58,472 bases of DNA from Pseudomonadota bacterium (GCA_031419835.1 JANOLP010000066.1:1-58472), one strand, 5' to 3'. Counted from the stretch's first letter, positions 1 through 58,472 are shown. Numbers and translations: made by a program. Notes: generated by a model not told the origin, from the sequence alone.

Positions 1-297
1 CATCTCAACAAATGGGGGCGCGAGGGCGAGCTTAACATTCTCAAAATGCGTAAGAAAGAATTGCCTGCGGACTTCGACATCAAGATCACGAACCCTAGAG
101 CAATAATCATTCTTGGGCGAGACGTGGATTTTGCGAATGACCAAAAATTCGATTTCGAAATCATCAAACGCAAGTATGCCAATATCACGGACATCATGAC
201 CTATGACGACCTGTTGCGTAGATTGGACAATATTATTTCGATGATTGGGAGGAACTACTCGAAGCCTGACGCGCGGCTCACAAGTTCGTGCGCGTGA
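1..297 (+). CDS. C-terminal part of a DUF4263/Shedu (SduA)-like anti-phage nuclease, truncated by the window edge
   Basis: Frame 1 is open from base 1 (HLNKWGREGELNILKMRK...). NPRAIIILGR...FEIIKRKYANITDIMTYDDLL resembles the C-terminus of DUF4263 proteins. Confidence 0.7.
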   Translation, partial: HLNKWGREGELNILKMRKKELPADFDIKITNPRAIIILGRDVDFANDQKFDFEIIKRKYANITDIMTYDDLLRRLDNIISMIGRNYSKPDARLTSSCA

Positions 298-452
298 GCC
301 GGAACATGATCTTAAGCGGGCCATATCGCCCATTCAAAATAGACGCAATAAATCACGACTTTGTGCCTATTGTGAATTGACCACACACTAACCCAGCGCT
401 AAAGTGCCGCCACAAACTTTTATGACGCTGCCCCTCTCAATTAAGGAAATCC

Positions 453-1157
453 ATGAAGAAAACGCTAATTGCTTTCGCGTGCGCCCTAAGCGCGTTTGCG
501 AGTTCGGCCGCAGACATGACCGAAGAACAAAAAACGATTTATACGCTGGGCGCCATTATCGGCAAACAACTTTCTGTATTTTCTTTGTCGCCGGAAGAAG
601 TTGCATTGGTCACCAAAGGTCTGAACGATTTGGCGACCGGTGCGAAGCTTGAGGTCGATGGGGACGTTTACGGCCCTAAGGTTCAGGAATTGGCTAATAT
701 GCGCCGGACGTTGGTCGCCAGCAAACAAGCAGCGGCGGGCAAAGCCTTCGCCGAGAAAGCCGCGACGGAATCCGGCGCGGTGAAAACGCCGTCGGGCTTG
801 GTTTACATTTCCATGACGGAAGGTTCGGGCACAAGCCCAACCGCCGAAGACACGGTCAAAGCAAACTATCGGGGAACGCTGATTGACGGCGCCGAGTTTG
901 ACAGCTCCTATAAGCGCGGTGAACCAATCGACTTTGCATTGAGCGGCGTAATCAAATGCTGGACCGAAGGTTTGCAGAAAATGAAGGTCGGCGGCAAAGC
1001 GCGGCTGGTGTGCCCGCCGGAAATCGCCTATGGGGAGCAAGGTGCAGGTGGATCGATCCCGCCCAATGCGACATTGAACTTTGAAGTTGAGTTAATCGCC
1101 ATCACGCCACCCGTGAAACCGGAGGCTGAACCTGCGGCGCCGGGCGAAAACAAGTAA
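453..1157 (+). CDS. FKBP-type peptidyl-prolyl cis-trans isomerase (FkpA/Mip-like), exported
   Basis: Signal peptide; FKBP motifs YRGTLIDG.EFDSSY.RG.P, VI.CW.EGL, AYGE.G...IPPNATL.FEVEL; AAGGA RBS. Confidence 0.95.
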   Translation: MKKTLIAFACALSAFASSAADMTEEQKTIYTLGAIIGKQLSVFSLSPEEVALVTKGLNDLATGAKLEVDGDVYGPKVQELANMRRTLVASKQAAAGKAFAEKAATESGAVKTPSGLVYISMTEGSGTSPTAEDTVKANYRGTLIDGAEFDSSYKRGEPIDFALSGVIKCWTEGLQKMKVGGKARLVCPPEIAYGEQGAGGSIPPNATLNFEVELIAITPPVKPEAEPAAPGENK

Positions 1158-1180
1158 ATTCGCTGCAACGTTTCACATCC

Positions 1181-1210
1181 AAAAAAGCCACCGCATCCGG
1201 TGGCTTTTTT
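1181..1210. terminator. Bidirectional rho-independent terminator
   Basis: AAAAAAGCCACCG-CATC-CGGTGGCTTTTTT hairpin with A and T tracts, just after the FKBP stop. Confidence 0.9.
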
Positions 1211-1258
1211 GTTTAAGGCAAATAGTGCGTTGCCAATTTTGTTTTTTGTGTCGCAGAA

Positions 1259-1284
1259 TGTCGATTCTGGGATGGCCTATTCGA
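1259..1284 (+). promoter_or_regulatory. Putative ECF42-type sigma promoter, copy 1
   Basis: TGTCGATT-N9-CCTATTCGA; same core and spacing as 3606-3630; lies upstream of the YciI remnant. Confidence 0.6.
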
Positions 1285-1361
1285 TTAGCTAGTAAGTTGG
1301 TAGCTTTAGTCTGCGCTTCACGCTATCAAATCAAAATTGCAACTGATAAGGAGATATCACC

Positions 1362-1400
1362 ATGCGCTTTATGATCATTGTCAAAACCGCGTCGTTATAA
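1362..1400 (+). pseudogene. 5' remnant of a YciI/DGPF-family gene
   Basis: Strong RBS (TAAGGAGA) then ATG encoding MRFMIIVK, a typical YciI/DGPF N-terminus; stops after 12 codons, overlapping the 3' end of the antisense hydrolase gene. Confidence 0.65.
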
Positions 1401-3315
1401 AGCGCAACAGGCTCCCATAGACTGCCAAGCCGATAAGCTTGATGGCCTGCGTGCAGCTCGACCACCAGGTTGAAATATCCTTCGTCCATTCCCCGAGGTG
1501 ATCCGTTACCCACGAAAGACCAGGCAGGTTTGTAAAGATCGACATCGTGCTGGTGAACCAAACGGGTCCTTGCACACCTGCAGCGGCAGCGATCATTTCA
1601 ATTAGCACACCTAAGACCAATGCAATCGCAATAACGGCAATGAACGGCGATACTTTGGCGAAGCTGCGGATCGCTGCGCCTTGCGCGGATTGAAAGTCAC
1701 TTGCGGGCGCGATGGTAGTTGGCGGAACGTTGCCATCGACGATGAACTGTGCGATTTCATCCCATCGCTGCTCGGCGATAGCGGCGCCGTGACCGCCTTT
1801 GACGTAGCTAAGATTCGTAACGAAACTGGGGGTTTGTGGCCCAAATCCCAAATGACCCGCGCCGCCAAGATCGAACGCTCGAAAACGCCGCAGCGCGTTG
1901 GGTGCCATTGCGACGACCCAATCGCGTGTGGCGACATAATTTACAACAGCCGCAACGCCACTGTCCTTCGCACGTTCCGCCCAATCGTACGCCGGATGCA
2001 CGACACTGCCGGCGAACACAACCCGCTTGAACCAGCATCCGGTGTAATCGCGCATCGCCGCCGCGCCTAAATACGTTCCGTTGGAATGGCCGATGTAGTG
2101 AAAATTCGCGTTGGGATACCGTGCCGCCGCTTCGCAATACTCGTGCATCAACCATTCGACTTTTTGCCGGCGTATCCACGGCAGTGCGAACGGCAACATC
2201 GCGAAGTAACCGTAGGTTGGCGTGACCGATTTCCATGTGTGCGGTTTTTTCGCCGCCTTCTTTACACGCGCGGCGATCTTTTTGGTCCAGTGGCCATCGT
2301 CCCGAATGCCATGAATAACAAACACCACATCCTCAACAGCCGGTTCGGCGCAGTGCGGCATATGATCGTCGAGATGATGCCAACTGCTCGCAACTTCTGG
2401 CAATCGCTTAGCGTTCGTGGCGCCGCTGCCTTCCCCATTCAAGTTTCCATACAGCGCCGTGCGCAGCAAGTTACGACGCGTTTGATTCGCCATATTGTTT
2501 GCGTCCGCGGTCGAGATATCCAGTATGCTAAGGTGATCTGAAAGCGGAACTTCCAACACAAAAAGTTGCCGGTTTAATTCATTGTCGGCATTGAAGTCCA
2601 AACTCTCATTGGGCGCAACGATGCCATCGCTGGATCCCAGCATTTGAACTGTAATCATCGAGCGGGGTCGGCGGCCCGCCTGTTGCTCACGAAAGTGATC
2701 GACCATTTGCAATCGGGTATTCGCGATGAAAGGCGCGCCGCGCCGGAAATCAAAGAAGGTTGGTTGAACACCCAACATGAGAAAATGTCCTAGCAACCCA
2801 AATAAATTGAGCATCAGCCATTCCTTCCATCGCTCCCTTCCTGACGCCTGCCAGCCGGAAGAAATACCGGCGATCAGAACCAGCCGCGTGATCTTCTCAG
2901 CCCACTCGCGCCGTTCTTGAAAACGATCAAAACTGCCCATCGCTTCAAATGGTACCCGACTCCCCTGCCCCCATGCGCCCAATACGACCTTTCGCGCAAG
3001 CGCACCGCCGCTGCTATGGCCGACCAGAATAATTTCCGTGTAGCCACCGTGGTCTTGCCAGCGTTGTTGGATGTTCTCGATGACTTCGCCCGCGATTGCG
3101 GCCGCTGGCTTAATTGAGAACAGGCGCGCCGTTTCAAGTTCCGGCACCAATACATCCGCTTCGGGCAAGTCTTCGCGGATCGCCGCAATCAAACCTTTGA
3201 GCCGGCCTCGTTTAGGAGTCCGGTAGCCATATAAAACGACGATCAGTTTGGTAGCCCGTGAACCGCCAACCTCATAGAATTCAGTGTGGGTAATTCTGTT
3301 CAGAGATTCGGCCAT
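1381..3315 (-). CDS. Tandem two-domain alpha/beta-hydrolase-fold protein with C-terminal transmembrane segments
   Basis: 644 aa; two nucleophile-elbow motifs (IILVGHSSGG, HYIGHSNGT), oxyanion-like VLYG and VIHGI, C-terminal hydrophobic helices. Confidence 0.8.
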   Translation of the reverse strand: MAESLNRITHTEFYEVGGSRATKLIVVLYGYRTPKRGRLKGLIAAIREDLPEADVLVPELETARLFSIKPAAAIAGEVIENIQQRWQDHGGYTEIILVGHSSGGALARKVVLGAWGQGSRVPFEAMGSFDRFQERREWAEKITRLVLIAGISSGWQASGRERWKEWLMLNLFGLLGHFLMLGVQPTFFDFRRGAPFIANTRLQMVDHFREQQAGRRPRSMITVQMLGSSDGIVAPNESLDFNADNELNRQLFVLEVPLSDHLSILDISTADANNMANQTRRNLLRTALYGNLNGEGSGATNAKRLPEVASSWHHLDDHMPHCAEPAVEDVVFVIHGIRDDGHWTKKIAARVKKAAKKPHTWKSVTPTYGYFAMLPFALPWIRRQKVEWLMHEYCEAAARYPNANFHYIGHSNGTYLGAAAMRDYTGCWFKRVVFAGSVVHPAYDWAERAKDSGVAAVVNYVATRDWVVAMAPNALRRFRAFDLGGAGHLGFGPQTPSFVTNLSYVKGGHGAAIAEQRWDEIAQFIVDGNVPPTTIAPASDFQSAQGAAIRSFAKVSPFIAVIAIALVLGVLIEMIAAAAGVQGPVWFTSTMSIFTNLPGLSWVTDHLGEWTKDISTWWSSCTQAIKLIGLAVYGSLLRFITTRF

Positions 3316-3468
3316 GGCAAGTTCACTCAGGTTGGGAATACTCGTGGAAGTGTTCAGCAGCGGCGCGCCTGCGTCAATAAATCATTCGTACTATGTCCAA
3401 AGACATATTGACGGCGACGGGATTACATGAGGGATTCGCAAAACCGATTTCGTTGTTATCGAGGCCTA

Positions 3469-3540
3469 GCCAGGAGGCGCATGGGCATTGCCTTCCAGGG
3501 CATGCATTGCCAAGAAGCAAGACGGAAGCGGCTCACGGCT
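3469..3540. repeat. Family 1 degenerate palindromic repeat (GCCTG..GAGGC-N-GCCTC..CAGGC type)
   Basis: GAGGCGCATGGGCATTGCCTTCCAGG nearly identical to the reverse complement of the 48160-48232 copy. Confidence 0.7.
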
Positions 3541-3605
3541 TGTCGCCGCGCAGGCTCGTCATATCCAAGTTGTTCATCGTACAATTAAAAAAAAACCCGC
3601 GCGCC

Positions 3606-3630
3606 GTCGATTTAGACAACCCCTATTCGA
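3606..3630 (+). promoter_or_regulatory. Putative ECF42-type sigma promoter, copy 2
   Basis: GTCGATT-N9-CCTATTCGA upstream of the VOC gene; matches 1260-1284. Confidence 0.6.
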
Positions 3631-3705
3631 CTTACAAATAGACGCTGGCTTTAAATGACTCGTCCAATGCCGGTTTTTGTTGCGCGAACGCGAAGGAGGT
3701 TTTGT

Positions 3706-4173
3706 ATGACCAAACCAAAAGTACAATCGCTTCCCGATGGAATGCATACCGTTACGCCGCACCTCGTTTGCGCTGGCGCTGCCGACGCGATCGAATTTTA
3801 TAAGAAAGCGTTCAACGCGACCGAGACGATGCGCGTGCCCGGTCCGGGCGGAAAATTAATGCATGCGCAGATTCGCATTTGTGATTCCGCCGTGATGCTG
3901 GTCGACGAAATGCCCGACTGGGGAATGTTAGGGCCACTGTCCCTTAAAGGCTCGCCGGTTACCATCCATCTCTACGCCGAAGATGTCGACGCGTTCGTCG
4001 CGCGCGCGGTAAAGGTCGGCGCCAAGATCACGATGCCGATCGAAGATACGTTTTGGGGCGATCGCTATGGCTGCATTGAAGATCCGTTTGGCCATCGCTG
4101 GTCCGTCGCGTGCCACATACGCGACGTGAGCCCAGAAGAATTACAAGAAGCCGCTAAAAAAATGGTGGGTTAA
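3706..4173 (+). CDS. VOC/glyoxalase family protein (PhnB-like)
   Basis: TVTPHLVC...AIEFYKKAF...HAQIRI...DTFWGDRYG.IEDPFGHRW; GAAGGAGG RBS before ATG 3706. Confidence 0.9.
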   Translation: MTKPKVQSLPDGMHTVTPHLVCAGAADAIEFYKKAFNATETMRVPGPGGKLMHAQIRICDSAVMLVDEMPDWGMLGPLSLKGSPVTIHLYAEDVDAFVARAVKVGAKITMPIEDTFWGDRYGCIEDPFGHRWSVACHIRDVSPEELQEAAKKMVG

Positions 4174-4212
4174 AGTCCGTAATTCACACTTAAATCCACA
4201 CAGGAGATTCCT

Positions 4213-4740
4213 ATGATTAAAACCATCGCCATCGTGCTCGCGCTGTTGATCGCAGCAATACTGATTTACGCTGCAATCAAGCCCGATTCGTTTCGCATCG
4301 AACGCAGTACCACTATTAAAGCCCCACCGGAAAAAGTCTTCGCGTTAATCAATGATTTTAAGCAATGGGAAGGGTGGTCACCCTGGGAAAAAATCGATCC
4401 GGCGCTGAAGCGAACCTATAGTGGCGCGGCAAGCGGTGTGGGCGCGATTTACGAATGGAGCGGCAACAAAGATATCGGCCAAGGCCGCATGGAGATCGTC
4501 GAGTCTTCGCCGTCGTCCAAGGTTTCCCTCAAACTCGATTTCGTCACGCCATTTGAAGCGCACAACAGGGTAGATTTCACACTCGCACAACAGGGCGACA
4601 CGACGACCATCACTCAGGCAATGTATGGCCCAAGTCCTTATATGTCCAAACTGATGACGATATTTTTTAGCATGGAAAAAATGGTCGGCGAAAAATATGA
4701 GAAAGGGCTGGCTAACCTCAAATCGATCTCTGAAAAATAA
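4213..4740 (+). CDS. SRPBCC/polyketide cyclase family protein with N-terminal membrane anchor
   Basis: ERSTTIKAPPEKVF.LINDF..W..WSPW, GVGA.YEWSGN; AGGAG RBS. Confidence 0.9.
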   Translation: MIKTIAIVLALLIAAILIYAAIKPDSFRIERSTTIKAPPEKVFALINDFKQWEGWSPWEKIDPALKRTYSGAASGVGAIYEWSGNKDIGQGRMEIVESSPSSKVSLKLDFVTPFEAHNRVDFTLAQQGDTTTITQAMYGPSPYMSKLMTIFFSMEKMVGEKYEKGLANLKSISEK

Positions 4741-4809
4741 TTGCCGCGCGACCCTGTTTAAGCCGATATCCGACTCGCGGGCCGCTACCGGAAGTCGTCC
4801 GAACGAATT

Positions 4810-5655
4810 TTAGGCACTCGTTGCCACGGGCCGAGCGGGATCGGCGCACCATTCGCTCCAGGATCCCGGATAGAGTTTCGCACCGCGCAATCCCGCGATT
4901 TCCATCGCGAACAGGTTATGACATGCTGTCACGCCCGAGCCACATTGATTGATAACTTGGCTGGGTGATTGTGTTCCGAGCAACGTTTCGAATTCTTGCT
5001 TCAGGTTCGCGGCCGATTTAAACGTGCCATCGACGTTGAGATTATTTTTGAACACGCGATTCAGCGCGCCCGGAATATGTCCGGCGACGGGATCAATCGG
5101 TTCGGTTTCGCCGCGATAGCGCTCCGGCGCTCGGGCATCGACGACGACTGCGAGCGGTTGTTTCATGTTGGCGAGAATAAAATCTGCGTTGACGGTCATT
5201 CCCGATCTTTGCGCCGCGATAAACGTTGCCGCCTTTGGAATTGGCGCAGCGCGGACGGTAGCGCGGCCTTCTGCAATCCATTTGTTGATGCCGCCATCCA
5301 ATATGCGAACGTTGTCGTGGCCGAGCCAGCTTAATATCCACCATAGCCGTGAAGCGTACGGACCGCCGGCGTCGTCGTAAGCGATGACTTGTTTGCTGCC
5401 ATCGATGCCGATACTGCCCATTTTTCTTGCAAAGACTTCAATCGGAGGCAATGGGTGGCGGCCGTTTTTGCCGGTCTTTTCTCCCGATAAATCTTCGTCG
5501 AGATGCAAGAAATGCGCGTCGGGAATATGGCCTTCCACGTATGCGCGGCGACCTTTTTCCAAGTCCATTAAATCGTGGCGGCAATCGCAGATGACGATGT
5601 TGGCATCGCTCAGTTGATCGGCGAGTTCTTGAGTGGAAATCAGTAGTGCGGGCAT
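4810..5655 (-). CDS. sseA: Two-domain sulfurtransferase (3-mercaptopyruvate sulfurtransferase/rhodanese)
   Basis: GHIPDA, GRHPLP, CGSGVTAC active-site loop, LYPGSWSEW. Confidence 0.9.
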   Translation of the reverse strand: MPALLISTQELADQLSDANIVICDCRHDLMDLEKGRRAYVEGHIPDAHFLHLDEDLSGEKTGKNGRHPLPPIEVFARKMGSIGIDGSKQVIAYDDAGGPYASRLWWILSWLGHDNVRILDGGINKWIAEGRATVRAAPIPKAATFIAAQRSGMTVNADFILANMKQPLAVVVDARAPERYRGETEPIDPVAGHIPGALNRVFKNNLNVDGTFKSAANLKQEFETLLGTQSPSQVINQCGSGVTACHNLFAMEIAGLRGAKLYPGSWSEWCADPARPVATSA

Positions 5656-5714
5656 GATTTTATTTTGAGTAAAGTTATTCGCTATTCTAAGCCAATTCCT
5701 AGCGGTCTCACCCG

Positions 5715-5834
5715 GTCATTCCCGAGAAGGCGGGGAATCCATTTGGCCTTGATTTATTCCGTCGTCCCCGCGAAGGCGGGGACCCAGTGTCGTTGAGTCA
5801 AAAGACGCTGGATTCCCGCCTTCGCGGGAATGAC
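5715..5834. repeat. Family 2 palindromic repeat cluster (ATTCCC-N8-GGGAAT-like core), three units
   Basis: GTCATTCCCGAGAAGGCGGGGAATCCA, GTCGTCCCCGCGAAGGCGGGGACCCAG and inverted CTGGATTCCCGCCTTCGCGGGAATGAC; near-identical pair at 21957-22029. Confidence 0.9.
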
Positions 5835-5898
5835 AGGTGGATAGGTAGAGTGCATTTATGCACCATTGCTGCGCGGTGCATGAATGCATCCTACAAAC

Positions 5899-8121
5899 TT
5901 ATTTTTGCGCGATGGCGATGGTGGGATCCCACGGGACATCATTTCGAACTGCCATCCGCTCGCTGCAAGTCGCGACAAAAAATTGCGTGGGGCCATCGTT
6001 GGGCCAGCGTTGCGATAGTTGATTGAATCGCGCCGCTGCTTCGATTAGTTTTCCTGCGCGGAAATTTTCCAGCGCCGCGGCGAATTCAGTGAAGTTTTCC
6101 TTCGCATCCCCGATATCGCCAATTAACTCAACCAAATTCAGCGGCCGCGATTTTCCGGCGAGCTGAAAACGCCCGACCGGGCGCACGAATAGATCGCCGA
6201 CGTTTTCCACCACGTCGGCGGTTGCAAGCAAGGTGGTATTCAGAACTTTATTGAGTCCTTCCACGCGGCTCGCGGTATTGACGATATCGCCGACAGCGCG
6301 AAACTCCAGATGACCGCCGCGCGCGCCAAGCGTGCCCACGGCGACCTCGCCGGCATGTAAACCAATGCGCGTTTCTAGTTTCGGGCGATCGAGACTACGA
6401 TTAAATTCGTCGATGGCATCACGCATCGCGAGCGCGGCGTGGCAAGCTTGGCGGCGCAGATCGGCGCTCGTTTCGGTTTTCGCCCACAGCGCCAGCAACG
6501 CATCGCCGCGCATGTCGGCAATCGTGCCGCCGTGTTTTTCGATCAGGCGATTCAGCAGCGAAAAATAGTCGTTCATCAATTTCGCCAACGCTTGCGGCGC
6601 CATGGTTTCCGACAGGCGCGTGTAGTTTTTGATGTCCGTGGCTAGGCACACGCCGTAGGCCAGCTGCGTTTCCGGCCCGGCAGGTGCGGCGTCGGCGAGG
6701 GAGCGATTCAGAACCTCGGCGGGGACGAATTGCTTTGCCAAGTCGATCACTTGTTCGCGCTGGCGTTTGGCAAAGCGATACTTAAATAACGCGGCGGCAA
6801 TAAATGCCAGGGGCGACAAAATCGCCAAAGGCACGATCAGCGGCAACCAAACTTGATCGTTGGTAAAAACGTATCGTGCCCAAACTAAATACACGAGGCT
6901 CGCGATGCCTAGCAGGATGGCCGCGCGCCGCACCGACAGGAGACCTGCGAACGTCCCGGCCAGCGCGCCCCACAAACCGAAGAGCGCCATCTGGCGGGGG
7001 ATGCTGAGCGGCTTTAGATCCGAGCCGTCGAGCAAATTGGCGTAAGCGGTTGCGGCGATCTCAACACCGCTTAAGCGCAAGCCGTCGGCTTGCGAGTAGA
7101 CGGTATGGTAGTCATCGCGGATCGCCTCATAATCGCGCCAGTTTGCCGGAAGATAGCCGATAAAGACCACTTTTTCTTTGAAAATGGCCGGGTCAGCGAT
7201 GGCGTTTTGGCCACCGGTGACGCGGTGATAGGGGATGGTTTTGATCGTCGCGGGCGGTCCGTAGAAATTGAGAAAACGCGTTGCATCGCCGGCAAGGGTT
7301 TGCAGTAGCGCACGCAAGATACTTTTTTCTTTGGCGGGCCATTGGCTTTTTCTGTCGAGGCTTTTCAGGGCTCGTGCCAATAAGTTGGGCTGAGCGTCGA
7401 AGTTTTTGCGCAGCGTGGCAGTGAACATCGCGATTTGTGCGCCGCTCATATTTCCTGAGGAAGATGCTTGAAGATCCGCTCCCAGAGCGGGTTCCAGCCC
7501 GATCAATAATTCTCGAAGTTGCGGTAGCAAGGTTCTGGCAACCACTTGTAACGCAGCAACAGGCATGGTCGCGACGGCGCCTTCGTCTGCCTTGAAGGTC
7601 CAGTAACCATCGACGCGTACTGGCTCCCGCGGTAAGACAAAATTCGAGTTGAACGTTGCCGCGCCGTGCAGCGCCGACGTTGCCGCTTGTTGTGCTTCCG
7701 ATTGTGCTGCGAGTTTTTTGGCGAGGACAACGTTATTCGATCGTTGGATTGCCGTCGCGAAATCGGCATCCTCGGCACGGCTTTCTTCGAAAAACAAATC
7801 GAACACAATCGCGCTAGCGCCCGCCTCGCGTAAGTTGTTGACCGCTTGCGTGTGTAGTGCCCGCGACCACTGGGCCGGTTTTTCTGGCAGATTTAGCGCG
7901 TCCGTGGTCTCGCTGTTGATCGCGAGAATGACCACGTCGGACGGCGCCGTTTGCCTTCCACGCAGGGCAAATAACCACTGCAAACCAAAGCGCTGCTCTA
8001 AATCACTGGCCACGGGAAGCAGCGCGAGGATCAAGCCGAATAAGCCAAGGCCCCATCCGAGGCGCCGGCCCAAACTGGCATTAAACCCCTTTTCGTGCCA
8101 CGGTTTTCTCCCCAACATCAT
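5899..8121 (-). CDS. CHASE2-domain membrane class III adenylate/guanylate cyclase
   Basis: N-terminal TM, CHASE2 motifs (DVVILAI, GASAIVFDLFF, GVEIAATA..NLL), three TMs, cyclase motifs TDIKNYT, GD, RIGLHAG, GDIVNTASR.EGLNK, C-terminal TPR-like tail. Confidence 0.9.
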   Translation of the reverse strand: MMLGRKPWHEKGFNASLGRRLGWGLGLFGLILALLPVASDLEQRFGLQWLFALRGRQTAPSDVVILAINSETTDALNLPEKPAQWSRALHTQAVNNLREAGASAIVFDLFFEESRAEDADFATAIQRSNNVVLAKKLAAQSEAQQAATSALHGAATFNSNFVLPREPVRVDGYWTFKADEGAVATMPVAALQVVARTLLPQLRELLIGLEPALGADLQASSSGNMSGAQIAMFTATLRKNFDAQPNLLARALKSLDRKSQWPAKEKSILRALLQTLAGDATRFLNFYGPPATIKTIPYHRVTGGQNAIADPAIFKEKVVFIGYLPANWRDYEAIRDDYHTVYSQADGLRLSGVEIAATAYANLLDGSDLKPLSIPRQMALFGLWGALAGTFAGLLSVRRAAILLGIASLVYLVWARYVFTNDQVWLPLIVPLAILSPLAFIAAALFKYRFAKRQREQVIDLAKQFVPAEVLNRSLADAAPAGPETQLAYGVCLATDIKNYTRLSETMAPQALAKLMNDYFSLLNRLIEKHGGTIADMRGDALLALWAKTETSADLRRQACHAALAMRDAIDEFNRSLDRPKLETRIGLHAGEVAVGTLGARGGHLEFRAVGDIVNTASRVEGLNKVLNTTLLATADVVENVGDLFVRPVGRFQLAGKSRPLNLVELIGDIGDAKENFTEFAAALENFRAGKLIEAAARFNQLSQRWPNDGPTQFFVATCSERMAVRNDVPWDPTIAIAQK

Positions 8122-8340
8122 GTTTTTACGTCATTTTAAAAGAACAAATCGTAGAACAACGAGCTGACAACATTCCCTCTTTTTTTCGAAAACCCTTCAA
8201 CTCCCACTTGGTTAGGTAGGTTTTTCTGACAGTGACCGCGCTACATTACAGCAGATGTGAGGTTTTTGCGCGGCATGCGCGTCAATTATTCAAACGGCGC
8301 AGGTCGAAATGGGGAAGGGTTTTAGGCTGGGGGTGCGATT

Positions 8341-9021
8341 ATGACTGTGATTGCGTTGACGAGTGGTATGGGCACGGGCGTGAAATATGTCGCCGAGCAG
8401 GTCGCGCGGCGCCTGGGTTTCGATCTGGTTTATCGAGAAATCTGCCCGGCCGGATTGGAATCGGTACCCGTAAATCCGGCACGTAAAGATTCGCGCTGGG
8501 AAACCGGCTTGGCTTGGTTAATGGCGGCGCGGCATTTGGACGGGCTGAATGAGTTGGAAGAGTTGTACCGTTTGGCGCAGCGCGGCAACGTGCTGATTTG
8601 TGGTGCGACGCCATTACATTTTCTTGGCGAGGTCGCGAACGTGACCAAGATTCGCGTCCGCACGACGATGGCGGTGCGGGTTCGGCGCATTATGGCGTGC
8701 ATGGGCACCGATGAACCCGACCTGGCGCTGGGGAAAATTCTACACAGCGATCGGCGCCAAGCGGAGGCGTTGAAGTGCATGTTCGGGATTAACGATTTCG
8801 AGAGACCGCAGCTTTACGATTCCGTGGTCGATACCGGCCGCGAGCCGGCGGAGACCTGCGCGATGCAAATTGCCAAGCTGGCGATGCGGCCGATTGGCAC
8901 TACAGCACCCGCGCCGTGGACGGTTTTTGAGAAAATGATCGAGCAAATTCGGGTTGCTCGTGCGAATCAAAACGAGTTGACAAAGGGCGGTTACGAGGAG
9001 TCGCTGAATCGCTCATCCTAG
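8341..9021 (+). CDS. Cytidylate-kinase-like family protein (degenerate P-loop)
   Basis: VIALTSGMGTG...VARRLG, GNVLICG, VRRIM, SD..., P.LYD.V.DT pattern of the cytidylate kinase-like family. Confidence 0.75.
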   Translation: MTVIALTSGMGTGVKYVAEQVARRLGFDLVYREICPAGLESVPVNPARKDSRWETGLAWLMAARHLDGLNELEELYRLAQRGNVLICGATPLHFLGEVANVTKIRVRTTMAVRVRRIMACMGTDEPDLALGKILHSDRRQAEALKCMFGINDFERPQLYDSVVDTGREPAETCAMQIAKLAMRPIGTTAPAPWTVFEKMIEQIRVARANQNELTKGGYEESLNRSS

Positions 9022-9112
9022 CGCCCCCTTTCCAGCGCGCTCCGGACGAGCCTATACTACGCAATCGCCTAATCGTGGGAGGCAGGCTTGAAGTGAGCGC
9101 TGTGGAGGTAAA

Positions 9113-10231
9113 GTGTCGGTGAAACGGGCTGCCGTTGTCGCCCATATTAGGCATTTGTGCTGCCTCGGCTTGGGCGCGGAAGCGATCATGCCGGCGTTGC
9201 TGAAGTCTTTGCACGACCTAGTCGATTCTGACTCGAACGCGTTTTTCTGGGTCGACCAATACGACGAAATCACCAATTTTTGCGCGGAGAAAATTCTTCC
9301 GACCGAGGTGATGCGCCTGTACTTTCGCGAATTTTACGATCGCCAAGTCGGCGGATTCCGCAGCAACATCAAACACGTAGCGCAGCTCGAGCACGGCATC
9401 AATCGCGCCAGCCGTGAGCCTAGTTTCTACCAAAGCGATTATTACAACTTAGTATGGCGCGAACATCTGAACGCTCATCACGCGATGTATGCGGTGATTC
9501 AAGAACAGCGTCGTCGTCTAGGCCAGCTTAGCTTGTATCGTACCAATAAGGACAAGGGATTTAGCAAGGCCGACGAAGAATTGCTTGCACAGGTTACCCA
9601 TTACCTCGCCCACGCGATTGCGGTGGGGCCCAAAACCAACGGCCATCGCAGCGAGTATTTCGATTCGAAACGTGTCGGCATGATCATTCTCAATGCCAAA
9701 GGCGAAACCCAACATTTGTCTGAAGAAGGTAAGCGTTTGTTGTTTCTCGCGAGTTATCCGACCATTTCGCGGCAAGCTTTGTTAATGACCGAGGGCGAAC
9801 TGGTGCCGGCGGCGCTGAGACAAATCGCGCAACATTTGCAGGATATTTTTAGCGGCAAGAATGCGCCGCCGCCGGTTTGGTATATCGAAAATTGCTGGGG
9901 GCGATTCGCGTTTCGGGCGTTTTGGCTTGATGCCGAACGCGGCACCGATCATGGACTCATCGGCGTTACCGTGCAGCAGCAAGAGTTGTTGCCGCTTAAG
10001 TTACTCAGCCAGCTAGAAACGCTCGGCCTCCCAGACAAACAAAAGCATGTGATATTGATGTTGGCGGATGGTGCGTCCTACAGCGATATCGCGATGCAAA
10101 TGAATATTTCGCGGAATACGGCAAACTATCACGTTAGGCAAATTTACGATCGACTTCAAGTTCACAGCCGCAACGATTTACTCAGCAAGGTGTTGATCGG
10201 CTCATCCCATCACGCGTTCGGCGCCGATTAA
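9113..10231 (+). CDS. LuxR-family HTH transcriptional regulator with N-terminal GAF/PAS-like sensory region
   Basis: C-terminal L..KQ.HV..MLADGASYSDIA.QMNISRNTANYHVRQIYDRLQVHSR. Confidence 0.85.
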   Translation: MSVKRAAVVAHIRHLCCLGLGAEAIMPALLKSLHDLVDSDSNAFFWVDQYDEITNFCAEKILPTEVMRLYFREFYDRQVGGFRSNIKHVAQLEHGINRASREPSFYQSDYYNLVWREHLNAHHAMYAVIQEQRRRLGQLSLYRTNKDKGFSKADEELLAQVTHYLAHAIAVGPKTNGHRSEYFDSKRVGMIILNAKGETQHLSEEGKRLLFLASYPTISRQALLMTEGELVPAALRQIAQHLQDIFSGKNAPPPVWYIENCWGRFAFRAFWLDAERGTDHGLIGVTVQQQELLPLKLLSQLETLGLPDKQKHVILMLADGASYSDIAMQMNISRNTANYHVRQIYDRLQVHSRNDLLSKVLIGSSHHAFGAD

Positions 10232-10974
10232 GCTGGCGATTCCAAATCTTCGGTGGGCTTTCGCTTGTTCATCATACTGGCGAGCACAATGCCGACTTCG
10301 TACAAAATCCAGATCGGTACCGCCAACATGAATTGGGAAACGATATCCGGCGGCGTAAACACCGCGCCGATGATAAAAGCACCGACTATAACGTAGGGGC
10401 GAATCTCGCGCAGTTTTTCCACACTGACGATGCCCATGCGCACCAGGATGATGACGGCAATGGGCGTTTCGAATGTGACGCCGAAAGCCATGAACAGCGA
10501 CATGACGAAGCTCAAGTAACTATTGATGTCAGTCATCATCGCAACACCTTCCGGCGTATAGGCGACGACAAACTTGAACACCATGGGAAAGACGGCGAAA
10601 TAAGCGAACGCCATGCCGACAAAAAATAACAACGTACTGGTGACGATCAACGGCATGGCGAGCTTTTTTTCGTGTTGATACAAGCCCGGCGCAACGAACG
10701 CCCAAACTTGGTAAAGCACGACGGGTAAGGCAAATAGAAATGCCACCATCATCGCGACTTTCAGCGGCACGAAGAACGCGCCGGTGACGTCGGTTGCGAT
10801 CATTTGCGATCCCGCGGGCAGCTTCGCCAGCAGCGGCTTCGCGAGCAGCGTATAAAGATCGCGTGCGAAAAAGAAACACGGCAAAAACGCGATGCCGATC
10901 GCTATCGCAGCCCGCAGCACGCGATCGCGCAGCTCGATTAAATGCGAAATAAAGGTTTCTTGTGGCTCGCTCAT
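10228..10974 (-). CDS. tatC: Twin-arginine translocase subunit TatC
   Basis: FISHLIELR.R, YQVWAFVAPGLY.HEK, TPPDIVSQ. Confidence 0.98.
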   Translation of the reverse strand: MSEPQETFISHLIELRDRVLRAAIAIGIAFLPCFFFARDLYTLLAKPLLAKLPAGSQMIATDVTGAFFVPLKVAMMVAFLFALPVVLYQVWAFVAPGLYQHEKKLAMPLIVTSTLLFFVGMAFAYFAVFPMVFKFVVAYTPEGVAMMTDINSYLSFVMSLFMAFGVTFETPIAVIILVRMGIVSVEKLREIRPYVIVGAFIIGAVFTPPDIVSQFMLAVPIWILYEVGIVLASMMNKRKPTEDLESPA

Positions 10975-10989
10975 ATTGGGGCGAGGCGC

Positions 10990-11505
10990 TTAAGCATTAC
11001 CGGAAGCAGTTTGAGCCGGTACGCTGTCCTTGGTGGGTTCGGGCGAATCTAGTTGAAGTTCAAGCTGCGGTGCGGGCTCCGCCGCGGGTTCGGGCGGCGT
11101 GGGCACTGTAACGGAAATCTGGTTCGCGGGATGATCGGACGCGGCGGTAGCAATGCTAGCCTGACCTAGTGCGTTAAGCCCGCCAACACCCTTGGCCATA
11201 TTTGCGCCAACCGTATTCGAAATCGAGTTCACTTCGCTTTGTGCGTCGGCCATGTTTTGGCGCATGCCCGCTTCGATTTCACTGCCGGCGCTCTCAACTT
11301 CCGAACGCAGATTTTTAAGGTCTTTAAGCTGCTCGAACTCGTCCATTTCTCGACTGATGTCGGCTTTCACGCCGGCAACATAGCGCTGCATGCGGCCCAT
11401 CAGGATGCCCGCAGTACGGGCAACCTTGGGCATGCGCTCAGGGCCGATCACCACCAGGGCGACGACGCCGATGACCATCAATTCGGAAAAGCCGATATCG
11501 AACAT
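10990..11505 (-). CDS. tatB: Twin-arginine translocase subunit TatB
   Basis: MFDIGFSEL...ALVVIGPERMP. Confidence 0.97.
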   Translation of the reverse strand: MFDIGFSELMVIGVVALVVIGPERMPKVARTAGILMGRMQRYVAGVKADISREMDEFEQLKDLKNLRSEVESAGSEIEAGMRQNMADAQSEVNSISNTVGANMAKGVGGLNALGQASIATAASDHPANQISVTVPTPPEPAAEPAPQLELQLDSPEPTKDSVPAQTASGNA

Positions 11506-11524
11506 TTCAGGCTCGCAGCGACAA

Positions 11525-11743
11525 TTAAGCCTTGCTGCGTTCCTTTACTTCGCCTTCGATCGTTTCTTTGGTGTTTTCAAGAACCCCGGCCGCCGCTTTG
11601 TCTTCATCGGTTTTCATGCCATCTTTAAAACCTTTTACCGCACCACCGAGATCGGTACCGATATTGCGCAGTTTCTTGGTGCCGAACACCATTAATACGA
11701 TCACCAAAACAATCAACCAATGCCAAATACTAAATGCACCCAT
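11525..11743 (-). CDS. tatA: Twin-arginine translocase subunit TatA
   Basis: [13 protein letters not shown]...[20 protein letters not shown]; AAGGAG RBS. Confidence 0.97.
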
Positions 11744-11765
11744 CATTTTCTCCTTACTCTACAAA

Positions 11766-12134
11766 CTAAATTTTGTTAAGTGTTTCCGACATGCGCGGCG
11801 TTTTTACATCGCCGCCGGTTACGTGCATATGCAGATGAAACACCTCCTGGTGCCCACCGCGACCCGTATTGATAATGATGCGAAAGCCGTCGTCGAGTCC
11901 GTTGTCGCGCGCCAACTTCGGTGCCAGCAACATGATCTTGCCTAGCAACGCCTGATGGCGCGGTTCTGCGTGCGCCAATGAATCGAAATGCTCTTTGGGA
12001 ACGATCAAAAAATGCACCGGTGCGATCGGATTAATATCGTGAAACACCAGGACATCCTCGTCCTCGTAAGCCCTTTTGCTGGGAATTTTCCCATCGATAA
12101 TCTTGCAAAATAGACAGTCGTCTTTTTTGTTCAT
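11766..12134 (-). CDS. hinT: Histidine triad (HIT) nucleotide-binding protein
   Basis: CLFCKII, HQEVFHLHMHV. Confidence 0.95.
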   Translation of the reverse strand: MNKKDDCLFCKIIDGKIPSKRAYEDEDVLVFHDINPIAPVHFLIVPKEHFDSLAHAEPRHQALLGKIMLLAPKLARDNGLDDGFRIIINTGRGGHQEVFHLHMHVTGGDVKTPRMSETLNKI

Positions 12135-12135
12135 G

Positions 12136-12459
12136 TTATTTTACCCGAGCGGCTTTTTCGGCCAAACCCGAGGTTCCCTCGCGACGCTTTAATTCATTAA
12201 TCACATCAGCAGGCCGCAAACCGGCCTGAACCAGCATGATCATACTATGAAACCATAGATCCGCCGTCTCGCGAATCAAATGTTGCTTGTCGCCGCTCTT
12301 CGCGGCGAGGATGGTTTCGGTCGCTTCTTCGCCAATTTTTTTCAGCACCGCATCCGGACCCGCATGCAACAATTTCGCCACGTAGGAAGTCGACGGATCC
12401 GCTCCACGCCTGCTTTCCAGCGTGGTTGCTAACTCATCCAAGAACGACGTATCACTCAT
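12136..12459 (-). CDS. hisE: Phosphoribosyl-ATP pyrophosphatase
   Basis: [24 protein letters not shown]. Confidence 0.97.
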
Positions 12460-12841
12460 GCTTATAAATTTTCGCTGGTTCTTTCAACACCGGTTCCACA
12501 GCTTTCCAATCGTTACCATCCAAGCGCTGAAAAAAACAACCATGCCTACCCGTATGACAAGCAATGCCGCCCTGTTGTTCAACGGTCAGCAATACGACAT
12601 CGTTGTCACAATCCAGGCGAATGTCCTTCACCTTTTGCCAATGACCGGATTCCTCGCCCTTGTGCCACAATTTGTTACGCGACCGTGACCAATAAACCGC
12701 GTTTCCTGTTTCTTGCGTCAAACGCAACGCATCGCGGTTCATCCACGCGAACATCAACACTTTGCCCGTGCCCACTTCTTGTGCGATCGCGGGAATGAGG
12801 CCTTCTGTTGTCCAGGCGACCTGGTCTAACCAGTTTTCCAT
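12452..12841 (-). CDS. hisI: Phosphoribosyl-AMP cyclohydrolase
   Basis: [29 protein letters not shown]; start placed at ATG 12841 because the longer ORF is repeat-derived. Confidence 0.95.
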
Positions 12842-12921
12842 TTTACGTTGCCCTAAAAGTGGATTTTTGGCGCGATATTCCGCAAAGAACGCGGGCCAAG
12901 TAAAGAAACCTGCGCGAGAAA

Positions 12922-13015
12922 CCCCTTCCCCTTCAAGGGGAAGGTTGGGATGGGGATGGGTTTGCAACAATCAAAACGAACCCATCCCCACCCTTCCCTC
13001 CCCTTGAAGGGGAGG
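12922..13015. repeat. Family 3 inverted repeat (translates as [11 protein letters not shown])
   Basis: CCCCTTCCCCTTCAAGGGGAAGGTTGGGATGGGG...CCCATCCCCACCCTTCCCTCCCCTTGAAGGGGAGG; related copy at 19371-19465. Confidence 0.85.
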
Positions 13016-13050
13016 AATGTCCCGCCAGTACTTAAGTAGTCCATCCGCGC

Positions 13051-13821
13051 TTAAATTCTCACTTCAATGCCACAACCCGCCATAAATTCCTTCGCCTGCC
13101 GCACGGTATATTCGCCGTAGTGAAAAATACTCGCGGCCAACACCGCATCTGCGCGGCCATGCAGCACGCCATCGGCCAAATGTTGCAAGTTACCAACACC
13201 GCCACTGGCGATGATCGGCACGTCCACCGCATCGGAAATTGCCCGCGTCAACGCCAAATCAAACCCTTGCTTGGTGCCGTCGCGATCCATGCTAGTCAAC
13301 AGCAATTCGCCCGCGCCTGCAGCCACCATTTGCTTCGCCCATTGTACCGCATCAAGGCCGGTCGGCCGCCGTCCGCCGTGGGTAAAAACCTCCCAGCGCG
13401 GCGTCGCGCCGAATTCCACTTGCTTGGAATCGATCGCGACGACAATGCACTGTGAACCGACCTTATTCGCCGCATCGGCGACAAGCTGCGGATTTTGTAC
13501 GGCGGCGGTGTTAATGCTGACTTTATCGGCGCCAGCGTTGAGCAGGCGGCGGACATCGTCAACACTACGCACACCGCCACCGACTGTGAGCGGAATAAAA
13601 ACCTGCGAAGCGACGGCTTCGATAATCGGCAGAATTAAGCCGCGTTGATCGGAGCTCGCGGTGATGTCCAAAAAAGTGAGTTCGTCGGCGCCTTCGCCGT
13701 CATAGCGCCGCGCGATCTCGACCGGATCGCCGGCATCGCGTAATTCGAGAAAATTAACGCCCTTCACGACGCGGCCGGCATTAACGTCCAGGCAAGGGAT
13801 AATGCGCTTAGCTAAACCCAT
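13051..13821 (-). CDS. hisF: Imidazole glycerol phosphate synthase cyclase subunit
   Basis: [26 protein letters not shown]. Confidence 0.98.
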
Positions 13822-13847
13822 GAAATATTAGTAAGAATACGGGAATA

Positions 13848-13924
13848 TGTTATTCGGAGCGAAGCGAAGAATCTGCTGTTGTACTTTACGGGAAAACAGA
13901 TTCTTCGCTTCGCTCCGAATGACA
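13848..13924. repeat. Family 4 inverted repeat (translates as RFFASLR.T)
   Basis: 28-bp near-perfect inverted arms TGTTATTCGGAGCGAAGCGAAGAATCTG / CAGATTCTTCGCTTCGCTCCGAATGACA. Confidence 0.9.
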
Positions 13925-13935
13925 ATAAATTGAAC

Positions 13936-14688
13936 TTAGATTTTCGTAGCCGGGCTAAGTTGATCTGCAAGCTTTTGCGCAGCGGCAAAATCCAGCGAGC
14001 CTTCATAGATTGCGCGGCCGGTAATCGCGCCGGTGATGCCTTCCGATTCCACCGCGCAAAGGGATTTAACGTCTTCGAGATTGGTAATGCCGCCGCTGGC
14101 GATCACCGGAACCGACAGCGCTTGAGCCAATTTCACCGTCGCATCGATATTGACACCGTTCATCATGCCGTCGCGGCCGATATCGGTATAAATCACCGCT
14201 TCTACGCCGTAATCCTGAAATCGCTTCGCCAAGTCGATCACATCATGGCCGGTGAGTTTTGACCAGCCATCCACCGCCACTTTGCCGTCTTTGGCATCCA
14301 AGCCGACCATAATGTGGCCGGGAAACGCATCGCAGGCTTCGTGCAAAAAGCCGGGATTTTTCACTGCCGCCGTACCGAGAATCACCCAGTGAATACCATC
14401 GTCGAGATAGGCTTCGATGGTCGCCATGTCGCGAATACCGCCGCCCAATTCCACCGGCACGTTGTCGTCAAGCGATTTAAGAATCGCCTTGATCGCCGCG
14501 TGGTTCTTGGGTTTGCCGGCCATCGCGCCATTCAGATCGACCAAATGCAGGCGCTTGGCACCGAGCGATTTCCACTTTTCGGCCATCGCGCCAGGATCTT
14601 CTGAAAACACCGTTGCGCTCGACATATCGCCCTGCTTCAAGCGCACGCAGTGGCCGTCTTTGAGATCAATTGCGGGGATGATAATCAT
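13936..14688 (-). CDS. hisA: ProFAR isomerase
   Basis: [24 protein letters not shown]. Confidence 0.98.
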
Positions 14689-14707
14689 GTTCTGTCTTGA
14701 ATCACGT

Positions 14708-15346
14708 TTAGGGTTGCCAATTTACAAAATTCGCTAACAATTTTAGACCAGCGGTCTGGCTCTTTTCGGGGTGAAACTGAACTGCAAAAAGATTGTTCTG
14801 TTCGACGGCGCAGGTAAATTCCTTCGGATATTTACTTGAACCGGCAATGTGGTTTTCATTTTTCGCCATTGCATAATAACTATGGACGAAATAAAACCGC
14901 GCGCCATCGTCAATACCGTCCCACAGCGCATGGGCATGGCGTTGCCAAACCTGATTCCAACCCATATGCGGCACTTTTAGCTTCTGGCCGACGTCATCGA
15001 CCATATCGCTGGCGGAAAAGCGAATAACGTTGCCCGGCAAAATGCCCAAACCCGGCACGTCGCCTTCGTCCGAACGATCGAACAGCATTTGCAAACCGAT
15101 GCATAAGCCTAGAAAAGGTTTGTTCTTCGCAGCTTGCAGCAGTGCCGGCCGCAGTCCGCGCGCGTCTAATTCGCGCATGCAATCGGGCATCGCGCCTTGG
15201 CCGGGGAATACCACGCGATCCGCTTCCGCAACAACTTTGGGATCGTTGGTCACGCGAATTTGCGCGCTCGGCGCTGCGCGTTCCAGCGCTTTCGCAACCG
15301 AATGCAAGTTACCCATACCGTAATCGATCACCGCAACGTTACTCAT
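14708..15346 (-). CDS. hisH: Imidazole glycerol phosphate synthase glutaminase subunit
   Basis: [24 protein letters not shown]. Confidence 0.98.
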
Positions 15347-15379
15347 AAAACGTCAATGCTATAACGAACCTCTATCAAT

Positions 15380-15460
15380 TGTCATTCTGAGGCCGATAGG
15401 CCGAAGAATCTGCTTTTGTTCGCACCGAAAAACAGATTCTTCGCGGTGCTCCGAATGACA
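15380..15460. repeat. Family 4 inverted repeat, second copy
   Basis: TGTCATTCTGAG...CGAAGAATCTG / CAGATTCTTCG...CTCCGAATGACA. Confidence 0.85.
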
Positions 15461-15484
15461 GGCTTCTGATTTTTTGGAAGCCAC

Positions 15485-16072
15485 CTATAACGTGCCTTTT
15501 GTAGAAGGAATAATCTCGCCGGCGCGCGGATCAACCTCGGACGCCATCCGCAAAGCCCGGGCAAAGGCTTTGAATATGGTTTCGATCTGATGGTGAGCGT
15601 TTACTCCGCGCAAGTTGTCGATGTGCAATGACACTAGCGCGTGATTGACGAACCCCTGGAAAAACTCATGGGCCAAATCGACATCGAACTCGCCGACGCG
15701 CGCGCGGGTATAGTTCACGTGATATTCCAATCCGGGTCGGCCGGATAAGTCCAATACAACGCGCGACAGCGCTTCGTCGAGCGGCACATAAGCATGCCCG
15801 TATCGGCGCAGCCCCTTTTTGTCGCCCGCTGCCTTAGCAAAGGCCTGACCCAGCGTGATGCCGATGTCCTCAACGGTGTGGTGCGCGTCGATATGCAAAT
15901 CGCCCTTGGCTTCCACCACCAAATCGAACATGCCGTGGCGCGCGATCTGATCGAGCATATGATCGAGAAACGGCACGCCGCTGGCAAGTTTGGCCGTGCC
16001 GGTACCGTCAAGATTAATGCTGACGGAAATTTGCGTTTCCAAGGTATTGCGTGAGACCTGAGCAGATCGCAT
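15485..16072 (-). CDS. hisB: Imidazoleglycerol-phosphate dehydratase
   Basis: [23 protein letters not shown]. Confidence 0.98.
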
Positions 16073-16244
16073 GTACGACTTTTTGGGAAATGAAAGGGAT
16101 TTTACCGCGGGTGAGTTAGCTGACGGTGTGTTGGGAAAACCATACAGTGAGGCAATCGCTCATTAAGCGTTTGATTTCTTCAGACTATCCGACCGTGGCG
16201 CAAACAATGGATTCGTGAGGGAATTGCTATGTGATTTTGCAAGC

Positions 16245-16272
16245 AATATACCACGTTGTTGTGACACGTCAA
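16245..16272 (-). promoter_or_regulatory. Putative internal sigma70 promoter upstream of hisB
   Basis: Minus strand TTGACG-N16-TATATT with extended -10 TG, in the 200-bp hisC-hisB gap. Confidence 0.5.
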
Positions 16273-17346
16273 TCACTTCGGCCCGGGGGCCGTAATCGTT
16301 TTTAGCGATTCGGCCAGTTTGTCACATTCCGCATCGGTGCCAATGCTAATACGCAGGAACGACACAATCCGTTCCGGCTTCTTAAAATTGCGCACAATGA
16401 TGTTGCGTTCGCGCAACTTTGCCGCGAGGTCGGGTCCCGAAAAATTCGGGTGCCGCGCGAAAATAAAATTAGCGCCGGACGGCAACACTTCAAAACTCAT
16501 CCCTTTCAGCGCGGATACAAGCTGGGCGCGGCTCTCGATGACTTTCGCACAACTTGCTTTAAGCCACTCGTGATCTTCCATCGCTGCCGCCGCGCCCGTT
16601 TGGGCGAAACGATCGAGCGGATAGGAATTGAAGCTGTCTTTTACGCGGTTTATCGCTTCGATCAGCGGCGCTTGGCCCACGGCGTAACCCACTCGCAGTC
16701 CGGCCAATGCACGGGATTTGGATAACGTATGGGTGACCAAAAGCTGCGGATAATTTTTGATTACTCCGACGCAAGATTCGCCACCGAAATCGATATAGGC
16801 TTCGTCGACGACCACCACTGAATCGCGATTGGCTTTGAGCAGGCGTTCGATCTCGCTGACCGGCAACAATCGTCCGGTTGGCGCATTCGGGTTGGCAAAA
16901 ATGATGCCGCCATTTTTTTGCAAATAATCATCGGCGCGAATTTCGAATGATTCCGTCAACGGAATTTCGCGATAGTCGATGCCGTACAAGCGACAATACA
17001 CCGGATAAAAACTGTAGGTGATGTCGGGAAATAGTAGCGGCGCATCGTGTTTTAGCAAGGCCAAAAACGTGTGTGCCAGCACCTCGTCGGAACCATTGCC
17101 GACAAAAACTTGATCCGCCGACACGCCATGAAAATCAGCAATCGCGCGCTTGAGTTTGTCGCTGTTCGGATCGGGATAAAGGCGTAAGTTGTCGCCGATT
17201 TCTGCTTGAAGCGCCGCGAGCACCTTGGGGCTCGGCCCGTAGGGATTTTCGTTGGTGTTGAGCTTGATTAAGTTGGCGACCTTCGGCTGCTCGCCCGGTA
17301 CGTAGGGCGTCAAACCGCGAACGACATTGCTCCAGTATTGGCTCAC
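16273..17346 (-). CDS. hisC: Histidinol-phosphate aminotransferase
   Basis: [34 protein letters not shown]. Confidence 0.97.
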
Positions 17347-18644
17347 GACTTAAAACGCATTTCCGCCGCGCACGCGTGGGCCGGCAAGCCTTCGCCGTTC
17401 GCGAGAATCGACGCGATATTGCCCAAGGTTTTCGCGCCCGCTTGCGACACGTGGATGATGCTTGTGCGCTTCTGAAAATCGTACACGCCGAGCGGCGAAG
17501 AAAAGCGCGCGCTGCGCGAGGTCGGCAACACGTGATTCGGCCCGGCGCAATAATCGCCCAGTGATTCCGAACTAAAGCGGCCCATGAAAATCGCACCAGC
17601 GTGTTTGATTTTCGCGGTCCACTGTTCGGGATTTTCCACCGACAATTCCAAATGTTCCGGCGCGATTTCATTGGCGATGGCGCAGGCTTCGTCCAGATCG
17701 CGCACTTGAATCAACGCGCCGCGATGGGCTAACGACGCGGCGATGACCGCTTTGCGCGGCATGTTCTGAATTAACTTCTCGATATTTTGCGCAACGCGTT
17801 CGATGAATTGCGCATCGGGGCAAAGTAAAATCGCCTGGGCGATTTCGTCATGCTCCGCTTGCGAAAATAAATCCATCGCGATCCAATCGGGATCGGTTTT
17901 GCCGTCGCAAATGACCAGAATTTCCGACGGCCCCGCGACCATGTCGATGCCGACCACGCCGAAGACTCGGCGCTTAGCGGCTGCGACGTAAGCGTTGCCC
18001 GGCCCGCAAATTTTATCGACTTGTGCAATCGTTTGCGTGCCGTAAGCCAACGCCGCGACGGCTTGCGCGCCGCCGATGGTGAACACGTGATCGACGCCGC
18101 CGATCGCGGCAGCAGCGAGCACTAACGCATTGCGTTCGCCGTTCGGCGTCGGCGTGGTGAGAATCAATTCGCCTACACCTGCGACTTTTGCGGGAATAAC
18201 ATTCATCAATACCGACGATGGATACGCCGCCTTGCCGCCGGGCACGTAAAGCCCAACGCGATCGAGCGCCGTGACTTGCTGGCCGAGCACCGTGCCGTCC
18301 GCTTCGGTAAATTGCCACGAGCTTATTTTTTGTTTTTCGTGGTAGGCGCGAATACGCGCTGCGGCGGTTTCCAGTGCTTCGCGTTGAGCCGTAGGAATTG
18401 ATGCTAGTGCGCCGTTGAGATCGCTCGGAGATAGCTGTAGATCAGCCATGGATGCGGCTCTCAGGCCATCGAATTGCGCAGTGTAATCAATCACGGCGGC
18501 ATCGCCGCGCTGTTTAACGTCATTACAAATTGCCGCGACGGTGGAGTCGATCGATTCGTCTTGCGCGCCCTCAAATGCCGTTAATTGCGCGAGTTGTGCC
18601 TTGAAATTTTTGTCCGCGCTGCTGAGGCGTTTAATCGAAACCAC
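17343..18644 (-). CDS. hisD: Histidinol dehydrogenase
   Basis: [35 protein letters not shown]; GTG start just after the hisG stop. Confidence 0.97.
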
Positions 18645-18645
18645 G

Positions 18646-19335
18646 TTACACCACCGCCTTGGCAAACGCGTCGACGATCGGCTGCAACAAGCTGCGCTTT
18701 AACTTCAGCGCGGCGCGATTGACGATCAGGCGCGAGCTGATCGGCATGATCTCTTCGACCGCAACGAGGTTGTTCGCTTTCAGCGTGCTGCCCGTGCTAA
18801 CGAGATCGACGATGGCATCGGCGAGTCCGACCAGCGGCCCGAGTTCCATCGAGCCGTAGAGTTTAATGAGATCGACATGCATGCCCTTGGCGGCGAAGTG
18901 CTCGCGCGCCACGTCCATATATTTCGTCACGACTTTGAGCCGCGCGCCGCGGCGCACGACGCCGGCGTAATCGAATCCTGCGCGAGTTGCGACCATCATT
19001 TTGCAGCGCGCGATGTTTAAATCCAGCGGCTCGTAAATGCCCGCGCCGCCGTGCTCGAGTAACACATCTTTACCGGCGATGCCCAGATCCGCCGCGCCAT
19101 ATTGCACGTAGGTCGGCACGTCGCTGGCGCGCACGATAATCAACCGCACATCGGCGCGGCCGGTGCCGATGATGAGCTTGCGCGATTGCTCGGGATCTTC
19201 GTCGGCCTGGATGCCGGCCGCCGCTAGAAGCGGGACGGTTTCGTCGAAGATACGTCCCTTGGAAAGTGCAATGGTGACGCCGGCAAAGCCGCTTGCGGAA
19301 GGTGCCGACGTAATAGTATGTGTTTCAGATTTCAT
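18646..19335 (-). CDS. hisG: ATP phosphoribosyltransferase, short form (HisZ-dependent)
   Basis: [31 protein letters not shown]; no C-terminal ACT domain. Confidence 0.97.
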
Positions 19336-19370
19336 AAAGGCCTACTCCGCAAGCACCCCAACCACGCTAA

Positions 19371-19465
19371 CCCCTTCCCTTGCGAAGCGGGGGAAGGTTG
19401 GGATGGGGCATGGGGTAAAACAGGGGCCTTGCCCCCACCCTAGCCCCCTCTTCGAAGGGGAGGGG
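19371..19465. repeat. Family 3 inverted repeat, second copy
   Basis: CCCCTTCCC...GGGGAAGGTTGGGATGGGG...CCCCCACCCTAGCCCCCTC...GGGGAGGGG. Confidence 0.8.
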
Positions 19466-19559
19466 ATTGACATGCGGCATATGAATCGGCGGCAGCATTG
19501 GTCGAACATCATTGAGTCACCCGGCAATCGCCGGGCGTTCACCAGCGTAAATTAATAAC

Positions 19560-20816
<1,257 letters not shown>

Positions 20817-21056
20817 TTACTTTTGTGCCGCCCATTGTTCCGGCGTTAACGTTTGCATCGACAGCGCATGAATTTCTTCGCGCATGCGATCGCCAAGCGC
20901 TTTGTAGACAATTTGATGCTGCTGAACTTTATTCTTGCCGGCAAACGCGGCGCTGACGATCACCGCTTCGAAATGGGCGCCGTCGCCGGTAACGTCGACG
21001 TGTTCGCAGCTAAGTCCATCGGCAATATAATTTTTAACCTGTTCGGGTGAAACCAT
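20817..21056 (-). CDS. ibaG: BolA-family protein IbaG
   Basis: GDGAHF, QHQIVY, IHALS; directly upstream of murA. Confidence 0.9.
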   Translation of the reverse strand: MVSPEQVKNYIADGLSCEHVDVTGDGAHFEAVIVSAAFAGKNKVQQHQIVYKALGDRMREEIHALSMQTLTPEQWAAQK

Positions 21057-21087
21057 AGTGAAACCTCAAGCGTGTTGAATATGAAAA

Positions 21088-21170
21088 GGCATCGTGCCAG
21101 AAGCCGCGTGGATACTACTTCATGGCAATGCATGCCTGGAGAGCCGCTCTGATATTGCCTCTACAGGTAT
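21088..21170. repeat. Family 1 repeat, two tandem hairpin units
   Basis: GCCAGAAGCCGCGTGGATACTACTTCATGGC then GCCTGGAGAGCCGCTCTGATATTGCCTCTACAGG. Confidence 0.7.
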
Positions 21171-21925
21171 CAGTGACGAAGCTTATACCCAGAGCGAATC
21201 ATCAAGAACGTAGCGAATGATAAGGCCAGGAAGGTCACGCCGACAACCGCGAGGCTGATCCAAGGCGAAATATCCGATTGGCCGAAGAATCCGTAGCGAA
21301 AGCCGTCGATCGTGTAGAAAAACGGATTGAGGTGCGATAGTTTCTGCCAAAATTCGGGCAGACTGTGTATCGAATAAAACACGCCGCTTAAAAATGTCAG
21401 CGGCAAGATCACGAAATTTTGGAACGACGCCATTTGATCGAATTTGTCGGCCCAAATGCCGGCGACAATACCGAGCGCCGCGACCATGGCCGAGCCGAGT
21501 AAGCCGAAAATCAAAATCCAGAAAATCGAGTAGAGCGGCACCGGCGTGAAAAACCACGCGGCGATGTAAACGCCGACGCCGACCATCAGGCCGCGCACTA
21601 CGGCGGCGGCGAGATACGCCGAGAAAAATTCGAAATGCGAGAGCGGGCCCAGCAACACGAAAATAATATTGCCGGTGACTTTGGATTGAATCAGGCTCGA
21701 CGAGCTATTGGCGAACGCGTTTTGCAGCATCGTCATCATCACCAGACCGGGCACGAGGAACGTTGTGTAGCTGATGCCGTGAAAAATTTCCACTTGCTTC
21801 GACAAGACGTGGGAGAAGATCAACAAGTAAAGCAGCGTGGTGACGAGCGGCGCGGCGACGGTCTGAAACGCGACCTTCCAGAAGCGTAGAATTTCTTTGT
21901 AGAAGAGAGTGTAGAAGCCGCGCAT
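21170..21925 (-). CDS. yadH: ABC-2 type permease (YadH-like)
   Basis: KEILRFWKV, FLVPGL, NAFANSSSS, PLTFLSGVFYS, NPFFY.IDGFRYG. Confidence 0.9.
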   Translation of the reverse strand: MRGFYTLFYKEILRFWKVAFQTVAAPLVTTLLYLLIFSHVLSKQVEIFHGISYTTFLVPGLVMMTMLQNAFANSSSSLIQSKVTGNIIFVLLGPLSHFEFFSAYLAAAVVRGLMVGVGVYIAAWFFTPVPLYSIFWILIFGLLGSAMVAALGIVAGIWADKFDQMASFQNFVILPLTFLSGVFYSIHSLPEFWQKLSHLNPFFYTIDGFRYGFFGQSDISPWISLAVVGVTFLALSFATFLMIRSGYKLRH

Positions 21926-21956
21926 GTCTAAGTCACGATCGCAGCAACCCCGTTAC

Positions 21957-22029
21957 GTCGTCCCCGCGAAGGCGGGGACCCAGCGTCGTTCGCATTAAGA
22001 CACTGGATTCCCGCCTTCGCGGGAATGAC
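21957..22029. repeat. Family 2 inverted repeat pair
   Basis: Arms identical to those at 5761-5834. Confidence 0.9.
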
Positions 22030-22072
22030 GAATCGGAAGTTTTGGCGGCATCGATTCATTTTAGCTTTGGGA

Positions 22073-22978
22073 TCAAGACTGCTTACTCATAATCGAAACA
22101 AACACATCTTCCAAATCGGGCTTCGAAAGCTCCATTTCCTTAATGATCGCGCCGGACGCGCGAATCTGGCCGAGCAAGGGCTCGAGGCCGGCGTAATCCG
22201 GCAATTGCAGGCGATACTTTCCTTTGTCCTCACTCACCACCATGGCGCGTGCTTCCGGCGGCAATTCGCCACCTTCTAAACGCAAGGTGACATATTTATC
22301 TTGAAAACGATTCAGCAAATTTTCCGTGGTATCGAGCGCGACGACCTCGCCTTGCTTCAACATCGCGACGCGCGAACAAAGCTCTTCGGCTTCTTCCAGG
22401 TAATGCGTGGTCAGCAAAATCGTGTGGCCTTCGCGATTCAGGCGGCGAATGAAGGCCCACAGCGTTTGGCGCAATTCGACATCGACGCCCGCCGTCGGCT
22501 CATCGAGCACGATCACCGGCGGTTTATGCACCAACGCTTGGCCCACCAGCACGCGCCGCTTCATGCCACCGGATAGCGAGCGCATGTTGGCGTTTGCTTT
22601 ATCGCTCAGATGTAGGTGATGCAGTAATTCATCGATCCATTCGTCGTTGTGGCCCAGCCCGAAATAACCGGATTGAAAACGCAAGGTCTCGCGCACCGTG
22701 AAAAACGGATCGAATACTAATTCTTGCGGAACAACGCCGAGATGCCGGCGCGCGTTGCGGTAGTCGCTGGTGACGTCATGACCCATGACTTTAAGCGAGC
22801 CGGAATCGGGCCGCGCCAGGCCCGCGAGCGCGCTGATCAGCGTGGTTTTACCCGCGCCATTCGGACCGAGCAGAGCAAAAAATTCGCCTTCGTCGACGCG
22901 TAAATCGACACCGCGCAAGGCATGCACCTTACCGTAATGTTTTTGAACCGATTGGACGTCGACTGCGGCGGAACTCAA
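22073..22978 (-). CDS. yadG: ABC transporter ATP-binding protein (YadG-like)
   Basis: [26 protein letters not shown]. Confidence 0.9.
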   Translation of the reverse strand: MSSAAVDVQSVQKHYGKVHALRGVDLRVDEGEFFALLGPNGAGKTTLISALAGLARPDSGSLKVMGHDVTSDYRNARRHLGVVPQELVFDPFFTVRETLRFQSGYFGLGHNDEWIDELLHHLHLSDKANANMRSLSGGMKRRVLVGQALVHKPPVIVLDEPTAGVDVELRQTLWAFIRRLNREGHTILLTTHYLEEAEELCSRVAMLKQGEVVALDTTENLLNRFQDKYVTLRLEGGELPPEARAMVVSEDKGKYRLQLPDYAGLEPLLGQIRASGAIIKEMELSKPDLEDVFVSIMSKQS

Positions 22979-23259
22979 GGTGTGGCTGCGATAAGTTCCG
23001 TTACACCGTAAAGGTCGGCCAAGGTTTTAAGGCTTGCGGGAAGATTGGAAACGGTCACGCGCTTTCCGGCGGATTCCGCGGCACGGCGATATTCGAGGAT
23101 GAGCGCGAGGGCGGATGAATCTAATTCGGTGGCGGCAGAAAAATCCACCGTCACGTCGCTCGCAACGCAGTATCCACGGCCATCTTCGAACAATTGGCGG
23201 GCGCTGTCGATGACGACGGCGTCTGCGATTTTCAAACGATTATTTTCAAACGTCAGCAC
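22975..23259 (-). CDS. mlaB: STAS-domain protein MlaB
   Basis: DSSALAL...LADLYGV; position in the mla operon. Confidence 0.9.
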   Translation of the reverse strand: MLTFENNRLKIADAVVIDSARQLFEDGRGYCVASDVTVDFSAATELDSSALALILEYRRAAESAGKRVTVSNLPASLKTLADLYGVTELIAATP

Positions 23260-23261
23260 TA

Positions 23262-23879
23262 TTATTTATTCGCTTCGGCTTCTCTATTGCGTTCAGCCAG
23301 CGTTTTGATCAAGCCGTCGACACCGTTTTTGCGTACTTGATCGTTAAAGGTGCTGCGGTAGTTTTCCACCAAGCTCACGCCCTCGACGGTAATGTTAAAC
23401 ACCTTCCAGCCGGCGGGAATTTTGTACATCAGATAATCGACTGTCACGGGTTCGCGACCACTCTGAATGAATAGGCTTTTGACGGTAGCGTCTTTCGCAT
23501 CGGGCTCAAGCTTTGTCGGCTTGATTTCGATTTTTTGATCACGATATTGCGACAGCGAAACCGCATAGGTTCGCACTAACAAGGAACGAAATTCTTTGAT
23601 GATCGCTTCCTGTTGTTCCGGCGTGGCTTGGCGCCAATTTTTGCCCATCGCGAGTTGGCTCATGCGACGAAAATCAAAATGCGTCAGCACTTTTTCTTCC
23701 ACCAGCGCATAAATTTTAGCGCGATCGCCGGCTTGGATGTCTTTGTCCTGTTTGATGACAGTGATGACTTCCTGAGTGGTGTTCTTGACGAGTTCATCTG
23801 GCCCCATATCCGCCGCGCGAACCTGTGTGGCCAACAAGACCAACAACGAGATGGACATCCATTTTACGAATTGAATCAC
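23262..23879 (-). CDS. mlaC: Phospholipid-binding periplasmic protein MlaC
   Basis: FDF.RMSQLAMGKNW, WKVFNITVEGVSLV.NYR. Confidence 0.95.
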   Translation of the reverse strand: MIQFVKWMSISLLVLLATQVRAADMGPDELVKNTTQEVITVIKQDKDIQAGDRAKIYALVEEKVLTHFDFRRMSQLAMGKNWRQATPEQQEAIIKEFRSLLVRTYAVSLSQYRDQKIEIKPTKLEPDAKDATVKSLFIQSGREPVTVDYLMYKIPAGWKVFNITVEGVSLVENYRSTFNDQVRKNGVDGLIKTLAERNREAEANK

Positions 23880-23984
23880 GGTTTCCTTCCTTTTCTTAAG
23901 CGGGGATGCGCCCCTAACAGCTTCAACGGTGTAGCAACGCCGAAGTTTACGAGCCTACTGAAAAATATTCTCAACTAATTGAAA

Positions 23985-24464
23985 TCACTCTTCTTTTGGT
24001 TTGGTTGGCGTTTCTTGTGCTTTGCTAAATAAGAACTGCGAAATAAGTTTCTCGAGCACGATCGCTGACTGCGTGAGTTTGACGACGTCACCTTGCTTTA
24101 GATTGTCGTCCGCGCCGCCCGCTTCCAGCCCGACATAATTTTCGCCGAGAATGCCGGAGGTGAGTACCGAGGCGGTGGTATCCGTCGGGAATTTGAATTT
24201 GCTGTCCATCGACAGCGTAACTTCTGCGTCAAATTTTTTCGAATCGAAGCGAACGCCGGTCACGCGGCCAACGACAACGCCGGAACTGCGCACCGGCGCT
24301 TGTTCTTTCAAGCCGCCGATGTTATCAAAATGCGCTTTAACGACGTAAACATCCTTCGGGCTATAGGCGCCGAAATTGCCGACCTTTAGTGCCAACATCA
24401 TCAGCGCAATAAATCCCGCGACGACGAACAATCCGACCCACAAATCAACGGCTCTACGTTCCAT
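23985..24464 (-). CDS. mlaD: MCE-domain protein MlaD
   Basis: FDNIGGLK..APV, TSGILGENY, TQSAIVLE. Confidence 0.95.
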   Translation of the reverse strand: MERRAVDLWVGLFVVAGFIALMMLALKVGNFGAYSPKDVYVVKAHFDNIGGLKEQAPVRSSGVVVGRVTGVRFDSKKFDAEVTLSMDSKFKFPTDTTASVLTSGILGENYVGLEAGGADDNLKQGDVVKLTQSAIVLEKLISQFLFSKAQETPTKPKEE

Positions 24465-25262
24465 TTAGTTCCATCCTCGCATCATGAATGCGGTCAACAT
24501 TAAATCCAACGCCAAAATGACTAGCGACGACGTCACCACCGTTCGCGCAGTTGCCCCGGAGACGCCTTCGGCCGTCGGTGCAGCGTCGAAGCCTTCGTAC
24601 GTTGCAATCGCGGTAACGGCCACGCCGAATACAAAGCTTTTGATCAAGCTATTGACGATATCATAACGAAAGTCGACCGCCGCTTGCATCTGCGACCAAA
24701 ATGCGCCGACGTCGACACCGATTAATACGACGCCAATCAAATAGGCGCCGAAAATGCCCATCGCGCTAAAAATCGTCGCCAAAATGGGCATCGAAATCAC
24801 GCCGCCCCAAAAATGCGGTGCGACCACGCGCCCGATGGGATTGACCGCCATGATGTCCATCGCCGAGAGTTGCTCGGTCGCTTTCATTAGGCCGATTTCC
24901 GCCGTGATTGCTGAACCAGCGCGGCTGGCGAACAATAGGCCGGATACGACTGGGCCGAGTTCACGCAATAATGAAAGCGCCACCAAAACGCCCAATTTTT
25001 CCTCGGAGCCGTAGACTTGCAAAGTCTCATAACCCTGCAACGCCAACACCATGCCGACAAATAATCCCGACACAACAATAATGATGGTCGACAATACGCC
25101 GGAAAAAAATATCTTGCGGATCGTTAAACCAAAGCGGCGAAAGCTCAAGCCCGAGTGGAACAAAATCAAAAACAAAAACCGCGTACCCGAACCGATGCGC
25201 CATACTGCATTAATCGTTTTTGCGCCGATTAAGCGAAACCAATCGAGCAAACCATCAACCAT
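24465..25262 (-). CDS. mlaE: Lipid asymmetry permease MlaE
   Basis: LLRELGPV, GSAITAEIGLMKATEQ. Confidence 0.97.
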   Translation of the reverse strand: MVDGLLDWFRLIGAKTINAVWRIGSGTRFLFLILFHSGLSFRRFGLTIRKIFFSGVLSTIIIVVSGLFVGMVLALQGYETLQVYGSEEKLGVLVALSLLRELGPVVSGLLFASRAGSAITAEIGLMKATEQLSAMDIMAVNPIGRVVAPHFWGGVISMPILATIFSAMGIFGAYLIGVVLIGVDVGAFWSQMQAAVDFRYDIVNSLIKSFVFGVAVTAIATYEGFDAAPTAEGVSGATARTVVTSSLVILALDLMLTAFMMRGWN

Positions 25263-26067
25263 GAGCTGCTTTCAAACCAAGATCGTCAGCGTAATTCTTG
25301 CCAGGATAGTGAAACGGCGAAGGGCCATCCGGTTCGCCGTGGAAAAACTGATGCACCAGCGGGTCGCTCGAATCAAGCAATTCTTGCGGCGAGCCCTGCG
25401 CGACGATCTGCCCTTTCGCCGTTAAATAAATGTAATCGATGATTTTCACCGATTCCTGAATATCGTGAGTCACTACCACTGACGTCGCACCGAGCGCATC
25501 ATTTAAACGGCGAATCAGATTGCCGATGACGCCAAGTGAAATCGGATCGAGCCCGGTGAATGGTTCGTCGTACATAATCAAACTCGGATCCAGCGCAATC
25601 GCCCGGGCCAGTGCCACGCGCCGCGCCATGCCGCCGGAAAGTTCGTTCGGCATCAGTTCGTGTGCGCCGCGCAAACCAACCGCGTGCAATTTCATCAACA
25701 CCAAATCGCGAATAATCGATTCCGGCAAATCGGTCTGCTCGCGTAGCGGAAACGCGACGTTATCGAATACGGAAATATCAGTGAACAGCGCGCCAAACTG
25801 AAACAACATGCCCATCTTGCGGCGTACCCGATACAAGCCATTGTGATCGAGCTCGTGAACGATTTCGCCATCGACTTTGACACCACCACGTAAGGGTTTT
25901 AATTGACCGGCAATAAGCTTAAGCAGCGTTGTTTTACCACTGCCGCTACCGCCCATAATCGCAACGACCTTGCCGCGGGGAATGCGAAGATTGATGCCCT
26001 TCAGTATCGGGCGCGCGCCGTAAGCGAAATGCAACTCGGCGATTTCAACTAGATTATCTTCAGACAA
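25255..26067 (-). CDS. mlaF: Lipid asymmetry ABC ATPase MlaF
   Basis: GGSGSGKTT, LFQFGALFTD, LSGGMARR, YDEPFTGLDP. Confidence 0.95.
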   Translation of the reverse strand: MSEDNLVEIAELHFAYGARPILKGINLRIPRGKVVAIMGGSGSGKTTLLKLIAGQLKPLRGGVKVDGEIVHELDHNGLYRVRRKMGMLFQFGALFTDISVFDNVAFPLREQTDLPESIIRDLVLMKLHAVGLRGAHELMPNELSGGMARRVALARAIALDPSLIMYDEPFTGLDPISLGVIGNLIRRLNDALGATSVVVTHDIQESVKIIDYIYLTAKGQIVAQGSPQELLDSSDPLVHQFFHGEPDGPSPFHYPGKNYADDLGLKAAHG

Positions 26068-26180
26068 GCGATTAGTTGGATTGGGAATTCGCGGTAGTGT
26101 AAACGAATTGCTGCACCCGGGCTATGAACACCGTTCGTTACCGACGATTGCCCTTTATTGGTGGGACATCTCGTGTGCCT

Positions 26181-26202
26181 TGCCAAATAGCTAGATTTGG
26201 CA
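26181..26202. promoter_or_regulatory. Dyad element in the divergent mlaF / pilus-locus promoter region
   Basis: TGCCAAAT-AGCTAG-ATTTGGCA, 8-bp perfect arms. Confidence 0.4.
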
Positions 26203-26219
26203 TAAGCTTCACAACCTAA

Positions 26220-26960
26220 ATGTCTGACGCTGCGATTTATTTTTCAAGTATAACGAAACGCTACGGTACGGCCGTCGCGCTCGATCGTTTTTCTCTGCGG
26301 ATTGCGGAAGGGGAATGTATTGCCCTTGCCGGCGTGAATGGCGCGGGGAAAACGACCTTGCTGAAATGTTTGCTAGATTTGCTTGCGCTGGATAGCGGCG
26401 CGATTGAAATTTTTGGCGTGAGTCATACCGACACTATCGCGCGCTCACCCGTTGCCTTTCTCCCCGAACGATTTGTCCCGCCCTATTATTTAACCGGGCG
26501 GGATTTCCTCACTTATATGGCCAAACTCGATGGCGGCGCGTTCGACGAAGCGCTCGTCATCGATCGATTTCGCGCGCTCGATCTGGATATTAATGCGCTG
26601 GACAAGCCGGTTCGATCCTTGTCAAAAGGCATGACGCAAAAATTGGGGCTTGCAGCCTGTTTGTTGAGCAACAAGCGCCTGCTTATTCTGGACGAGCCAT
26701 TGAGCGGGCTCGATCCGCGCGCGCGTGCCCGCGTTAAAGCGCAAATTATGGAACTCAAGCGCGACGGCAAAACCATTTTCTTTACCTCCCACGCCTTGGC
26801 CGACATCGAAGAGTTGGCGGACACCATGGCCGTTTTGCACAACAGCCAATTGAAATTTCATGGTACTCCCGGCGCGCTAAGGGCGAAGTATTCCGAGGCC
26901 GACGCGATCGATCTGGAAACGGCCTTTCTACGCTGCATCGAGGAGCCCGCGCTGGAATAA
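26220..26960 (+). CDS. ABC transporter ATP-binding protein of the pilus locus (Myxococcus PilH-like)
   Basis: GVNGAGKTT, FLPE, LSKGMTQK, LDEPLSGLDP, TSH; first gene of the pilus operon. Confidence 0.85.
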   Translation: MSDAAIYFSSITKRYGTAVALDRFSLRIAEGECIALAGVNGAGKTTLLKCLLDLLALDSGAIEIFGVSHTDTIARSPVAFLPERFVPPYYLTGRDFLTYMAKLDGGAFDEALVIDRFRALDLDINALDKPVRSLSKGMTQKLGLAACLLSNKRLLILDEPLSGLDPRARARVKAQIMELKRDGKTIFFTSHALADIEELADTMAVLHNSQLKFHGTPGALRAKYSEADAIDLETAFLRCIEEPALE

Positions 26961-26966
26961 GACATC

Positions 26967-28394
26967 ATGAGCGATATTAAACCGCGCTTGCTGCTGGTGG
27001 ACGACGATCCACTAATTTCCGACACCCTCAATTTTGTGTTGAGCCGTGATTTTGACGTGCACGTGGCCGGTTCCCGTGCTGAAGCGATCGGTTGGTTGCG
27101 AACGACTTCGGATATTCCCGATCTTGCGCTGGTCGATCTCGGCCTGCCGCCGACGCCGCAATTACCTATCGAAGGATTTCAACTAATCGCCGAATTGCTT
27201 GCCCATGCGCCAGCGATTCGTATCTTAGTGTTGTCAGGGCAAAATGAAGAATCGAATGCGCGTCGTGCGCGCGCGCTCGGCGCGGTCGATTTGGTGCCCA
27301 AGCCATGTGAACCGGAACATCTCAAGACACTGCTAAAAAATGCGCTACGACTAAATAGTGCAGATTTGAACGATGCCCGCGACGCTAAAGATGGCCCCGG
27401 CAAAATCATTGGCGAAAGTGCGCCAATTCAAAAACTTCGAAGCCAACTCGCGCTTTACGCTGGCTCGATTCATCCGGTGTTGATTGAGGGCGAATCGGGT
27501 AGCGGCAAAGAACGTGTCGCGGCGTCACTGCATCACCTAAGCCCACGTGCGCCGCAACCTTACTTCGCGTTGAATTGTGCAGCGATTTCGCCGACATTGG
27601 TCGAGCCTACGTTGTTTGGCTACAGCAAAGGATCGTTTACCGGCGCGGTCGGTGCAAAGTCTGGTTATTTCGAAGACGCCGGCTCGGGCACATTATTTCT
27701 CGACGAAATTGGCGAATTGCCGATCGAGTTGCAGGCAAAATTATTGCGTGTGCTTGAGAATGGCGAGTTTCAGCGCGTCGGCGAGACGCAGACGCGAGTG
27801 AGTAAAGCACGCGTCATCGCCGCAACCAATCGCGATCTACGCAAAGAAATTAAAGCCGGGCGTTTCCGCGCGGATTTGTACCATCGCCTGAGCGTCTTTA
27901 GCATTAGCGTGCCGCCGCTGCGCGAGTTAGGAAATGATCGCGTTCTGTTGTTGGATCATTTCCGCAAATTATTTGCGCGCCAGCATACAAGCGTGCCGTT
28001 CTCGCTGAGCGCCGAGGCGTTGGTTCGATGGCTACGTTACGACTTTCCCGGCAACGTGCGCGAGCTGAAAAATATCGTCATTCGGTTGTCGGCGAAATAC
28101 GCCGGCCATGAGTTGGAGTCGGAGGAGATCGAGGCGGAATTCGATTTAGAATCCGACACCGAGCGCGCCCAAAGCAACGAGCCGCAGTCGCTGTTGGAAT
28201 CGGCCAAACGCCGCTTGCAGAAAGAAAAGAACTTCAACTTAGACGACACGCTGCGCGAGACCGAACAAGCATTCGTAGAAGCCGCGCTGGCGCTGGCCCA
28301 CGGCAATGTCAGCAACGCGGCGAAATTGCTTGGCATCAACCGAACCACGCTGTATAGCCGCATGGATGTCTTTGGAAAGGCGGTGTCAAAATGA
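26967..28394 (+). CDS. Sigma54-dependent response regulator (receiver, AAA+, Fis HTH)
   Basis: LLVDDD, DLGLPP, GESGSGKE, GSFTGA, LFLDEIGEL, FPGNVREL, AAKLLGINRTTLY. Confidence 0.95.
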   Translation: MSDIKPRLLLVDDDPLISDTLNFVLSRDFDVHVAGSRAEAIGWLRTTSDIPDLALVDLGLPPTPQLPIEGFQLIAELLAHAPAIRILVLSGQNEESNARRARALGAVDLVPKPCEPEHLKTLLKNALRLNSADLNDARDAKDGPGKIIGESAPIQKLRSQLALYAGSIHPVLIEGESGSGKERVAASLHHLSPRAPQPYFALNCAAISPTLVEPTLFGYSKGSFTGAVGAKSGYFEDAGSGTLFLDEIGELPIELQAKLLRVLENGEFQRVGETQTRVSKARVIAATNRDLRKEIKAGRFRADLYHRLSVFSISVPPLRELGNDRVLLLDHFRKLFARQHTSVPFSLSAEALVRWLRYDFPGNVRELKNIVIRLSAKYAGHELESEEIEAEFDLESDTERAQSNEPQSLLESAKRRLQKEKNFNLDDTLRETEQAFVEAALALAHGNVSNAAKLLGINRTTLYSRMDVFGKAVSK

Positions 28395-29341
28395 TGTATC
28401 TCGAACATTTTGGTTTAGCGCAAGCGCCGTTCAAGATCACGCCGCATACAGAATTTTTTTTCTCGGGCGCCAATCGCGGCGCGACGCTCGACGCGTTGAT
28501 TTATGCGATTCGCGCCGGCGAAGGCTTGGTAAAAGTTACCGGCGAAGTGGGCGCAGGCAAAACCATGCTTTGCCGGGTTTTAATCGAGAAATTACCCGCT
28601 AACGTCGAGACGATTTACCTCGCAATTCCGAGCCTGACACGCGACGAAATCTTACAAGCCATTGCTGCAGATTTAAAGCTGAAAACCAAAACGCTTAACA
28701 CCGCCGGCGTTCTGGAAAAAATTCAAGCAAACCTGATCAAGCTTCATGGACAGGGCCGCCAAGTGGTGGTGTTGATCGACGAAGCACATGCAATGCCGCT
28801 AGAAACGCTGGAAGAATTGCGCTTGTTATCGAACCTGGAAACCAATCGCGATAAGCTTTTACAGATCGTGCTGTTTGGTCAGCCGGAACTCGATCAACAT
28901 TTGGCGAAGCCGCACATGCGCCAAGTAAAAGAGCGCATCACTCATAGTTTTTTTCTGCGTCCGATGCCAAAGAAAGATATCGGCGACTATCTCAATTTTC
29001 GTTTGCGCGCAGCGGGCTATCACGGCCCGGACGTATTCACTGAGCGCTGTATCTCGATGATCACATCGGTATCCGAAGGGCTGACCCGCCGCATCAATAT
29101 CTTGGCCGATAAAACCTTGCTCGCGGCCTATGCCGATGGCACCTACACGGTCGAGCCGCGCCACGTTACTGCGGCAATTGAAGACAGCGATTTCAGCCGT
29201 CCGCGCTGGTGGTCGCGGGCGTTGGCGTGGGTGCTCGGTGGTAGCGTTGCGGCGGCGGCCTTGGCGTTTTCGGTCTGGGCTATTTCGCCGCTGCATGACA
29301 CCCCACCACTTGAGCAGACCGCCGCGAAAACGGCACGATAA
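28391..29341 (+). CDS. mshM: ExeA/MshM-family AAA ATPase
   Basis: MYLEHFGL...PF.ITP, GEVGAGKT, IDEAH, LFGQPEL; C-terminal TM. Confidence 0.85.
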   Translation: MMYLEHFGLAQAPFKITPHTEFFFSGANRGATLDALIYAIRAGEGLVKVTGEVGAGKTMLCRVLIEKLPANVETIYLAIPSLTRDEILQAIAADLKLKTKTLNTAGVLEKIQANLIKLHGQGRQVVVLIDEAHAMPLETLEELRLLSNLETNRDKLLQIVLFGQPELDQHLAKPHMRQVKERITHSFFLRPMPKKDIGDYLNFRLRAAGYHGPDVFTERCISMITSVSEGLTRRINILADKTLLAAYADGTYTVEPRHVTAAIEDSDFSRPRWWSRALAWVLGGSVAAAALAFSVWAISPLHDTPPLEQTAAKTAR

Positions 29342-29362
29342 GGCGCGCACAGCAAAATATAA

Positions 29363-29442
29363 CATGTCCTGCGCGCCAATATTGGCGCGCATCTTCAGGC
29401 ATGTATCGTTGCGAGATAGTATCCGCGGACGTTTCCAGGCAG
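29363..29442. repeat. Family 1 repeat containing a perfect 20-bp palindrome
   Basis: GCGCGCCAATATTGGCGCGC (29371-29390); minus strand reads CATGCCTGAAGA..GCGC...TATTG...CAGG like the 48 kb copy. Confidence 0.65.
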
Positions 29443-29571
29443 CTCAGCCGAAAAAGAAACGGTGCCGTTTTTTCCTAAAAAATACATTCGAATTATCTCG
29501 CAGATCATTGAAACATATTAATTTAATAGTGATATACTTCAGCTCTAAATAGTCCTGATTACTTGGGCAAT

Positions 29572-31350
29572 ATGAACATACATCGGTCGATTTTTTGGCC
29601 AGCGCTGCTAACCGGAACATTGTCCGCCTGTGGTGTCGCGCCCATCGCACCGTCGCCGACCCACATCCAAGCGGACGCCCCGCGCAGCGGCACGATTCCC
29701 GCGCCGGTCAATCAAGTTTTGCTACCGCCACCGCCACGGCCGACACCAAAGGCCGAAAAATATACCGTCGTAGTTAACAACGTAAACGTTCAAGAGTTGT
29801 TAATTTCGCTCGCGCGCGACGCGAAAGTGAATGTCGATATTTCTCCGGACATCACTGGCCGCGTCACCTTAAACGCAATCGATCAAAGCCTGCCGCAAAT
29901 ATTAAGCCGGGTCGCGAAGCAAGTGGACATGCGCTACGAACTGGAAGGCCGCACCATATTGGTCATGCGCGATTCGCCATTTCTGCGCAACTACAAAATC
30001 GACTACGTCAACATGGCGCGCGACATGACCTCGCAAGTCGCAATTTCAACGCAAATCGCGACGACTGGTTCCGCGCTGGAGGGTGGCGAAGCAGGAAATA
30101 ATTCCACCACGAGCGTGACGAATACGTCGAGGAATCGGTTTTGGGAAACGCTGATACAAAACGTAAAGGATATTCTGAAGGAAACCGACAAAGTCTTGCC
30201 GGAAGGTAGCGCGGATGTTGTAACGGAACGGCGCCTCCAGCAAACCGCAAAGGGCAATGCGGCGACTTCCAGCGGAAAGAAAACTGCTAAGGGAATTGAA
30301 CCATTTGGCGGAATTTATAAGACCGAAAATGAGGGCGAAATCGAAGGTGCGGAAACGACGACAACGCGGCGCGTCACCTATCGCGAAGCGGCCTCCGTAA
30401 TCGCCAATGCCGAAACCGGCATCATCAGTATTCGTGCGACATCGCGCCAGCATGAAAAAATTCAGGAATTTCTCGATGCCGTAGTGGGTTCCGCGCGGCG
30501 CCAGGTACTGATCGAGGCAACGGTTGTTGAAGTGTTGCTCAATGAAAATTATCAGGCCGGCGTCGATTGGAGTCGGATCGCCAATGGCGGGAACGGCGTC
30601 AGCTTTAATCAAAATCTGGCGGCGGGACGGCTAGGGCAGGCACCGAATTTCATTATTGGCTATGCCAACGCGGCAGCGCGTTTCGGCGGAAATATCGCAG
30701 CATCAATTCGTTTGCTTGATTCTTTTGGTACGACGCGCGTGCTGTCGAGCCCGAAATTGATGGTTCTCAATAATCAAACCGCAATGCTGAAAGTTGTCGA
30801 TAATGTGGTGTATTTCAGCATCACCGCGTCCGTCACTGCGACTACACAAGGCGTGTCGGAAAAAACTTTCAGCACCACCGCGCATTCGGTGCCGGTCGGT
30901 TTTGTGATGAGCGTGCAGCCGCAGATCAGCGATACCGATAGCGTGCTCATCAACGTGCGGCCAACCATTTCGCGCATCACCAGTTTCGTTAACGATCCCA
31001 ATCCCGATCTCGCGACTGCCGGCGTGATTAGCCGTGTGCCGCAAATTCAAACCCGCGAAATGGAATCGATGCTGAAAATCTCCAACGGCCAAATCGCCGT
31101 GCTCGGCGGCTTGATGCAAGACAGCGTGCAGAAAAAACGCGATGGATTGCCCGGTGTTTCGCGAATCCCGATTGCTGGGGATGCGTTTAGTTTTCGCGAC
31201 GATGCAACGAGGAAAACTGAACTGGTGATTTTTCTGCGGCCGATCGTGGTGCATGATGCAAGTATCGATGGTGATCTGCGCAGCTACCGCGCGGCCTTGC
31301 CGAACAATGATTTTCTGCGCCGCACGCCGTCGCGACCGACGCCGCGATGA
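29572..31350 (+). CDS. mshL: Lipoprotein secretin, MshL-like
   Basis: Lipobox LSAC, STN region, QVLIEATVVEV.L, GVDW, VLSSPKL, GGLMQD, ELVIFLRP. Confidence 0.9.
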   Translation: MNIHRSIFWPALLTGTLSACGVAPIAPSPTHIQADAPRSGTIPAPVNQVLLPPPPRPTPKAEKYTVVVNNVNVQELLISLARDAKVNVDISPDITGRVTLNAIDQSLPQILSRVAKQVDMRYELEGRTILVMRDSPFLRNYKIDYVNMARDMTSQVAISTQIATTGSALEGGEAGNNSTTSVTNTSRNRFWETLIQNVKDILKETDKVLPEGSADVVTERRLQQTAKGNAATSSGKKTAKGIEPFGGIYKTENEGEIEGAETTTTRRVTYREAASVIANAETGIISIRATSRQHEKIQEFLDAVVGSARRQVLIEATVVEVLLNENYQAGVDWSRIANGGNGVSFNQNLAAGRLGQAPNFIIGYANAAARFGGNIAASIRLLDSFGTTRVLSSPKLMVLNNQTAMLKVVDNVVYFSITASVTATTQGVSEKTFSTTAHSVPVGFVMSVQPQISDTDSVLINVRPTISRITSFVNDPNPDLATAGVISRVPQIQTREMESMLKISNGQIAVLGGLMQDSVQKKRDGLPGVSRIPIAGDAFSFRDDATRKTELVIFLRPIVVHDASIDGDLRSYRAALPNNDFLRRTPSRPTPR

Positions 31351-32789
31351 GCCTGTTAATCGATGCGTTAAAACGCGCGGAACGGGCCAAGAATGGCCAA
31401 TCGGAACCCGCGCTTGATGCGCGCAACACAATCGAACGAGCCGTCGATAGCGCGACGACGTCGCTCGATTGGTCCCTTACGGAGCCGTCAGTTGATCCCG
31501 TCATCGGCACAGAAACAACGGTAGTAGCCGAACCCTCCGCGCGAACCGAGCCGAAATTTGCAGAACCGGTAGAAAACGTCCCGCCGCGCGAACCCGTTGT
31601 TTCGACTCCAGCGCCAGCCACTGTTACGGCAAAATCGTGGGCCGCGACTAAATCAGATCAAGCGATCAGGGCTCAGGAGCGCGAAGCGGCGCAAACATTG
31701 TTCGACGCAAAGCGCCCTGCTGCACGTAGTCGCGCCGGTATGCTCGCGCTGCTCGGATTGGCCGCATTGCTTTTGGCCGGCGGTGGGTTCTATGTTTGGT
31801 ATAGCTTCGCGTTTCCGCCCAGCCCGGTTTATCCGTCCGTTCAAGCGCGCCCCGCCGCGCCGCAACCCGCAAGAACAGTGGAAATTGCGCCGCCGCCAAA
31901 ACCAGCAGAGCCGACGCAGGCTGTTGAGACGCCTCCGATTAACACTAAAGTTGCAGAAGCAGCGTCGGCTTCCTCGTCCAATTTAGCCGTCGAAGCGCCT
32001 CCCGTTTCTGAATCGGTTGATGCCGAGATGCCGCAAGGTCCACGGCAAAAGCCGCAGCGCAAGTCCCTTCAAAGCAACGCAACTGCAGCATCAGCGAGCG
32101 ATGTTTCTTCTGAGGAAATCGTCAAACGTGAAATCAATCAAGCCCGGCGCAGCCAATTAACCAAACGCAGCAAAACCACCTCCGACAATGCTGCGATCAA
32201 CGTCGGCAGGAACGCTGAAAATGGTTTCGATGCCGACATTGCGCTTGCGTACAATTCTCTGTTATCGGGCAATCGCGCCGAAGCTAAGCGGCTTTACAGC
32301 ATCGCAGCGGAGCGCGATCCATTCAATACCGACGCCCTGCTCGGCCTCGCCACCATCGCCGGTAACCAAGGCGACATGAACAGCGCCGAGCGCTACTATC
32401 GGCGAACCTTAGAACTCGATCCGCAGAACGCAGCGGCGATTGCCGGCTTATCGTCAATTCGTCAACCTGGCGGCCCGAGCGAAAGTCAGTTGAAATTCGA
32501 GCTTGCCCGCGCCCCGGATTCCGCGCCATTGCAATTCGCGCTGGGCAATCAATTCGCCAATCAAGGTCGCTGGGATGAAGCGCAACAAGCCTATTTCGAC
32601 GCCTTCAGCGCCGACGCAGGCAACGCCGACTATGCCTACAATTTGGCGGTCAGCCTCGATCAATTGAATCAATCGAAGCAAGCGGTTATCTATTATAAAA
32701 AAGCGCAAGAACTTGCGAAGGTTCACGGTTCGCGCTTTCGTTCATCCGACATCAACGCACGCCTGAACGAGCTCAGGCAAGCGCAGTAA
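31347..32789 (+). CDS. TPR protein with Pro-rich linker, MshN-like
   Basis: MSLLIDALKRAE N-terminus, single TM, Pro/Ala/Ser linker, C-terminal TPRs (FALGN, AYNLAVSLD). Confidence 0.8.
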   Translation: MSLLIDALKRAERAKNGQSEPALDARNTIERAVDSATTSLDWSLTEPSVDPVIGTETTVVAEPSARTEPKFAEPVENVPPREPVVSTPAPATVTAKSWAATKSDQAIRAQEREAAQTLFDAKRPAARSRAGMLALLGLAALLLAGGGFYVWYSFAFPPSPVYPSVQARPAAPQPARTVEIAPPPKPAEPTQAVETPPINTKVAEAASASSSNLAVEAPPVSESVDAEMPQGPRQKPQRKSLQSNATAASASDVSSEEIVKREINQARRSQLTKRSKTTSDNAAINVGRNAENGFDADIALAYNSLLSGNRAEAKRLYSIAAERDPFNTDALLGLATIAGNQGDMNSAERYYRRTLELDPQNAAAIAGLSSIRQPGGPSESQLKFELARAPDSAPLQFALGNQFANQGRWDEAQQAYFDAFSADAGNADYAYNLAVSLDQLNQSKQAVIYYKKAQELAKVHGSRFRSSDINARLNELRQAQ

Positions 32790-32799
32790 CGCGATCACC

Positions 32800-34533
32800 A
32801 TGTCTGCGGTTCCGGCCACCTCTGCCGTTTCAAATTCGAGCACAAAACAACCGCTCGGTGCGGTGTTGTTGGAAAAAGGCATCATCAGTCACGATCAGTT
32901 GCGCATCGCGCTGATTGAGCAGAAAAAACGCAACATTCCTCTCGGCAAAATTCTGGTCAGCCTCGGATTCGTTTCCGAGGCAACGATCCGCGATATTTTG
33001 TCGGAAAATCTCGGTCAGGTTGCAATCGATCTATCCAATACGGTGGCCGATCCTGGCGCGTTGGCGTTGATTCCGAAGGAAGCAGCACGGCGCTACCACG
33101 TATTGCCAGTCGCGTTCATCCGCGAAGAAAATAAACTGATCACCGCGATTTCCGATCCGACCGATGTCGTGGCCCTGGATCAAATTCGCGCGCTGGTTCC
33201 CGACAGCATTCGCGTAGAACCCATGTTGGCGCGGGAATCTGACATTATCGCCGGCATCGAACAATATTACGGATTTGAGCTGTCGATTGATGGCATCTTG
33301 CACGAAATCGAAACCGGCGAAATCGACTACGCCAGTATCCAGGCGAATTTCGACGAATACAGCCAGCCGGTGGTCAGATTGTGCGACGCAATTTTGAACG
33401 ATGCCGCCAAACAAGGCGCGTCGGACATTCACTTCGAGCCGGAACATGGCTTTCTGCGGGTACGCTATCGGCTAGACGGCGTGCTGCGGCAAATTCGCTC
33501 GCTGCACAAAAATTATTGGCCAGCGATGGTGGTGCGTCTGAAAGTCATGAGCAGCATGAACATCGCCGAAACGCGAGCGCCGCAAGACGGCCGATTCTCA
33601 TTAGTACTCTCGGGTCACCCGGTTGATTTTCGCGTCTCGAGTTTGCCGACAACGCACGGAGAAAACCTTGTCCTGCGTATTCTGGATCGGCAAAAAGGCA
33701 TCGTACCGATCGAACAGCTAGGGCTGCAGGAACAAGGCCAGCAAACCTTGCAGTTAATGATCGCGCGACCCGAAGGCATGATTCTCGTCACCGGCCCGAC
33801 CGGCAGCGGTAAGACCACTACGCTCTATTCGATTTTGAATCGTATCAATGTCGAGGGCATTAACATTATGACTCTCGAAGAGCCGGTGGAATATCCGATG
33901 CCATTGATTCGACAAACCTCGGTGAACGAAGCGGTGAAGCTCGATTTCGCCAACGGCATTCGCTCGATGATGCGGCAAGATCCCGACGTCATTTTAGTCG
34001 GCGAGATTCGCGATCACGATACCGCGGAAATGGCGTTTCGAGCCGCGATGACCGGCCACCAGGTGTATTCGACGCTGCACACCAATTCCGCGATCGGCGC
34101 CATTCCACGTCTGCTTGACCTTGGCGTTTTACCCGACATCATGGCGGGCAACATCATCGGCGTCATCGCCCAGCGTTTACTGCGGCGCCTTTGTACACGC
34201 TGCAAAAAACCCATTGCCGCAGATCCGACGACACTGCAATTGCTTCGACACAATAAAGATGCGCCGGTGCCGATGGTTTACCAGGCGGTCGGTTGTAGCC
34301 ACTGCAATAGCACTGGCTATAAGGGCCGCATGGCAATCATGGAAATTCTCAAAATGGATGCGGACCTTGACGAGTTGGTCGCCCGCCGCGCTACGGGCCG
34401 CGAGATGCGCAAAATGGCGGAGGAAAAAGGCTTCCACTCCCTCGCCGACGATGGCGTTCGGCGGGTGTTAAGCGGCGAAACTTCGCTTGACGAAATTTCG
34501 CGCGTGGTCGATTTAACCGATCGTATTCAGTAA
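32800..34533 (+). CDS. mshE: Type IV filament assembly ATPase (MshE/PilB/GspE family)
   Basis: MshEN-like LG..L...G repeats, ASDIHFEP, GPTGSGKTT, RQDPDVILVGEIRD, TGH..STLH, Zn tetracysteine. Confidence 0.95.
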   Translation: MSAVPATSAVSNSSTKQPLGAVLLEKGIISHDQLRIALIEQKKRNIPLGKILVSLGFVSEATIRDILSENLGQVAIDLSNTVADPGALALIPKEAARRYHVLPVAFIREENKLITAISDPTDVVALDQIRALVPDSIRVEPMLARESDIIAGIEQYYGFELSIDGILHEIETGEIDYASIQANFDEYSQPVVRLCDAILNDAAKQGASDIHFEPEHGFLRVRYRLDGVLRQIRSLHKNYWPAMVVRLKVMSSMNIAETRAPQDGRFSLVLSGHPVDFRVSSLPTTHGENLVLRILDRQKGIVPIEQLGLQEQGQQTLQLMIARPEGMILVTGPTGSGKTTTLYSILNRINVEGINIMTLEEPVEYPMPLIRQTSVNEAVKLDFANGIRSMMRQDPDVILVGEIRDHDTAEMAFRAAMTGHQVYSTLHTNSAIGAIPRLLDLGVLPDIMAGNIIGVIAQRLLRRLCTRCKKPIAADPTTLQLLRHNKDAPVPMVYQAVGCSHCNSTGYKGRMAIMEILKMDADLDELVARRATGREMRKMAEEKGFHSLADDGVRRVLSGETSLDEISRVVDLTDRIQ

Positions 34534-34537
34534 CGCC

Positions 34538-35740
34538 ATGCAGTTTGCCTACCGCGCCATGGACAATCAAGGCAAGATCATTCGCGGCAGCATCGACGCA
34601 GTGAACGCGCTCGATTTGGAGATGCGCTTAAAACGCATGAGCTTGGATTTGATCGCGAGCAAGCCATCGCGTGCGCTGAAAAGTTTTCAATTCGGGTCAC
34701 CCATCAATCGTCAAGAATTGATCAACTTTTGCTTCCATTTAGAACAATTGCTACACGCCGGCGTCCCGATTATCGACGCGCTGGTGGATTTGCGCGATAG
34801 CGTCGACAAACCGCAGTTTCGCGAAGTGTTGGCGAACATGATCGAAACGATCGAGGGCGGTAAAACATTGTCGGAATCGTTGGCGGTACACCCGCGCATC
34901 TTCGATACGGTATTCGTGAACTTGGTACGCGCAGGCGAAGCCAGCGGCCAACTCGGCGAAGTGTTATCGAAGCTTACCGAAAACCTGAAGTGGCAGGATG
35001 AAATCGCCAAGCAAACGCGCAACATCGTGATCTATCCAGCGGTCACGGGGGTCGTGGTTCTCGGCGTCGTGTTTTTTCTGATGGTTTATCTCGTGCCCAA
35101 ACTCGTGACAGTTATTCGAACACTGGATTCGAATATCGCGACTAGCACCAAAATTTTGATTGCGGTGTCGAATTTTTTTGTGAATTATTGGTATATCGCA
35201 TTGTTCCTGCCGATTGCATTAATCGTCGCATTCGGCGCTTGGGCGAAGTCGAGCAGCAAGCTACAGTATCGAATCGACGAGCTAAAACTGAACATGCCGG
35301 TCATCGGCACGATGAACAGGCGCATTATTCTCGCGCGCTTTTCGACTTTCTTTGCATTGATGTACGCATCGGGAATCACGATTCTCGATTGCATCCGCAT
35401 TTCCGAAAAAATTTCCGGCAACAAAGTGATCGAAGCGGGCTTAGAACAAGTCGGGCGCTCGATTGCCGATGGAAAAAGTTTGACCGAAGCATTTCAAAAT
35501 GTTGGATTATTTCCGCCGTTGGTATTGCGCATGCTGAAAGTCGGCGAGGCCACCGGCGGGCTAGATAACGCACTGCGCAACGTCAGTTATTTTTACAATC
35601 GCGATGTCAAAGAAGCGATTGAGGGTGTGCAAAAGTTAATCGAGCCGATGACAATTCTCGTGATCGGCACCATTTTGGTATTGACCTTGTTACCCGTCTT
35701 CGGACCGATTTACGATGCGATCAGCAAAGTCAAAATCTAA
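34538..35740 (+). CDS. mshG: Inner-membrane platform protein (MshG/PilC/GspF family)
   Basis: F.YRA.D..G, AGVPI, AGEASG.L, YP, VGEATG.LD, LIEP. Confidence 0.93.
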   Translation: MQFAYRAMDNQGKIIRGSIDAVNALDLEMRLKRMSLDLIASKPSRALKSFQFGSPINRQELINFCFHLEQLLHAGVPIIDALVDLRDSVDKPQFREVLANMIETIEGGKTLSESLAVHPRIFDTVFVNLVRAGEASGQLGEVLSKLTENLKWQDEIAKQTRNIVIYPAVTGVVVLGVVFFLMVYLVPKLVTVIRTLDSNIATSTKILIAVSNFFVNYWYIALFLPIALIVAFGAWAKSSSKLQYRIDELKLNMPVIGTMNRRIILARFSTFFALMYASGITILDCIRISEKISGNKVIEAGLEQVGRSIADGKSLTEAFQNVGLFPPLVLRMLKVGEATGGLDNALRNVSYFYNRDVKEAIEGVQKLIEPMTILVIGTILVLTLLPVFGPIYDAISKVKI

Positions 35741-35817
35741 ATGCCCGCAGACGCAATACGGATGCGCCTCAGCAGGCATGCCCTGCCACGATCAAGCACC
35801 CATGCGGCTCTTGCGCC
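35741..35817. repeat. Family 1 repeat, two units
   Basis: Reverse complement AGCCGCATGGGTGCT...GGCATGCCTGCTGAGGCGCATCCGTATTGC aligns with the 21 kb copy. Confidence 0.65.
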
Positions 35818-35826
35818 AATTGAATA

Positions 35827-37410
35827 ATGTTTAGAAAGCATCTCCTTTATTTGACCAATGAGCGTTTGCTGTCAGTGATCTGGCGCAACGGCAAAACGCT
35901 CGCCGCAGAATCGTTTCCGATCGATGCCGCGGGCCAGGCCGCGTTCAAGAATCATCTCAAGCAACGGGCAAAGCTGCGGGCGTATTTTTTGGTCGATCTG
36001 ATTGAAGAAGATTTTCGACTCGATACGATTCCTCACGTTCGCGGTGGCGATCGGCGACTGTTGCTCGATCGAAAATTGAACCAAATGTTTCGCGGTACGC
36101 CATTTCGCCACGCCGTCGTGTTGGATCGCGAAAGTGCCGGGCGGCGCGATGATCGCGTACTTTACACCTCGATTACCAATCCGGAGTTGCTCACGCCCTG
36201 GCTCGACTTGCTCGACGCGGCTCGCGCGCCGCTCGTCGGCATTTATTCCGCGCCGCTGTTGTCGGCACGCTTGCTCAAGCCGCTCGGCTTGACGGCGAAA
36301 CATGAGTTGTTGGTGACGTTGCATCAAGGCGATCATCTACGTCAGAGTTACACGCATCTCGGCAAAACTAAATTCAGCCGCATGACGCCGTTCGGCGGCG
36401 CACAGATGCAGAACCGCGTGGCGGCAATTGGCGAAGAAGTTCGAAAAACCTGGGAGTATCTGGAAAGTCTACGCTACTTTGAATCCGGCGAAGCGCTACA
36501 CGTTTGCGTCCTCGCCGATCCAAAAGACTTAAAAGGCTCGGCCGATATGTTGCCGCAGCAATCGGGTCTGGAATATGAATTTGCCGACATCGCGAAAGCG
36601 GCAAAGAGCATTGGCCTAATGCAACCGCTGAGTAACTCGAATGCAGAATGGTTGTTACTACATTTGCTTGGCCGCGCCCCCCCAAAGAATCATTTCGCGC
36701 GGAGCGAGCTCGTCCACCGGTCTGTAGTTTGGCGCGTGAAACAAACTGCGATTGCGGCAGGCGCTGGCGCGCTAGTCATTAGCGCAACGCTTGGTAGCGC
36801 GAATTTCATCGACGGCAAATTCACCATGAATCGGGTACGGCAAATTCAAAATGAAACAACACAGATAGAACAGGAACGACAGGTCATCATGCGCGGTTTG
36901 CCGAATTCTAGTGTCGCTGCGGATGTCATGGGAAACACCGTAAATTTCTACAATCAGACGGTAAAAGAATCGCCCGATTTTGCGCAAGCTGCGGTTGCGC
37001 TAAGCCGAATCCTGACACGTTTTCCCGATGCTAAATTGTCCGACTTCACCTGGGCAACGACCACTGATCCCAATAAGCCCATTGCCGGTTCAGCGACATC
37101 AGGACTTGACAGCGCGCAGACCGCCGGGCAAAACAGCGGCGCCGTAAGCGCGCCGATCGATGGACGCATTTATCAGATACTAATCGTGGAAGCCAAATTC
37201 GATGACGTCGGCCAAGATCAACGTAAAGCGCTTGAGCGCGTCGCGAGTTTGAAAGGCGCTATAGCGAAAGATATGGGGGCGATGGTGTCGGTGCTTGTTC
37301 AGCCGTTGGACGCAAGCGAGAATGTGAGCTTGCGCGGAAGTGCCCGACCGATACCAGAAAAACACGATGCGGAATTCGCGTTCAGAATAGTTATCCCGCC
37401 CCGGTCATGA
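35827..37410 (+). CDS. Pilus alignment protein, fused PilM/PilN (MshI/GspL)-like
   Basis: Cytoplasmic domain, single TM, coiled coil and periplasmic domain; follows the platform gene. Confidence 0.6.
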   Translation: MFRKHLLYLTNERLLSVIWRNGKTLAAESFPIDAAGQAAFKNHLKQRAKLRAYFLVDLIEEDFRLDTIPHVRGGDRRLLLDRKLNQMFRGTPFRHAVVLDRESAGRRDDRVLYTSITNPELLTPWLDLLDAARAPLVGIYSAPLLSARLLKPLGLTAKHELLVTLHQGDHLRQSYTHLGKTKFSRMTPFGGAQMQNRVAAIGEEVRKTWEYLESLRYFESGEALHVCVLADPKDLKGSADMLPQQSGLEYEFADIAKAAKSIGLMQPLSNSNAEWLLLHLLGRAPPKNHFARSELVHRSVVWRVKQTAIAAGAGALVISATLGSANFIDGKFTMNRVRQIQNETTQIEQERQVIMRGLPNSSVAADVMGNTVNFYNQTVKESPDFAQAAVALSRILTRFPDAKLSDFTWATTTDPNKPIAGSATSGLDSAQTAGQNSGAVSAPIDGRIYQILIVEAKFDDVGQDQRKALERVASLKGAIAKDMGAMVSVLVQPLDASENVSLRGSARPIPEKHDAEFAFRIVIPPRS

Positions 37411-38000
37411 CAAAAATAAAACCCGACGATGTTTCATTGTTGCGTGGTGCGATGCTTTTCCTGCTTGCGGCGGTGATCGTCAGTCTCGCGGTGTGGGTGG
37501 GTTCTTGGCAGTATCAGAAAATGGCGGAAAGCGAAGAAGATTCGGCGAAACGTAGTTTAGGCGCGGCGCAGGCGCAGCTTGCGAACGCGCGCGCGCAGCA
37601 ACAATTTTTCGCGGAAAACCAGACCACTTACGCGGAGCTTGGCGCCAAAGGTCTATTCAGCGAAGAGAAACGGTTGGATTGGATTGAGGCAGTACATCGG
37701 CTGCGCGATCGCCATCATATTTTTAATATCGACTACGAATTGTCCGCTCAACAGAAAATGACTACGGCGGCGAACAATGTTGCCGCATACGCCAGTAAAG
37801 TAGACCTTAAATTCTCCCTGCTTCACGAACAGGATTTGCTCGATTTTCTTGGCGACTTTAAAAAGGAAGTGCCGGGAATATTTGTGCTGGATTCATGTAC
37901 GCTCAGCCGAACATCAATTGGCTCACGTGAGGCGAAAGAGCCGAATCTTGCCGGCGGCTGTACGATGCAGTGGGTCACGGTGAAAGAAAAAACATTGTGA
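37407..38000 (+). CDS. Pilus alignment protein, PilO/MshJ-like
   Basis: N-terminal TM, coiled coil, ferredoxin-like C-terminus (LLHEQDLL.F); operon position. Confidence 0.55.
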   Translation: MTKIKPDDVSLLRGAMLFLLAAVIVSLAVWVGSWQYQKMAESEEDSAKRSLGAAQAQLANARAQQQFFAENQTTYAELGAKGLFSEEKRLDWIEAVHRLRDRHHIFNIDYELSAQQKMTTAANNVAAYASKVDLKFSLLHEQDLLDFLGDFKKEVPGIFVLDSCTLSRTSIGSREAKEPNLAGGCTMQWVTVKEKTL

Positions 38001-38326
38001 GAGGGAATCGCGCGCTTAAGATTATCGCTTTGTTAGTCATGTTGTCTGGGTTCGCGCCACAGACCAGTGCAGACGAACTTGGCCGATTATTTTTCAGTGC
38101 CGATGAACGCCGCGCACTAAATCAAAAGCGATCGACTCCTTCGCAAGATTCGCCGCGAGAATCCGTACCAAAACCCGTTGCGAACTTGGAGCCGGCCGAG
38201 TCGGTTCAGTTAGCGCCACCGAAGATCACGGGAAGAGTCGCTCGCAGTAGCGGGAATAATACGGTGTGGGTCAATGAAACGCCGAATTACCTTCGCAATT
38301 CCCCAGCACGACGGTTTCGAGACTGA
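37997..38326 (+). CDS. Small exported pilus protein (MshK/PilP-position)
   Basis: GTG start overlapping the upstream stop, signal peptide, LGRLFFS..ER..L, ITG.V.RS.G..TVWVN. Confidence 0.6.
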   Translation: MRGNRALKIIALLVMLSGFAPQTSADELGRLFFSADERRALNQKRSTPSQDSPRESVPKPVANLEPAESVQLAPPKITGRVARSSGNNTVWVNETPNYLRNSPARRFRD

Positions 38327-38341
38327 GCGCCGCCGCATATC

Positions 38342-39754
38342 GTGTACAAAAATGGTGAATTGCCTACTAAGCAAAATGGCCTGGCTCTACTAATCTTTGT
38401 TGTTGTACTGGCCTTAGCTGCAATTGGAATAGTGGTAAGTGGATTGTCAACTAACGCGGCAAGAGTGGGGCGCCACAATGTCACCGCCGCCGCACTGGCT
38501 AAGGCCAAGGAAGCGCTCATCGCCTACGCAGTCACCTATTCTGATACGCACTCAGATGTCCCCGGCTATCTTCCGTGCGCAGATAACGGCACATTCGAGG
38601 GTAGCAGTGCAAGTAACTGTGGGCCGAAGAATGTGAGCAAGCTCGGTCGCCTGCCGTGGCGCGAGCTGGGGATTGAGACTCTACGGGATTCGAGCGGCGA
38701 GTGTTTGTGGTACGCCGTATCCGGAACATTCAAGAAATTACCTCAAACGGACCTGATGAATTGGGACAACAACGGTTTGCTTGAAGTCATAGCCGAAGAT
38801 GGTGTAACGCTTTTGGCCGGATCAAAACCGGAAAATCGCGCGGTCGCCGCGGTAATCGCGCCGGGATCTGCCTTAGGAAGTCAGAACCGGGCGAAGGTAG
38901 CGAGCGCCGCTGAATGTGGCGGGAACTACGTGGGGTCGAACTATCTCGAGTCAAGCAAAGGCGTAAATAATTCGCTGCTGTCGTCCGTCGCGAATAACAT
39001 TAGCAGACTCATTACGGGACTTGCATCGGAGAATTTCAACGACCGAATGATTTTCATAACGCCGGAGGAAATATTTGAACCGATTCGCAAACGCAAGGAT
39101 GTACGCGCGCGGCTAGAAGCCTTAACTCGAACCATTGGCGAGTGCTTGGGGAAATATGGGGAATTTAACGGAACGCCTATCGCTATAGCGGATCATCGGC
39201 TACCGTGGCCGGCGCTGGTAAACCTCGCAAGTTTCAATGCGAATAGCAGTTATGACGATACCGCCGCGGCGAGCAGGAAATCAGGTCGGTTGCCGTTTGT
39301 TGTCAAAACGTCGAAAGCGGCGACGTCAAATCAGATGTCTGGCAATAATCTGTTAAGCGATGTGGGATTAAGTATATGCCCTTCGTGGACACCCGACGAC
39401 GCGACATGGTATCGAAACTGGAAAGACCATTTTTTCTATTACTTAGGCGGTAGTTTTGCGCCCACCTCGCCGTCTCCCACGGCGGTACCCTGCGTGTCGT
39501 GCCTTTCGGTGGAGGGTAGCGGAAGGTATGCGGCTGTCGTATTGTTTGCCTCGGAGAAAATGGCGGGTCAATCGCGCAATTCCATCGCCGAGAAAGGTTT
39601 GATCGAAAATTACTTGGAGGGCCGAAATGCAACGAGTCATCCGAATCTAAGCGGGACGAGTAATCTTGAAAAATCACCTTCGACAAATGACTATCTGGTT
39701 TGCTTAGAATTTGATTCCATATCGAATGCGGCGCGCGTTTTTCCTTGCCCGTGA
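38342..39754 (+). CDS. Large Cys-rich minor pilin (PilX/GspK-type leader, no Glu5)
   Basis: KQNG|LALLIFVVVL leader, AL.KAKEALIAYA, GYLPC, GRLPW.ELG. Confidence 0.75.
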   Translation: MYKNGELPTKQNGLALLIFVVVLALAAIGIVVSGLSTNAARVGRHNVTAAALAKAKEALIAYAVTYSDTHSDVPGYLPCADNGTFEGSSASNCGPKNVSKLGRLPWRELGIETLRDSSGECLWYAVSGTFKKLPQTDLMNWDNNGLLEVIAEDGVTLLAGSKPENRAVAAVIAPGSALGSQNRAKVASAAECGGNYVGSNYLESSKGVNNSLLSSVANNISRLITGLASENFNDRMIFITPEEIFEPIRKRKDVRARLEALTRTIGECLGKYGEFNGTPIAIADHRLPWPALVNLASFNANSSYDDTAAASRKSGRLPFVVKTSKAATSNQMSGNNLLSDVGLSICPSWTPDDATWYRNWKDHFFYYLGGSFAPTSPSPTAVPCVSCLSVEGSGRYAAVVLFASEKMAGQSRNSIAEKGLIENYLEGRNATSHPNLSGTSNLEKSPSTNDYLVCLEFDSISNAARVFPCP

Positions 39755-39773
39755 CTAGTAATGCCCGACCATA

Positions 39774-40637
39774 ATGCTCACCATGCATAGACTTCCATTC
39801 CGGCGCCATCGGTCGTTGCAAGTCGGTTTTACCCTGATTGAGCTTGCGATAGTCTTGGTCATTCTCGGCTTGGTTTTGGGGGGGCTGGTGGTTCCGCTCG
39901 CTACGCAAGTTCAATCGCGTAAGGTCAATGAAACGGAAGCAATAATTGGTGAAATTAAGGAATCGCTTTACGGATATGCGATAGCAAACGGTCGACTACC
40001 CTGCCCGGCGACGATTGCGGCCAATGGGATGGAGAATCGTCGAAACGATGATGCCGGAATTGGTCCAATAGATGCCCAAACAGACGGCTGCCGAGGTGGA
40101 AGTTATTCTGGTTTACTTCCTTGGGCAACGCTAGGCGTACCCGAAATGGATGCCTGGGGAAATCGCTTTAGGTATCGCGTCACTAATGAGTTTACAAGAG
40201 CCAATGGCGACGCAACGGCGATTGGTTTCTGCGTAAGCCCTGGGCCCGTTGTGCCCGGCACCGATCCAAACGCCTGCACTCTAGAATTGATGGATGCCGG
40301 CGATCTAATAGTCGAAACCCGCGATCCCACGACAAAAACAAAAAGGAATTTATCCACTCAAGTGCCCGCAGCGGTTGTTTCTTTCGGACGCAATGGACAT
40401 GGCGCCACGAACAATCAAGGCATCGTTTTGCCCGACCCACCAGCGGCAAATTTAGATGAGAATCAAAACACAAATGCTGCATCGATTCGCTTTTTAAGCC
40501 GTACCGCAACGGATGAACAGGCCGGATGCAGTGACAGCGCCGCAGGGCAACCATTTTGTGAGTTTGATGACATTGTTTCGTGGATCCCGACTTCTGTACT
40601 CTTTAATCGCTTACTTGCTGCCGGTCGTTTGCCCTAA
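39774..40637 (+). CDS. Minor pilin with prepilin N-terminal cleavage/methylation motif
   Basis: G|FTLIELAIVLVILG, GRLPCPA, GLLPWATLG, DAWG. Confidence 0.9.
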   Translation: MLTMHRLPFRRHRSLQVGFTLIELAIVLVILGLVLGGLVVPLATQVQSRKVNETEAIIGEIKESLYGYAIANGRLPCPATIAANGMENRRNDDAGIGPIDAQTDGCRGGSYSGLLPWATLGVPEMDAWGNRFRYRVTNEFTRANGDATAIGFCVSPGPVVPGTDPNACTLELMDAGDLIVETRDPTTKTKRNLSTQVPAAVVSFGRNGHGATNNQGIVLPDPPAANLDENQNTNAASIRFLSRTATDEQAGCSDSAAGQPFCEFDDIVSWIPTSVLFNRLLAAGRLP

Positions 40638-40667
40638 GCGTCGCATCGCCACAAGCCGCACCAAATC

Positions 40668-40722
40668 TGCCTCACAGCAGGGCATGGCCGAAACGGCGCA
40701 GCAATATTGGCTCAGGGCGGTG
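40668..40722. repeat. Family 1 repeat, degenerate copy
   Basis: GGCATGGCCGAAACGGCGCAGCAATATTGGCTCAGG resembles the 29.4 kb and 48.2 kb copies. Confidence 0.4.
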
Positions 40723-40732
40723 CCGCCGAGAA

Positions 40733-42409
40733 TCAACCCCGCGTCGACAGCGAAAAGCAAACCGCGCCATCTTGATTAAATTCTAGCGCCAATCTAAATT
40801 CCGCACTTAGCGCCTGCCGATAGGCTTGATAAAGGCCAATGCCGGTACCCTGTTCAGTGCTAACGGGTTGGTGGAATAGTTTTGCAACGATATCCGATTT
40901 AATGGCGCTGCCGCGATCGCACACCAATAGTTTGATATGTTCATGGGTATCGATAGTGAGGCGGATTGCGATTTCCGGTTCGGTGATGCGTTTGCGGCGC
41001 GCATTTTCCAACAGGTTTTCGGCGACGCTATCGAATAAGTTTTTTGGCACTTGAACGTCGCCTGGTCCGGATGCTTCGAATTCAATGTTGCGGCCTTCGT
41101 AGCGGGCTTTAAGATTATCCAACCATTCAACGGCGCTGATCATCATCCCGACCGACTGTTCTTTCGGCGCACGCAGGCTTTCAAGTGTGAGCTGCAGGCG
41201 TTTGGTGAGCGGTGGGAGTTGGCGCTGAATTAATTTAGCGTAACTATCCATTTGATCGCTTTTCAAATTTTCGCCGGCAGAGGCAAGCGAGAACAGCGAC
41301 TGCAGAAGGTTTTTGATGTCGTGAGTTAATCGTGCGCCGGTTTCGTGGACGGCTTGAATGTAGGCATTTTGCTTGAGCAATTGTTCGCGTTGTTTCGCTT
41401 CGTAAAACGCGCCGAGCAACTGCGTCAGTAGGCGCAAGTGCAAAATGATCGCCGGACTAAGTCGAATGCGTGTGTAGAGCTGAATGTTCAATTCGTGTGT
41501 CAAAAAACTGGCTTCTTGATTGCCGGGTTTCCCGATCTCGCCGGAACTGTGGGGCGATCGCCACGCGACACCGACTATCCATGGCAAACGGGCGAGTTGA
41601 TCGGCTGCAAAACGCAAAAATTCATCGGGATCGTCGTGTTTTTCCGCGCCTTCGGCAAGCTGTTGTAGCCAGGTTTCGAACGGTAACCCGAGGCTGAGAA
41701 GGTATCGTGAGAAAAAAGTTTGTAATCCCGAATACCCGCCCGAGGGATTCCATAGAACACCCAAGAGCAGCAACGCTAGGCCGACGCCCAACGTGGTGAA
41801 GAGCAGAGCAAGATAGTAGTTGCCGGCTTGTTTGGTGAAAGCGAGGCTCGCCAATACCAGCACACTAACGAGCAGAAAAAATAGCAGGCCATAGACAAAA
41901 TCGACGACGCGGCCCGCATCGACTTCGTCGCTTTCCAATGGTAATAGCGACATCACCACCAACAATAGAGGTAAGCCAAAACGCACCGCATGCTCGAGAT
42001 TCGGCGGCAATTCGTGACCGGCCACCAAAACCGGCACGACCCAAAACAACAACAGCATCAACAAATAGCCGAGCGCAAATTGATAAAACATGCGAAGCCG
42101 TGGCATTTGCGCCGTGAATACGCGCCCGCCAATGGTGCCGATGAGGCCGATCAGCCACAGCGTGACGAGCCAGGCGTTACTCGCGAGAAATAACAACGTG
42201 CCGCAAATGACGATCGCGAGGATGACGGCGGGGCTTAATTTGCTATCGCGGCGAAACAGCGGTTGCCACAAAAGAAACATGCCGAAGTGCGAAACCAGTA
42301 GCGCGCGCGACGCGAAACCTGACAAGCCGCCAGCGAGCGCGAGATGCAAGGTCACCAGCATCAGCAGCACGGACCAACGGCGGTTAAAAAGCAGCCGAGA
42401 TATCTTCAT
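40733..42409 (-). CDS. Multi-TM sensor histidine kinase
   Basis: Multi-pass membrane N-terminus, H-box LTHDIKNLL, N-box ENLLENA, D.G and GTGIGLY boxes. Confidence 0.9.
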   Translation of the reverse strand: MKISRLLFNRRWSVLLMLVTLHLALAGGLSGFASRALLVSHFGMFLLWQPLFRRDSKLSPAVILAIVICGTLLFLASNAWLVTLWLIGLIGTIGGRVFTAQMPRLRMFYQFALGYLLMLLLFWVVPVLVAGHELPPNLEHAVRFGLPLLLVVMSLLPLESDEVDAGRVVDFVYGLLFFLLVSVLVLASLAFTKQAGNYYLALLFTTLGVGLALLLLGVLWNPSGGYSGLQTFFSRYLLSLGLPFETWLQQLAEGAEKHDDPDEFLRFAADQLARLPWIVGVAWRSPHSSGEIGKPGNQEASFLTHELNIQLYTRIRLSPAIILHLRLLTQLLGAFYEAKQREQLLKQNAYIQAVHETGARLTHDIKNLLQSLFSLASAGENLKSDQMDSYAKLIQRQLPPLTKRLQLTLESLRAPKEQSVGMMISAVEWLDNLKARYEGRNIEFEASGPGDVQVPKNLFDSVAENLLENARRKRITEPEIAIRLTIDTHEHIKLLVCDRGSAIKSDIVAKLFHQPVSTEQGTGIGLYQAYRQALSAEFRLALEFNQDGAVCFSLSTRG

Positions 42410-42420
42410 TTTGACGGATG

Positions 42421-42509
42421 GGCTGAACGCCGCATGGATACTATATCTACAGGCATACTAGCTGGAAAATCAATAACTATGGGCATCGTAGCCGCGGTCA
42501 ATATTGGGT
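42421..42509. repeat. Family 1 repeat
   Basis: GCCGCATGGATACTATATCTACAGGCAT matches units of the 21 kb copy. Confidence 0.55.
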
Positions 42510-42614
42510 TTTAGACAAATGAGGTGGCGCAAAGGAATGATATTTAAATAGAGTAATTTGCGGGCAAGCGTTCATCCACTATATCATCGGAGTTAGCGAA
42601 AACGATAGCGGAAA

Positions 42615-43385
42615 ATGCGGCAGAATTTCTTGACCATCGCGTACTACACCTTGCTGGAAGCGGCGCGTAATCGCTTGCTGTATTTGATCGCGCTGATCCT
42701 CGCCGTCGCCTTGGCGTTCACGTTGTTTCTAAAGCAAGTCGCCATCACGGAAAGTGGCGATATTCAAATCGCTTTCCTCGCCGCTTTGTTTCGACTAGCG
42801 GCGGTGTTCATTGCCGCGGGGTTCGTAATTGTCAGTCAAGTTCGCGAAGCCAACGATAAAGTCATGGAGTTATTGTTGACGAGGGATTTATCGCGTGCAC
42901 AATATTTATGCGGAAAGTTGCTTGGCTATCTTGGCGTGGCATTGGTGCTGGCTGTTTTATTTACGTTGCCTTTGTGCTTTTTTGCTGCGCCAAGTCGGGC
43001 GGCGCTTTGGGGACTATCGCTATTCTTCGAACTCGCCATAGTAGCGGCGTTGAGCCTGTTCTGCGTGCTGACATTTAATCAAGTGGTCGGCTCGCTTGCT
43101 GCGGTCGTGGGCTTTTACGCGCTATCGCGTTCGATGGCGGCATTGCAGTTGATCGGCTCGAGTCGCGTCGGCGATGGAAATTTGCTACTCGATCGAATCG
43201 CCAGCACAACCCTCGAAGCCATTGCGTTTTTTCTGCCGCGGTTGGATTTGTTTACACAGAGCGGTTGGTTGTTGACCAATCGTCAAGGCAACGTCGATAT
43301 GGCGTGGGTAATCGCACAAAGTGTCATCTATGTTGGGCTCTTGGGCGTTGCCGCGCTGTTCGATTTGAAGCGGAAGAATTTTTGA
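42615..43385 (+). CDS. ABC-2-type permease of the pilus locus (Myxococcus PilI-like)
   Basis: IA.YTLLEA.RNR, RE.NDK..ELLL..DLSR.QYL.GKLLG, LPRLD.F, FD.KRKNF. Confidence 0.85.
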   Translation: MRQNFLTIAYYTLLEAARNRLLYLIALILAVALAFTLFLKQVAITESGDIQIAFLAALFRLAAVFIAAGFVIVSQVREANDKVMELLLTRDLSRAQYLCGKLLGYLGVALVLAVLFTLPLCFFAAPSRAALWGLSLFFELAIVAALSLFCVLTFNQVVGSLAAVVGFYALSRSMAALQLIGSSRVGDGNLLLDRIASTTLEAIAFFLPRLDLFTQSGWLLTNRQGNVDMAWVIAQSVIYVGLLGVAALFDLKRKNF

Positions 43386-43386
43386 G

Positions 43387-44091
43387 GTGAAGTCGCGACC
43401 GCTAAGTACTGTTTCTTGGCGCCTGACTAGCGCACTGTTGCTTGCCCTCGGGCTACAATTTTATATTCACGCGCAAACGCCACGCGCGCAGGCCCGGGCA
43501 ATCGATTTAATGGCCCTACCAAGCGTGCCATTGTTGCGCGTAGCGAGTTTGGACGAGCCCATCGCGCTGTCGAAAATGCTCATGCTCTATTTGCAAGCCT
43601 TCGACAATCAGCCGGGTATCAGCATTCCGTTTCGCGAGTTGGATTATGATCGTGTCGAGCATTGGCTCAGCAAAATTTTAACACTCGATCCGGCGAGCCA
43701 ATATCCGCTATTAAGTGCGAGTCGCCTTTATGGCGAAGTGCCGGTCGCCGCGAAGCAGCGCCAGATGCTGAATTTCGTCTATCGTGCATTTCTGCAGGAT
43801 CCGAACAAGCGTTGGCCCTGGCTTGCCCATGGCGTATTGATTGCGAAACACCAGTTGAAGGACCTGCCGCTCGCCGCGACTTACGCCACAGCGCTGCGCG
43901 ACCATGCAACCAGCAAAGACGTGCCTCATTGGGCGCAGCAAATGGAACTATTTATCCGCGAAGATATGAATGAATTGGACAGTGCGAAAGTGTTGCTTGG
44001 CGGTCTGTTACAAAGTGGACGAATCAACGATCCAAAAGAATGGCATTTTTTGAACGAAAAGTTACGAGAACTTGAACGAAAGACCGAATGA
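43387..44091 (+). CDS. Membrane-anchored TPR-like accessory protein (PilG-position partner of the ABC permease)
   Basis: N-terminal TM, L..I.TLDP...Y, DP.KRW.W helical repeat pattern; 1 nt after the permease stop. Confidence 0.6.
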   Translation: MKSRPLSTVSWRLTSALLLALGLQFYIHAQTPRAQARAIDLMALPSVPLLRVASLDEPIALSKMLMLYLQAFDNQPGISIPFRELDYDRVEHWLSKILTLDPASQYPLLSASRLYGEVPVAAKQRQMLNFVYRAFLQDPNKRWPWLAHGVLIAKHQLKDLPLAATYATALRDHATSKDVPHWAQQMELFIREDMNELDSAKVLLGGLLQSGRINDPKEWHFLNEKLRELERKTE

Positions 44092-45233
44092 AAATTACCG
44101 ACGTTAAAACCTACGCGTTACACACCCCGCTTACCCAACCCTTCGCGTTTTCCCAGGGCTGGGTACATAAACGCTCTGCCACCATCGTCGAAATCAGCAC
44201 CGACGCTGGCATTACTGGCTGGGGTGAGGCATTCAATCAAGGCCTTGAGCCCCCGCAAATTTCTGCCGCGACCATCGATCACGCACTGAAGCCGCTGATT
44301 CTCGGTGCCGATCCGCTGGAAACGGAAGTGCTGTGGCATCGCATGTATCACCAAACGCGCGACTACGGTCGCAAAGGTTCCGTCGTCGCGGCGATCAGCG
44401 CCGTGGACATCGCATTGTGGGATATCGCCGGCAAACATTTCGGCGTGCCGATTGCGACGCTGCTCGGCGGATTTTTCCGCAAAACCGTTGCGGCTTATGC
44501 CACCGGGTTTTATCGGATCAGCGGCCAGGGCGAAGCCACGCGCCTGGGCGGCGAGGCGATTGCTCACTACGAGGCCGGTTTTCGCGCGATGAAAGTGAAA
44601 CTCGGTTACGGCCTCGAAGACGATTTGAAAGTGATGACCGAAATCAAACGGGCATTGGGTTCGCGCGAAGTCACACTGATGGTCGACACCAACCACGGCT
44701 ACGGCTTGAGCGACGCATTGCGCCTAGGCAAAGGTTTGGAGCAATATAACTTGCGTTGGTACGAAGAACCGGTCGCGCCGGAAGATTACGAAGGTTATCG
44801 GATATTGCGGCAAAAGCTCGATATGCCGATTGCCGGCGGCGAAAACGAGCATAGTCTCTATGGCTTTCGCGAATTGATCGGCCGTGGTTGCGTCGATGTC
44901 GCGCAGCCGGATATGGGTTCGGCCGGTGGATTTACCGCCTGTCGCCATATTACGGCTTTGGCGCAAAGCCATGGCGTGCAGGTGAATCCTCATGTTTGGG
45001 GATCGGGCATTGCGCAGGCGGCGTCGCTGCAATTGATCGCCGCGCTACCGGTGAGCCATCACGCCGTGTTTCCGACCGAGCCCATTCTGGAATACGACAC
45101 CTCGTCCCACCCCTTCCGCCAGGATTTGATTTCGCCCGCCGTCGTCCAGCACGACGGAATGGTTTCGATTCCTCAAACACCGGGCCTTGGCATCGACGTC
45201 GATCGAGACATCCTGAAATGCTACAGTTGCTAA
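44088..45233 (+). CDS. Mandelate racemase/muconate lactonizing enzyme family protein (galactarolactone cycloisomerase-like)
   Basis: GITGWGE, SAVDIALWDI.GK, MKVK, metal ligands in VDTN/EEP/GENE, NPHVW, PGLG. Confidence 0.9.
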   Translation: MKITDVKTYALHTPLTQPFAFSQGWVHKRSATIVEISTDAGITGWGEAFNQGLEPPQISAATIDHALKPLILGADPLETEVLWHRMYHQTRDYGRKGSVVAAISAVDIALWDIAGKHFGVPIATLLGGFFRKTVAAYATGFYRISGQGEATRLGGEAIAHYEAGFRAMKVKLGYGLEDDLKVMTEIKRALGSREVTLMVDTNHGYGLSDALRLGKGLEQYNLRWYEEPVAPEDYEGYRILRQKLDMPIAGGENEHSLYGFRELIGRGCVDVAQPDMGSAGGFTACRHITALAQSHGVQVNPHVWGSGIAQAASLQLIAALPVSHHAVFPTEPILEYDTSSHPFRQDLISPAVVQHDGMVSIPQTPGLGIDVDRDILKCYSC

Positions 45234-45259
45234 ATTGCAACCCAACAATTGTGAAGATT

Positions 45260-45295
45260 TGTTGTTTTTTCGACAGCCTTGTCGGCACGCCAACA
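45260..45295. promoter_or_regulatory. Tandem enhancer (UAS) palindromes for a sigma54 activator
   Basis: TGTTG-N6-CGACA (45260-45275) and TGTCG-N6-CAACA (45280-45295), 20 bp apart, ~100-130 bp upstream of the -24 box. Confidence 0.75.
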
Positions 45296-45390
45296 TCACG
45301 TATCGCCACGTGAAGTCAAAAAACGTGTTTTGAAGGCGGGATTTCAACGTGACGAAGTGATTTAGGAAACTTACTCCGGTCAAAATCGAT

Positions 45391-45406
45391 TGGCACAAGA
45401 ATTGCT
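45391..45406 (+). promoter_or_regulatory. Sigma54 -24/-12 promoter of the major pilin
   Basis: TGGCAC-AAGAA-TTGCT, exact consensus spacing. Confidence 0.9.
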
Positions 45407-45447
45407 TTTGATTGGTTATCTTAATGTTCGTGCAGGGCGAGGGTCCC

Positions 45448-46128
45448 ATGAAACGCAATCAATCCGGCTTTACCTTAGTTGAAATCGCTATCGTACTGGT
45501 CATCATCGGCCTGCTGCTCGGCGGCATTCTGAAGGGCCAAGAATTAGTTCAAAACGCGCGGGTTCGAAACCTTGCCGATCAGCAAAATGCGGTCGCCGCG
45601 GCTTATTTCGCGTTTCAGGATCGGTATCGAGCTTTGCCGGGGGATTATGCCGCCGCAAATACCAATATTCCTAATGTGGTTAGTGCGCCCACATGCGCGA
45701 CGCCCTGCGTACAGGGGAATTCACAGATTACTTTAAACGAGCGGGTTTTCGCCTGGCATCATTTGACGAACGCCGGATTCATATCGTGCCCATTTTGCGC
45801 GAATGATCCCACGCCCAATCCCGCAGCACCTAGTGGCGCCAATAGCCTAACTAATGCGTACAACGGTTTCATGACCATAGAGTTTGACGCAAATTATCAA
45901 GTGCTTGCCGCCGCGCCTGCTGCGTTACCCGTTAACAATCTTAAATCCGGCGGGCAAGTGCCATCCAATATCCTGGCAGAAGTCGATCGAAAATTGGATG
46001 ACGGTAACGCCGGCACTGGAAAATTCAGAAATATCACGGTTCCGGCCGCTGCTGCGGCGTGCGTAAATGTAGCCGACTGGCAATCCCAAACCCCGGTGCC
46101 AGATTGTCAGGCTGTTAATTTGTTCTGA
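45448..46128 (+). CDS. Probable major type IV pilin
   Basis: MKRNQSG|FTLVEIAIVLVIIGLLLGG, ALPGD, D.KLDDG; own sigma54 promoter. Confidence 0.9.
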   Translation: MKRNQSGFTLVEIAIVLVIIGLLLGGILKGQELVQNARVRNLADQQNAVAAAYFAFQDRYRALPGDYAAANTNIPNVVSAPTCATPCVQGNSQITLNERVFAWHHLTNAGFISCPFCANDPTPNPAAPSGANSLTNAYNGFMTIEFDANYQVLAAAPAALPVNNLKSGGQVPSNILAEVDRKLDDGNAGTGKFRNITVPAAAAACVNVADWQSQTPVPDCQAVNLF

Positions 46129-46146
46129 GTGTGATTTTATTTCCGC

Positions 46147-48123
46147 CTAATCCGCTTTGCGGATTAGGCGATCTTCCGCGATGGCCAGCATGTCTGGCCT
46201 TCCTAGCAACACCACCACATCTCCAAGTTTAAGAACCGTATCCAAACTCGGGGTCGCCAAGCGATTCTTTTGGCGATAGATTGTGCTGATTTCCACTTCG
46301 ATTTCGGCAAATTTGAGCGACGTCAAGGTCCGGCCAATCGACGCCGCGCCTTGATGCAGCATGACGGATTTCAAGCGCGGTTGATCCGAGTCTTCGAGCT
46401 CTGTGCCAACATCGCTGACGCCGTGAAAGAAGCCTCGCATCAAATGATAACGGTCGCGCCGCACTTCGCGGATGCGCGCCAACACCCGCGCCAACGGAAT
46501 GCCGATCAGCAACATTGCGTGGGAGGCGAGCATCAGCGAGCCTTCGAGAATTTCCGGTACGACTTCCGTGGCGCCGGCGTTTTGTAATTTTTCCAATTCA
46601 CTGTCGTCGGTAGTGCGAACGATGATCGGCAAGCCCGGATTGGCTTCGCGCGCATGTTCCAAAATACGCAGCGAGATGGGCACATCGGCGAAACTAATAA
46701 CCAGCGCAGCCGCTCGATTCGCGCCGGCCGCCAGCAACACGTCGCGTCGGCCCGCATCGCCAAATACGACGGAATCGCCCGCTGCGGCCGCTTGGCGAAC
46801 CCGTTCCGGATCGGCATCGAGCGCGATGAAGGAAATATCTTCGCGCGCTAGAAACCGCGCGAGATTTTGCCCGCTGCGGCCGTAGCCGCAAATGATGACG
46901 TGGCGATCGCGCCCCATGCTCTTGATGGCAAGTTCGTGCAGGCGCAGCGCGCGTTCGGTCCACTCGCTTTCGCAAAAATACAAAACGAATCGATCCATTT
47001 GCGCGATGACAATGGGCGCCAGCAACATCGACATCAACATCGCCGCGAGCACGACTTGTTGGTAGCGCTGCTCCAACAAGCCCAACAGGCCCGCGTTTGC
47101 AAGCAATACAAAACCGAATTCGCCGGCGTTGCTTAGAATCAATCCGCCGCGAGTCGAAACCGACGTGCTGTGGCGAAACGCGCGCGCCAGCGACCAAACG
47201 ATGGCGAATTTGATCACGATAATGGCAACCAAGGTAAGCATCACCCAGCCGATATTACCGATCAACGCGCCGAGGTCCAAGCGCATGCCGATGGTGACGA
47301 AAAATAATCCGAGCAGCACATCGCGGAACGGTTTGATGTAGTCCTCGACTTGATAACGATATTCCGTTTCTGAAATCAAGATTCCGGCGACGAATGCGCC
47401 CAGCGCCATGGATAGTCCGGCAACTTCGGTTATCCACGCGAGGCCCAACGTCACCAGCAACACATTCAGTACAAAAATTTCCGATGATTTTTGCTTGGCG
47501 ACTAGGTGAAAAAAGCTGCGCATTAAACGTCGGCCATACCAAAGCAATAGGCTTAGGATCAAAACGGCCTTGAGCATGGCGACGCCAAACATTGGCAGGA
47601 AGCGTTCGGGCTCTTGTGCGAGCGCCGGTAGCAGCACCAACAACGGCACCACCGCAAGATCTTGAAACAGCAACACGCCCATCACCAAGCGCCCGTGGGC
47701 GGATTGTAATTCGACCCGCTCCATCAGCAATTTCGCGACGATCGCCGTCGACGACATCGCGATGATGCCGCCCAACGTCAACCCGCCCCGCCAATCAATG
47801 CCGATCGCCATTGCGATTGCCATAACGATTGCAATCGTCAGTATGACTTGAGCACCACCCAGGCCAAATACGGTGCGGCGCATCGCGCTGAGTTGCGCGA
47901 GGCTAAATTCGAGGCCGATGCTAAACATCAAAAACACGATGCCGAATTCTGCCAGGTGCTGCGTGGTTTCGTCGTTCGGCATCCAGCCCAACGCGAATGG
48001 TCCGATCGTCATGCCCACCAGAAGGTAGGCGAACATCGGCGGCAAGCGAAATCGGCGAAACGCCATTACCGCGATCACGACGGCAAGCAGTAGGACAACG
48101 ATAGAAAATAGCGCGCTAGTCAT
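46147..48123 (-). CDS. CPA2 monovalent cation:proton antiporter (Kef-like) with TrkA-N and TrkA-C domains
   Basis: AEFGIVFLMFSIGLEFS, SSTAIV, LLFQDL, IICGYGRSG. Confidence 0.93.
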   Translation of the reverse strand: MTSALFSIVVLLLAVVIAVMAFRRFRLPPMFAYLLVGMTIGPFALGWMPNDETTQHLAEFGIVFLMFSIGLEFSLAQLSAMRRTVFGLGGAQVILTIAIVMAIAMAIGIDWRGGLTLGGIIAMSSTAIVAKLLMERVELQSAHGRLVMGVLLFQDLAVVPLLVLLPALAQEPERFLPMFGVAMLKAVLILSLLLWYGRRLMRSFFHLVAKQKSSEIFVLNVLLVTLGLAWITEVAGLSMALGAFVAGILISETEYRYQVEDYIKPFRDVLLGLFFVTIGMRLDLGALIGNIGWVMLTLVAIIVIKFAIVWSLARAFRHSTSVSTRGGLILSNAGEFGFVLLANAGLLGLLEQRYQQVVLAAMLMSMLLAPIVIAQMDRFVLYFCESEWTERALRLHELAIKSMGRDRHVIICGYGRSGQNLARFLAREDISFIALDADPERVRQAAAAGDSVVFGDAGRRDVLLAAGANRAAALVISFADVPISLRILEHAREANPGLPIIVRTTDDSELEKLQNAGATEVVPEILEGSLMLASHAMLLIGIPLARVLARIREVRRDRYHLMRGFFHGVSDVGTELEDSDQPRLKSVMLHQGAASIGRTLTSLKFAEIEVEISTIYRQKNRLATPSLDTVLKLGDVVVLLGRPDMLAIAEDRLIRKAD

Positions 48124-48159
48124 GGCTAGACTGTATCATTAATTCTATCGAAATGACCT

Positions 48160-48232
48160 GGCCTGGGAGGCAATACCCATGCGCCTCTTCAGGCATGCGT
48201 TGCCACAAAGCAACAGCGGCAAGCCTCGTGGC
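48160..48232. repeat. Family 1 repeat
   Basis: GCCTGGGAGGCAATACCCATGCGCCTCTTCAGGC hairpin. Confidence 0.75.
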
Positions 48233-48305
48233 GATATGCTCTTTGACGCACACGAAACACCGGAACAAACTTATACTCTGGTCTGTCGAAAAATAGCGAT
48301 CACCG

Positions 48306-49289
48306 ATGACTAAACTTTCTGATCCGAAAGCCATTACCAACGTCGCGCGCAACGTACTCAAAATTGAGGCGGACGCGGTGTCGGCCTTGGCCGCGCGGCT
48401 TGATGCGTCATTTATTAACGCTCATGATCTGCTGCTCAATTGCCGCGCCCGCGTCGTGGTGACGGGCATGGGCAAGTCCGGGCATATCGCCAACAAAATC
48501 GCAGCGACTCTGGCAAGTACCGGCACGCCCGCTTTTTTTCTGCATCCGGCAGAAGCTAGCCACGGCGATCTGGGAATGATCACCAACGACGATGTCGTGC
48601 TTGCATTGTCCAATTCCGGCGAGAGTCCCGAGATCCTCGCTATCGTGCCGTTTTTAAAACGTCGCGGCATCGCGCTTGTTGCAATGACGGGAAATCCCAA
48701 TTCCACGATGGCGCGCGAAGCCAACGTTCACCTCAATACCGCTGTCGAAAAAGAAGCGTGCCCACTCAACCTTGCACCAACGGCGAGTACAACGGCCACG
48801 CTGGCCTTGGGCGATGCGCTAGCGATCTCCTTGCTTGAGGCGCGCGGATTTTCCGAAGACGATTTCGCGCAGACCCATCCCGGCGGCACGCTCGGCAAGC
48901 GCTTGCTAATTCGCATCGCGGACTTAATGCATGTTGGCGAACGATTGCCACAGGTAAATGAGCGCGCGTCGTTGCAAGATGCGCTACTGGAAATGACGCG
49001 CAAAGGTCTCGGCGCAACGGCAATTGTCGGCGAAGGAAATATTCTCATGGGTATTTTTACCGATGGCGATTTGCGCCGGACTTTGGAGAAAAATGCCGAT
49101 CTTCGTGGCGTAAAAATCGTCGACGTGATGACACGAAATCCGCGTACCATGCCGCCGGACAAACTAGCGGCAGAAGCGGCGCAGCTGATGCAAGCGCGCA
49201 AGATTACTTGCGTGTTAATCGTCGACGGTGAAAATCATTTGGTAGGCGCGCTACACACCCACGATCTGATGCGCGCCGGGGTGATCTGA
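48306..49289 (+). CDS. kdsD: Arabinose-5-phosphate isomerase (SIS plus CBS pair)
   Basis: GMGKSGHI, HPAEASHGDLG, EACPLNLAPT, HPGG.LG. Confidence 0.97.
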   Translation: MTKLSDPKAITNVARNVLKIEADAVSALAARLDASFINAHDLLLNCRARVVVTGMGKSGHIANKIAATLASTGTPAFFLHPAEASHGDLGMITNDDVVLALSNSGESPEILAIVPFLKRRGIALVAMTGNPNSTMAREANVHLNTAVEKEACPLNLAPTASTTATLALGDALAISLLEARGFSEDDFAQTHPGGTLGKRLLIRIADLMHVGERLPQVNERASLQDALLEMTRKGLGATAIVGEGNILMGIFTDGDLRRTLEKNADLRGVKIVDVMTRNPRTMPPDKLAAEAAQLMQARKITCVLIVDGENHLVGALHTHDLMRAGVI

Positions 49290-49330
49290 AATACTCGAGG
49301 AAGAGCACGGATTAGGCGTAAAATTAACCT

Positions 49331-49855
49331 ATGCAAAACGTCACTACTCGCGCCCAAGGCATCAAAATTGCCGTGTTTGATGTCGACGGTGTCATGACCG
49401 ACGGCACGTTGTTTTTAAATGATTCAGGCGAAGAAATCAAAGCCTATAACGTGCTTGATGGTCACGGCCTAAAAATGTTGAAGCAAAGCGGCGTCGAACT
49501 TGCGATCATCACCAGCCGCACCAGCCGCGGCGTTGAACGACGCGCGGAAAATCTCGGCATCACACATTTGTATCAGGGCAGCACAAACAAACTCGCGACC
49601 TTTAACTCGCTCCTTGGCGCGCTGCAGCTAAGCGCTGCGGAGGCGAGTTACATGGGAGATGATTTGCTCGATGTCGCGCTACTGCGCCGCGCCGGACTTG
49701 CGGTCACGGTGCCGGATGCGCCCGCTTTCGTCAAACAGCAGGTGCATTACGTTACCCAGGCGCGCGGCGGTCATGGCGCGGTGCGCGAATATTGTGAGTT
49801 GCTTATGGCGCACCAGGGCACGCTACAAGCCCTGCAAGAAAGTTATTTGAATTGA
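49331..49855 (+). CDS. kdsC: KDO-8-phosphate phosphatase
   Basis: FDVDGVMTDG, YMGDD..D, GGHGAVRE. Confidence 0.96.
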   Translation: MQNVTTRAQGIKIAVFDVDGVMTDGTLFLNDSGEEIKAYNVLDGHGLKMLKQSGVELAIITSRTSRGVERRAENLGITHLYQGSTNKLATFNSLLGALQLSAAEASYMGDDLLDVALLRRAGLAVTVPDAPAFVKQQVHYVTQARGGHGAVREYCELLMAHQGTLQALQESYLN

Positions 49856-50424
49856 AGTCGGCCACGACAATTTGGTTGCCGATTGGGTTGATGATGGTGT
49901 TGGCCGGGCTGACGTTTTGGTTGATGCGAATTGTTGACGTAAAGCAAACCGAACCGGATAAAACCCGGCACGATCCGGATATGATCGTAGAAAATTTCGT
50001 CGCCCGACAATTGGGTATCGACGGCGGCGAGCGGTATACTATTAGCGCGAAGAGAATGACTCATTTTCCCGATAACGATTCGACTGAAGTCGACGACGTT
50101 CAATTTTCGGCGAAGGAAAAAAACCAGCCGCCGTTGCTTGTCACCTCGACGCGGGCAAAGTTGACCGGTAAGGCGGATGAAATTTTCTTTTTGGACAAAG
50201 TCCAATTGGTGCGAGAGCCGTTTGAGAACTATCAACGGATGGTTGGTGACACGACTTACTTCCACGTCGTCCCCGATCTCGGTGTCGGCAAGACCGATCA
50301 ACCCATCACATTAAAGGAAGGCGAAAATACGATGATCGCCGCCGGGATGGAAATTAATAACAAGACACGGGTTGCAACCCTGTCGCGAGTGAGAGCTACT
50401 TATCATGTGCCTAAAAAACTTTAA
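49852..50424 (+). CDS. lptC: LPS export protein LptC
   Basis: N-terminal TM, HDPD...ENF, beta-rich; operon position. Confidence 0.88.
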   Translation: MKSATTIWLPIGLMMVLAGLTFWLMRIVDVKQTEPDKTRHDPDMIVENFVARQLGIDGGERYTISAKRMTHFPDNDSTEVDDVQFSAKEKNQPPLLVTSTRAKLTGKADEIFFLDKVQLVREPFENYQRMVGDTTYFHVVPDLGVGKTDQPITLKEGENTMIAAGMEINNKTRVATLSRVRATYHVPKKL

Positions 50425-50968
50425 AAATCTTCAAGCACGATGTTCGGTCTTTGTCGCAGCGGTGTTGCTGGGCGGTTCGCCGATGCCCGGTAGTGCAGAA
50501 AAAGCCGATCGCGACAAGCCAATCAATCTGGAAGCCGACAAAGTTTCCTTGGACGATAACCAAAAGGTCAGCGTGTTCGAAGGCAATGTCATCTTAACGC
50601 AAGGAACAACCAAAATTACCGCGGCGAAAATTACCGTCCGCCAAGAAAAAGATGGCAGCCAAAAGGCGACCAGTATGGGCAAGCCTGCAACCTTTCGCAC
50701 TAAGCGCGATGGTGTTGACGAGTATGTCGACGGTAGTGCCGAGCGCATTGAATACGATTCGAAAACCGACAAGGTTGAGCTATTCACCAATGCCTGGCTG
50801 CGACGGGATAAGGACGAGTTGCGCGGCAACTATGTTTCCTACGAAGGCTCCACTGAGTTTTATCAGGCGATCGGCGGCAGCACCACGGCAAACAATTCCA
50901 CTTCGCCGGGTCGGGTGACGGTGGTCATGCAGCCCAAGCCGAAGGTGCAATCCGCGGCACCAAAATAA
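50405..50968 (+). CDS. lptA: LPS transport periplasmic protein LptA
   Basis: [33 protein letters not shown]. Confidence 0.93.
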
Positions 50969-50999
50969 TGCAGATAATCAATGGCAGAAAAGTCGGATA

Positions 51000-51797
51000 A
51001 TGGATCCAGCTAATCCGAAGACTTTGCTGCCCGAGATCAACGCAATGGCGCAAGCCGATTCAGCGAGCGGACCTGCAACGTATTTAGAAGCAAAAAATCT
51101 TGCCAAACGCTACAAATCCCGCACCGTCGTAAAGGACGTTTCCCTTAAGGTAAAAAACGGCGAAGTGGTTGGTTTGTTAGGGCCAAATGGCGCCGGCAAG
51201 ACGACTTGTTTTTACATGATGGTCGGTTTAGTGCCCGAGGACAGCGGTTCCATTTTTCTCGAGGGCAAAGACATTACGCGGATGCCCATTCACCGCCGCG
51301 CCCAGCTTGGATTATCGTACTTACCGCAAGAGGCTTCGATTTTCCGCAAACTGACAGTCGCGGAAAACATTCGCGCCGTGTTGGAGTTGCAAAATCTCAG
51401 CAAAGAAGCGCTCGAGCAGCGACTGGAGACGCTACTGGAAGAATTACATATCGCCAATATCCGCAATAACGCAGCGATCAGTTTATCCGGCGGCGAGCGG
51501 CGACGGGTTGAAATCGGTCGGGCACTGGCCAGCGATCCGCGTTTTATTCTATTGGACGAGCCATTTGCCGGTGTTGACCCGATCGCCGTGCTAGATATTC
51601 AACACATTATCCGATTTTTGAAGCAGCGCGGCATCGGCGTGTTGATCACCGACCACAATGTTCGCGAAACTTTGGGAATCTGCGATCACGCCTATATTGT
51701 CAACGAAGGTTCCGTATTAGCCTTCGGCAAACCGAACGAAATCATCTATAATGAAAGTGTGCGTCGAGTCTATTTGGGAGAGCATTTCCGCCTCTAA
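51000..51797 (+). CDS. lptB: LPS export ABC ATPase LptB
   Basis: [44 protein letters not shown]; start may be downstream. Confidence 0.97.
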
Positions 51798-51839
51798 TTA
51801 TGACGCCCACGGAGAACAGATTCCCGCTGTGCAGTTCGC

Positions 51840-53297
51840 ATGAAGCATAGTTTACAACTCAAGCTTTCACAGCATTTAACGCTTACGCCACAGCTGCAGC
51901 AATCGATCCGATTGCTGCAGCTATCAACGCTCGATCTGAATCAGGAAATTGAAACGTTTTTAGTTGAAAATCCGCTTTTGGAACGTGTTGATACCAGTCA
52001 CGAACCCCCTTTGGCGATGCCGTTGGCTGGCCCTGGCCAAGAAGTGTCGACGAAAGAAACCGAGCCAAGCACTGACGAGAATGATTTCAGTGAAGCCAGT
52101 CAAGCCGAGACCACCGATTGGGATTCATCGAGCGATTGGGGTACGGAAGGCTCCGGGAACAACGCCAAGCGCGAAGACGATGACGAATTCGGCGGAGCAG
52201 ATCTCCAAGCGATCTCGGAAAGTTTGCAGCAACATCTCATCAGTCAAATCAATCTGACTCAACTGTCCGAACGCGATAAACACGTGGTCGAAATGTTGAT
52301 CGGCAATCTGGATGAGGAAGGATATTTAACGCAATCGTTGGACGAACTTTTTGCCGCATTGCCGCCCGAGCTGGAATTGGATATCGAAGATTTGCAAATC
52401 GCGTTACAGCATTTGCAGCACATGGATCCGATTGGCATCGGTGCGCGGTCGCTCTCCGAATGTTTGCTACTGCAATTGCGCGCTTTGCCGCGTACAACCG
52501 AATTTCGCGATGCCGCGATTCGCATTGTTGCCGACCATTTAAGCTTGCTTGGCGCGCGGGATTTTGTGCGCATCAAACGATCTCTGAACATAGACGATGA
52601 AGTGCTGAAGGGCGCGCAACGCTTGATCGTAAGCCTAAATCCTAAACCAGGCCTAGCTTTCAGCGTATCTGACACGCGCTACGTAATACCTGATGTGGTC
52701 GTGCGAAAGGAACGCGGCAAGTGGGTCGCTGTCTTAAATAACGATGCGATTCCTAAACTGCGGGTGAACAAAATGTACGCGGACATTTTGAGTCGTTCGC
52801 GCGCCGGTTCCGGCGCGCAGCTTGCCAGCCAACTGCAAGAAGCGCGTTGGTTGATTAAGAACGTTCAGCAGCGCTTCGAAACCATTTTGAAAGTTTCCCA
52901 GGCGATTCTCGACCGGCAAAAACATTTTTTCGATCATGGTGAAGTCGCGATGCGGCCGCTCATTTTGCGCGAGATTGCCGATGCCATTGGCGTTCACGAA
53001 TCGACTGTTTCGCGGGTGACGACGCAAAAATTCATGTTCACGCCACGTGGGATTTACGAGTTGAAATACTTCTTCGGTAGCCACGTTTCCACCGAGACCG
53101 GCGGATCGGCATCAAGCACCGCGATTCGTGCGTTGATTAAACAGTTGGTCGGCGCCGAAGATACCAAAAAGCCACTGTCCGATAGCCGAATATCGGATAT
53201 TTTAGGTCAACAAGGCATTGTTGTTGCACGTCGAACGATCGCAAAGTATCGCGAATCGCTGCAAATTTCGTCGGCTAATTTGCGGAAATCGATCTAA
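51840..53297 (+). CDS. rpoN: RNA polymerase sigma-54 factor
   Basis: TPQLQQSIRLLQL, HESTVSR, RpoN box ARRTIAKYRE. Confidence 0.99.
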   Translation: MKHSLQLKLSQHLTLTPQLQQSIRLLQLSTLDLNQEIETFLVENPLLERVDTSHEPPLAMPLAGPGQEVSTKETEPSTDENDFSEASQAETTDWDSSSDWGTEGSGNNAKREDDDEFGGADLQAISESLQQHLISQINLTQLSERDKHVVEMLIGNLDEEGYLTQSLDELFAALPPELELDIEDLQIALQHLQHMDPIGIGARSLSECLLLQLRALPRTTEFRDAAIRIVADHLSLLGARDFVRIKRSLNIDDEVLKGAQRLIVSLNPKPGLAFSVSDTRYVIPDVVVRKERGKWVAVLNNDAIPKLRVNKMYADILSRSRAGSGAQLASQLQEARWLIKNVQQRFETILKVSQAILDRQKHFFDHGEVAMRPLILREIADAIGVHESTVSRVTTQKFMFTPRGIYELKYFFGSHVSTETGGSASSTAIRALIKQLVGAEDTKKPLSDSRISDILGQQGIVVARRTIAKYRESLQISSANLRKSI

Positions 53298-53370
53298 GCC
53301 GGCGTTTCAGTCGAAATACGATTCGAATATCAAAAAAACTGATTGAGAATCGACATAATAGGAGACAGTT

Positions 53371-53709
53371 ATGAATTTGACCTTAGCAGGGCATCATCTC
53401 CAGATAACTCCAGCCATTCGCGAATATGTGAATTCTAAATTAGAGCGCGTCGCGCGGCATTCCGATGACTTGATGGGCGTCAATGTGGTATTGTCCGTCG
53501 AAAAATTACAACAGAAAATCGAAGCCAATATCCATGTACGCGGCAAAGAAATGTTCGTCGAAGCCGAGCATGAAAATCTTTATGCCGCGATTGATTTGTT
53601 TGCGGACAAATTAGATCGCCAGATTATTAAACACAAAGAAAAAACGTTTAAACCTCGCCACGACGGCGCGATCAAGTATCAGCAGGACGATCCAAACACA
53701 GCGACCTAA
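53371..53709 (+). CDS. hpf: Ribosome hibernation promoting factor
   Basis: GHHLQITPAIREYV..K, LYAAID...DKLDRQ. Confidence 0.95.
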   Translation: MNLTLAGHHLQITPAIREYVNSKLERVARHSDDLMGVNVVLSVEKLQQKIEANIHVRGKEMFVEAEHENLYAAIDLFADKLDRQIIKHKEKTFKPRHDGAIKYQQDDPNTAT

Positions 53710-53723
53710 CTAGAAAAAAAATC

Positions 53724-53755
53724 AACTGGCCGGTGCTTGGATCGCCCGGCCAGTT
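53724..53755. terminator. Stem-loop after hpf (terminator or processing hairpin)
   Basis: AACTGGCCGG...CCGGCCAGTT, A-tract on the 5' side, only a short T run on the 3' side. Confidence 0.5.
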
Positions 53756-53802
53756 TGCATTCTTACCGCATTTCGGAATAGTAGAAACCCAATAAACTCA
53801 GA

Positions 53803-54288
53803 ATGAATCTGATTGCCAAATTGTTGCGCCCAACTCATGTGGCGCTAGACCTGGACGTCGCGAGCAAAAAGCGCTTATTCGAGCAGGTCGGATTGATTTT
53901 CGAGAACGCGCAACAGATTTCCCATAGCGTGGTATTCGATAGTTTATTTAGCCGTGAGCGCTTTGGCTCGACCGGCCTAGGTTATGGTGTCGCGATACCC
54001 CATGGTCGCTTGAAGGGGCTGCGCGAAGCAACGGCGGTTTTTGTAAGGACACTTAGCCCCATTCCATTTGAATCGCCTGATGGACAGCCTGTAAACCTAA
54101 TTTTTGTGGTGCTGGTTCCGGATCATGCTAACGAACAACATTTGCAAATTCTAAGCGAACTCGCGCAAATCTTTAGCGATAAAGCCGTACGCGAATCTCT
54201 CGCAACCTGTCGCGATGCCGACGAGGCCCACAGAATTTTAACGGAGTGGCCCGGCCATGCCCCGCGTCAGCGTACTGCAGCTATATAG
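53803..54288 (+). CDS. ptsN: PTS IIA(Ntr) nitrogen regulatory protein
   Basis: SKKRLFE, RE.FGSTGLG.GVAIPHGR, HLQILSELA. Confidence 0.95.
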   Translation: MNLIAKLLRPTHVALDLDVASKKRLFEQVGLIFENAQQISHSVVFDSLFSRERFGSTGLGYGVAIPHGRLKGLREATAVFVRTLSPIPFESPDGQPVNLIFVVLVPDHANEQHLQILSELAQIFSDKAVRESLATCRDADEAHRILTEWPGHAPRQRTAAI

Positions 54289-55222
54289 CGACAATCGCGA
54301 TAAGCTTCACCTAGACTGGATCGCCGGTTCCCAGGGTGGCCAGCGCAGCGCGCCCGTGGGTAGTTTGTATCACCCGACCGTCGGCGTAATTGCCCATCTC
54401 AATCTTGTGCATCCACAGCGTTTTCAGGTTATTGGCGACGCTGAATTCGGTTATCTGCAAGGACTGAATTCGAAAGAACTCAACGCCGCGATCCGAAAGC
54501 TTTTTGGTGGAAATCTGTGTGCCGTCATTGTCGGCAACGGTATCCCCGCGCCACAACCGTTGATCGAAGCGTCCGATGAACACCAAGTGCCGCTTTTCTC
54601 TTCGCCCGAGCCCACGCCCCACCTGATTAATCTATTGCGCTATTACCTGAGCCAAGCGCTAGCGGAAAAGCTAACCATGCACGGCGTATTTATGGCCGTG
54701 CTTGAGGTGGGCGTCCTCATTACCGGCGATTCCGCGGTCGGCAAGAGCGAACTCGCGCTCGAATTGATCAGCCGTGGCCATGGCCTGGTTGCCGATGATG
54801 TCGTCGAATTTTTTCGCATCGCGCCAGAGACATTGCAAGGGCGCTGCCCACCGTTGCTGAAAGATTTTCTTGAAGTGCGCGGTCTTGGCGTATTGAACAT
54901 CCGTTCGATTTTCGGCGAAACCGTCGTGCGTGCGCGAAAAAATTTGAAACTAATTGTTCATCTAGAAAAACCCGCCGGAGGCGATTTGGCCTCGCTGGAG
55001 CGCTTGCCGATGAATGCGACGACGCAGGACATCATGAACATCAGCTTTCCGAAAGTCGTCTTGCCGGTCGCAGTTGGCCGAAACTTGGCGGTGTTGGTGG
55101 AAGCGGCGACGCGTAACTACATTTTGCAACAACGCGGCATCGATTCAACGCGCGAATTCATTGAGCGGCACGAACGCGAAATGGCAGATCAAACAACGCA
55201 ATCGGGGCCAGAGGAAGAGTAG
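54257..55222 (+). CDS. hprK: HPr kinase/phosphorylase
   Basis: GVLITGDSAVGKSE, LVADD, LEVRGLG, GRNLAVLVE. Confidence 0.97.
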   Translation: MPRVSVLQLYSDNRDKLHLDWIAGSQGGQRSAPVGSLYHPTVGVIAHLNLVHPQRFQVIGDAEFGYLQGLNSKELNAAIRKLFGGNLCAVIVGNGIPAPQPLIEASDEHQVPLFSSPEPTPHLINLLRYYLSQALAEKLTMHGVFMAVLEVGVLITGDSAVGKSELALELISRGHGLVADDVVEFFRIAPETLQGRCPPLLKDFLEVRGLGVLNIRSIFGETVVRARKNLKLIVHLEKPAGGDLASLERLPMNATTQDIMNISFPKVVLPVAVGRNLAVLVEAATRNYILQQRGIDSTREFIERHEREMADQTTQSGPEEE

Positions 55223-55224
55223 TT

Positions 55225-56082
55225 TTGCATACCATTATCGTCACAGGCCTATCGGGCTCCGGCAAAAGCGTCGTCCTCAAAGTGTTGGAGGACGCTGGCT
55301 ACTATTGCGTCGATAATTTACCGGTGTTATTCATGTGCGACTTAGTCCTGTTTTTGCAAAAGATGGGGAACGATAAAGTCGCGCTCAGTATCGACGTGCG
55401 CAGTGGTTCCGGCATCGGCGATTTGCCCAAGGCGATCGATCAACTGAGTGCTCAGCAAATCGACACGCGCGTCTTGTTTTTAGAGGCGAACACCGAAACG
55501 ATCGTCAAACGTTTTTCGGAAGCGCGTCGGCCGCATCCGCTCGCCAATGATCAACGCACTCTGCAAGAATGCATTGGTTGGGAGCGAAATATTCTTTCCG
55601 CCGTGGCCGAGCGTGCCCACCATATCGACACCAGCGATTTGGGCCCGAACGCATTACGCGCCTGGGTACGAGAATTCATCGATTTGGACGAAAACAAGCT
55701 CGCGTTATTTTTTCAATCATTTGGTTTTAAAAATGGTATTCCACGCGACGCCGATTTTGTATTCGATGTGCGGCCCCTGCCAAATCCTTACTACGATCCG
55801 AAATTACGTCCACTGACGGGTAAAGATCAACCGGTGATTAGTTTTCTGCAGTCGATCCCGGAGGTGCAAAGCATGCTTGGCGACATCGAACAACTCATCG
55901 CGCGCTGGTTGCCGAATTTTGTTCGCGACAATCGACGATCGTTAACCATCGCCATTGGCTGTACCGGCGGCCAGCACCGATCGGTTTATTTTGCCGAACA
56001 ATTAGCGGCGCGCTTTGGCGAAACGCAACAAGTCCAGGTTCGCCATCGCGGACTTTATCGTGACGGCGAGCAAGCTCTTTAA
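55225..56082 (+). CDS. rapZ: RNase adapter RapZ
   Basis: GLSGSGKS, VDNLP, SFGFK, FDVR.LPNP, GCTGGQHRS. Confidence 0.96.
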   Translation: MHTIIVTGLSGSGKSVVLKVLEDAGYYCVDNLPVLFMCDLVLFLQKMGNDKVALSIDVRSGSGIGDLPKAIDQLSAQQIDTRVLFLEANTETIVKRFSEARRPHPLANDQRTLQECIGWERNILSAVAERAHHIDTSDLGPNALRAWVREFIDLDENKLALFFQSFGFKNGIPRDADFVFDVRPLPNPYYDPKLRPLTGKDQPVISFLQSIPEVQSMLGDIEQLIARWLPNFVRDNRRSLTIAIGCTGGQHRSVYFAEQLAARFGETQQVQVRHRGLYRDGEQAL

Positions 56083-56434
56083 GCCGGGCGATTTTCTTAC
56101 CCTCGGAATAGTCGCGATTGCGGTGGCGTGGCTTTGCGTCAACCTATGGCGGCATGGCGCTGGTAGTACCTTGGTGATACGCAGCAAGGGCGAAGTTGTG
56201 TCGGAATTGAGCCTTGCACGTAACCGAACGCTATCTATTGATGGTCCGCTCGGCGCAACCATTGTCGAAGTGCACAATCAACGCGCGCGAATTGCCAGCG
56301 ACCCCAGCCCGAAGCAATATTGCGTGCGTCAAGGCTGGTTGCAAAAGGCGGGCGAAATCGCGCTGTGCCTGCCAAATCAAGTCAGCATCGAAATTGCTTC
56401 ATCGGAAAACCGTGTCGACTCCCTCAATTATTGA
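56060..56434 (+). CDS. NusG domain II-containing protein with N-terminal TM
   Basis: GD+TM, G.T.VE, SP.QYCV..GW, .CLPN.V; GTG start overlapping rapZ. Confidence 0.8.
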   Translation: MTASKLFKPGDFLTLGIVAIAVAWLCVNLWRHGAGSTLVIRSKGEVVSELSLARNRTLSIDGPLGATIVEVHNQRARIASDPSPKQYCVRQGWLQKAGEIALCLPNQVSIEIASSENRVDSLNY

Positions 56435-56966
56435 TCATGCAACGGCAGAAGACCATCGCATCGCCTGGATGGCGGCGCTGGCAATTGCGTTGTCCATGGC
56501 GGAAGCGGTTTTCCCGTCGCCCATTCCGGGCGTCAAGCCGGGGCTCGCGAATATCGTCGTGTTGTTGGTGTTGTATCAAGATGGCTTGCGCGCAGCGATC
56601 TGGGTTTCCGCACTGCGCGTTATCGCCGGTAGTTTATTTTTTGGCTCATTCCTGACGCCGACTTTTTTTCTGAGTTTGAGCGGCGCGGCGTGCAGTCTGT
56701 TGATGTTGATGCTCACTTCGCGCCTACCGCGTCGATTATTCGGTCCCGTTACCCATAGCTTGCTCTCCTCGGTAGCGCATATTGCAGGGCAACTTGTTAT
56801 CGTTTACCTGTGGCTCATTCCACATAAAGGAATTGTTTATTTGATTCCCATCCTTGGCATCGCTGCGGTGGTGTTTGGATTGGTGAACGGCATCATTGCG
56901 GCACGAATATTAAACTCGCCCGAAACGGCACCTCTGCCAGGGCCCGCTTCCAGCGCGGCGCTTTGA
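56412..56966 (+). CDS. Gx transporter family membrane protein (heptaprenyl diphosphate synthase component I-like)
   Basis: LA.ALS..E...P.P.PGVKPGLANI, LRV, S.SGA, S......H..GQL. Confidence 0.85.
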   Translation: MSTPSIIDHATAEDHRIAWMAALAIALSMAEAVFPSPIPGVKPGLANIVVLLVLYQDGLRAAIWVSALRVIAGSLFFGSFLTPTFFLSLSGAACSLLMLMLTSRLPRRLFGPVTHSLLSSVAHIAGQLVIVYLWLIPHKGIVYLIPILGIAAVVFGLVNGIIAARILNSPETAPLPGPASSAAL

Positions 56967-57009
56967 AGCATATGCCTAAAGAAGCCCTACCAGAGCGCCT
57001 CTCCAGGCA
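56935..57009. repeat. Family 1 repeat overlapping the 3' end of the Gx transporter gene
   Basis: Reverse complement GCCTGGAGAGGCGCTCTGGTAGGGCTTCTTTAGGCAT matches the 21 kb unit GCCTGGAGAGCCGCTCTGATATTGCCTCTACAGGTAT. Confidence 0.7.
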
Positions 57010-57020
57010 ACTATGATTTT

Positions 57021-57611
57021 ATGACAACATTAACCATCCCACTTTTTCCACTCGGAACCATTTTGTTTCCCAGCGGATTGCTGCCACTAAAATTATTCGA
57101 GCAACGCTATTTGGAAATGGGTAAGACCTGCCTGCGCGACGAATTACCGTTCGGCGTATGTGGCATCAAACAAGGCGCGGAAGTCGGTGCGCCGGCGACG
57201 CCATTCGAAGTCGGCTGCCTCGCAAAAATTATTCACTGGGATATGCCGCAACTCGGCATCTTGCACATCGTCGCACAAGGCGACGAACGTTTTCGCGTGC
57301 TGAGTCATCGCAGCCAAGCCGATGGCTTATTGATCGGCGAAGTCGAGACGATCGCCAAAGATGAGGCTCGATCAATAGCGCCGGAATTTTCCGCATGCGT
57401 CGACGTGTTGCGACAAATTATCGCCGGCGTCGGCGAGCAACGTTTCAACCTGCCGCTGCAATTCGACGATGACACCTGGGTTAGCAACCGCCTCGCGGAA
57501 GTGTTGCCGCTGCCGCTGCCAACCAAGCAACAGCTATTGGAATTATCCGACGGTAACACGCGTCTTGCGGCACTCAAAGAAATTCTCCTAACTCAGGGGC
57601 TTCTTTCGTAG
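57021..57611 (+). CDS. Stand-alone Lon peptidase N-terminal (substrate-binding) domain protein
   Basis: IPLFPL..ILFP...LPL.LFE.RY, G..RF, LAE.LP....KQ.LL. Confidence 0.9.
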   Translation: MTTLTIPLFPLGTILFPSGLLPLKLFEQRYLEMGKTCLRDELPFGVCGIKQGAEVGAPATPFEVGCLAKIIHWDMPQLGILHIVAQGDERFRVLSHRSQADGLLIGEVETIAKDEARSIAPEFSACVDVLRQIIAGVGEQRFNLPLQFDDDTWVSNRLAEVLPLPLPTKQQLLELSDGNTRLAALKEILLTQGLLS

Positions 57612-57678
57612 TCGCAAGTTGACAGCTTGCGCGCTGCGCAGCATCATTCAAATTGATGTTGCTGGGGGAGGAATCGCC

Positions 57679-58332
57679 ATAAATATTTTGCTTGTCGACG
57701 ATCATGGTATTTTTCGTGAAGGAACCGCGTTATTGCTGAAATCTCTGGATCCTGCCATCGCGGTTGCGCACGCACGCTCAGCACGCGAGTGCTTAGATAA
57801 GGCCGCGAGCGAAACCTTCGATTTGGTTTTTCTCGATTTGGGATTGCCAGATAAGCCTGGGCTAGAAGCGTTAACTGATCTCAAACATGCGCATCCCGAT
57901 TTGCCCGTCGTGATCTTGTCCGGTCAAGAGGAACGCGATATCGTGCTCGATGCAATTAAACACGGCGCGATGGGTTTCATACCAAAATCATCCGATGATC
58001 CGAAGGTGCTGTGGCACGCGTTGAAAATGGCTGTTTCGGGATCCGTCACCGTGCCGAGCTTTGTGACAGGCAACGCGACCGCGCCGCAAATTGCCGCTCA
58101 AACGTCGGTGCAAAATCTCGGATTAACGCCACGACAAATGGAAGTGCTGCGGCTGCTGGTGCAGGGCTTGCCGAACAAGAGCATCGCGCGGCGTATGGAG
58201 ATCGCCGAGAGCACCGCGCGCGATTATGTCAGCGAACTGCTGGCCGTGTTTCGCGTGACCAATCGTACGCAGCTTGTACTGGATGTGGCCAAGCGGGGAT
58301 TGGTTCTTAACGCAATTTCGCCCCCACCCTGA
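57679..58332 (+). CDS. NarL/LuxR-family response regulator (start uncertain: ATA 57679 or TTG 57619)
   Basis: NILLVDDH, LDLGLPD, GF.PK, LTPRQ.EVL.LL..G..NK.IA. Confidence 0.9.
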   Translation: MNILLVDDHGIFREGTALLLKSLDPAIAVAHARSARECLDKAASETFDLVFLDLGLPDKPGLEALTDLKHAHPDLPVVILSGQEERDIVLDAIKHGAMGFIPKSSDDPKVLWHALKMAVSGSVTVPSFVTGNATAPQIAAQTSVQNLGLTPRQMEVLRLLVQGLPNKSIARRMEIAESTARDYVSELLAVFRVTNRTQLVLDVAKRGLVLNAISPPP

Positions 58333-58472
58333 CCCTTGTATATTGATAATTGGACAAGGAATGAGATTATTGTAGAGGAGTTGTGGGGGCGTGGCAGCAC
58401 GATAACCCTTTGGGACCGTTGAGCCCGTGGGAGAGCACATTGCGTCACGCCTGTTTTTTTCTGGGAACCCGA

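Follow-up and report, generated by a model that had tools for sequence, protein, structure and literature searches.

We analysed a DNA stretch of 58,472 nt (the window), in which genes were called from ORFs and families were assigned by Pfam and NCBIfam profile searches. Positions 26220-46128 hold pilus assembly genes and pilin genes together with ABC transporter genes and a sigma54 regulator and kinase. The features are, by coordinates and strand:

26220..26960, +, ABC transporter ATP-binding subunit (DrrA/NodI/GldA-like) at the head of the locus; ABC_tran 82.5 bits
26967..28394, +, sigma54-dependent response regulator (receiver, AAA+, Fis-type HTH); Response_reg 61.7, Sigma54_activat 208.2, HTH_8 45.3 bits
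28391..29341, +, MshM/ExeA-like AAA ATPase with a C-terminal hydrophobic segment (residues 277-295); AAA_22 101.8 bits
29572..31350 (ORF from 29563), +, lipoprotein secretin, MshL type; Pfam Secretin 118.9 bits, TIGR02519
31347..32789, +, membrane-anchored TPR protein, MshN position; hydrophobic segment at residues 132-150, several TPR Pfam families in residues 300-460
32800..34533, +, extension ATPase, MshE type; T2SSE 427.6, MshEN 62.4 bits
34538..35740, +, inner-membrane platform protein, GspF/PilC/MshG family; T2SSF 162.9 bits in two stretches
35827..37410, +, PilM/GspL-like protein; fold from AlphaFold2 and Foldseek
37407..38000, +, bitopic protein, putatively in the PilO/GspM/MshJ position; by position and topology
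37970..38326, +, small exported protein, putatively in the PilP/MshK position; by position and topology
38342..39754, +, large pilin-like protein without Glu5, putatively GspK/PilX-like in position; N-terminal hydrophobic segment (residues 14-32)
39774..40637, +, minor pilin; N_methyl 22.0 bits (cut-off 21.2)
40733..42409, -, histidine kinase with a PilS-like layout; HATPase_c 30.5 bits
42615..43385, +, ABC-2 type permease; ABC2_membrane_3, ABC2_membrane and ABC2_membrane_2, all under their cut-offs
43387..44091, +, TPR-like accessory protein; AlphaFold2 model, pLDDT 85.2
44088..45233, +, enolase-superfamily (MR/MLE) enzyme between accessory and pilin; MR_MLE_C 209.5, MR_MLE_N 81.3 bits
45391..45405, +, sigma54-type -24/-12 element TGGCACAAGAATTGC; exact match to TGGCAC-N5-TTGC
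45448..46128, +, major pilin; N_methyl 33.2 bits

Every gene named in a first-pass annotation of this DNA was recovered at or near its original position, and its remark that the window holds neither PilT/PilU nor a prepilin peptidase was borne out. In the whole assembly Peptidase_A24 gave a single match, on contig C176, and T2SSE matched only the MshE-type gene on the window's contig and four others on contigs C99, C208, C58 and C88. A separate GspE of this genome (737.9 bits, cut-off 630.25) is accompanied by a secretin and a platform protein on C99. Other ABC systems flank the locus, mla upstream and lptB downstream.

The secretin scored 250.1 bits with the MshL model TIGR02519, and 252.0 in a six-frame search of the genome, at a cut-off of 250.2; the GspD (158, cut-off 351) and PilQ (99, cut-off 284) models fitted less well. 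Read from position 29572, its signal ends in a lipobox (LSAC/G, read from the DNA), and this is likely the true start instead of 29563. The MshE-type ATPase carries the MshE-related c-di-GMP motif (NF053729, 62.6 bits, cut-off 38) and stayed below the cut-offs of PilB (524.7 against 675.65) and GspE (517.1 against 630.25), as did the platform protein for GspF (302 against 424) and the MshM/ExeA-like protein for TIGR03015 (211.8 against 324.5). The labels canonical MSH and MshN, MshJ or MshK position follow the NCBIfam MshL model and what we take to be the Vibrio gene order, not a named Vibrio sequence. In every related locus the TPR gene separates the secretin gene from the ATPase gene.

Three genes had been described as alignment-type, which we could confirm by fold for the first, while the other two would owe this role to position and topology. 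The first product had no Pfam or NCBIfam match and a blank PDB profile search. Its AlphaFold2 model (pLDDT 77.2) shows a cytoplasmic actin-like domain, a long membrane-spanning helix and an alpha/beta domain in the periplasm, and Foldseek matched it to PilM of Pseudomonas aeruginosa (5eou_B, E 9.3e-12), EpsL (1yf5, 6.7e-9) and GspL (4pht_Y, 3.7e-7). The second has one N-terminal hydrophobic segment (residues 11-29) and no credible Pfam (best E 0.011), PDB or profile match, its one NCBIfam match being far under cut-off; its gene is kept 3' of the PilM-like gene in related loci. The third, without a Pfam or NCBIfam match, has homologues in part of the related loci.

The minor pilin at 39774..40637 also exceeded the cut-off of TIGR02532 (20.9 against 16.3), with the mature N-terminus FTLIELAIVLVILG. 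A second minor pilin had been proposed at 38342..39754; what we found there is a pilin-like N-terminus lacking Glu5, on a protein with no Pfam or NCBIfam match whose nearest Pfam-bearing Atlas clusters carry N_methyl (score 0.94, a lead only). The major pilin has a 7-residue leader before the cleavage site G/FTLVE, a conserved 60-residue N-terminus and a C-terminal DxKxDDG motif (20 homologues aligned), amounting to 219 mature residues, and matched solved pilins in its N-terminal helix alone. Its start is most likely ATG 45448 (MKRNQSG/FTLVE), not TTG 45412, which lies only 7 nt 3' of the sigma54 element.

This element is the sole such site in 26000-46200. A similar one was found 50-120 nt 5' of the pilin start in 42/76 related locus records and in 5/12 of a further set, at a background frequency of 0.025 per 200 nt; the other 34 of the 76 had none with the pattern used. 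The best NCBIfam match of the response regulator was PrsR (351 bits, cut-off 502), and the kinase matched PrsK weakly (42 bits, cut-off 300). The kinase has six hydrophobic segments within residues 14-218, no periplasmic sensor domain and the H-box THDIKNLL. Its gene points towards the pilin genes on one side and away from the ABC permease gene on the other, across a shared region of 206 nt. RpoN is encoded 5.7 kb downstream.

As for the ABC genes, the ATPase fitted the drrA subfamily best among NCBIfam models (138 bits, under cut-off) and the permease has five to six hydrophobic segments. The accessory protein comprises an N-terminal helix or signal peptide and an all-alpha TPR-like domain; it had no Pfam, NCBIfam or PADLOC match, and its model matched generic TPR-like folds only. 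The accessory family counts 687 representative clusters at E<=1e-3, and of 10 looked up, 3 had named members, called 'hypothetical' or 'TPR'. The enolase-superfamily protein stayed below the cut-offs of all acid-sugar dehydratase models. Its gene, which had been counted as part of the locus, is indeed present but is a lineage-specific insertion, found at the locus only in L008-L010 and in 9/80 loci of another survey.

The gene set recurs widely. The permease gene lies directly 5' of the accessory gene in 72/72 related loci and the kinase gene 5' of the permease in 46/60. A pilin gene follows permease and accessory in 50 of the 57 loci with at least 3.3 kb fetched 3' of the accessory, the remaining seven having no recognisable pilin within 2.6 kb, and the pilus core lies at most 10 kb away in 40/46. 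Within the window's own taxonomic order, 11 of 19 loci found via the PilM-like protein carry the ABC permease, the accessory or both plus the remaining genes, mostly in the same arrangement; of these 11, one lacks the kinase, and one gave no pilin gene. In genomes of other orders, whose loci were picked via the accessory and thus carry the ABC module by construction, the sequence sigma54 regulator, MshM, secretin, TPR, MshE, platform, PilM-like, further genes, minor pilin, antisense kinase, permease, accessory and pilin was kept in 14/14, with single genes undetected in some. Carriers, as named in record titles, include Burkholderiales, Methylohalomonas lacus, Chromatiales, Ectothiorhodospiraceae and Methylococcales, and there is also a Magnetococcales protein. 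The first-pass annotation had regarded the locus as a betaproteobacterial subtype, which is too narrow given these 14 genomes. Because the arrangement recurs across many families, with permease and accessory always adjacent and the order kept outside the window's own order, the gene set is no chance neighbourhood.

The ABC transporter had been called split, which is true of the window but results from a rearrangement in its lineage and some others and is not general. In 8 of the 14 genomes of other orders the order is permease, accessory, pilin, ATPase, and the ATPase also follows the pilin directly in Undibacterium. The ATPase of the window shares 43-54% identity with the ATPases directly after the pilin in other-order loci, whereas cross-matches to MlaF and LptB reached 24-29%. 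Since 43-54% is also the range of the other components, the ATPase at the head of the locus is, judged by its sequence, the same gene moved.

In phylogenetic trees the locus is a neighbour of the loci that have the canonical order MshL-MshM-MshE-MshG but does not fall among them. In the secretin tree the 33 rows of the window's type lie on one side of a branch and in the ATPase tree the 32 such rows group together, with supports of 88 and 87 that are SH-aLRT values from quick tree searches; 29 of the 30 top scorers of the MshL model form a clade of their own (SH-aLRT 99), as do the eight canonical-order ATPases (100). Canonical-order loci run MshL-MshM-gap-MshE-MshG and, unlike the window, have no matches to the remaining genes; the ten that we fetched had none to the ABC genes, the accessory or the kinase. 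The MshM/ExeA-like protein shares 42-46% identity with the gene in the MshM position there. By trees, profile scores and locus comparison, the components thus do not group cleanly with canonical MSH or T2SS. Moreover, other genomes keep the ABC and sigma54 two-component genes together with the pilus genes, and the locus can therefore still be read as an architecture of its own, as first suggested.

The ABC module is not present throughout the clade. Six genomes have the pilus core and no accessory anywhere in the genome, as judged by a single-protein query. In the ATPase tree they occupy four positions within the clade, so some versions of the machine can do without the module. Loci L014 and L015 keep the kinase and have no transporter. 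The conserved N-terminus and DxKxDDG were found in every complete pilin beside the ABC permease or accessory, 9/9 in the set found via the PilM-like protein (window included) and 11/11 in the other-order set, counts that stand for few independent lineages. DxKxDDG is absent from the pilins of three loci without ABC genes (L014, L015 and L016), and three more had no such pilin within the fetched stretch.

Taken as one joint reading, it is on balance probable that positions 26220-46128 form one complete gene cluster, with regulators of its own, for a type IV filament related to MSH, that this cluster belongs to a distinct lineage widely conserved in Gammaproteobacteria sensu lato (including Burkholderiales), and that its ABC module is directed at the pilin. 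This locus type, conserved in many environmental Gammaproteobacteria, appears to be so far unstudied. The six-TM kinase lacking a periplasmic sensor would phosphorylate the sigma54 activator, which with RpoN would drive the pilin promoter at the conserved element 45391-45405; the kinase may respond to membrane pilin in the manner of PilS, which is a guess on our part. The prepilin would be cut by the single unlinked peptidase encoded on C176. From family roles, the MshE-type ATPase with its c-di-GMP motif, the platform, the PilM/GspL-like protein and its two small partners would polymerise the pilin on a primer of the two pilin-like proteins, and the MshL-type lipoprotein secretin, perhaps assembled with the aid of the MshM-like ATPase and the TPR protein, would let the filament out. 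The transporter of ATPase, permease and TPR-like accessory is linked to the pilin and may be an integral module, comparable to PilGHI of Myxococcus. Its most likely target is the pilin of this particular family, which it would deliver to or extract from the membrane, chaperone or check for quality. We favour such pilin handling over the less likely export of an unrelated compound, because the pilins next to ABC genes always carry DxKxDDG and those of ABC-less loci lack it.

The nearest known analogue, by gene arrangement, is the Myxococcus cluster pilS/pilR-pilA-pilGHI. In an excerpt of PMC5544727, a single deletion allele from pilA codon 7 to pilI codon 250 shows pilA, pilG, pilH and pilI to be contiguous, and deletion of pilGHI is stated to abolish S motility. 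An excerpt of PMC3724824, citing Wu 1998, states that pilin translocation across the inner membrane requires PilG, PilH and PilI. In Geobacter sulfurreducens the ABC ATPase gene xapD (GSU1501) lies a few locus tags past pilC (GSU1493) and pilS (GSU1494), and an excerpt of PMC5585712 describes it as a sugar ABC transporter.

The Geobacter case suggests another role, in which the ABC-2 transporter exports a non-protein component of envelope or matrix (polysaccharide, glycolipid or pilin-modifying group) required or anchored by the filament, as has been proposed for xap beside pilA. The transporter genes would then lie next to the pilin gene because of shared regulation, and not because their products act on the pilin. 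We consider this rather unlikely. ATPase (drrA, NodI, GldA) and permease (GldF or ABC2_membrane models) do fall in the ABC-2 exporter group, and a gene resembling sugar-acid dehydratases is inserted in the operon of the window's genus; however, this enolase gene is limited to one lineage, the conserved set has no glycosyltransferase or polysaccharide-synthesis gene, and in many genomes the pilin lies between the transporter genes, its C-terminal motif co-varying with the module. It is quite improbable that the machine forms no surface pilus but is a T2SS-type secretion system, in which a short pseudopilus would act as a piston in the periplasm and the ABC transporter would supply cargo or cofactor to that compartment. 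GspK lacks Glu5, as does the large pilin-like protein here. The PilM-like protein has the layout of GspL and matches EpsL/GspL structures, the closest solved relatives of the secretin are GspD chains (75 bits), the locus has no retraction ATPase, and the canonical-order ATPases, the genome's own GspE and the C208 ATPase are set apart from the window's type weakly (SH-aLRT 81). Against these stand the GspE, GspD, GspF and GspG models, all under their cut-offs, with MshL best for the secretin, the separate GspE with secretin and platform on C99, the lack of a GspC-like gene and the presence of only three pilin-like genes. Moreover, the size of the pilin and its own predicted strong sigma54 promoter fit a bulk filament subunit.

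The transporter could also serve mainly as sensory partner of the kinase, tuning pilin transcription by flux or load sensing of the Bce type and taking no part in assembly. The kinase has membrane segments only, and the two genes diverge from their shared region and are adjacent in most loci. This role is nevertheless highly doubtful: permease and accessory occur without the kinase in 14/60 loci and the kinase without the transporter in L014 and L015, and Bce-type permeases are large FtsX-type proteins, unlike the ABC-2 permease found here. That ABC, two-component and pilus genes are unrelated neighbours is scarcely credible, although ABC ATPases and sigma54 regulators are common genes and mla and lptB adjoin the locus as well. 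They stay linked in many families and orders, even where the ATPase gene has been rearranged, and the synteny counts contradict a mere neighbourhood.

The gene list that the first-pass annotation had drawn up for 26220-46128 was borne out by our ORF listing together with Pfam and NCBIfam scans. In the ORF listing the plus-strand genes between 26220 and 40637 are closely spaced.

Features of the pilus locus and its flanks (coordinates, strand, product)
5' flank, -, mlaF, mlaE
26220-26960, +, ABC ATPase
26967-28394, +, sigma54-dependent response regulator
28391-29341, +, MshM/ExeA-like AAA ATPase (AAA_22, 101.8 bits)
ORF from 29563, likely start 29572, +, secretin (LSAC/G lipobox)
31347-32789, +, TPR protein
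32800-34533, +, extension ATPase (T2SSE and MshEN domains, MshE-related c-di-GMP motif)
34538-35740, +, GspF/PilC-family platform (T2SSF, 162.9 bits)
35827-37410, 37407-38000, 37970-38326 and 38342-39754, +, four proteins without sequence family
39774-40637, +, pilin-like protein (N-methylation motif)
40733-42409, -, histidine kinase
42615-43385, +, ABC-2 permease
43387-44091, +, accessory protein of 234 residues (no family)
44088-45233, +, enolase-superfamily enzyme
Likely ATG 45448, +, pilin (MKRNQSG/FTLVE..., N_methyl, 33.2 bits)
3' flank, kefC-like (-), kdsD, kdsC, lptC, lptA, lptB, rpoN (51840-53297), ptsN, hprK, rapZ

The pilin had initially been read from a TTG codon. Its most likely start is instead ATG 45448, and the exact sigma54 element of the locus lies only 7 nt before the TTG. 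The locus lies at the junction between the mla operon and the kefC-kdsD...rapZ genes (22073-26067 and 46147-56082 in the window), so that rpoN (51840-53297) lies 5.7 kb downstream of the putatively sigma54-driven pilin. Among relatives, MlaF is the 5' neighbour in some order-level loci, and most have KefC or KdsD on the 3' side. The enolase-superfamily gene (44088-45233), which overlaps the accessory stop by 4 nt, scored below the cut-off of every acid-sugar dehydratase model. It is confined to near relatives, namely loci L008-L010 and 9 of the 80 accessory-scan loci (the best 80 of 415).

All five genes that TFFscan treats as mandatory for MSH according to the model description of Denise et al. 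2019 (mshA, mshE, mshG, mshL, mshM) have counterparts in the locus, those of MshM, the platform and the pilin through generic families. The secretin reached the MshL model TIGR02519 at the borderline (252.0 in the six-frame search and 250.1 for the ORF translation, cut-off 250.2) and fitted GspD (158.3, cut-off 351.35) and PilQ (99.1, cut-off 284.35) far worse. For the ATPase, Pfam MshEN (62.4, cut-off 23.1) and NF053729 (62.6, cut-off 38) indicated a predicted c-di-GMP-binding domain. The type IVa pilus models were missed, PilQ as well as PilB (524.7, cut-off 675.65), and the window holds no PilT-family gene. Besides GspD, the T2SS models GspE (517.1, cut-off 630.25), GspF (302.3, cut-off 424) and GspG (23.7, cut-off 88.85) were missed. 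The locus resembles the MSHA/MSH class of Vibrio cholerae in its MshL-type secretin, its MshM/ExeA-like ATPase, the TPR protein between secretin and ATPase, the MshEN ATPase with the c-di-GMP motif, the GspF-family platform and the lack of an own retraction ATPase or peptidase. However, it differs in the MshM-secretin order, which is secretin-MshM in MSH, in the alignment genes after the platform, in the presence of only three pilin-like genes and in the addition of a sigma54 two-component pair and an ABC-2 transporter with accessory. Among the 30 best MshL-model matches in our class sample, 29 showed the secretin-MshM order. Ten of these loci, referred to here as canonical-order loci, were mapped and read secretin-MshM-gap-MshE-platform. 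In these ten, no match was found to the PilM-like protein (35827-37410), the small and pilin-like proteins, the kinase, the ABC genes, the accessory or the pilin. Their components are 27-46% identical to those of the window, whereas identities of 40-65% were found within this type of locus, i.e. MSH-like loci with the gene set of the window.

Protein identity to the window (component: canonical-order loci; loci of the same type from other orders)
MshE: 35-40%; 60-65%
Platform: 27-33%; 40-52%
MshM: 42-46%; 50-58%
Secretin: about 30%; 41-53%

The idea of a separate filament subtype, put forward in the first-pass annotation, agrees with the secretin and ATPase trees, which set this type apart from the canonical-order rows with the moderate support (SH-aLRT 88 and 87) of quick searches with unnamed references and few outgroups. 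In the secretin tree (64 rows, IQ-TREE quick search, with the secretin of the genome's own T2SS cluster as root) the 33 rows of this type lay on one side of the branch, and 29 of the 30 top MshL rows formed a clade (99), with locus L110 as a long branch. The ATPase tree comprised 44 rows with PilT-like outgroups and omitted locus L010 because of its broken ATPase frame. Here, 32 rows of this type grouped together, as did eight canonical-order rows (100), and the latter weakly joined the genome's own GspE and the ATPase on contig C208 (81). The locus thus lay outside the canonical clade in both trees. We take the top MshL-scoring group to be Vibrio-type MSH, on the basis of the NCBIfam model and of the Vibrio order mshL-M-N-E-G. 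From these sequence comparisons we conclude that this type, with the references used, appears to be a sister lineage of MSH-like systems outside the canonical clade. Two genomes carry a canonical-order locus together with one of this type (G250 with L160 and L250, G253 with L155 and L244), and 'MSH-like' therefore spans at least two deep lineages able to coexist in one genome. In G253 both loci are on the same contig, separated by about 23 kb.

The conserved gene set was followed across genomes on several levels. Within the order we surveyed 40 relatives and the own genome (n=41). The accessory was present in 24 and the PilM-like protein in 26 of the 41 genomes, and the two genes were 5-8 kb apart where they shared a contig; four of the genomes counted in this survey and in the 300-genome class sample carry an unpublished flag (G009, G038, G079, G181), and we base no separate claim on them. 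All window proteins were then mapped onto 16 same-order loci taken via a PilM-like match and onto L008-L010; L007 was left out as too short. Permease, accessory or both were found with the rest of the set in 11 loci (L008, L009, L010, L012, L013, L017, L018, L021, L023, L024, L026), for the most part flanked, like the window locus, by mlaF and kefC/kdsD, and the ABC ATPase preceded the regulator wherever the 5' end was covered. The pilus core occurred without permease or accessory in six loci (L014, L015, L016, L019, L020, L025), whose genomes gave no accessory match anywhere, and L011 and L022 were incomplete, being cut or split across contigs. The six ABC-less loci, counted as this type, fall at four places inside the clade in the ATPase tree. 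This loss of the module at four places indicates that the core machine can work without it.

An accessory profile found 415 relatives in a collection of species-representative genomes. The best 80 of these 415 were taken with their flanks, and a few of them coincide with the earlier loci. They come from Burkholderiales, Undibacterium (including U. danionis CCM 8677), Herminiimonas, Noviherbaspirillum, Gallionellaceae and Sulfuricella. Co-occurrence of the ABC and two-component genes with the pilus genes, on which the notion of a subtype depended, was confirmed by this synteny survey and by the recurrence of the set in all 14 loci mapped from other orders.

Gene neighbourhood of the accessory in the best 80 of 415 loci (denominators are the loci with enough flanking DNA)
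Permease directly upstream of the accessory: 72/72
Kinase upstream on the opposite strand: 46/60
Pilin at most 2.6 kb downstream: 50/57
PilM-like gene and platform at most 10 kb upstream: 40/46

Four of these loci (L064, L078, L084, L099, including Sulfuricella and Sulfuricellaceae MAGs) have a kinase-permease-accessory-pilin block before kefC, and before kdsD where this was covered, with neither a PilM-like nor a platform gene within 10 kb upstream. Therefore, the regulatory, ABC and pilin block can exist apart from the assembly genes.

In an even draw of 300 genomes from the class, the accessory profile matched 39 genomes (own genome included), and the MshL model scored over its cut-off in 113. 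In 15 genomes an MshL-type secretin shared contig and strand with the accessory at a distance of 10.6-20 kb. Of these loci 14 were mapped, and all of them read regulator-MshM-secretin-TPR-MshE-platform-PilM-like-... in the first half and pilin-like-kinase(antisense)-permease-accessory-pilin in the second, with single genes undetected in some. Having been picked via the accessory, these 14 are uninformative on the frequency of the ABC module. A profile built from distant accessories recovered carriers outside Burkholderiales, namely Methylohalomonas lacus HMT 1 and MAGs labelled Chromatiales, Ectothiorhodospiraceae, Halofilum, Methylococcales and Hydrogenophilales, as well as Duganella isolates. 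In a library of 1.84 billion proteins the accessory family comprises 687 representative clusters at E<=1e-3, of which the best 150 were listed. Named members were found for 3 of 10 clusters looked up; these come from a Gammaproteobacteria bacterium MAG, Candidatus Venteria and a Magnetococcales MAG and are called 'hypothetical' or 'tetratricopeptide repeat' protein.

For the family-less proteins Pfam gave no usable match at E up to 10, and PADLOC matched the ABC ATPase only, each time through generic P-loop models. PDB profile searches gave no usable match for the PilM-like protein, the accessory or the 197-aa protein (37407-38000), and aligning the 197-aa to the PilM-like protein with hhalign gave a probability of 3%. 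The model of the 527-residue PilM-like protein from an alignment of 14 homologues (pLDDT 77.2) shows an N-terminal actin-like domain, a single long helix and a C-terminal alpha/beta domain. Foldseek matched it to Pseudomonas PilM (5eou_B, E 9.3e-12), to Thermus PilM-PilN (2ych) and to the cytoplasmic domains of EpsL (1yf5) and GspL (4pht_Y). Because its predicted fold matches PilM, EpsL and GspL, we assign it as a PilM/GspL-type alignment protein fused to its own periplasmic part. The two small proteins encoded 3' of it (37407-38000 and 37970-38326) have a single N-terminal hydrophobic segment or a signal-like start; since sequence searches matched nothing, the PilO/PilP-like role that we suggest for them is drawn from gene position. 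The accessory model (pLDDT 85.2) has one N-terminal helix followed by eleven helices of TPR-like repeat. At E<=0.001 Foldseek found no match for it, the best being PilW (2vq2, 6.9e-3) and PilF (2fi7, 4.5e-2), and a wide VIA structure search returned many TPR-like chains with Z 9-11, below the level specific for helical repeats. As these matches are weak or generic, we claim for the accessory a predicted TPR-like fold and nothing narrower. A relationship to pilotins is not claimed.

The 470-residue protein (38342-39754) has a strongly hydrophobic, pilin-like N-terminus without Glu5, and its closest annotated Atlas clusters carry N_methyl, which we regard as a lead only. Between the window and L010, the closest relative, no DNA similarity was detectable over the two pilin-like genes (38275-40745), whereas the DNA on either side aligns at 87-89%. 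In loci of the same genus, identity to the 287-residue pilin is only about 32%; the 470-residue protein matched a fragment in one of them (28% identity) and went undetected in the other two. The two genes look like a hypervariable minor-pilin cassette. In L010 itself (contig C8 of genome G003), in-frame stops and truncations affect the genes for the ATPase, the platform, the PilM-like protein, the permease, the accessory and the pilin, and the alignment to the window has 68 gaps in 12.3 kb; either the genes are decaying or this long-read MAG contains indel errors.

The predicted layout of the locus is that of PilS/PilR control of pilA. As in the PilS/PilR-pilA system of Pseudomonas aeruginosa, there is a multi-pass kinase, here with an H-box, an ATPase domain and six hydrophobic segments between residues 14 and 218 but no periplasmic sensor domain, together with an NtrC-type sigma54 activator and a -24/-12 element before the pilin. 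PilS senses pilin in the membrane. The element is an exact TGGCAC-N5-TTGC at 45391-45405, 43 nt before ATG 45448, and is the sole sigma54-type element in 26000-46200. Using a relaxed pattern on 76 records of related loci, we found an element 50-120 nt upstream of the pilin start in 42, 12 of them exact, and none in the rest; the background is 0.025 per 200 nt over 5.4 Mb of the sequence analysed. Of 12 loci from other orders, 5 have the element 72-103 nt upstream of the mature N-terminus. Over the whole window the pattern had 2 matches with at most one mismatch versus 5.85 expected, which is not above chance. The weight of the element comes from its position and conservation and not from the window count. 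A consensus scan of 26050-46049 likewise stayed at chance level for promoters (17 versus 14.8 expected) and terminators (26 versus 31.3 expected). Unlike in PilS/PilR, the best NCBIfam models of the regulator and kinase are those of the PEP-CTERM pair PrsR/PrsK. A PEP-CTERM/XrtA reading was nevertheless rejected because regulator, kinase and ATPase were all below the cut-offs (PrsR 351.2, cut-off 502.6; TIGR03015 211.8, cut-off 324.5; PrsK 42.2, cut-off 300).

The three genes of the ABC module (ABC ATPase, ABC-2 permease and accessory) are conserved members of the set, with the pilin gene either directly beside them or in their midst. The transporter had been described as split, which holds for the window but not as a general trait: in 8 of the 14 other-order loci an ATPase 43-54% identical to that of the window directly follows the pilin, as it also does in the Undibacterium loci. 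The split in the window is thus a relocated ATPase gene, and in the commoner layout the pilin gene lies within the transporter operon. Pilins beside the module share nearly invariant first 60 or so residues and a C-terminal DxKxDDG motif. Both features were found in every complete pilin beside a permease-accessory pair (9/9 in the set chosen by the PilM-like protein, window included, and 11/11 in the other-order set). The pilins of the ABC-less L014, L015 and L016 lack the motif, and no such pilin was found within the stretch taken for L019, L020 and L025; this co-variation covers few independent lineages. In L021 (at 19278) and L023 (at 727), a second pilin with related N-terminus and DxKxDDG follows the family pilin and looks like a tandem paralogue. 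Predicted complexes of permease, accessory and pilin scored 0.78, 0.78 and 0.79 for the pilin as partner, compared with 0.00 and 0.00 when the pilin was replaced. With the permease swapped for an unrelated protein the score was 0.81, and we count the prediction neither for nor against binding.

A comparable arrangement is the pilS-pilR-pilA-pilG-pilH-pilI cluster of Myxococcus xanthus, which our locus resembles in gene content: a sigma54 pair is present and the major pilin adjoins a module of ABC ATPase, ABC-2 type permease of about 250 residues and small accessory of no known family. In contrast, the host machine in Myxococcus is a T4aP (PilB/T/C/MNOPQ), and the gene order within the module differs. 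As reported, pilA, pilG, pilH and pilI are contiguous, and deletion of pilGHI abolished S motility and exopolysaccharide production (PMC5544727). PilG, PilH and PilI are described as essential for pilin translocation across the inner membrane (PMC3724824, citing Wu et al. 1998), and a review mentions widespread PilGHI-like matches without further experimental data (PMC6060248).

We infer that the ABC module of our locus acts on the pilin. More specifically, the ABC-2 transporter and its TPR-like accessory might constitute a dedicated pilin-handling machine co-evolving with one pilin family, that with the invariant N-terminus and DxKxDDG, although we consider this tentative and rather unlikely in its full form. 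Its task would be to deliver pilin subunits at the inner membrane, to extract them or to chaperone them. Alternatively, the transporter could export a non-protein factor. This is how the ABC ATPase gene xapD (GSU1501) of Geobacter sulfurreducens, a few tags after pilC and pilS, is treated, namely as belonging to a sugar exporter (PMC5585712). By its description the sigma54-regulated pil/xap cluster resembles our locus in having an ABC ATPase few genes from pilC, pilS and pilin, but the exporter there serves an anchoring polysaccharide and the host system is a T4aP. The pilin motif, which tracks the module, points to the pilin as its partner.

The pilus machine could also be a secretion system. 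It shares with T2SS a GspL-like fused alignment protein, a GspF-family platform and a large pilin-like protein without Glu5, and the closest solved relatives of its secretin are GspD chains. However, Gsp models stayed below cut-off, GspC is absent, and the GspE-containing cluster is separate in the genome. Finally, the transporter may have a sensory role with the kinase. The kinase gene commonly lies beside the permease on the opposite strand. An action of the module on the pilin is the reading that we retain.

Few bacterial surface machines are as widespread as type IV filaments. The Myxococcus pilGHI genes were reported in 1998, and why some filaments need an ABC transporter has been a standing question since. 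The locus type offers a broad comparative footing for this question, with several hundred accessory clusters; natural variants with and without the module, a pilin motif tracking the module and, in many genomes, a pilin inside the transporter operon aid the comparison, and harmless cultured carriers (Undibacterium, Duganella, Methylohalomonas) permit gene deletion. Breadth of linkage, natural variants and cultured carriers together make the role of the pilus ABC transporter testable. If true, the pilin-handling reading would make the unexplained Myxococcus PilGHI requirement a general one, with the ABC module as a fourth functional unit, widespread among type IV filaments, next to motor, alignment complex and secretin. 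The existence of two MSH-like lineages also bears on how adhesion and biofilm genes of environmental Gammaproteobacteria are annotated automatically. Each component is of a known kind, and Myxococcus pilSR-pilA-pilGHI, known since the 1990s, is the closest analogue. We did not find the arrangement described in the open-access papers and bioRxiv preprints searched, and the systems listed by Denise et al. 2019 (MSH, 'generic') may contain such loci already.

In the rest of the own assembly (323 contigs, 93% complete) one prepilin peptidase was found, on contig C176 beside a PilC-like gene, and two PilT-like ATPases, on C58 and C88. No dedicated retraction ATPase or peptidase gene was found in the locus. 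The locus must therefore borrow its peptidase and, if the filament retracts, its retraction motor. A GspE that passes its model sits on C99 with a secretin and a platform. Contig C208 encodes a 790-residue PilB-like ATPase (9043-11415, -; L004) with an N-terminal extension of about 200 residues, which scored below both the PilB and the GspE cut-offs and sits on a very long branch of the ATPase tree. Moreover, a second MshM-like gene on C277 (10411-11199), whose product is 32% identical to the MshM-like protein of the locus, is perhaps the true PEP-CTERM-associated ATPase.
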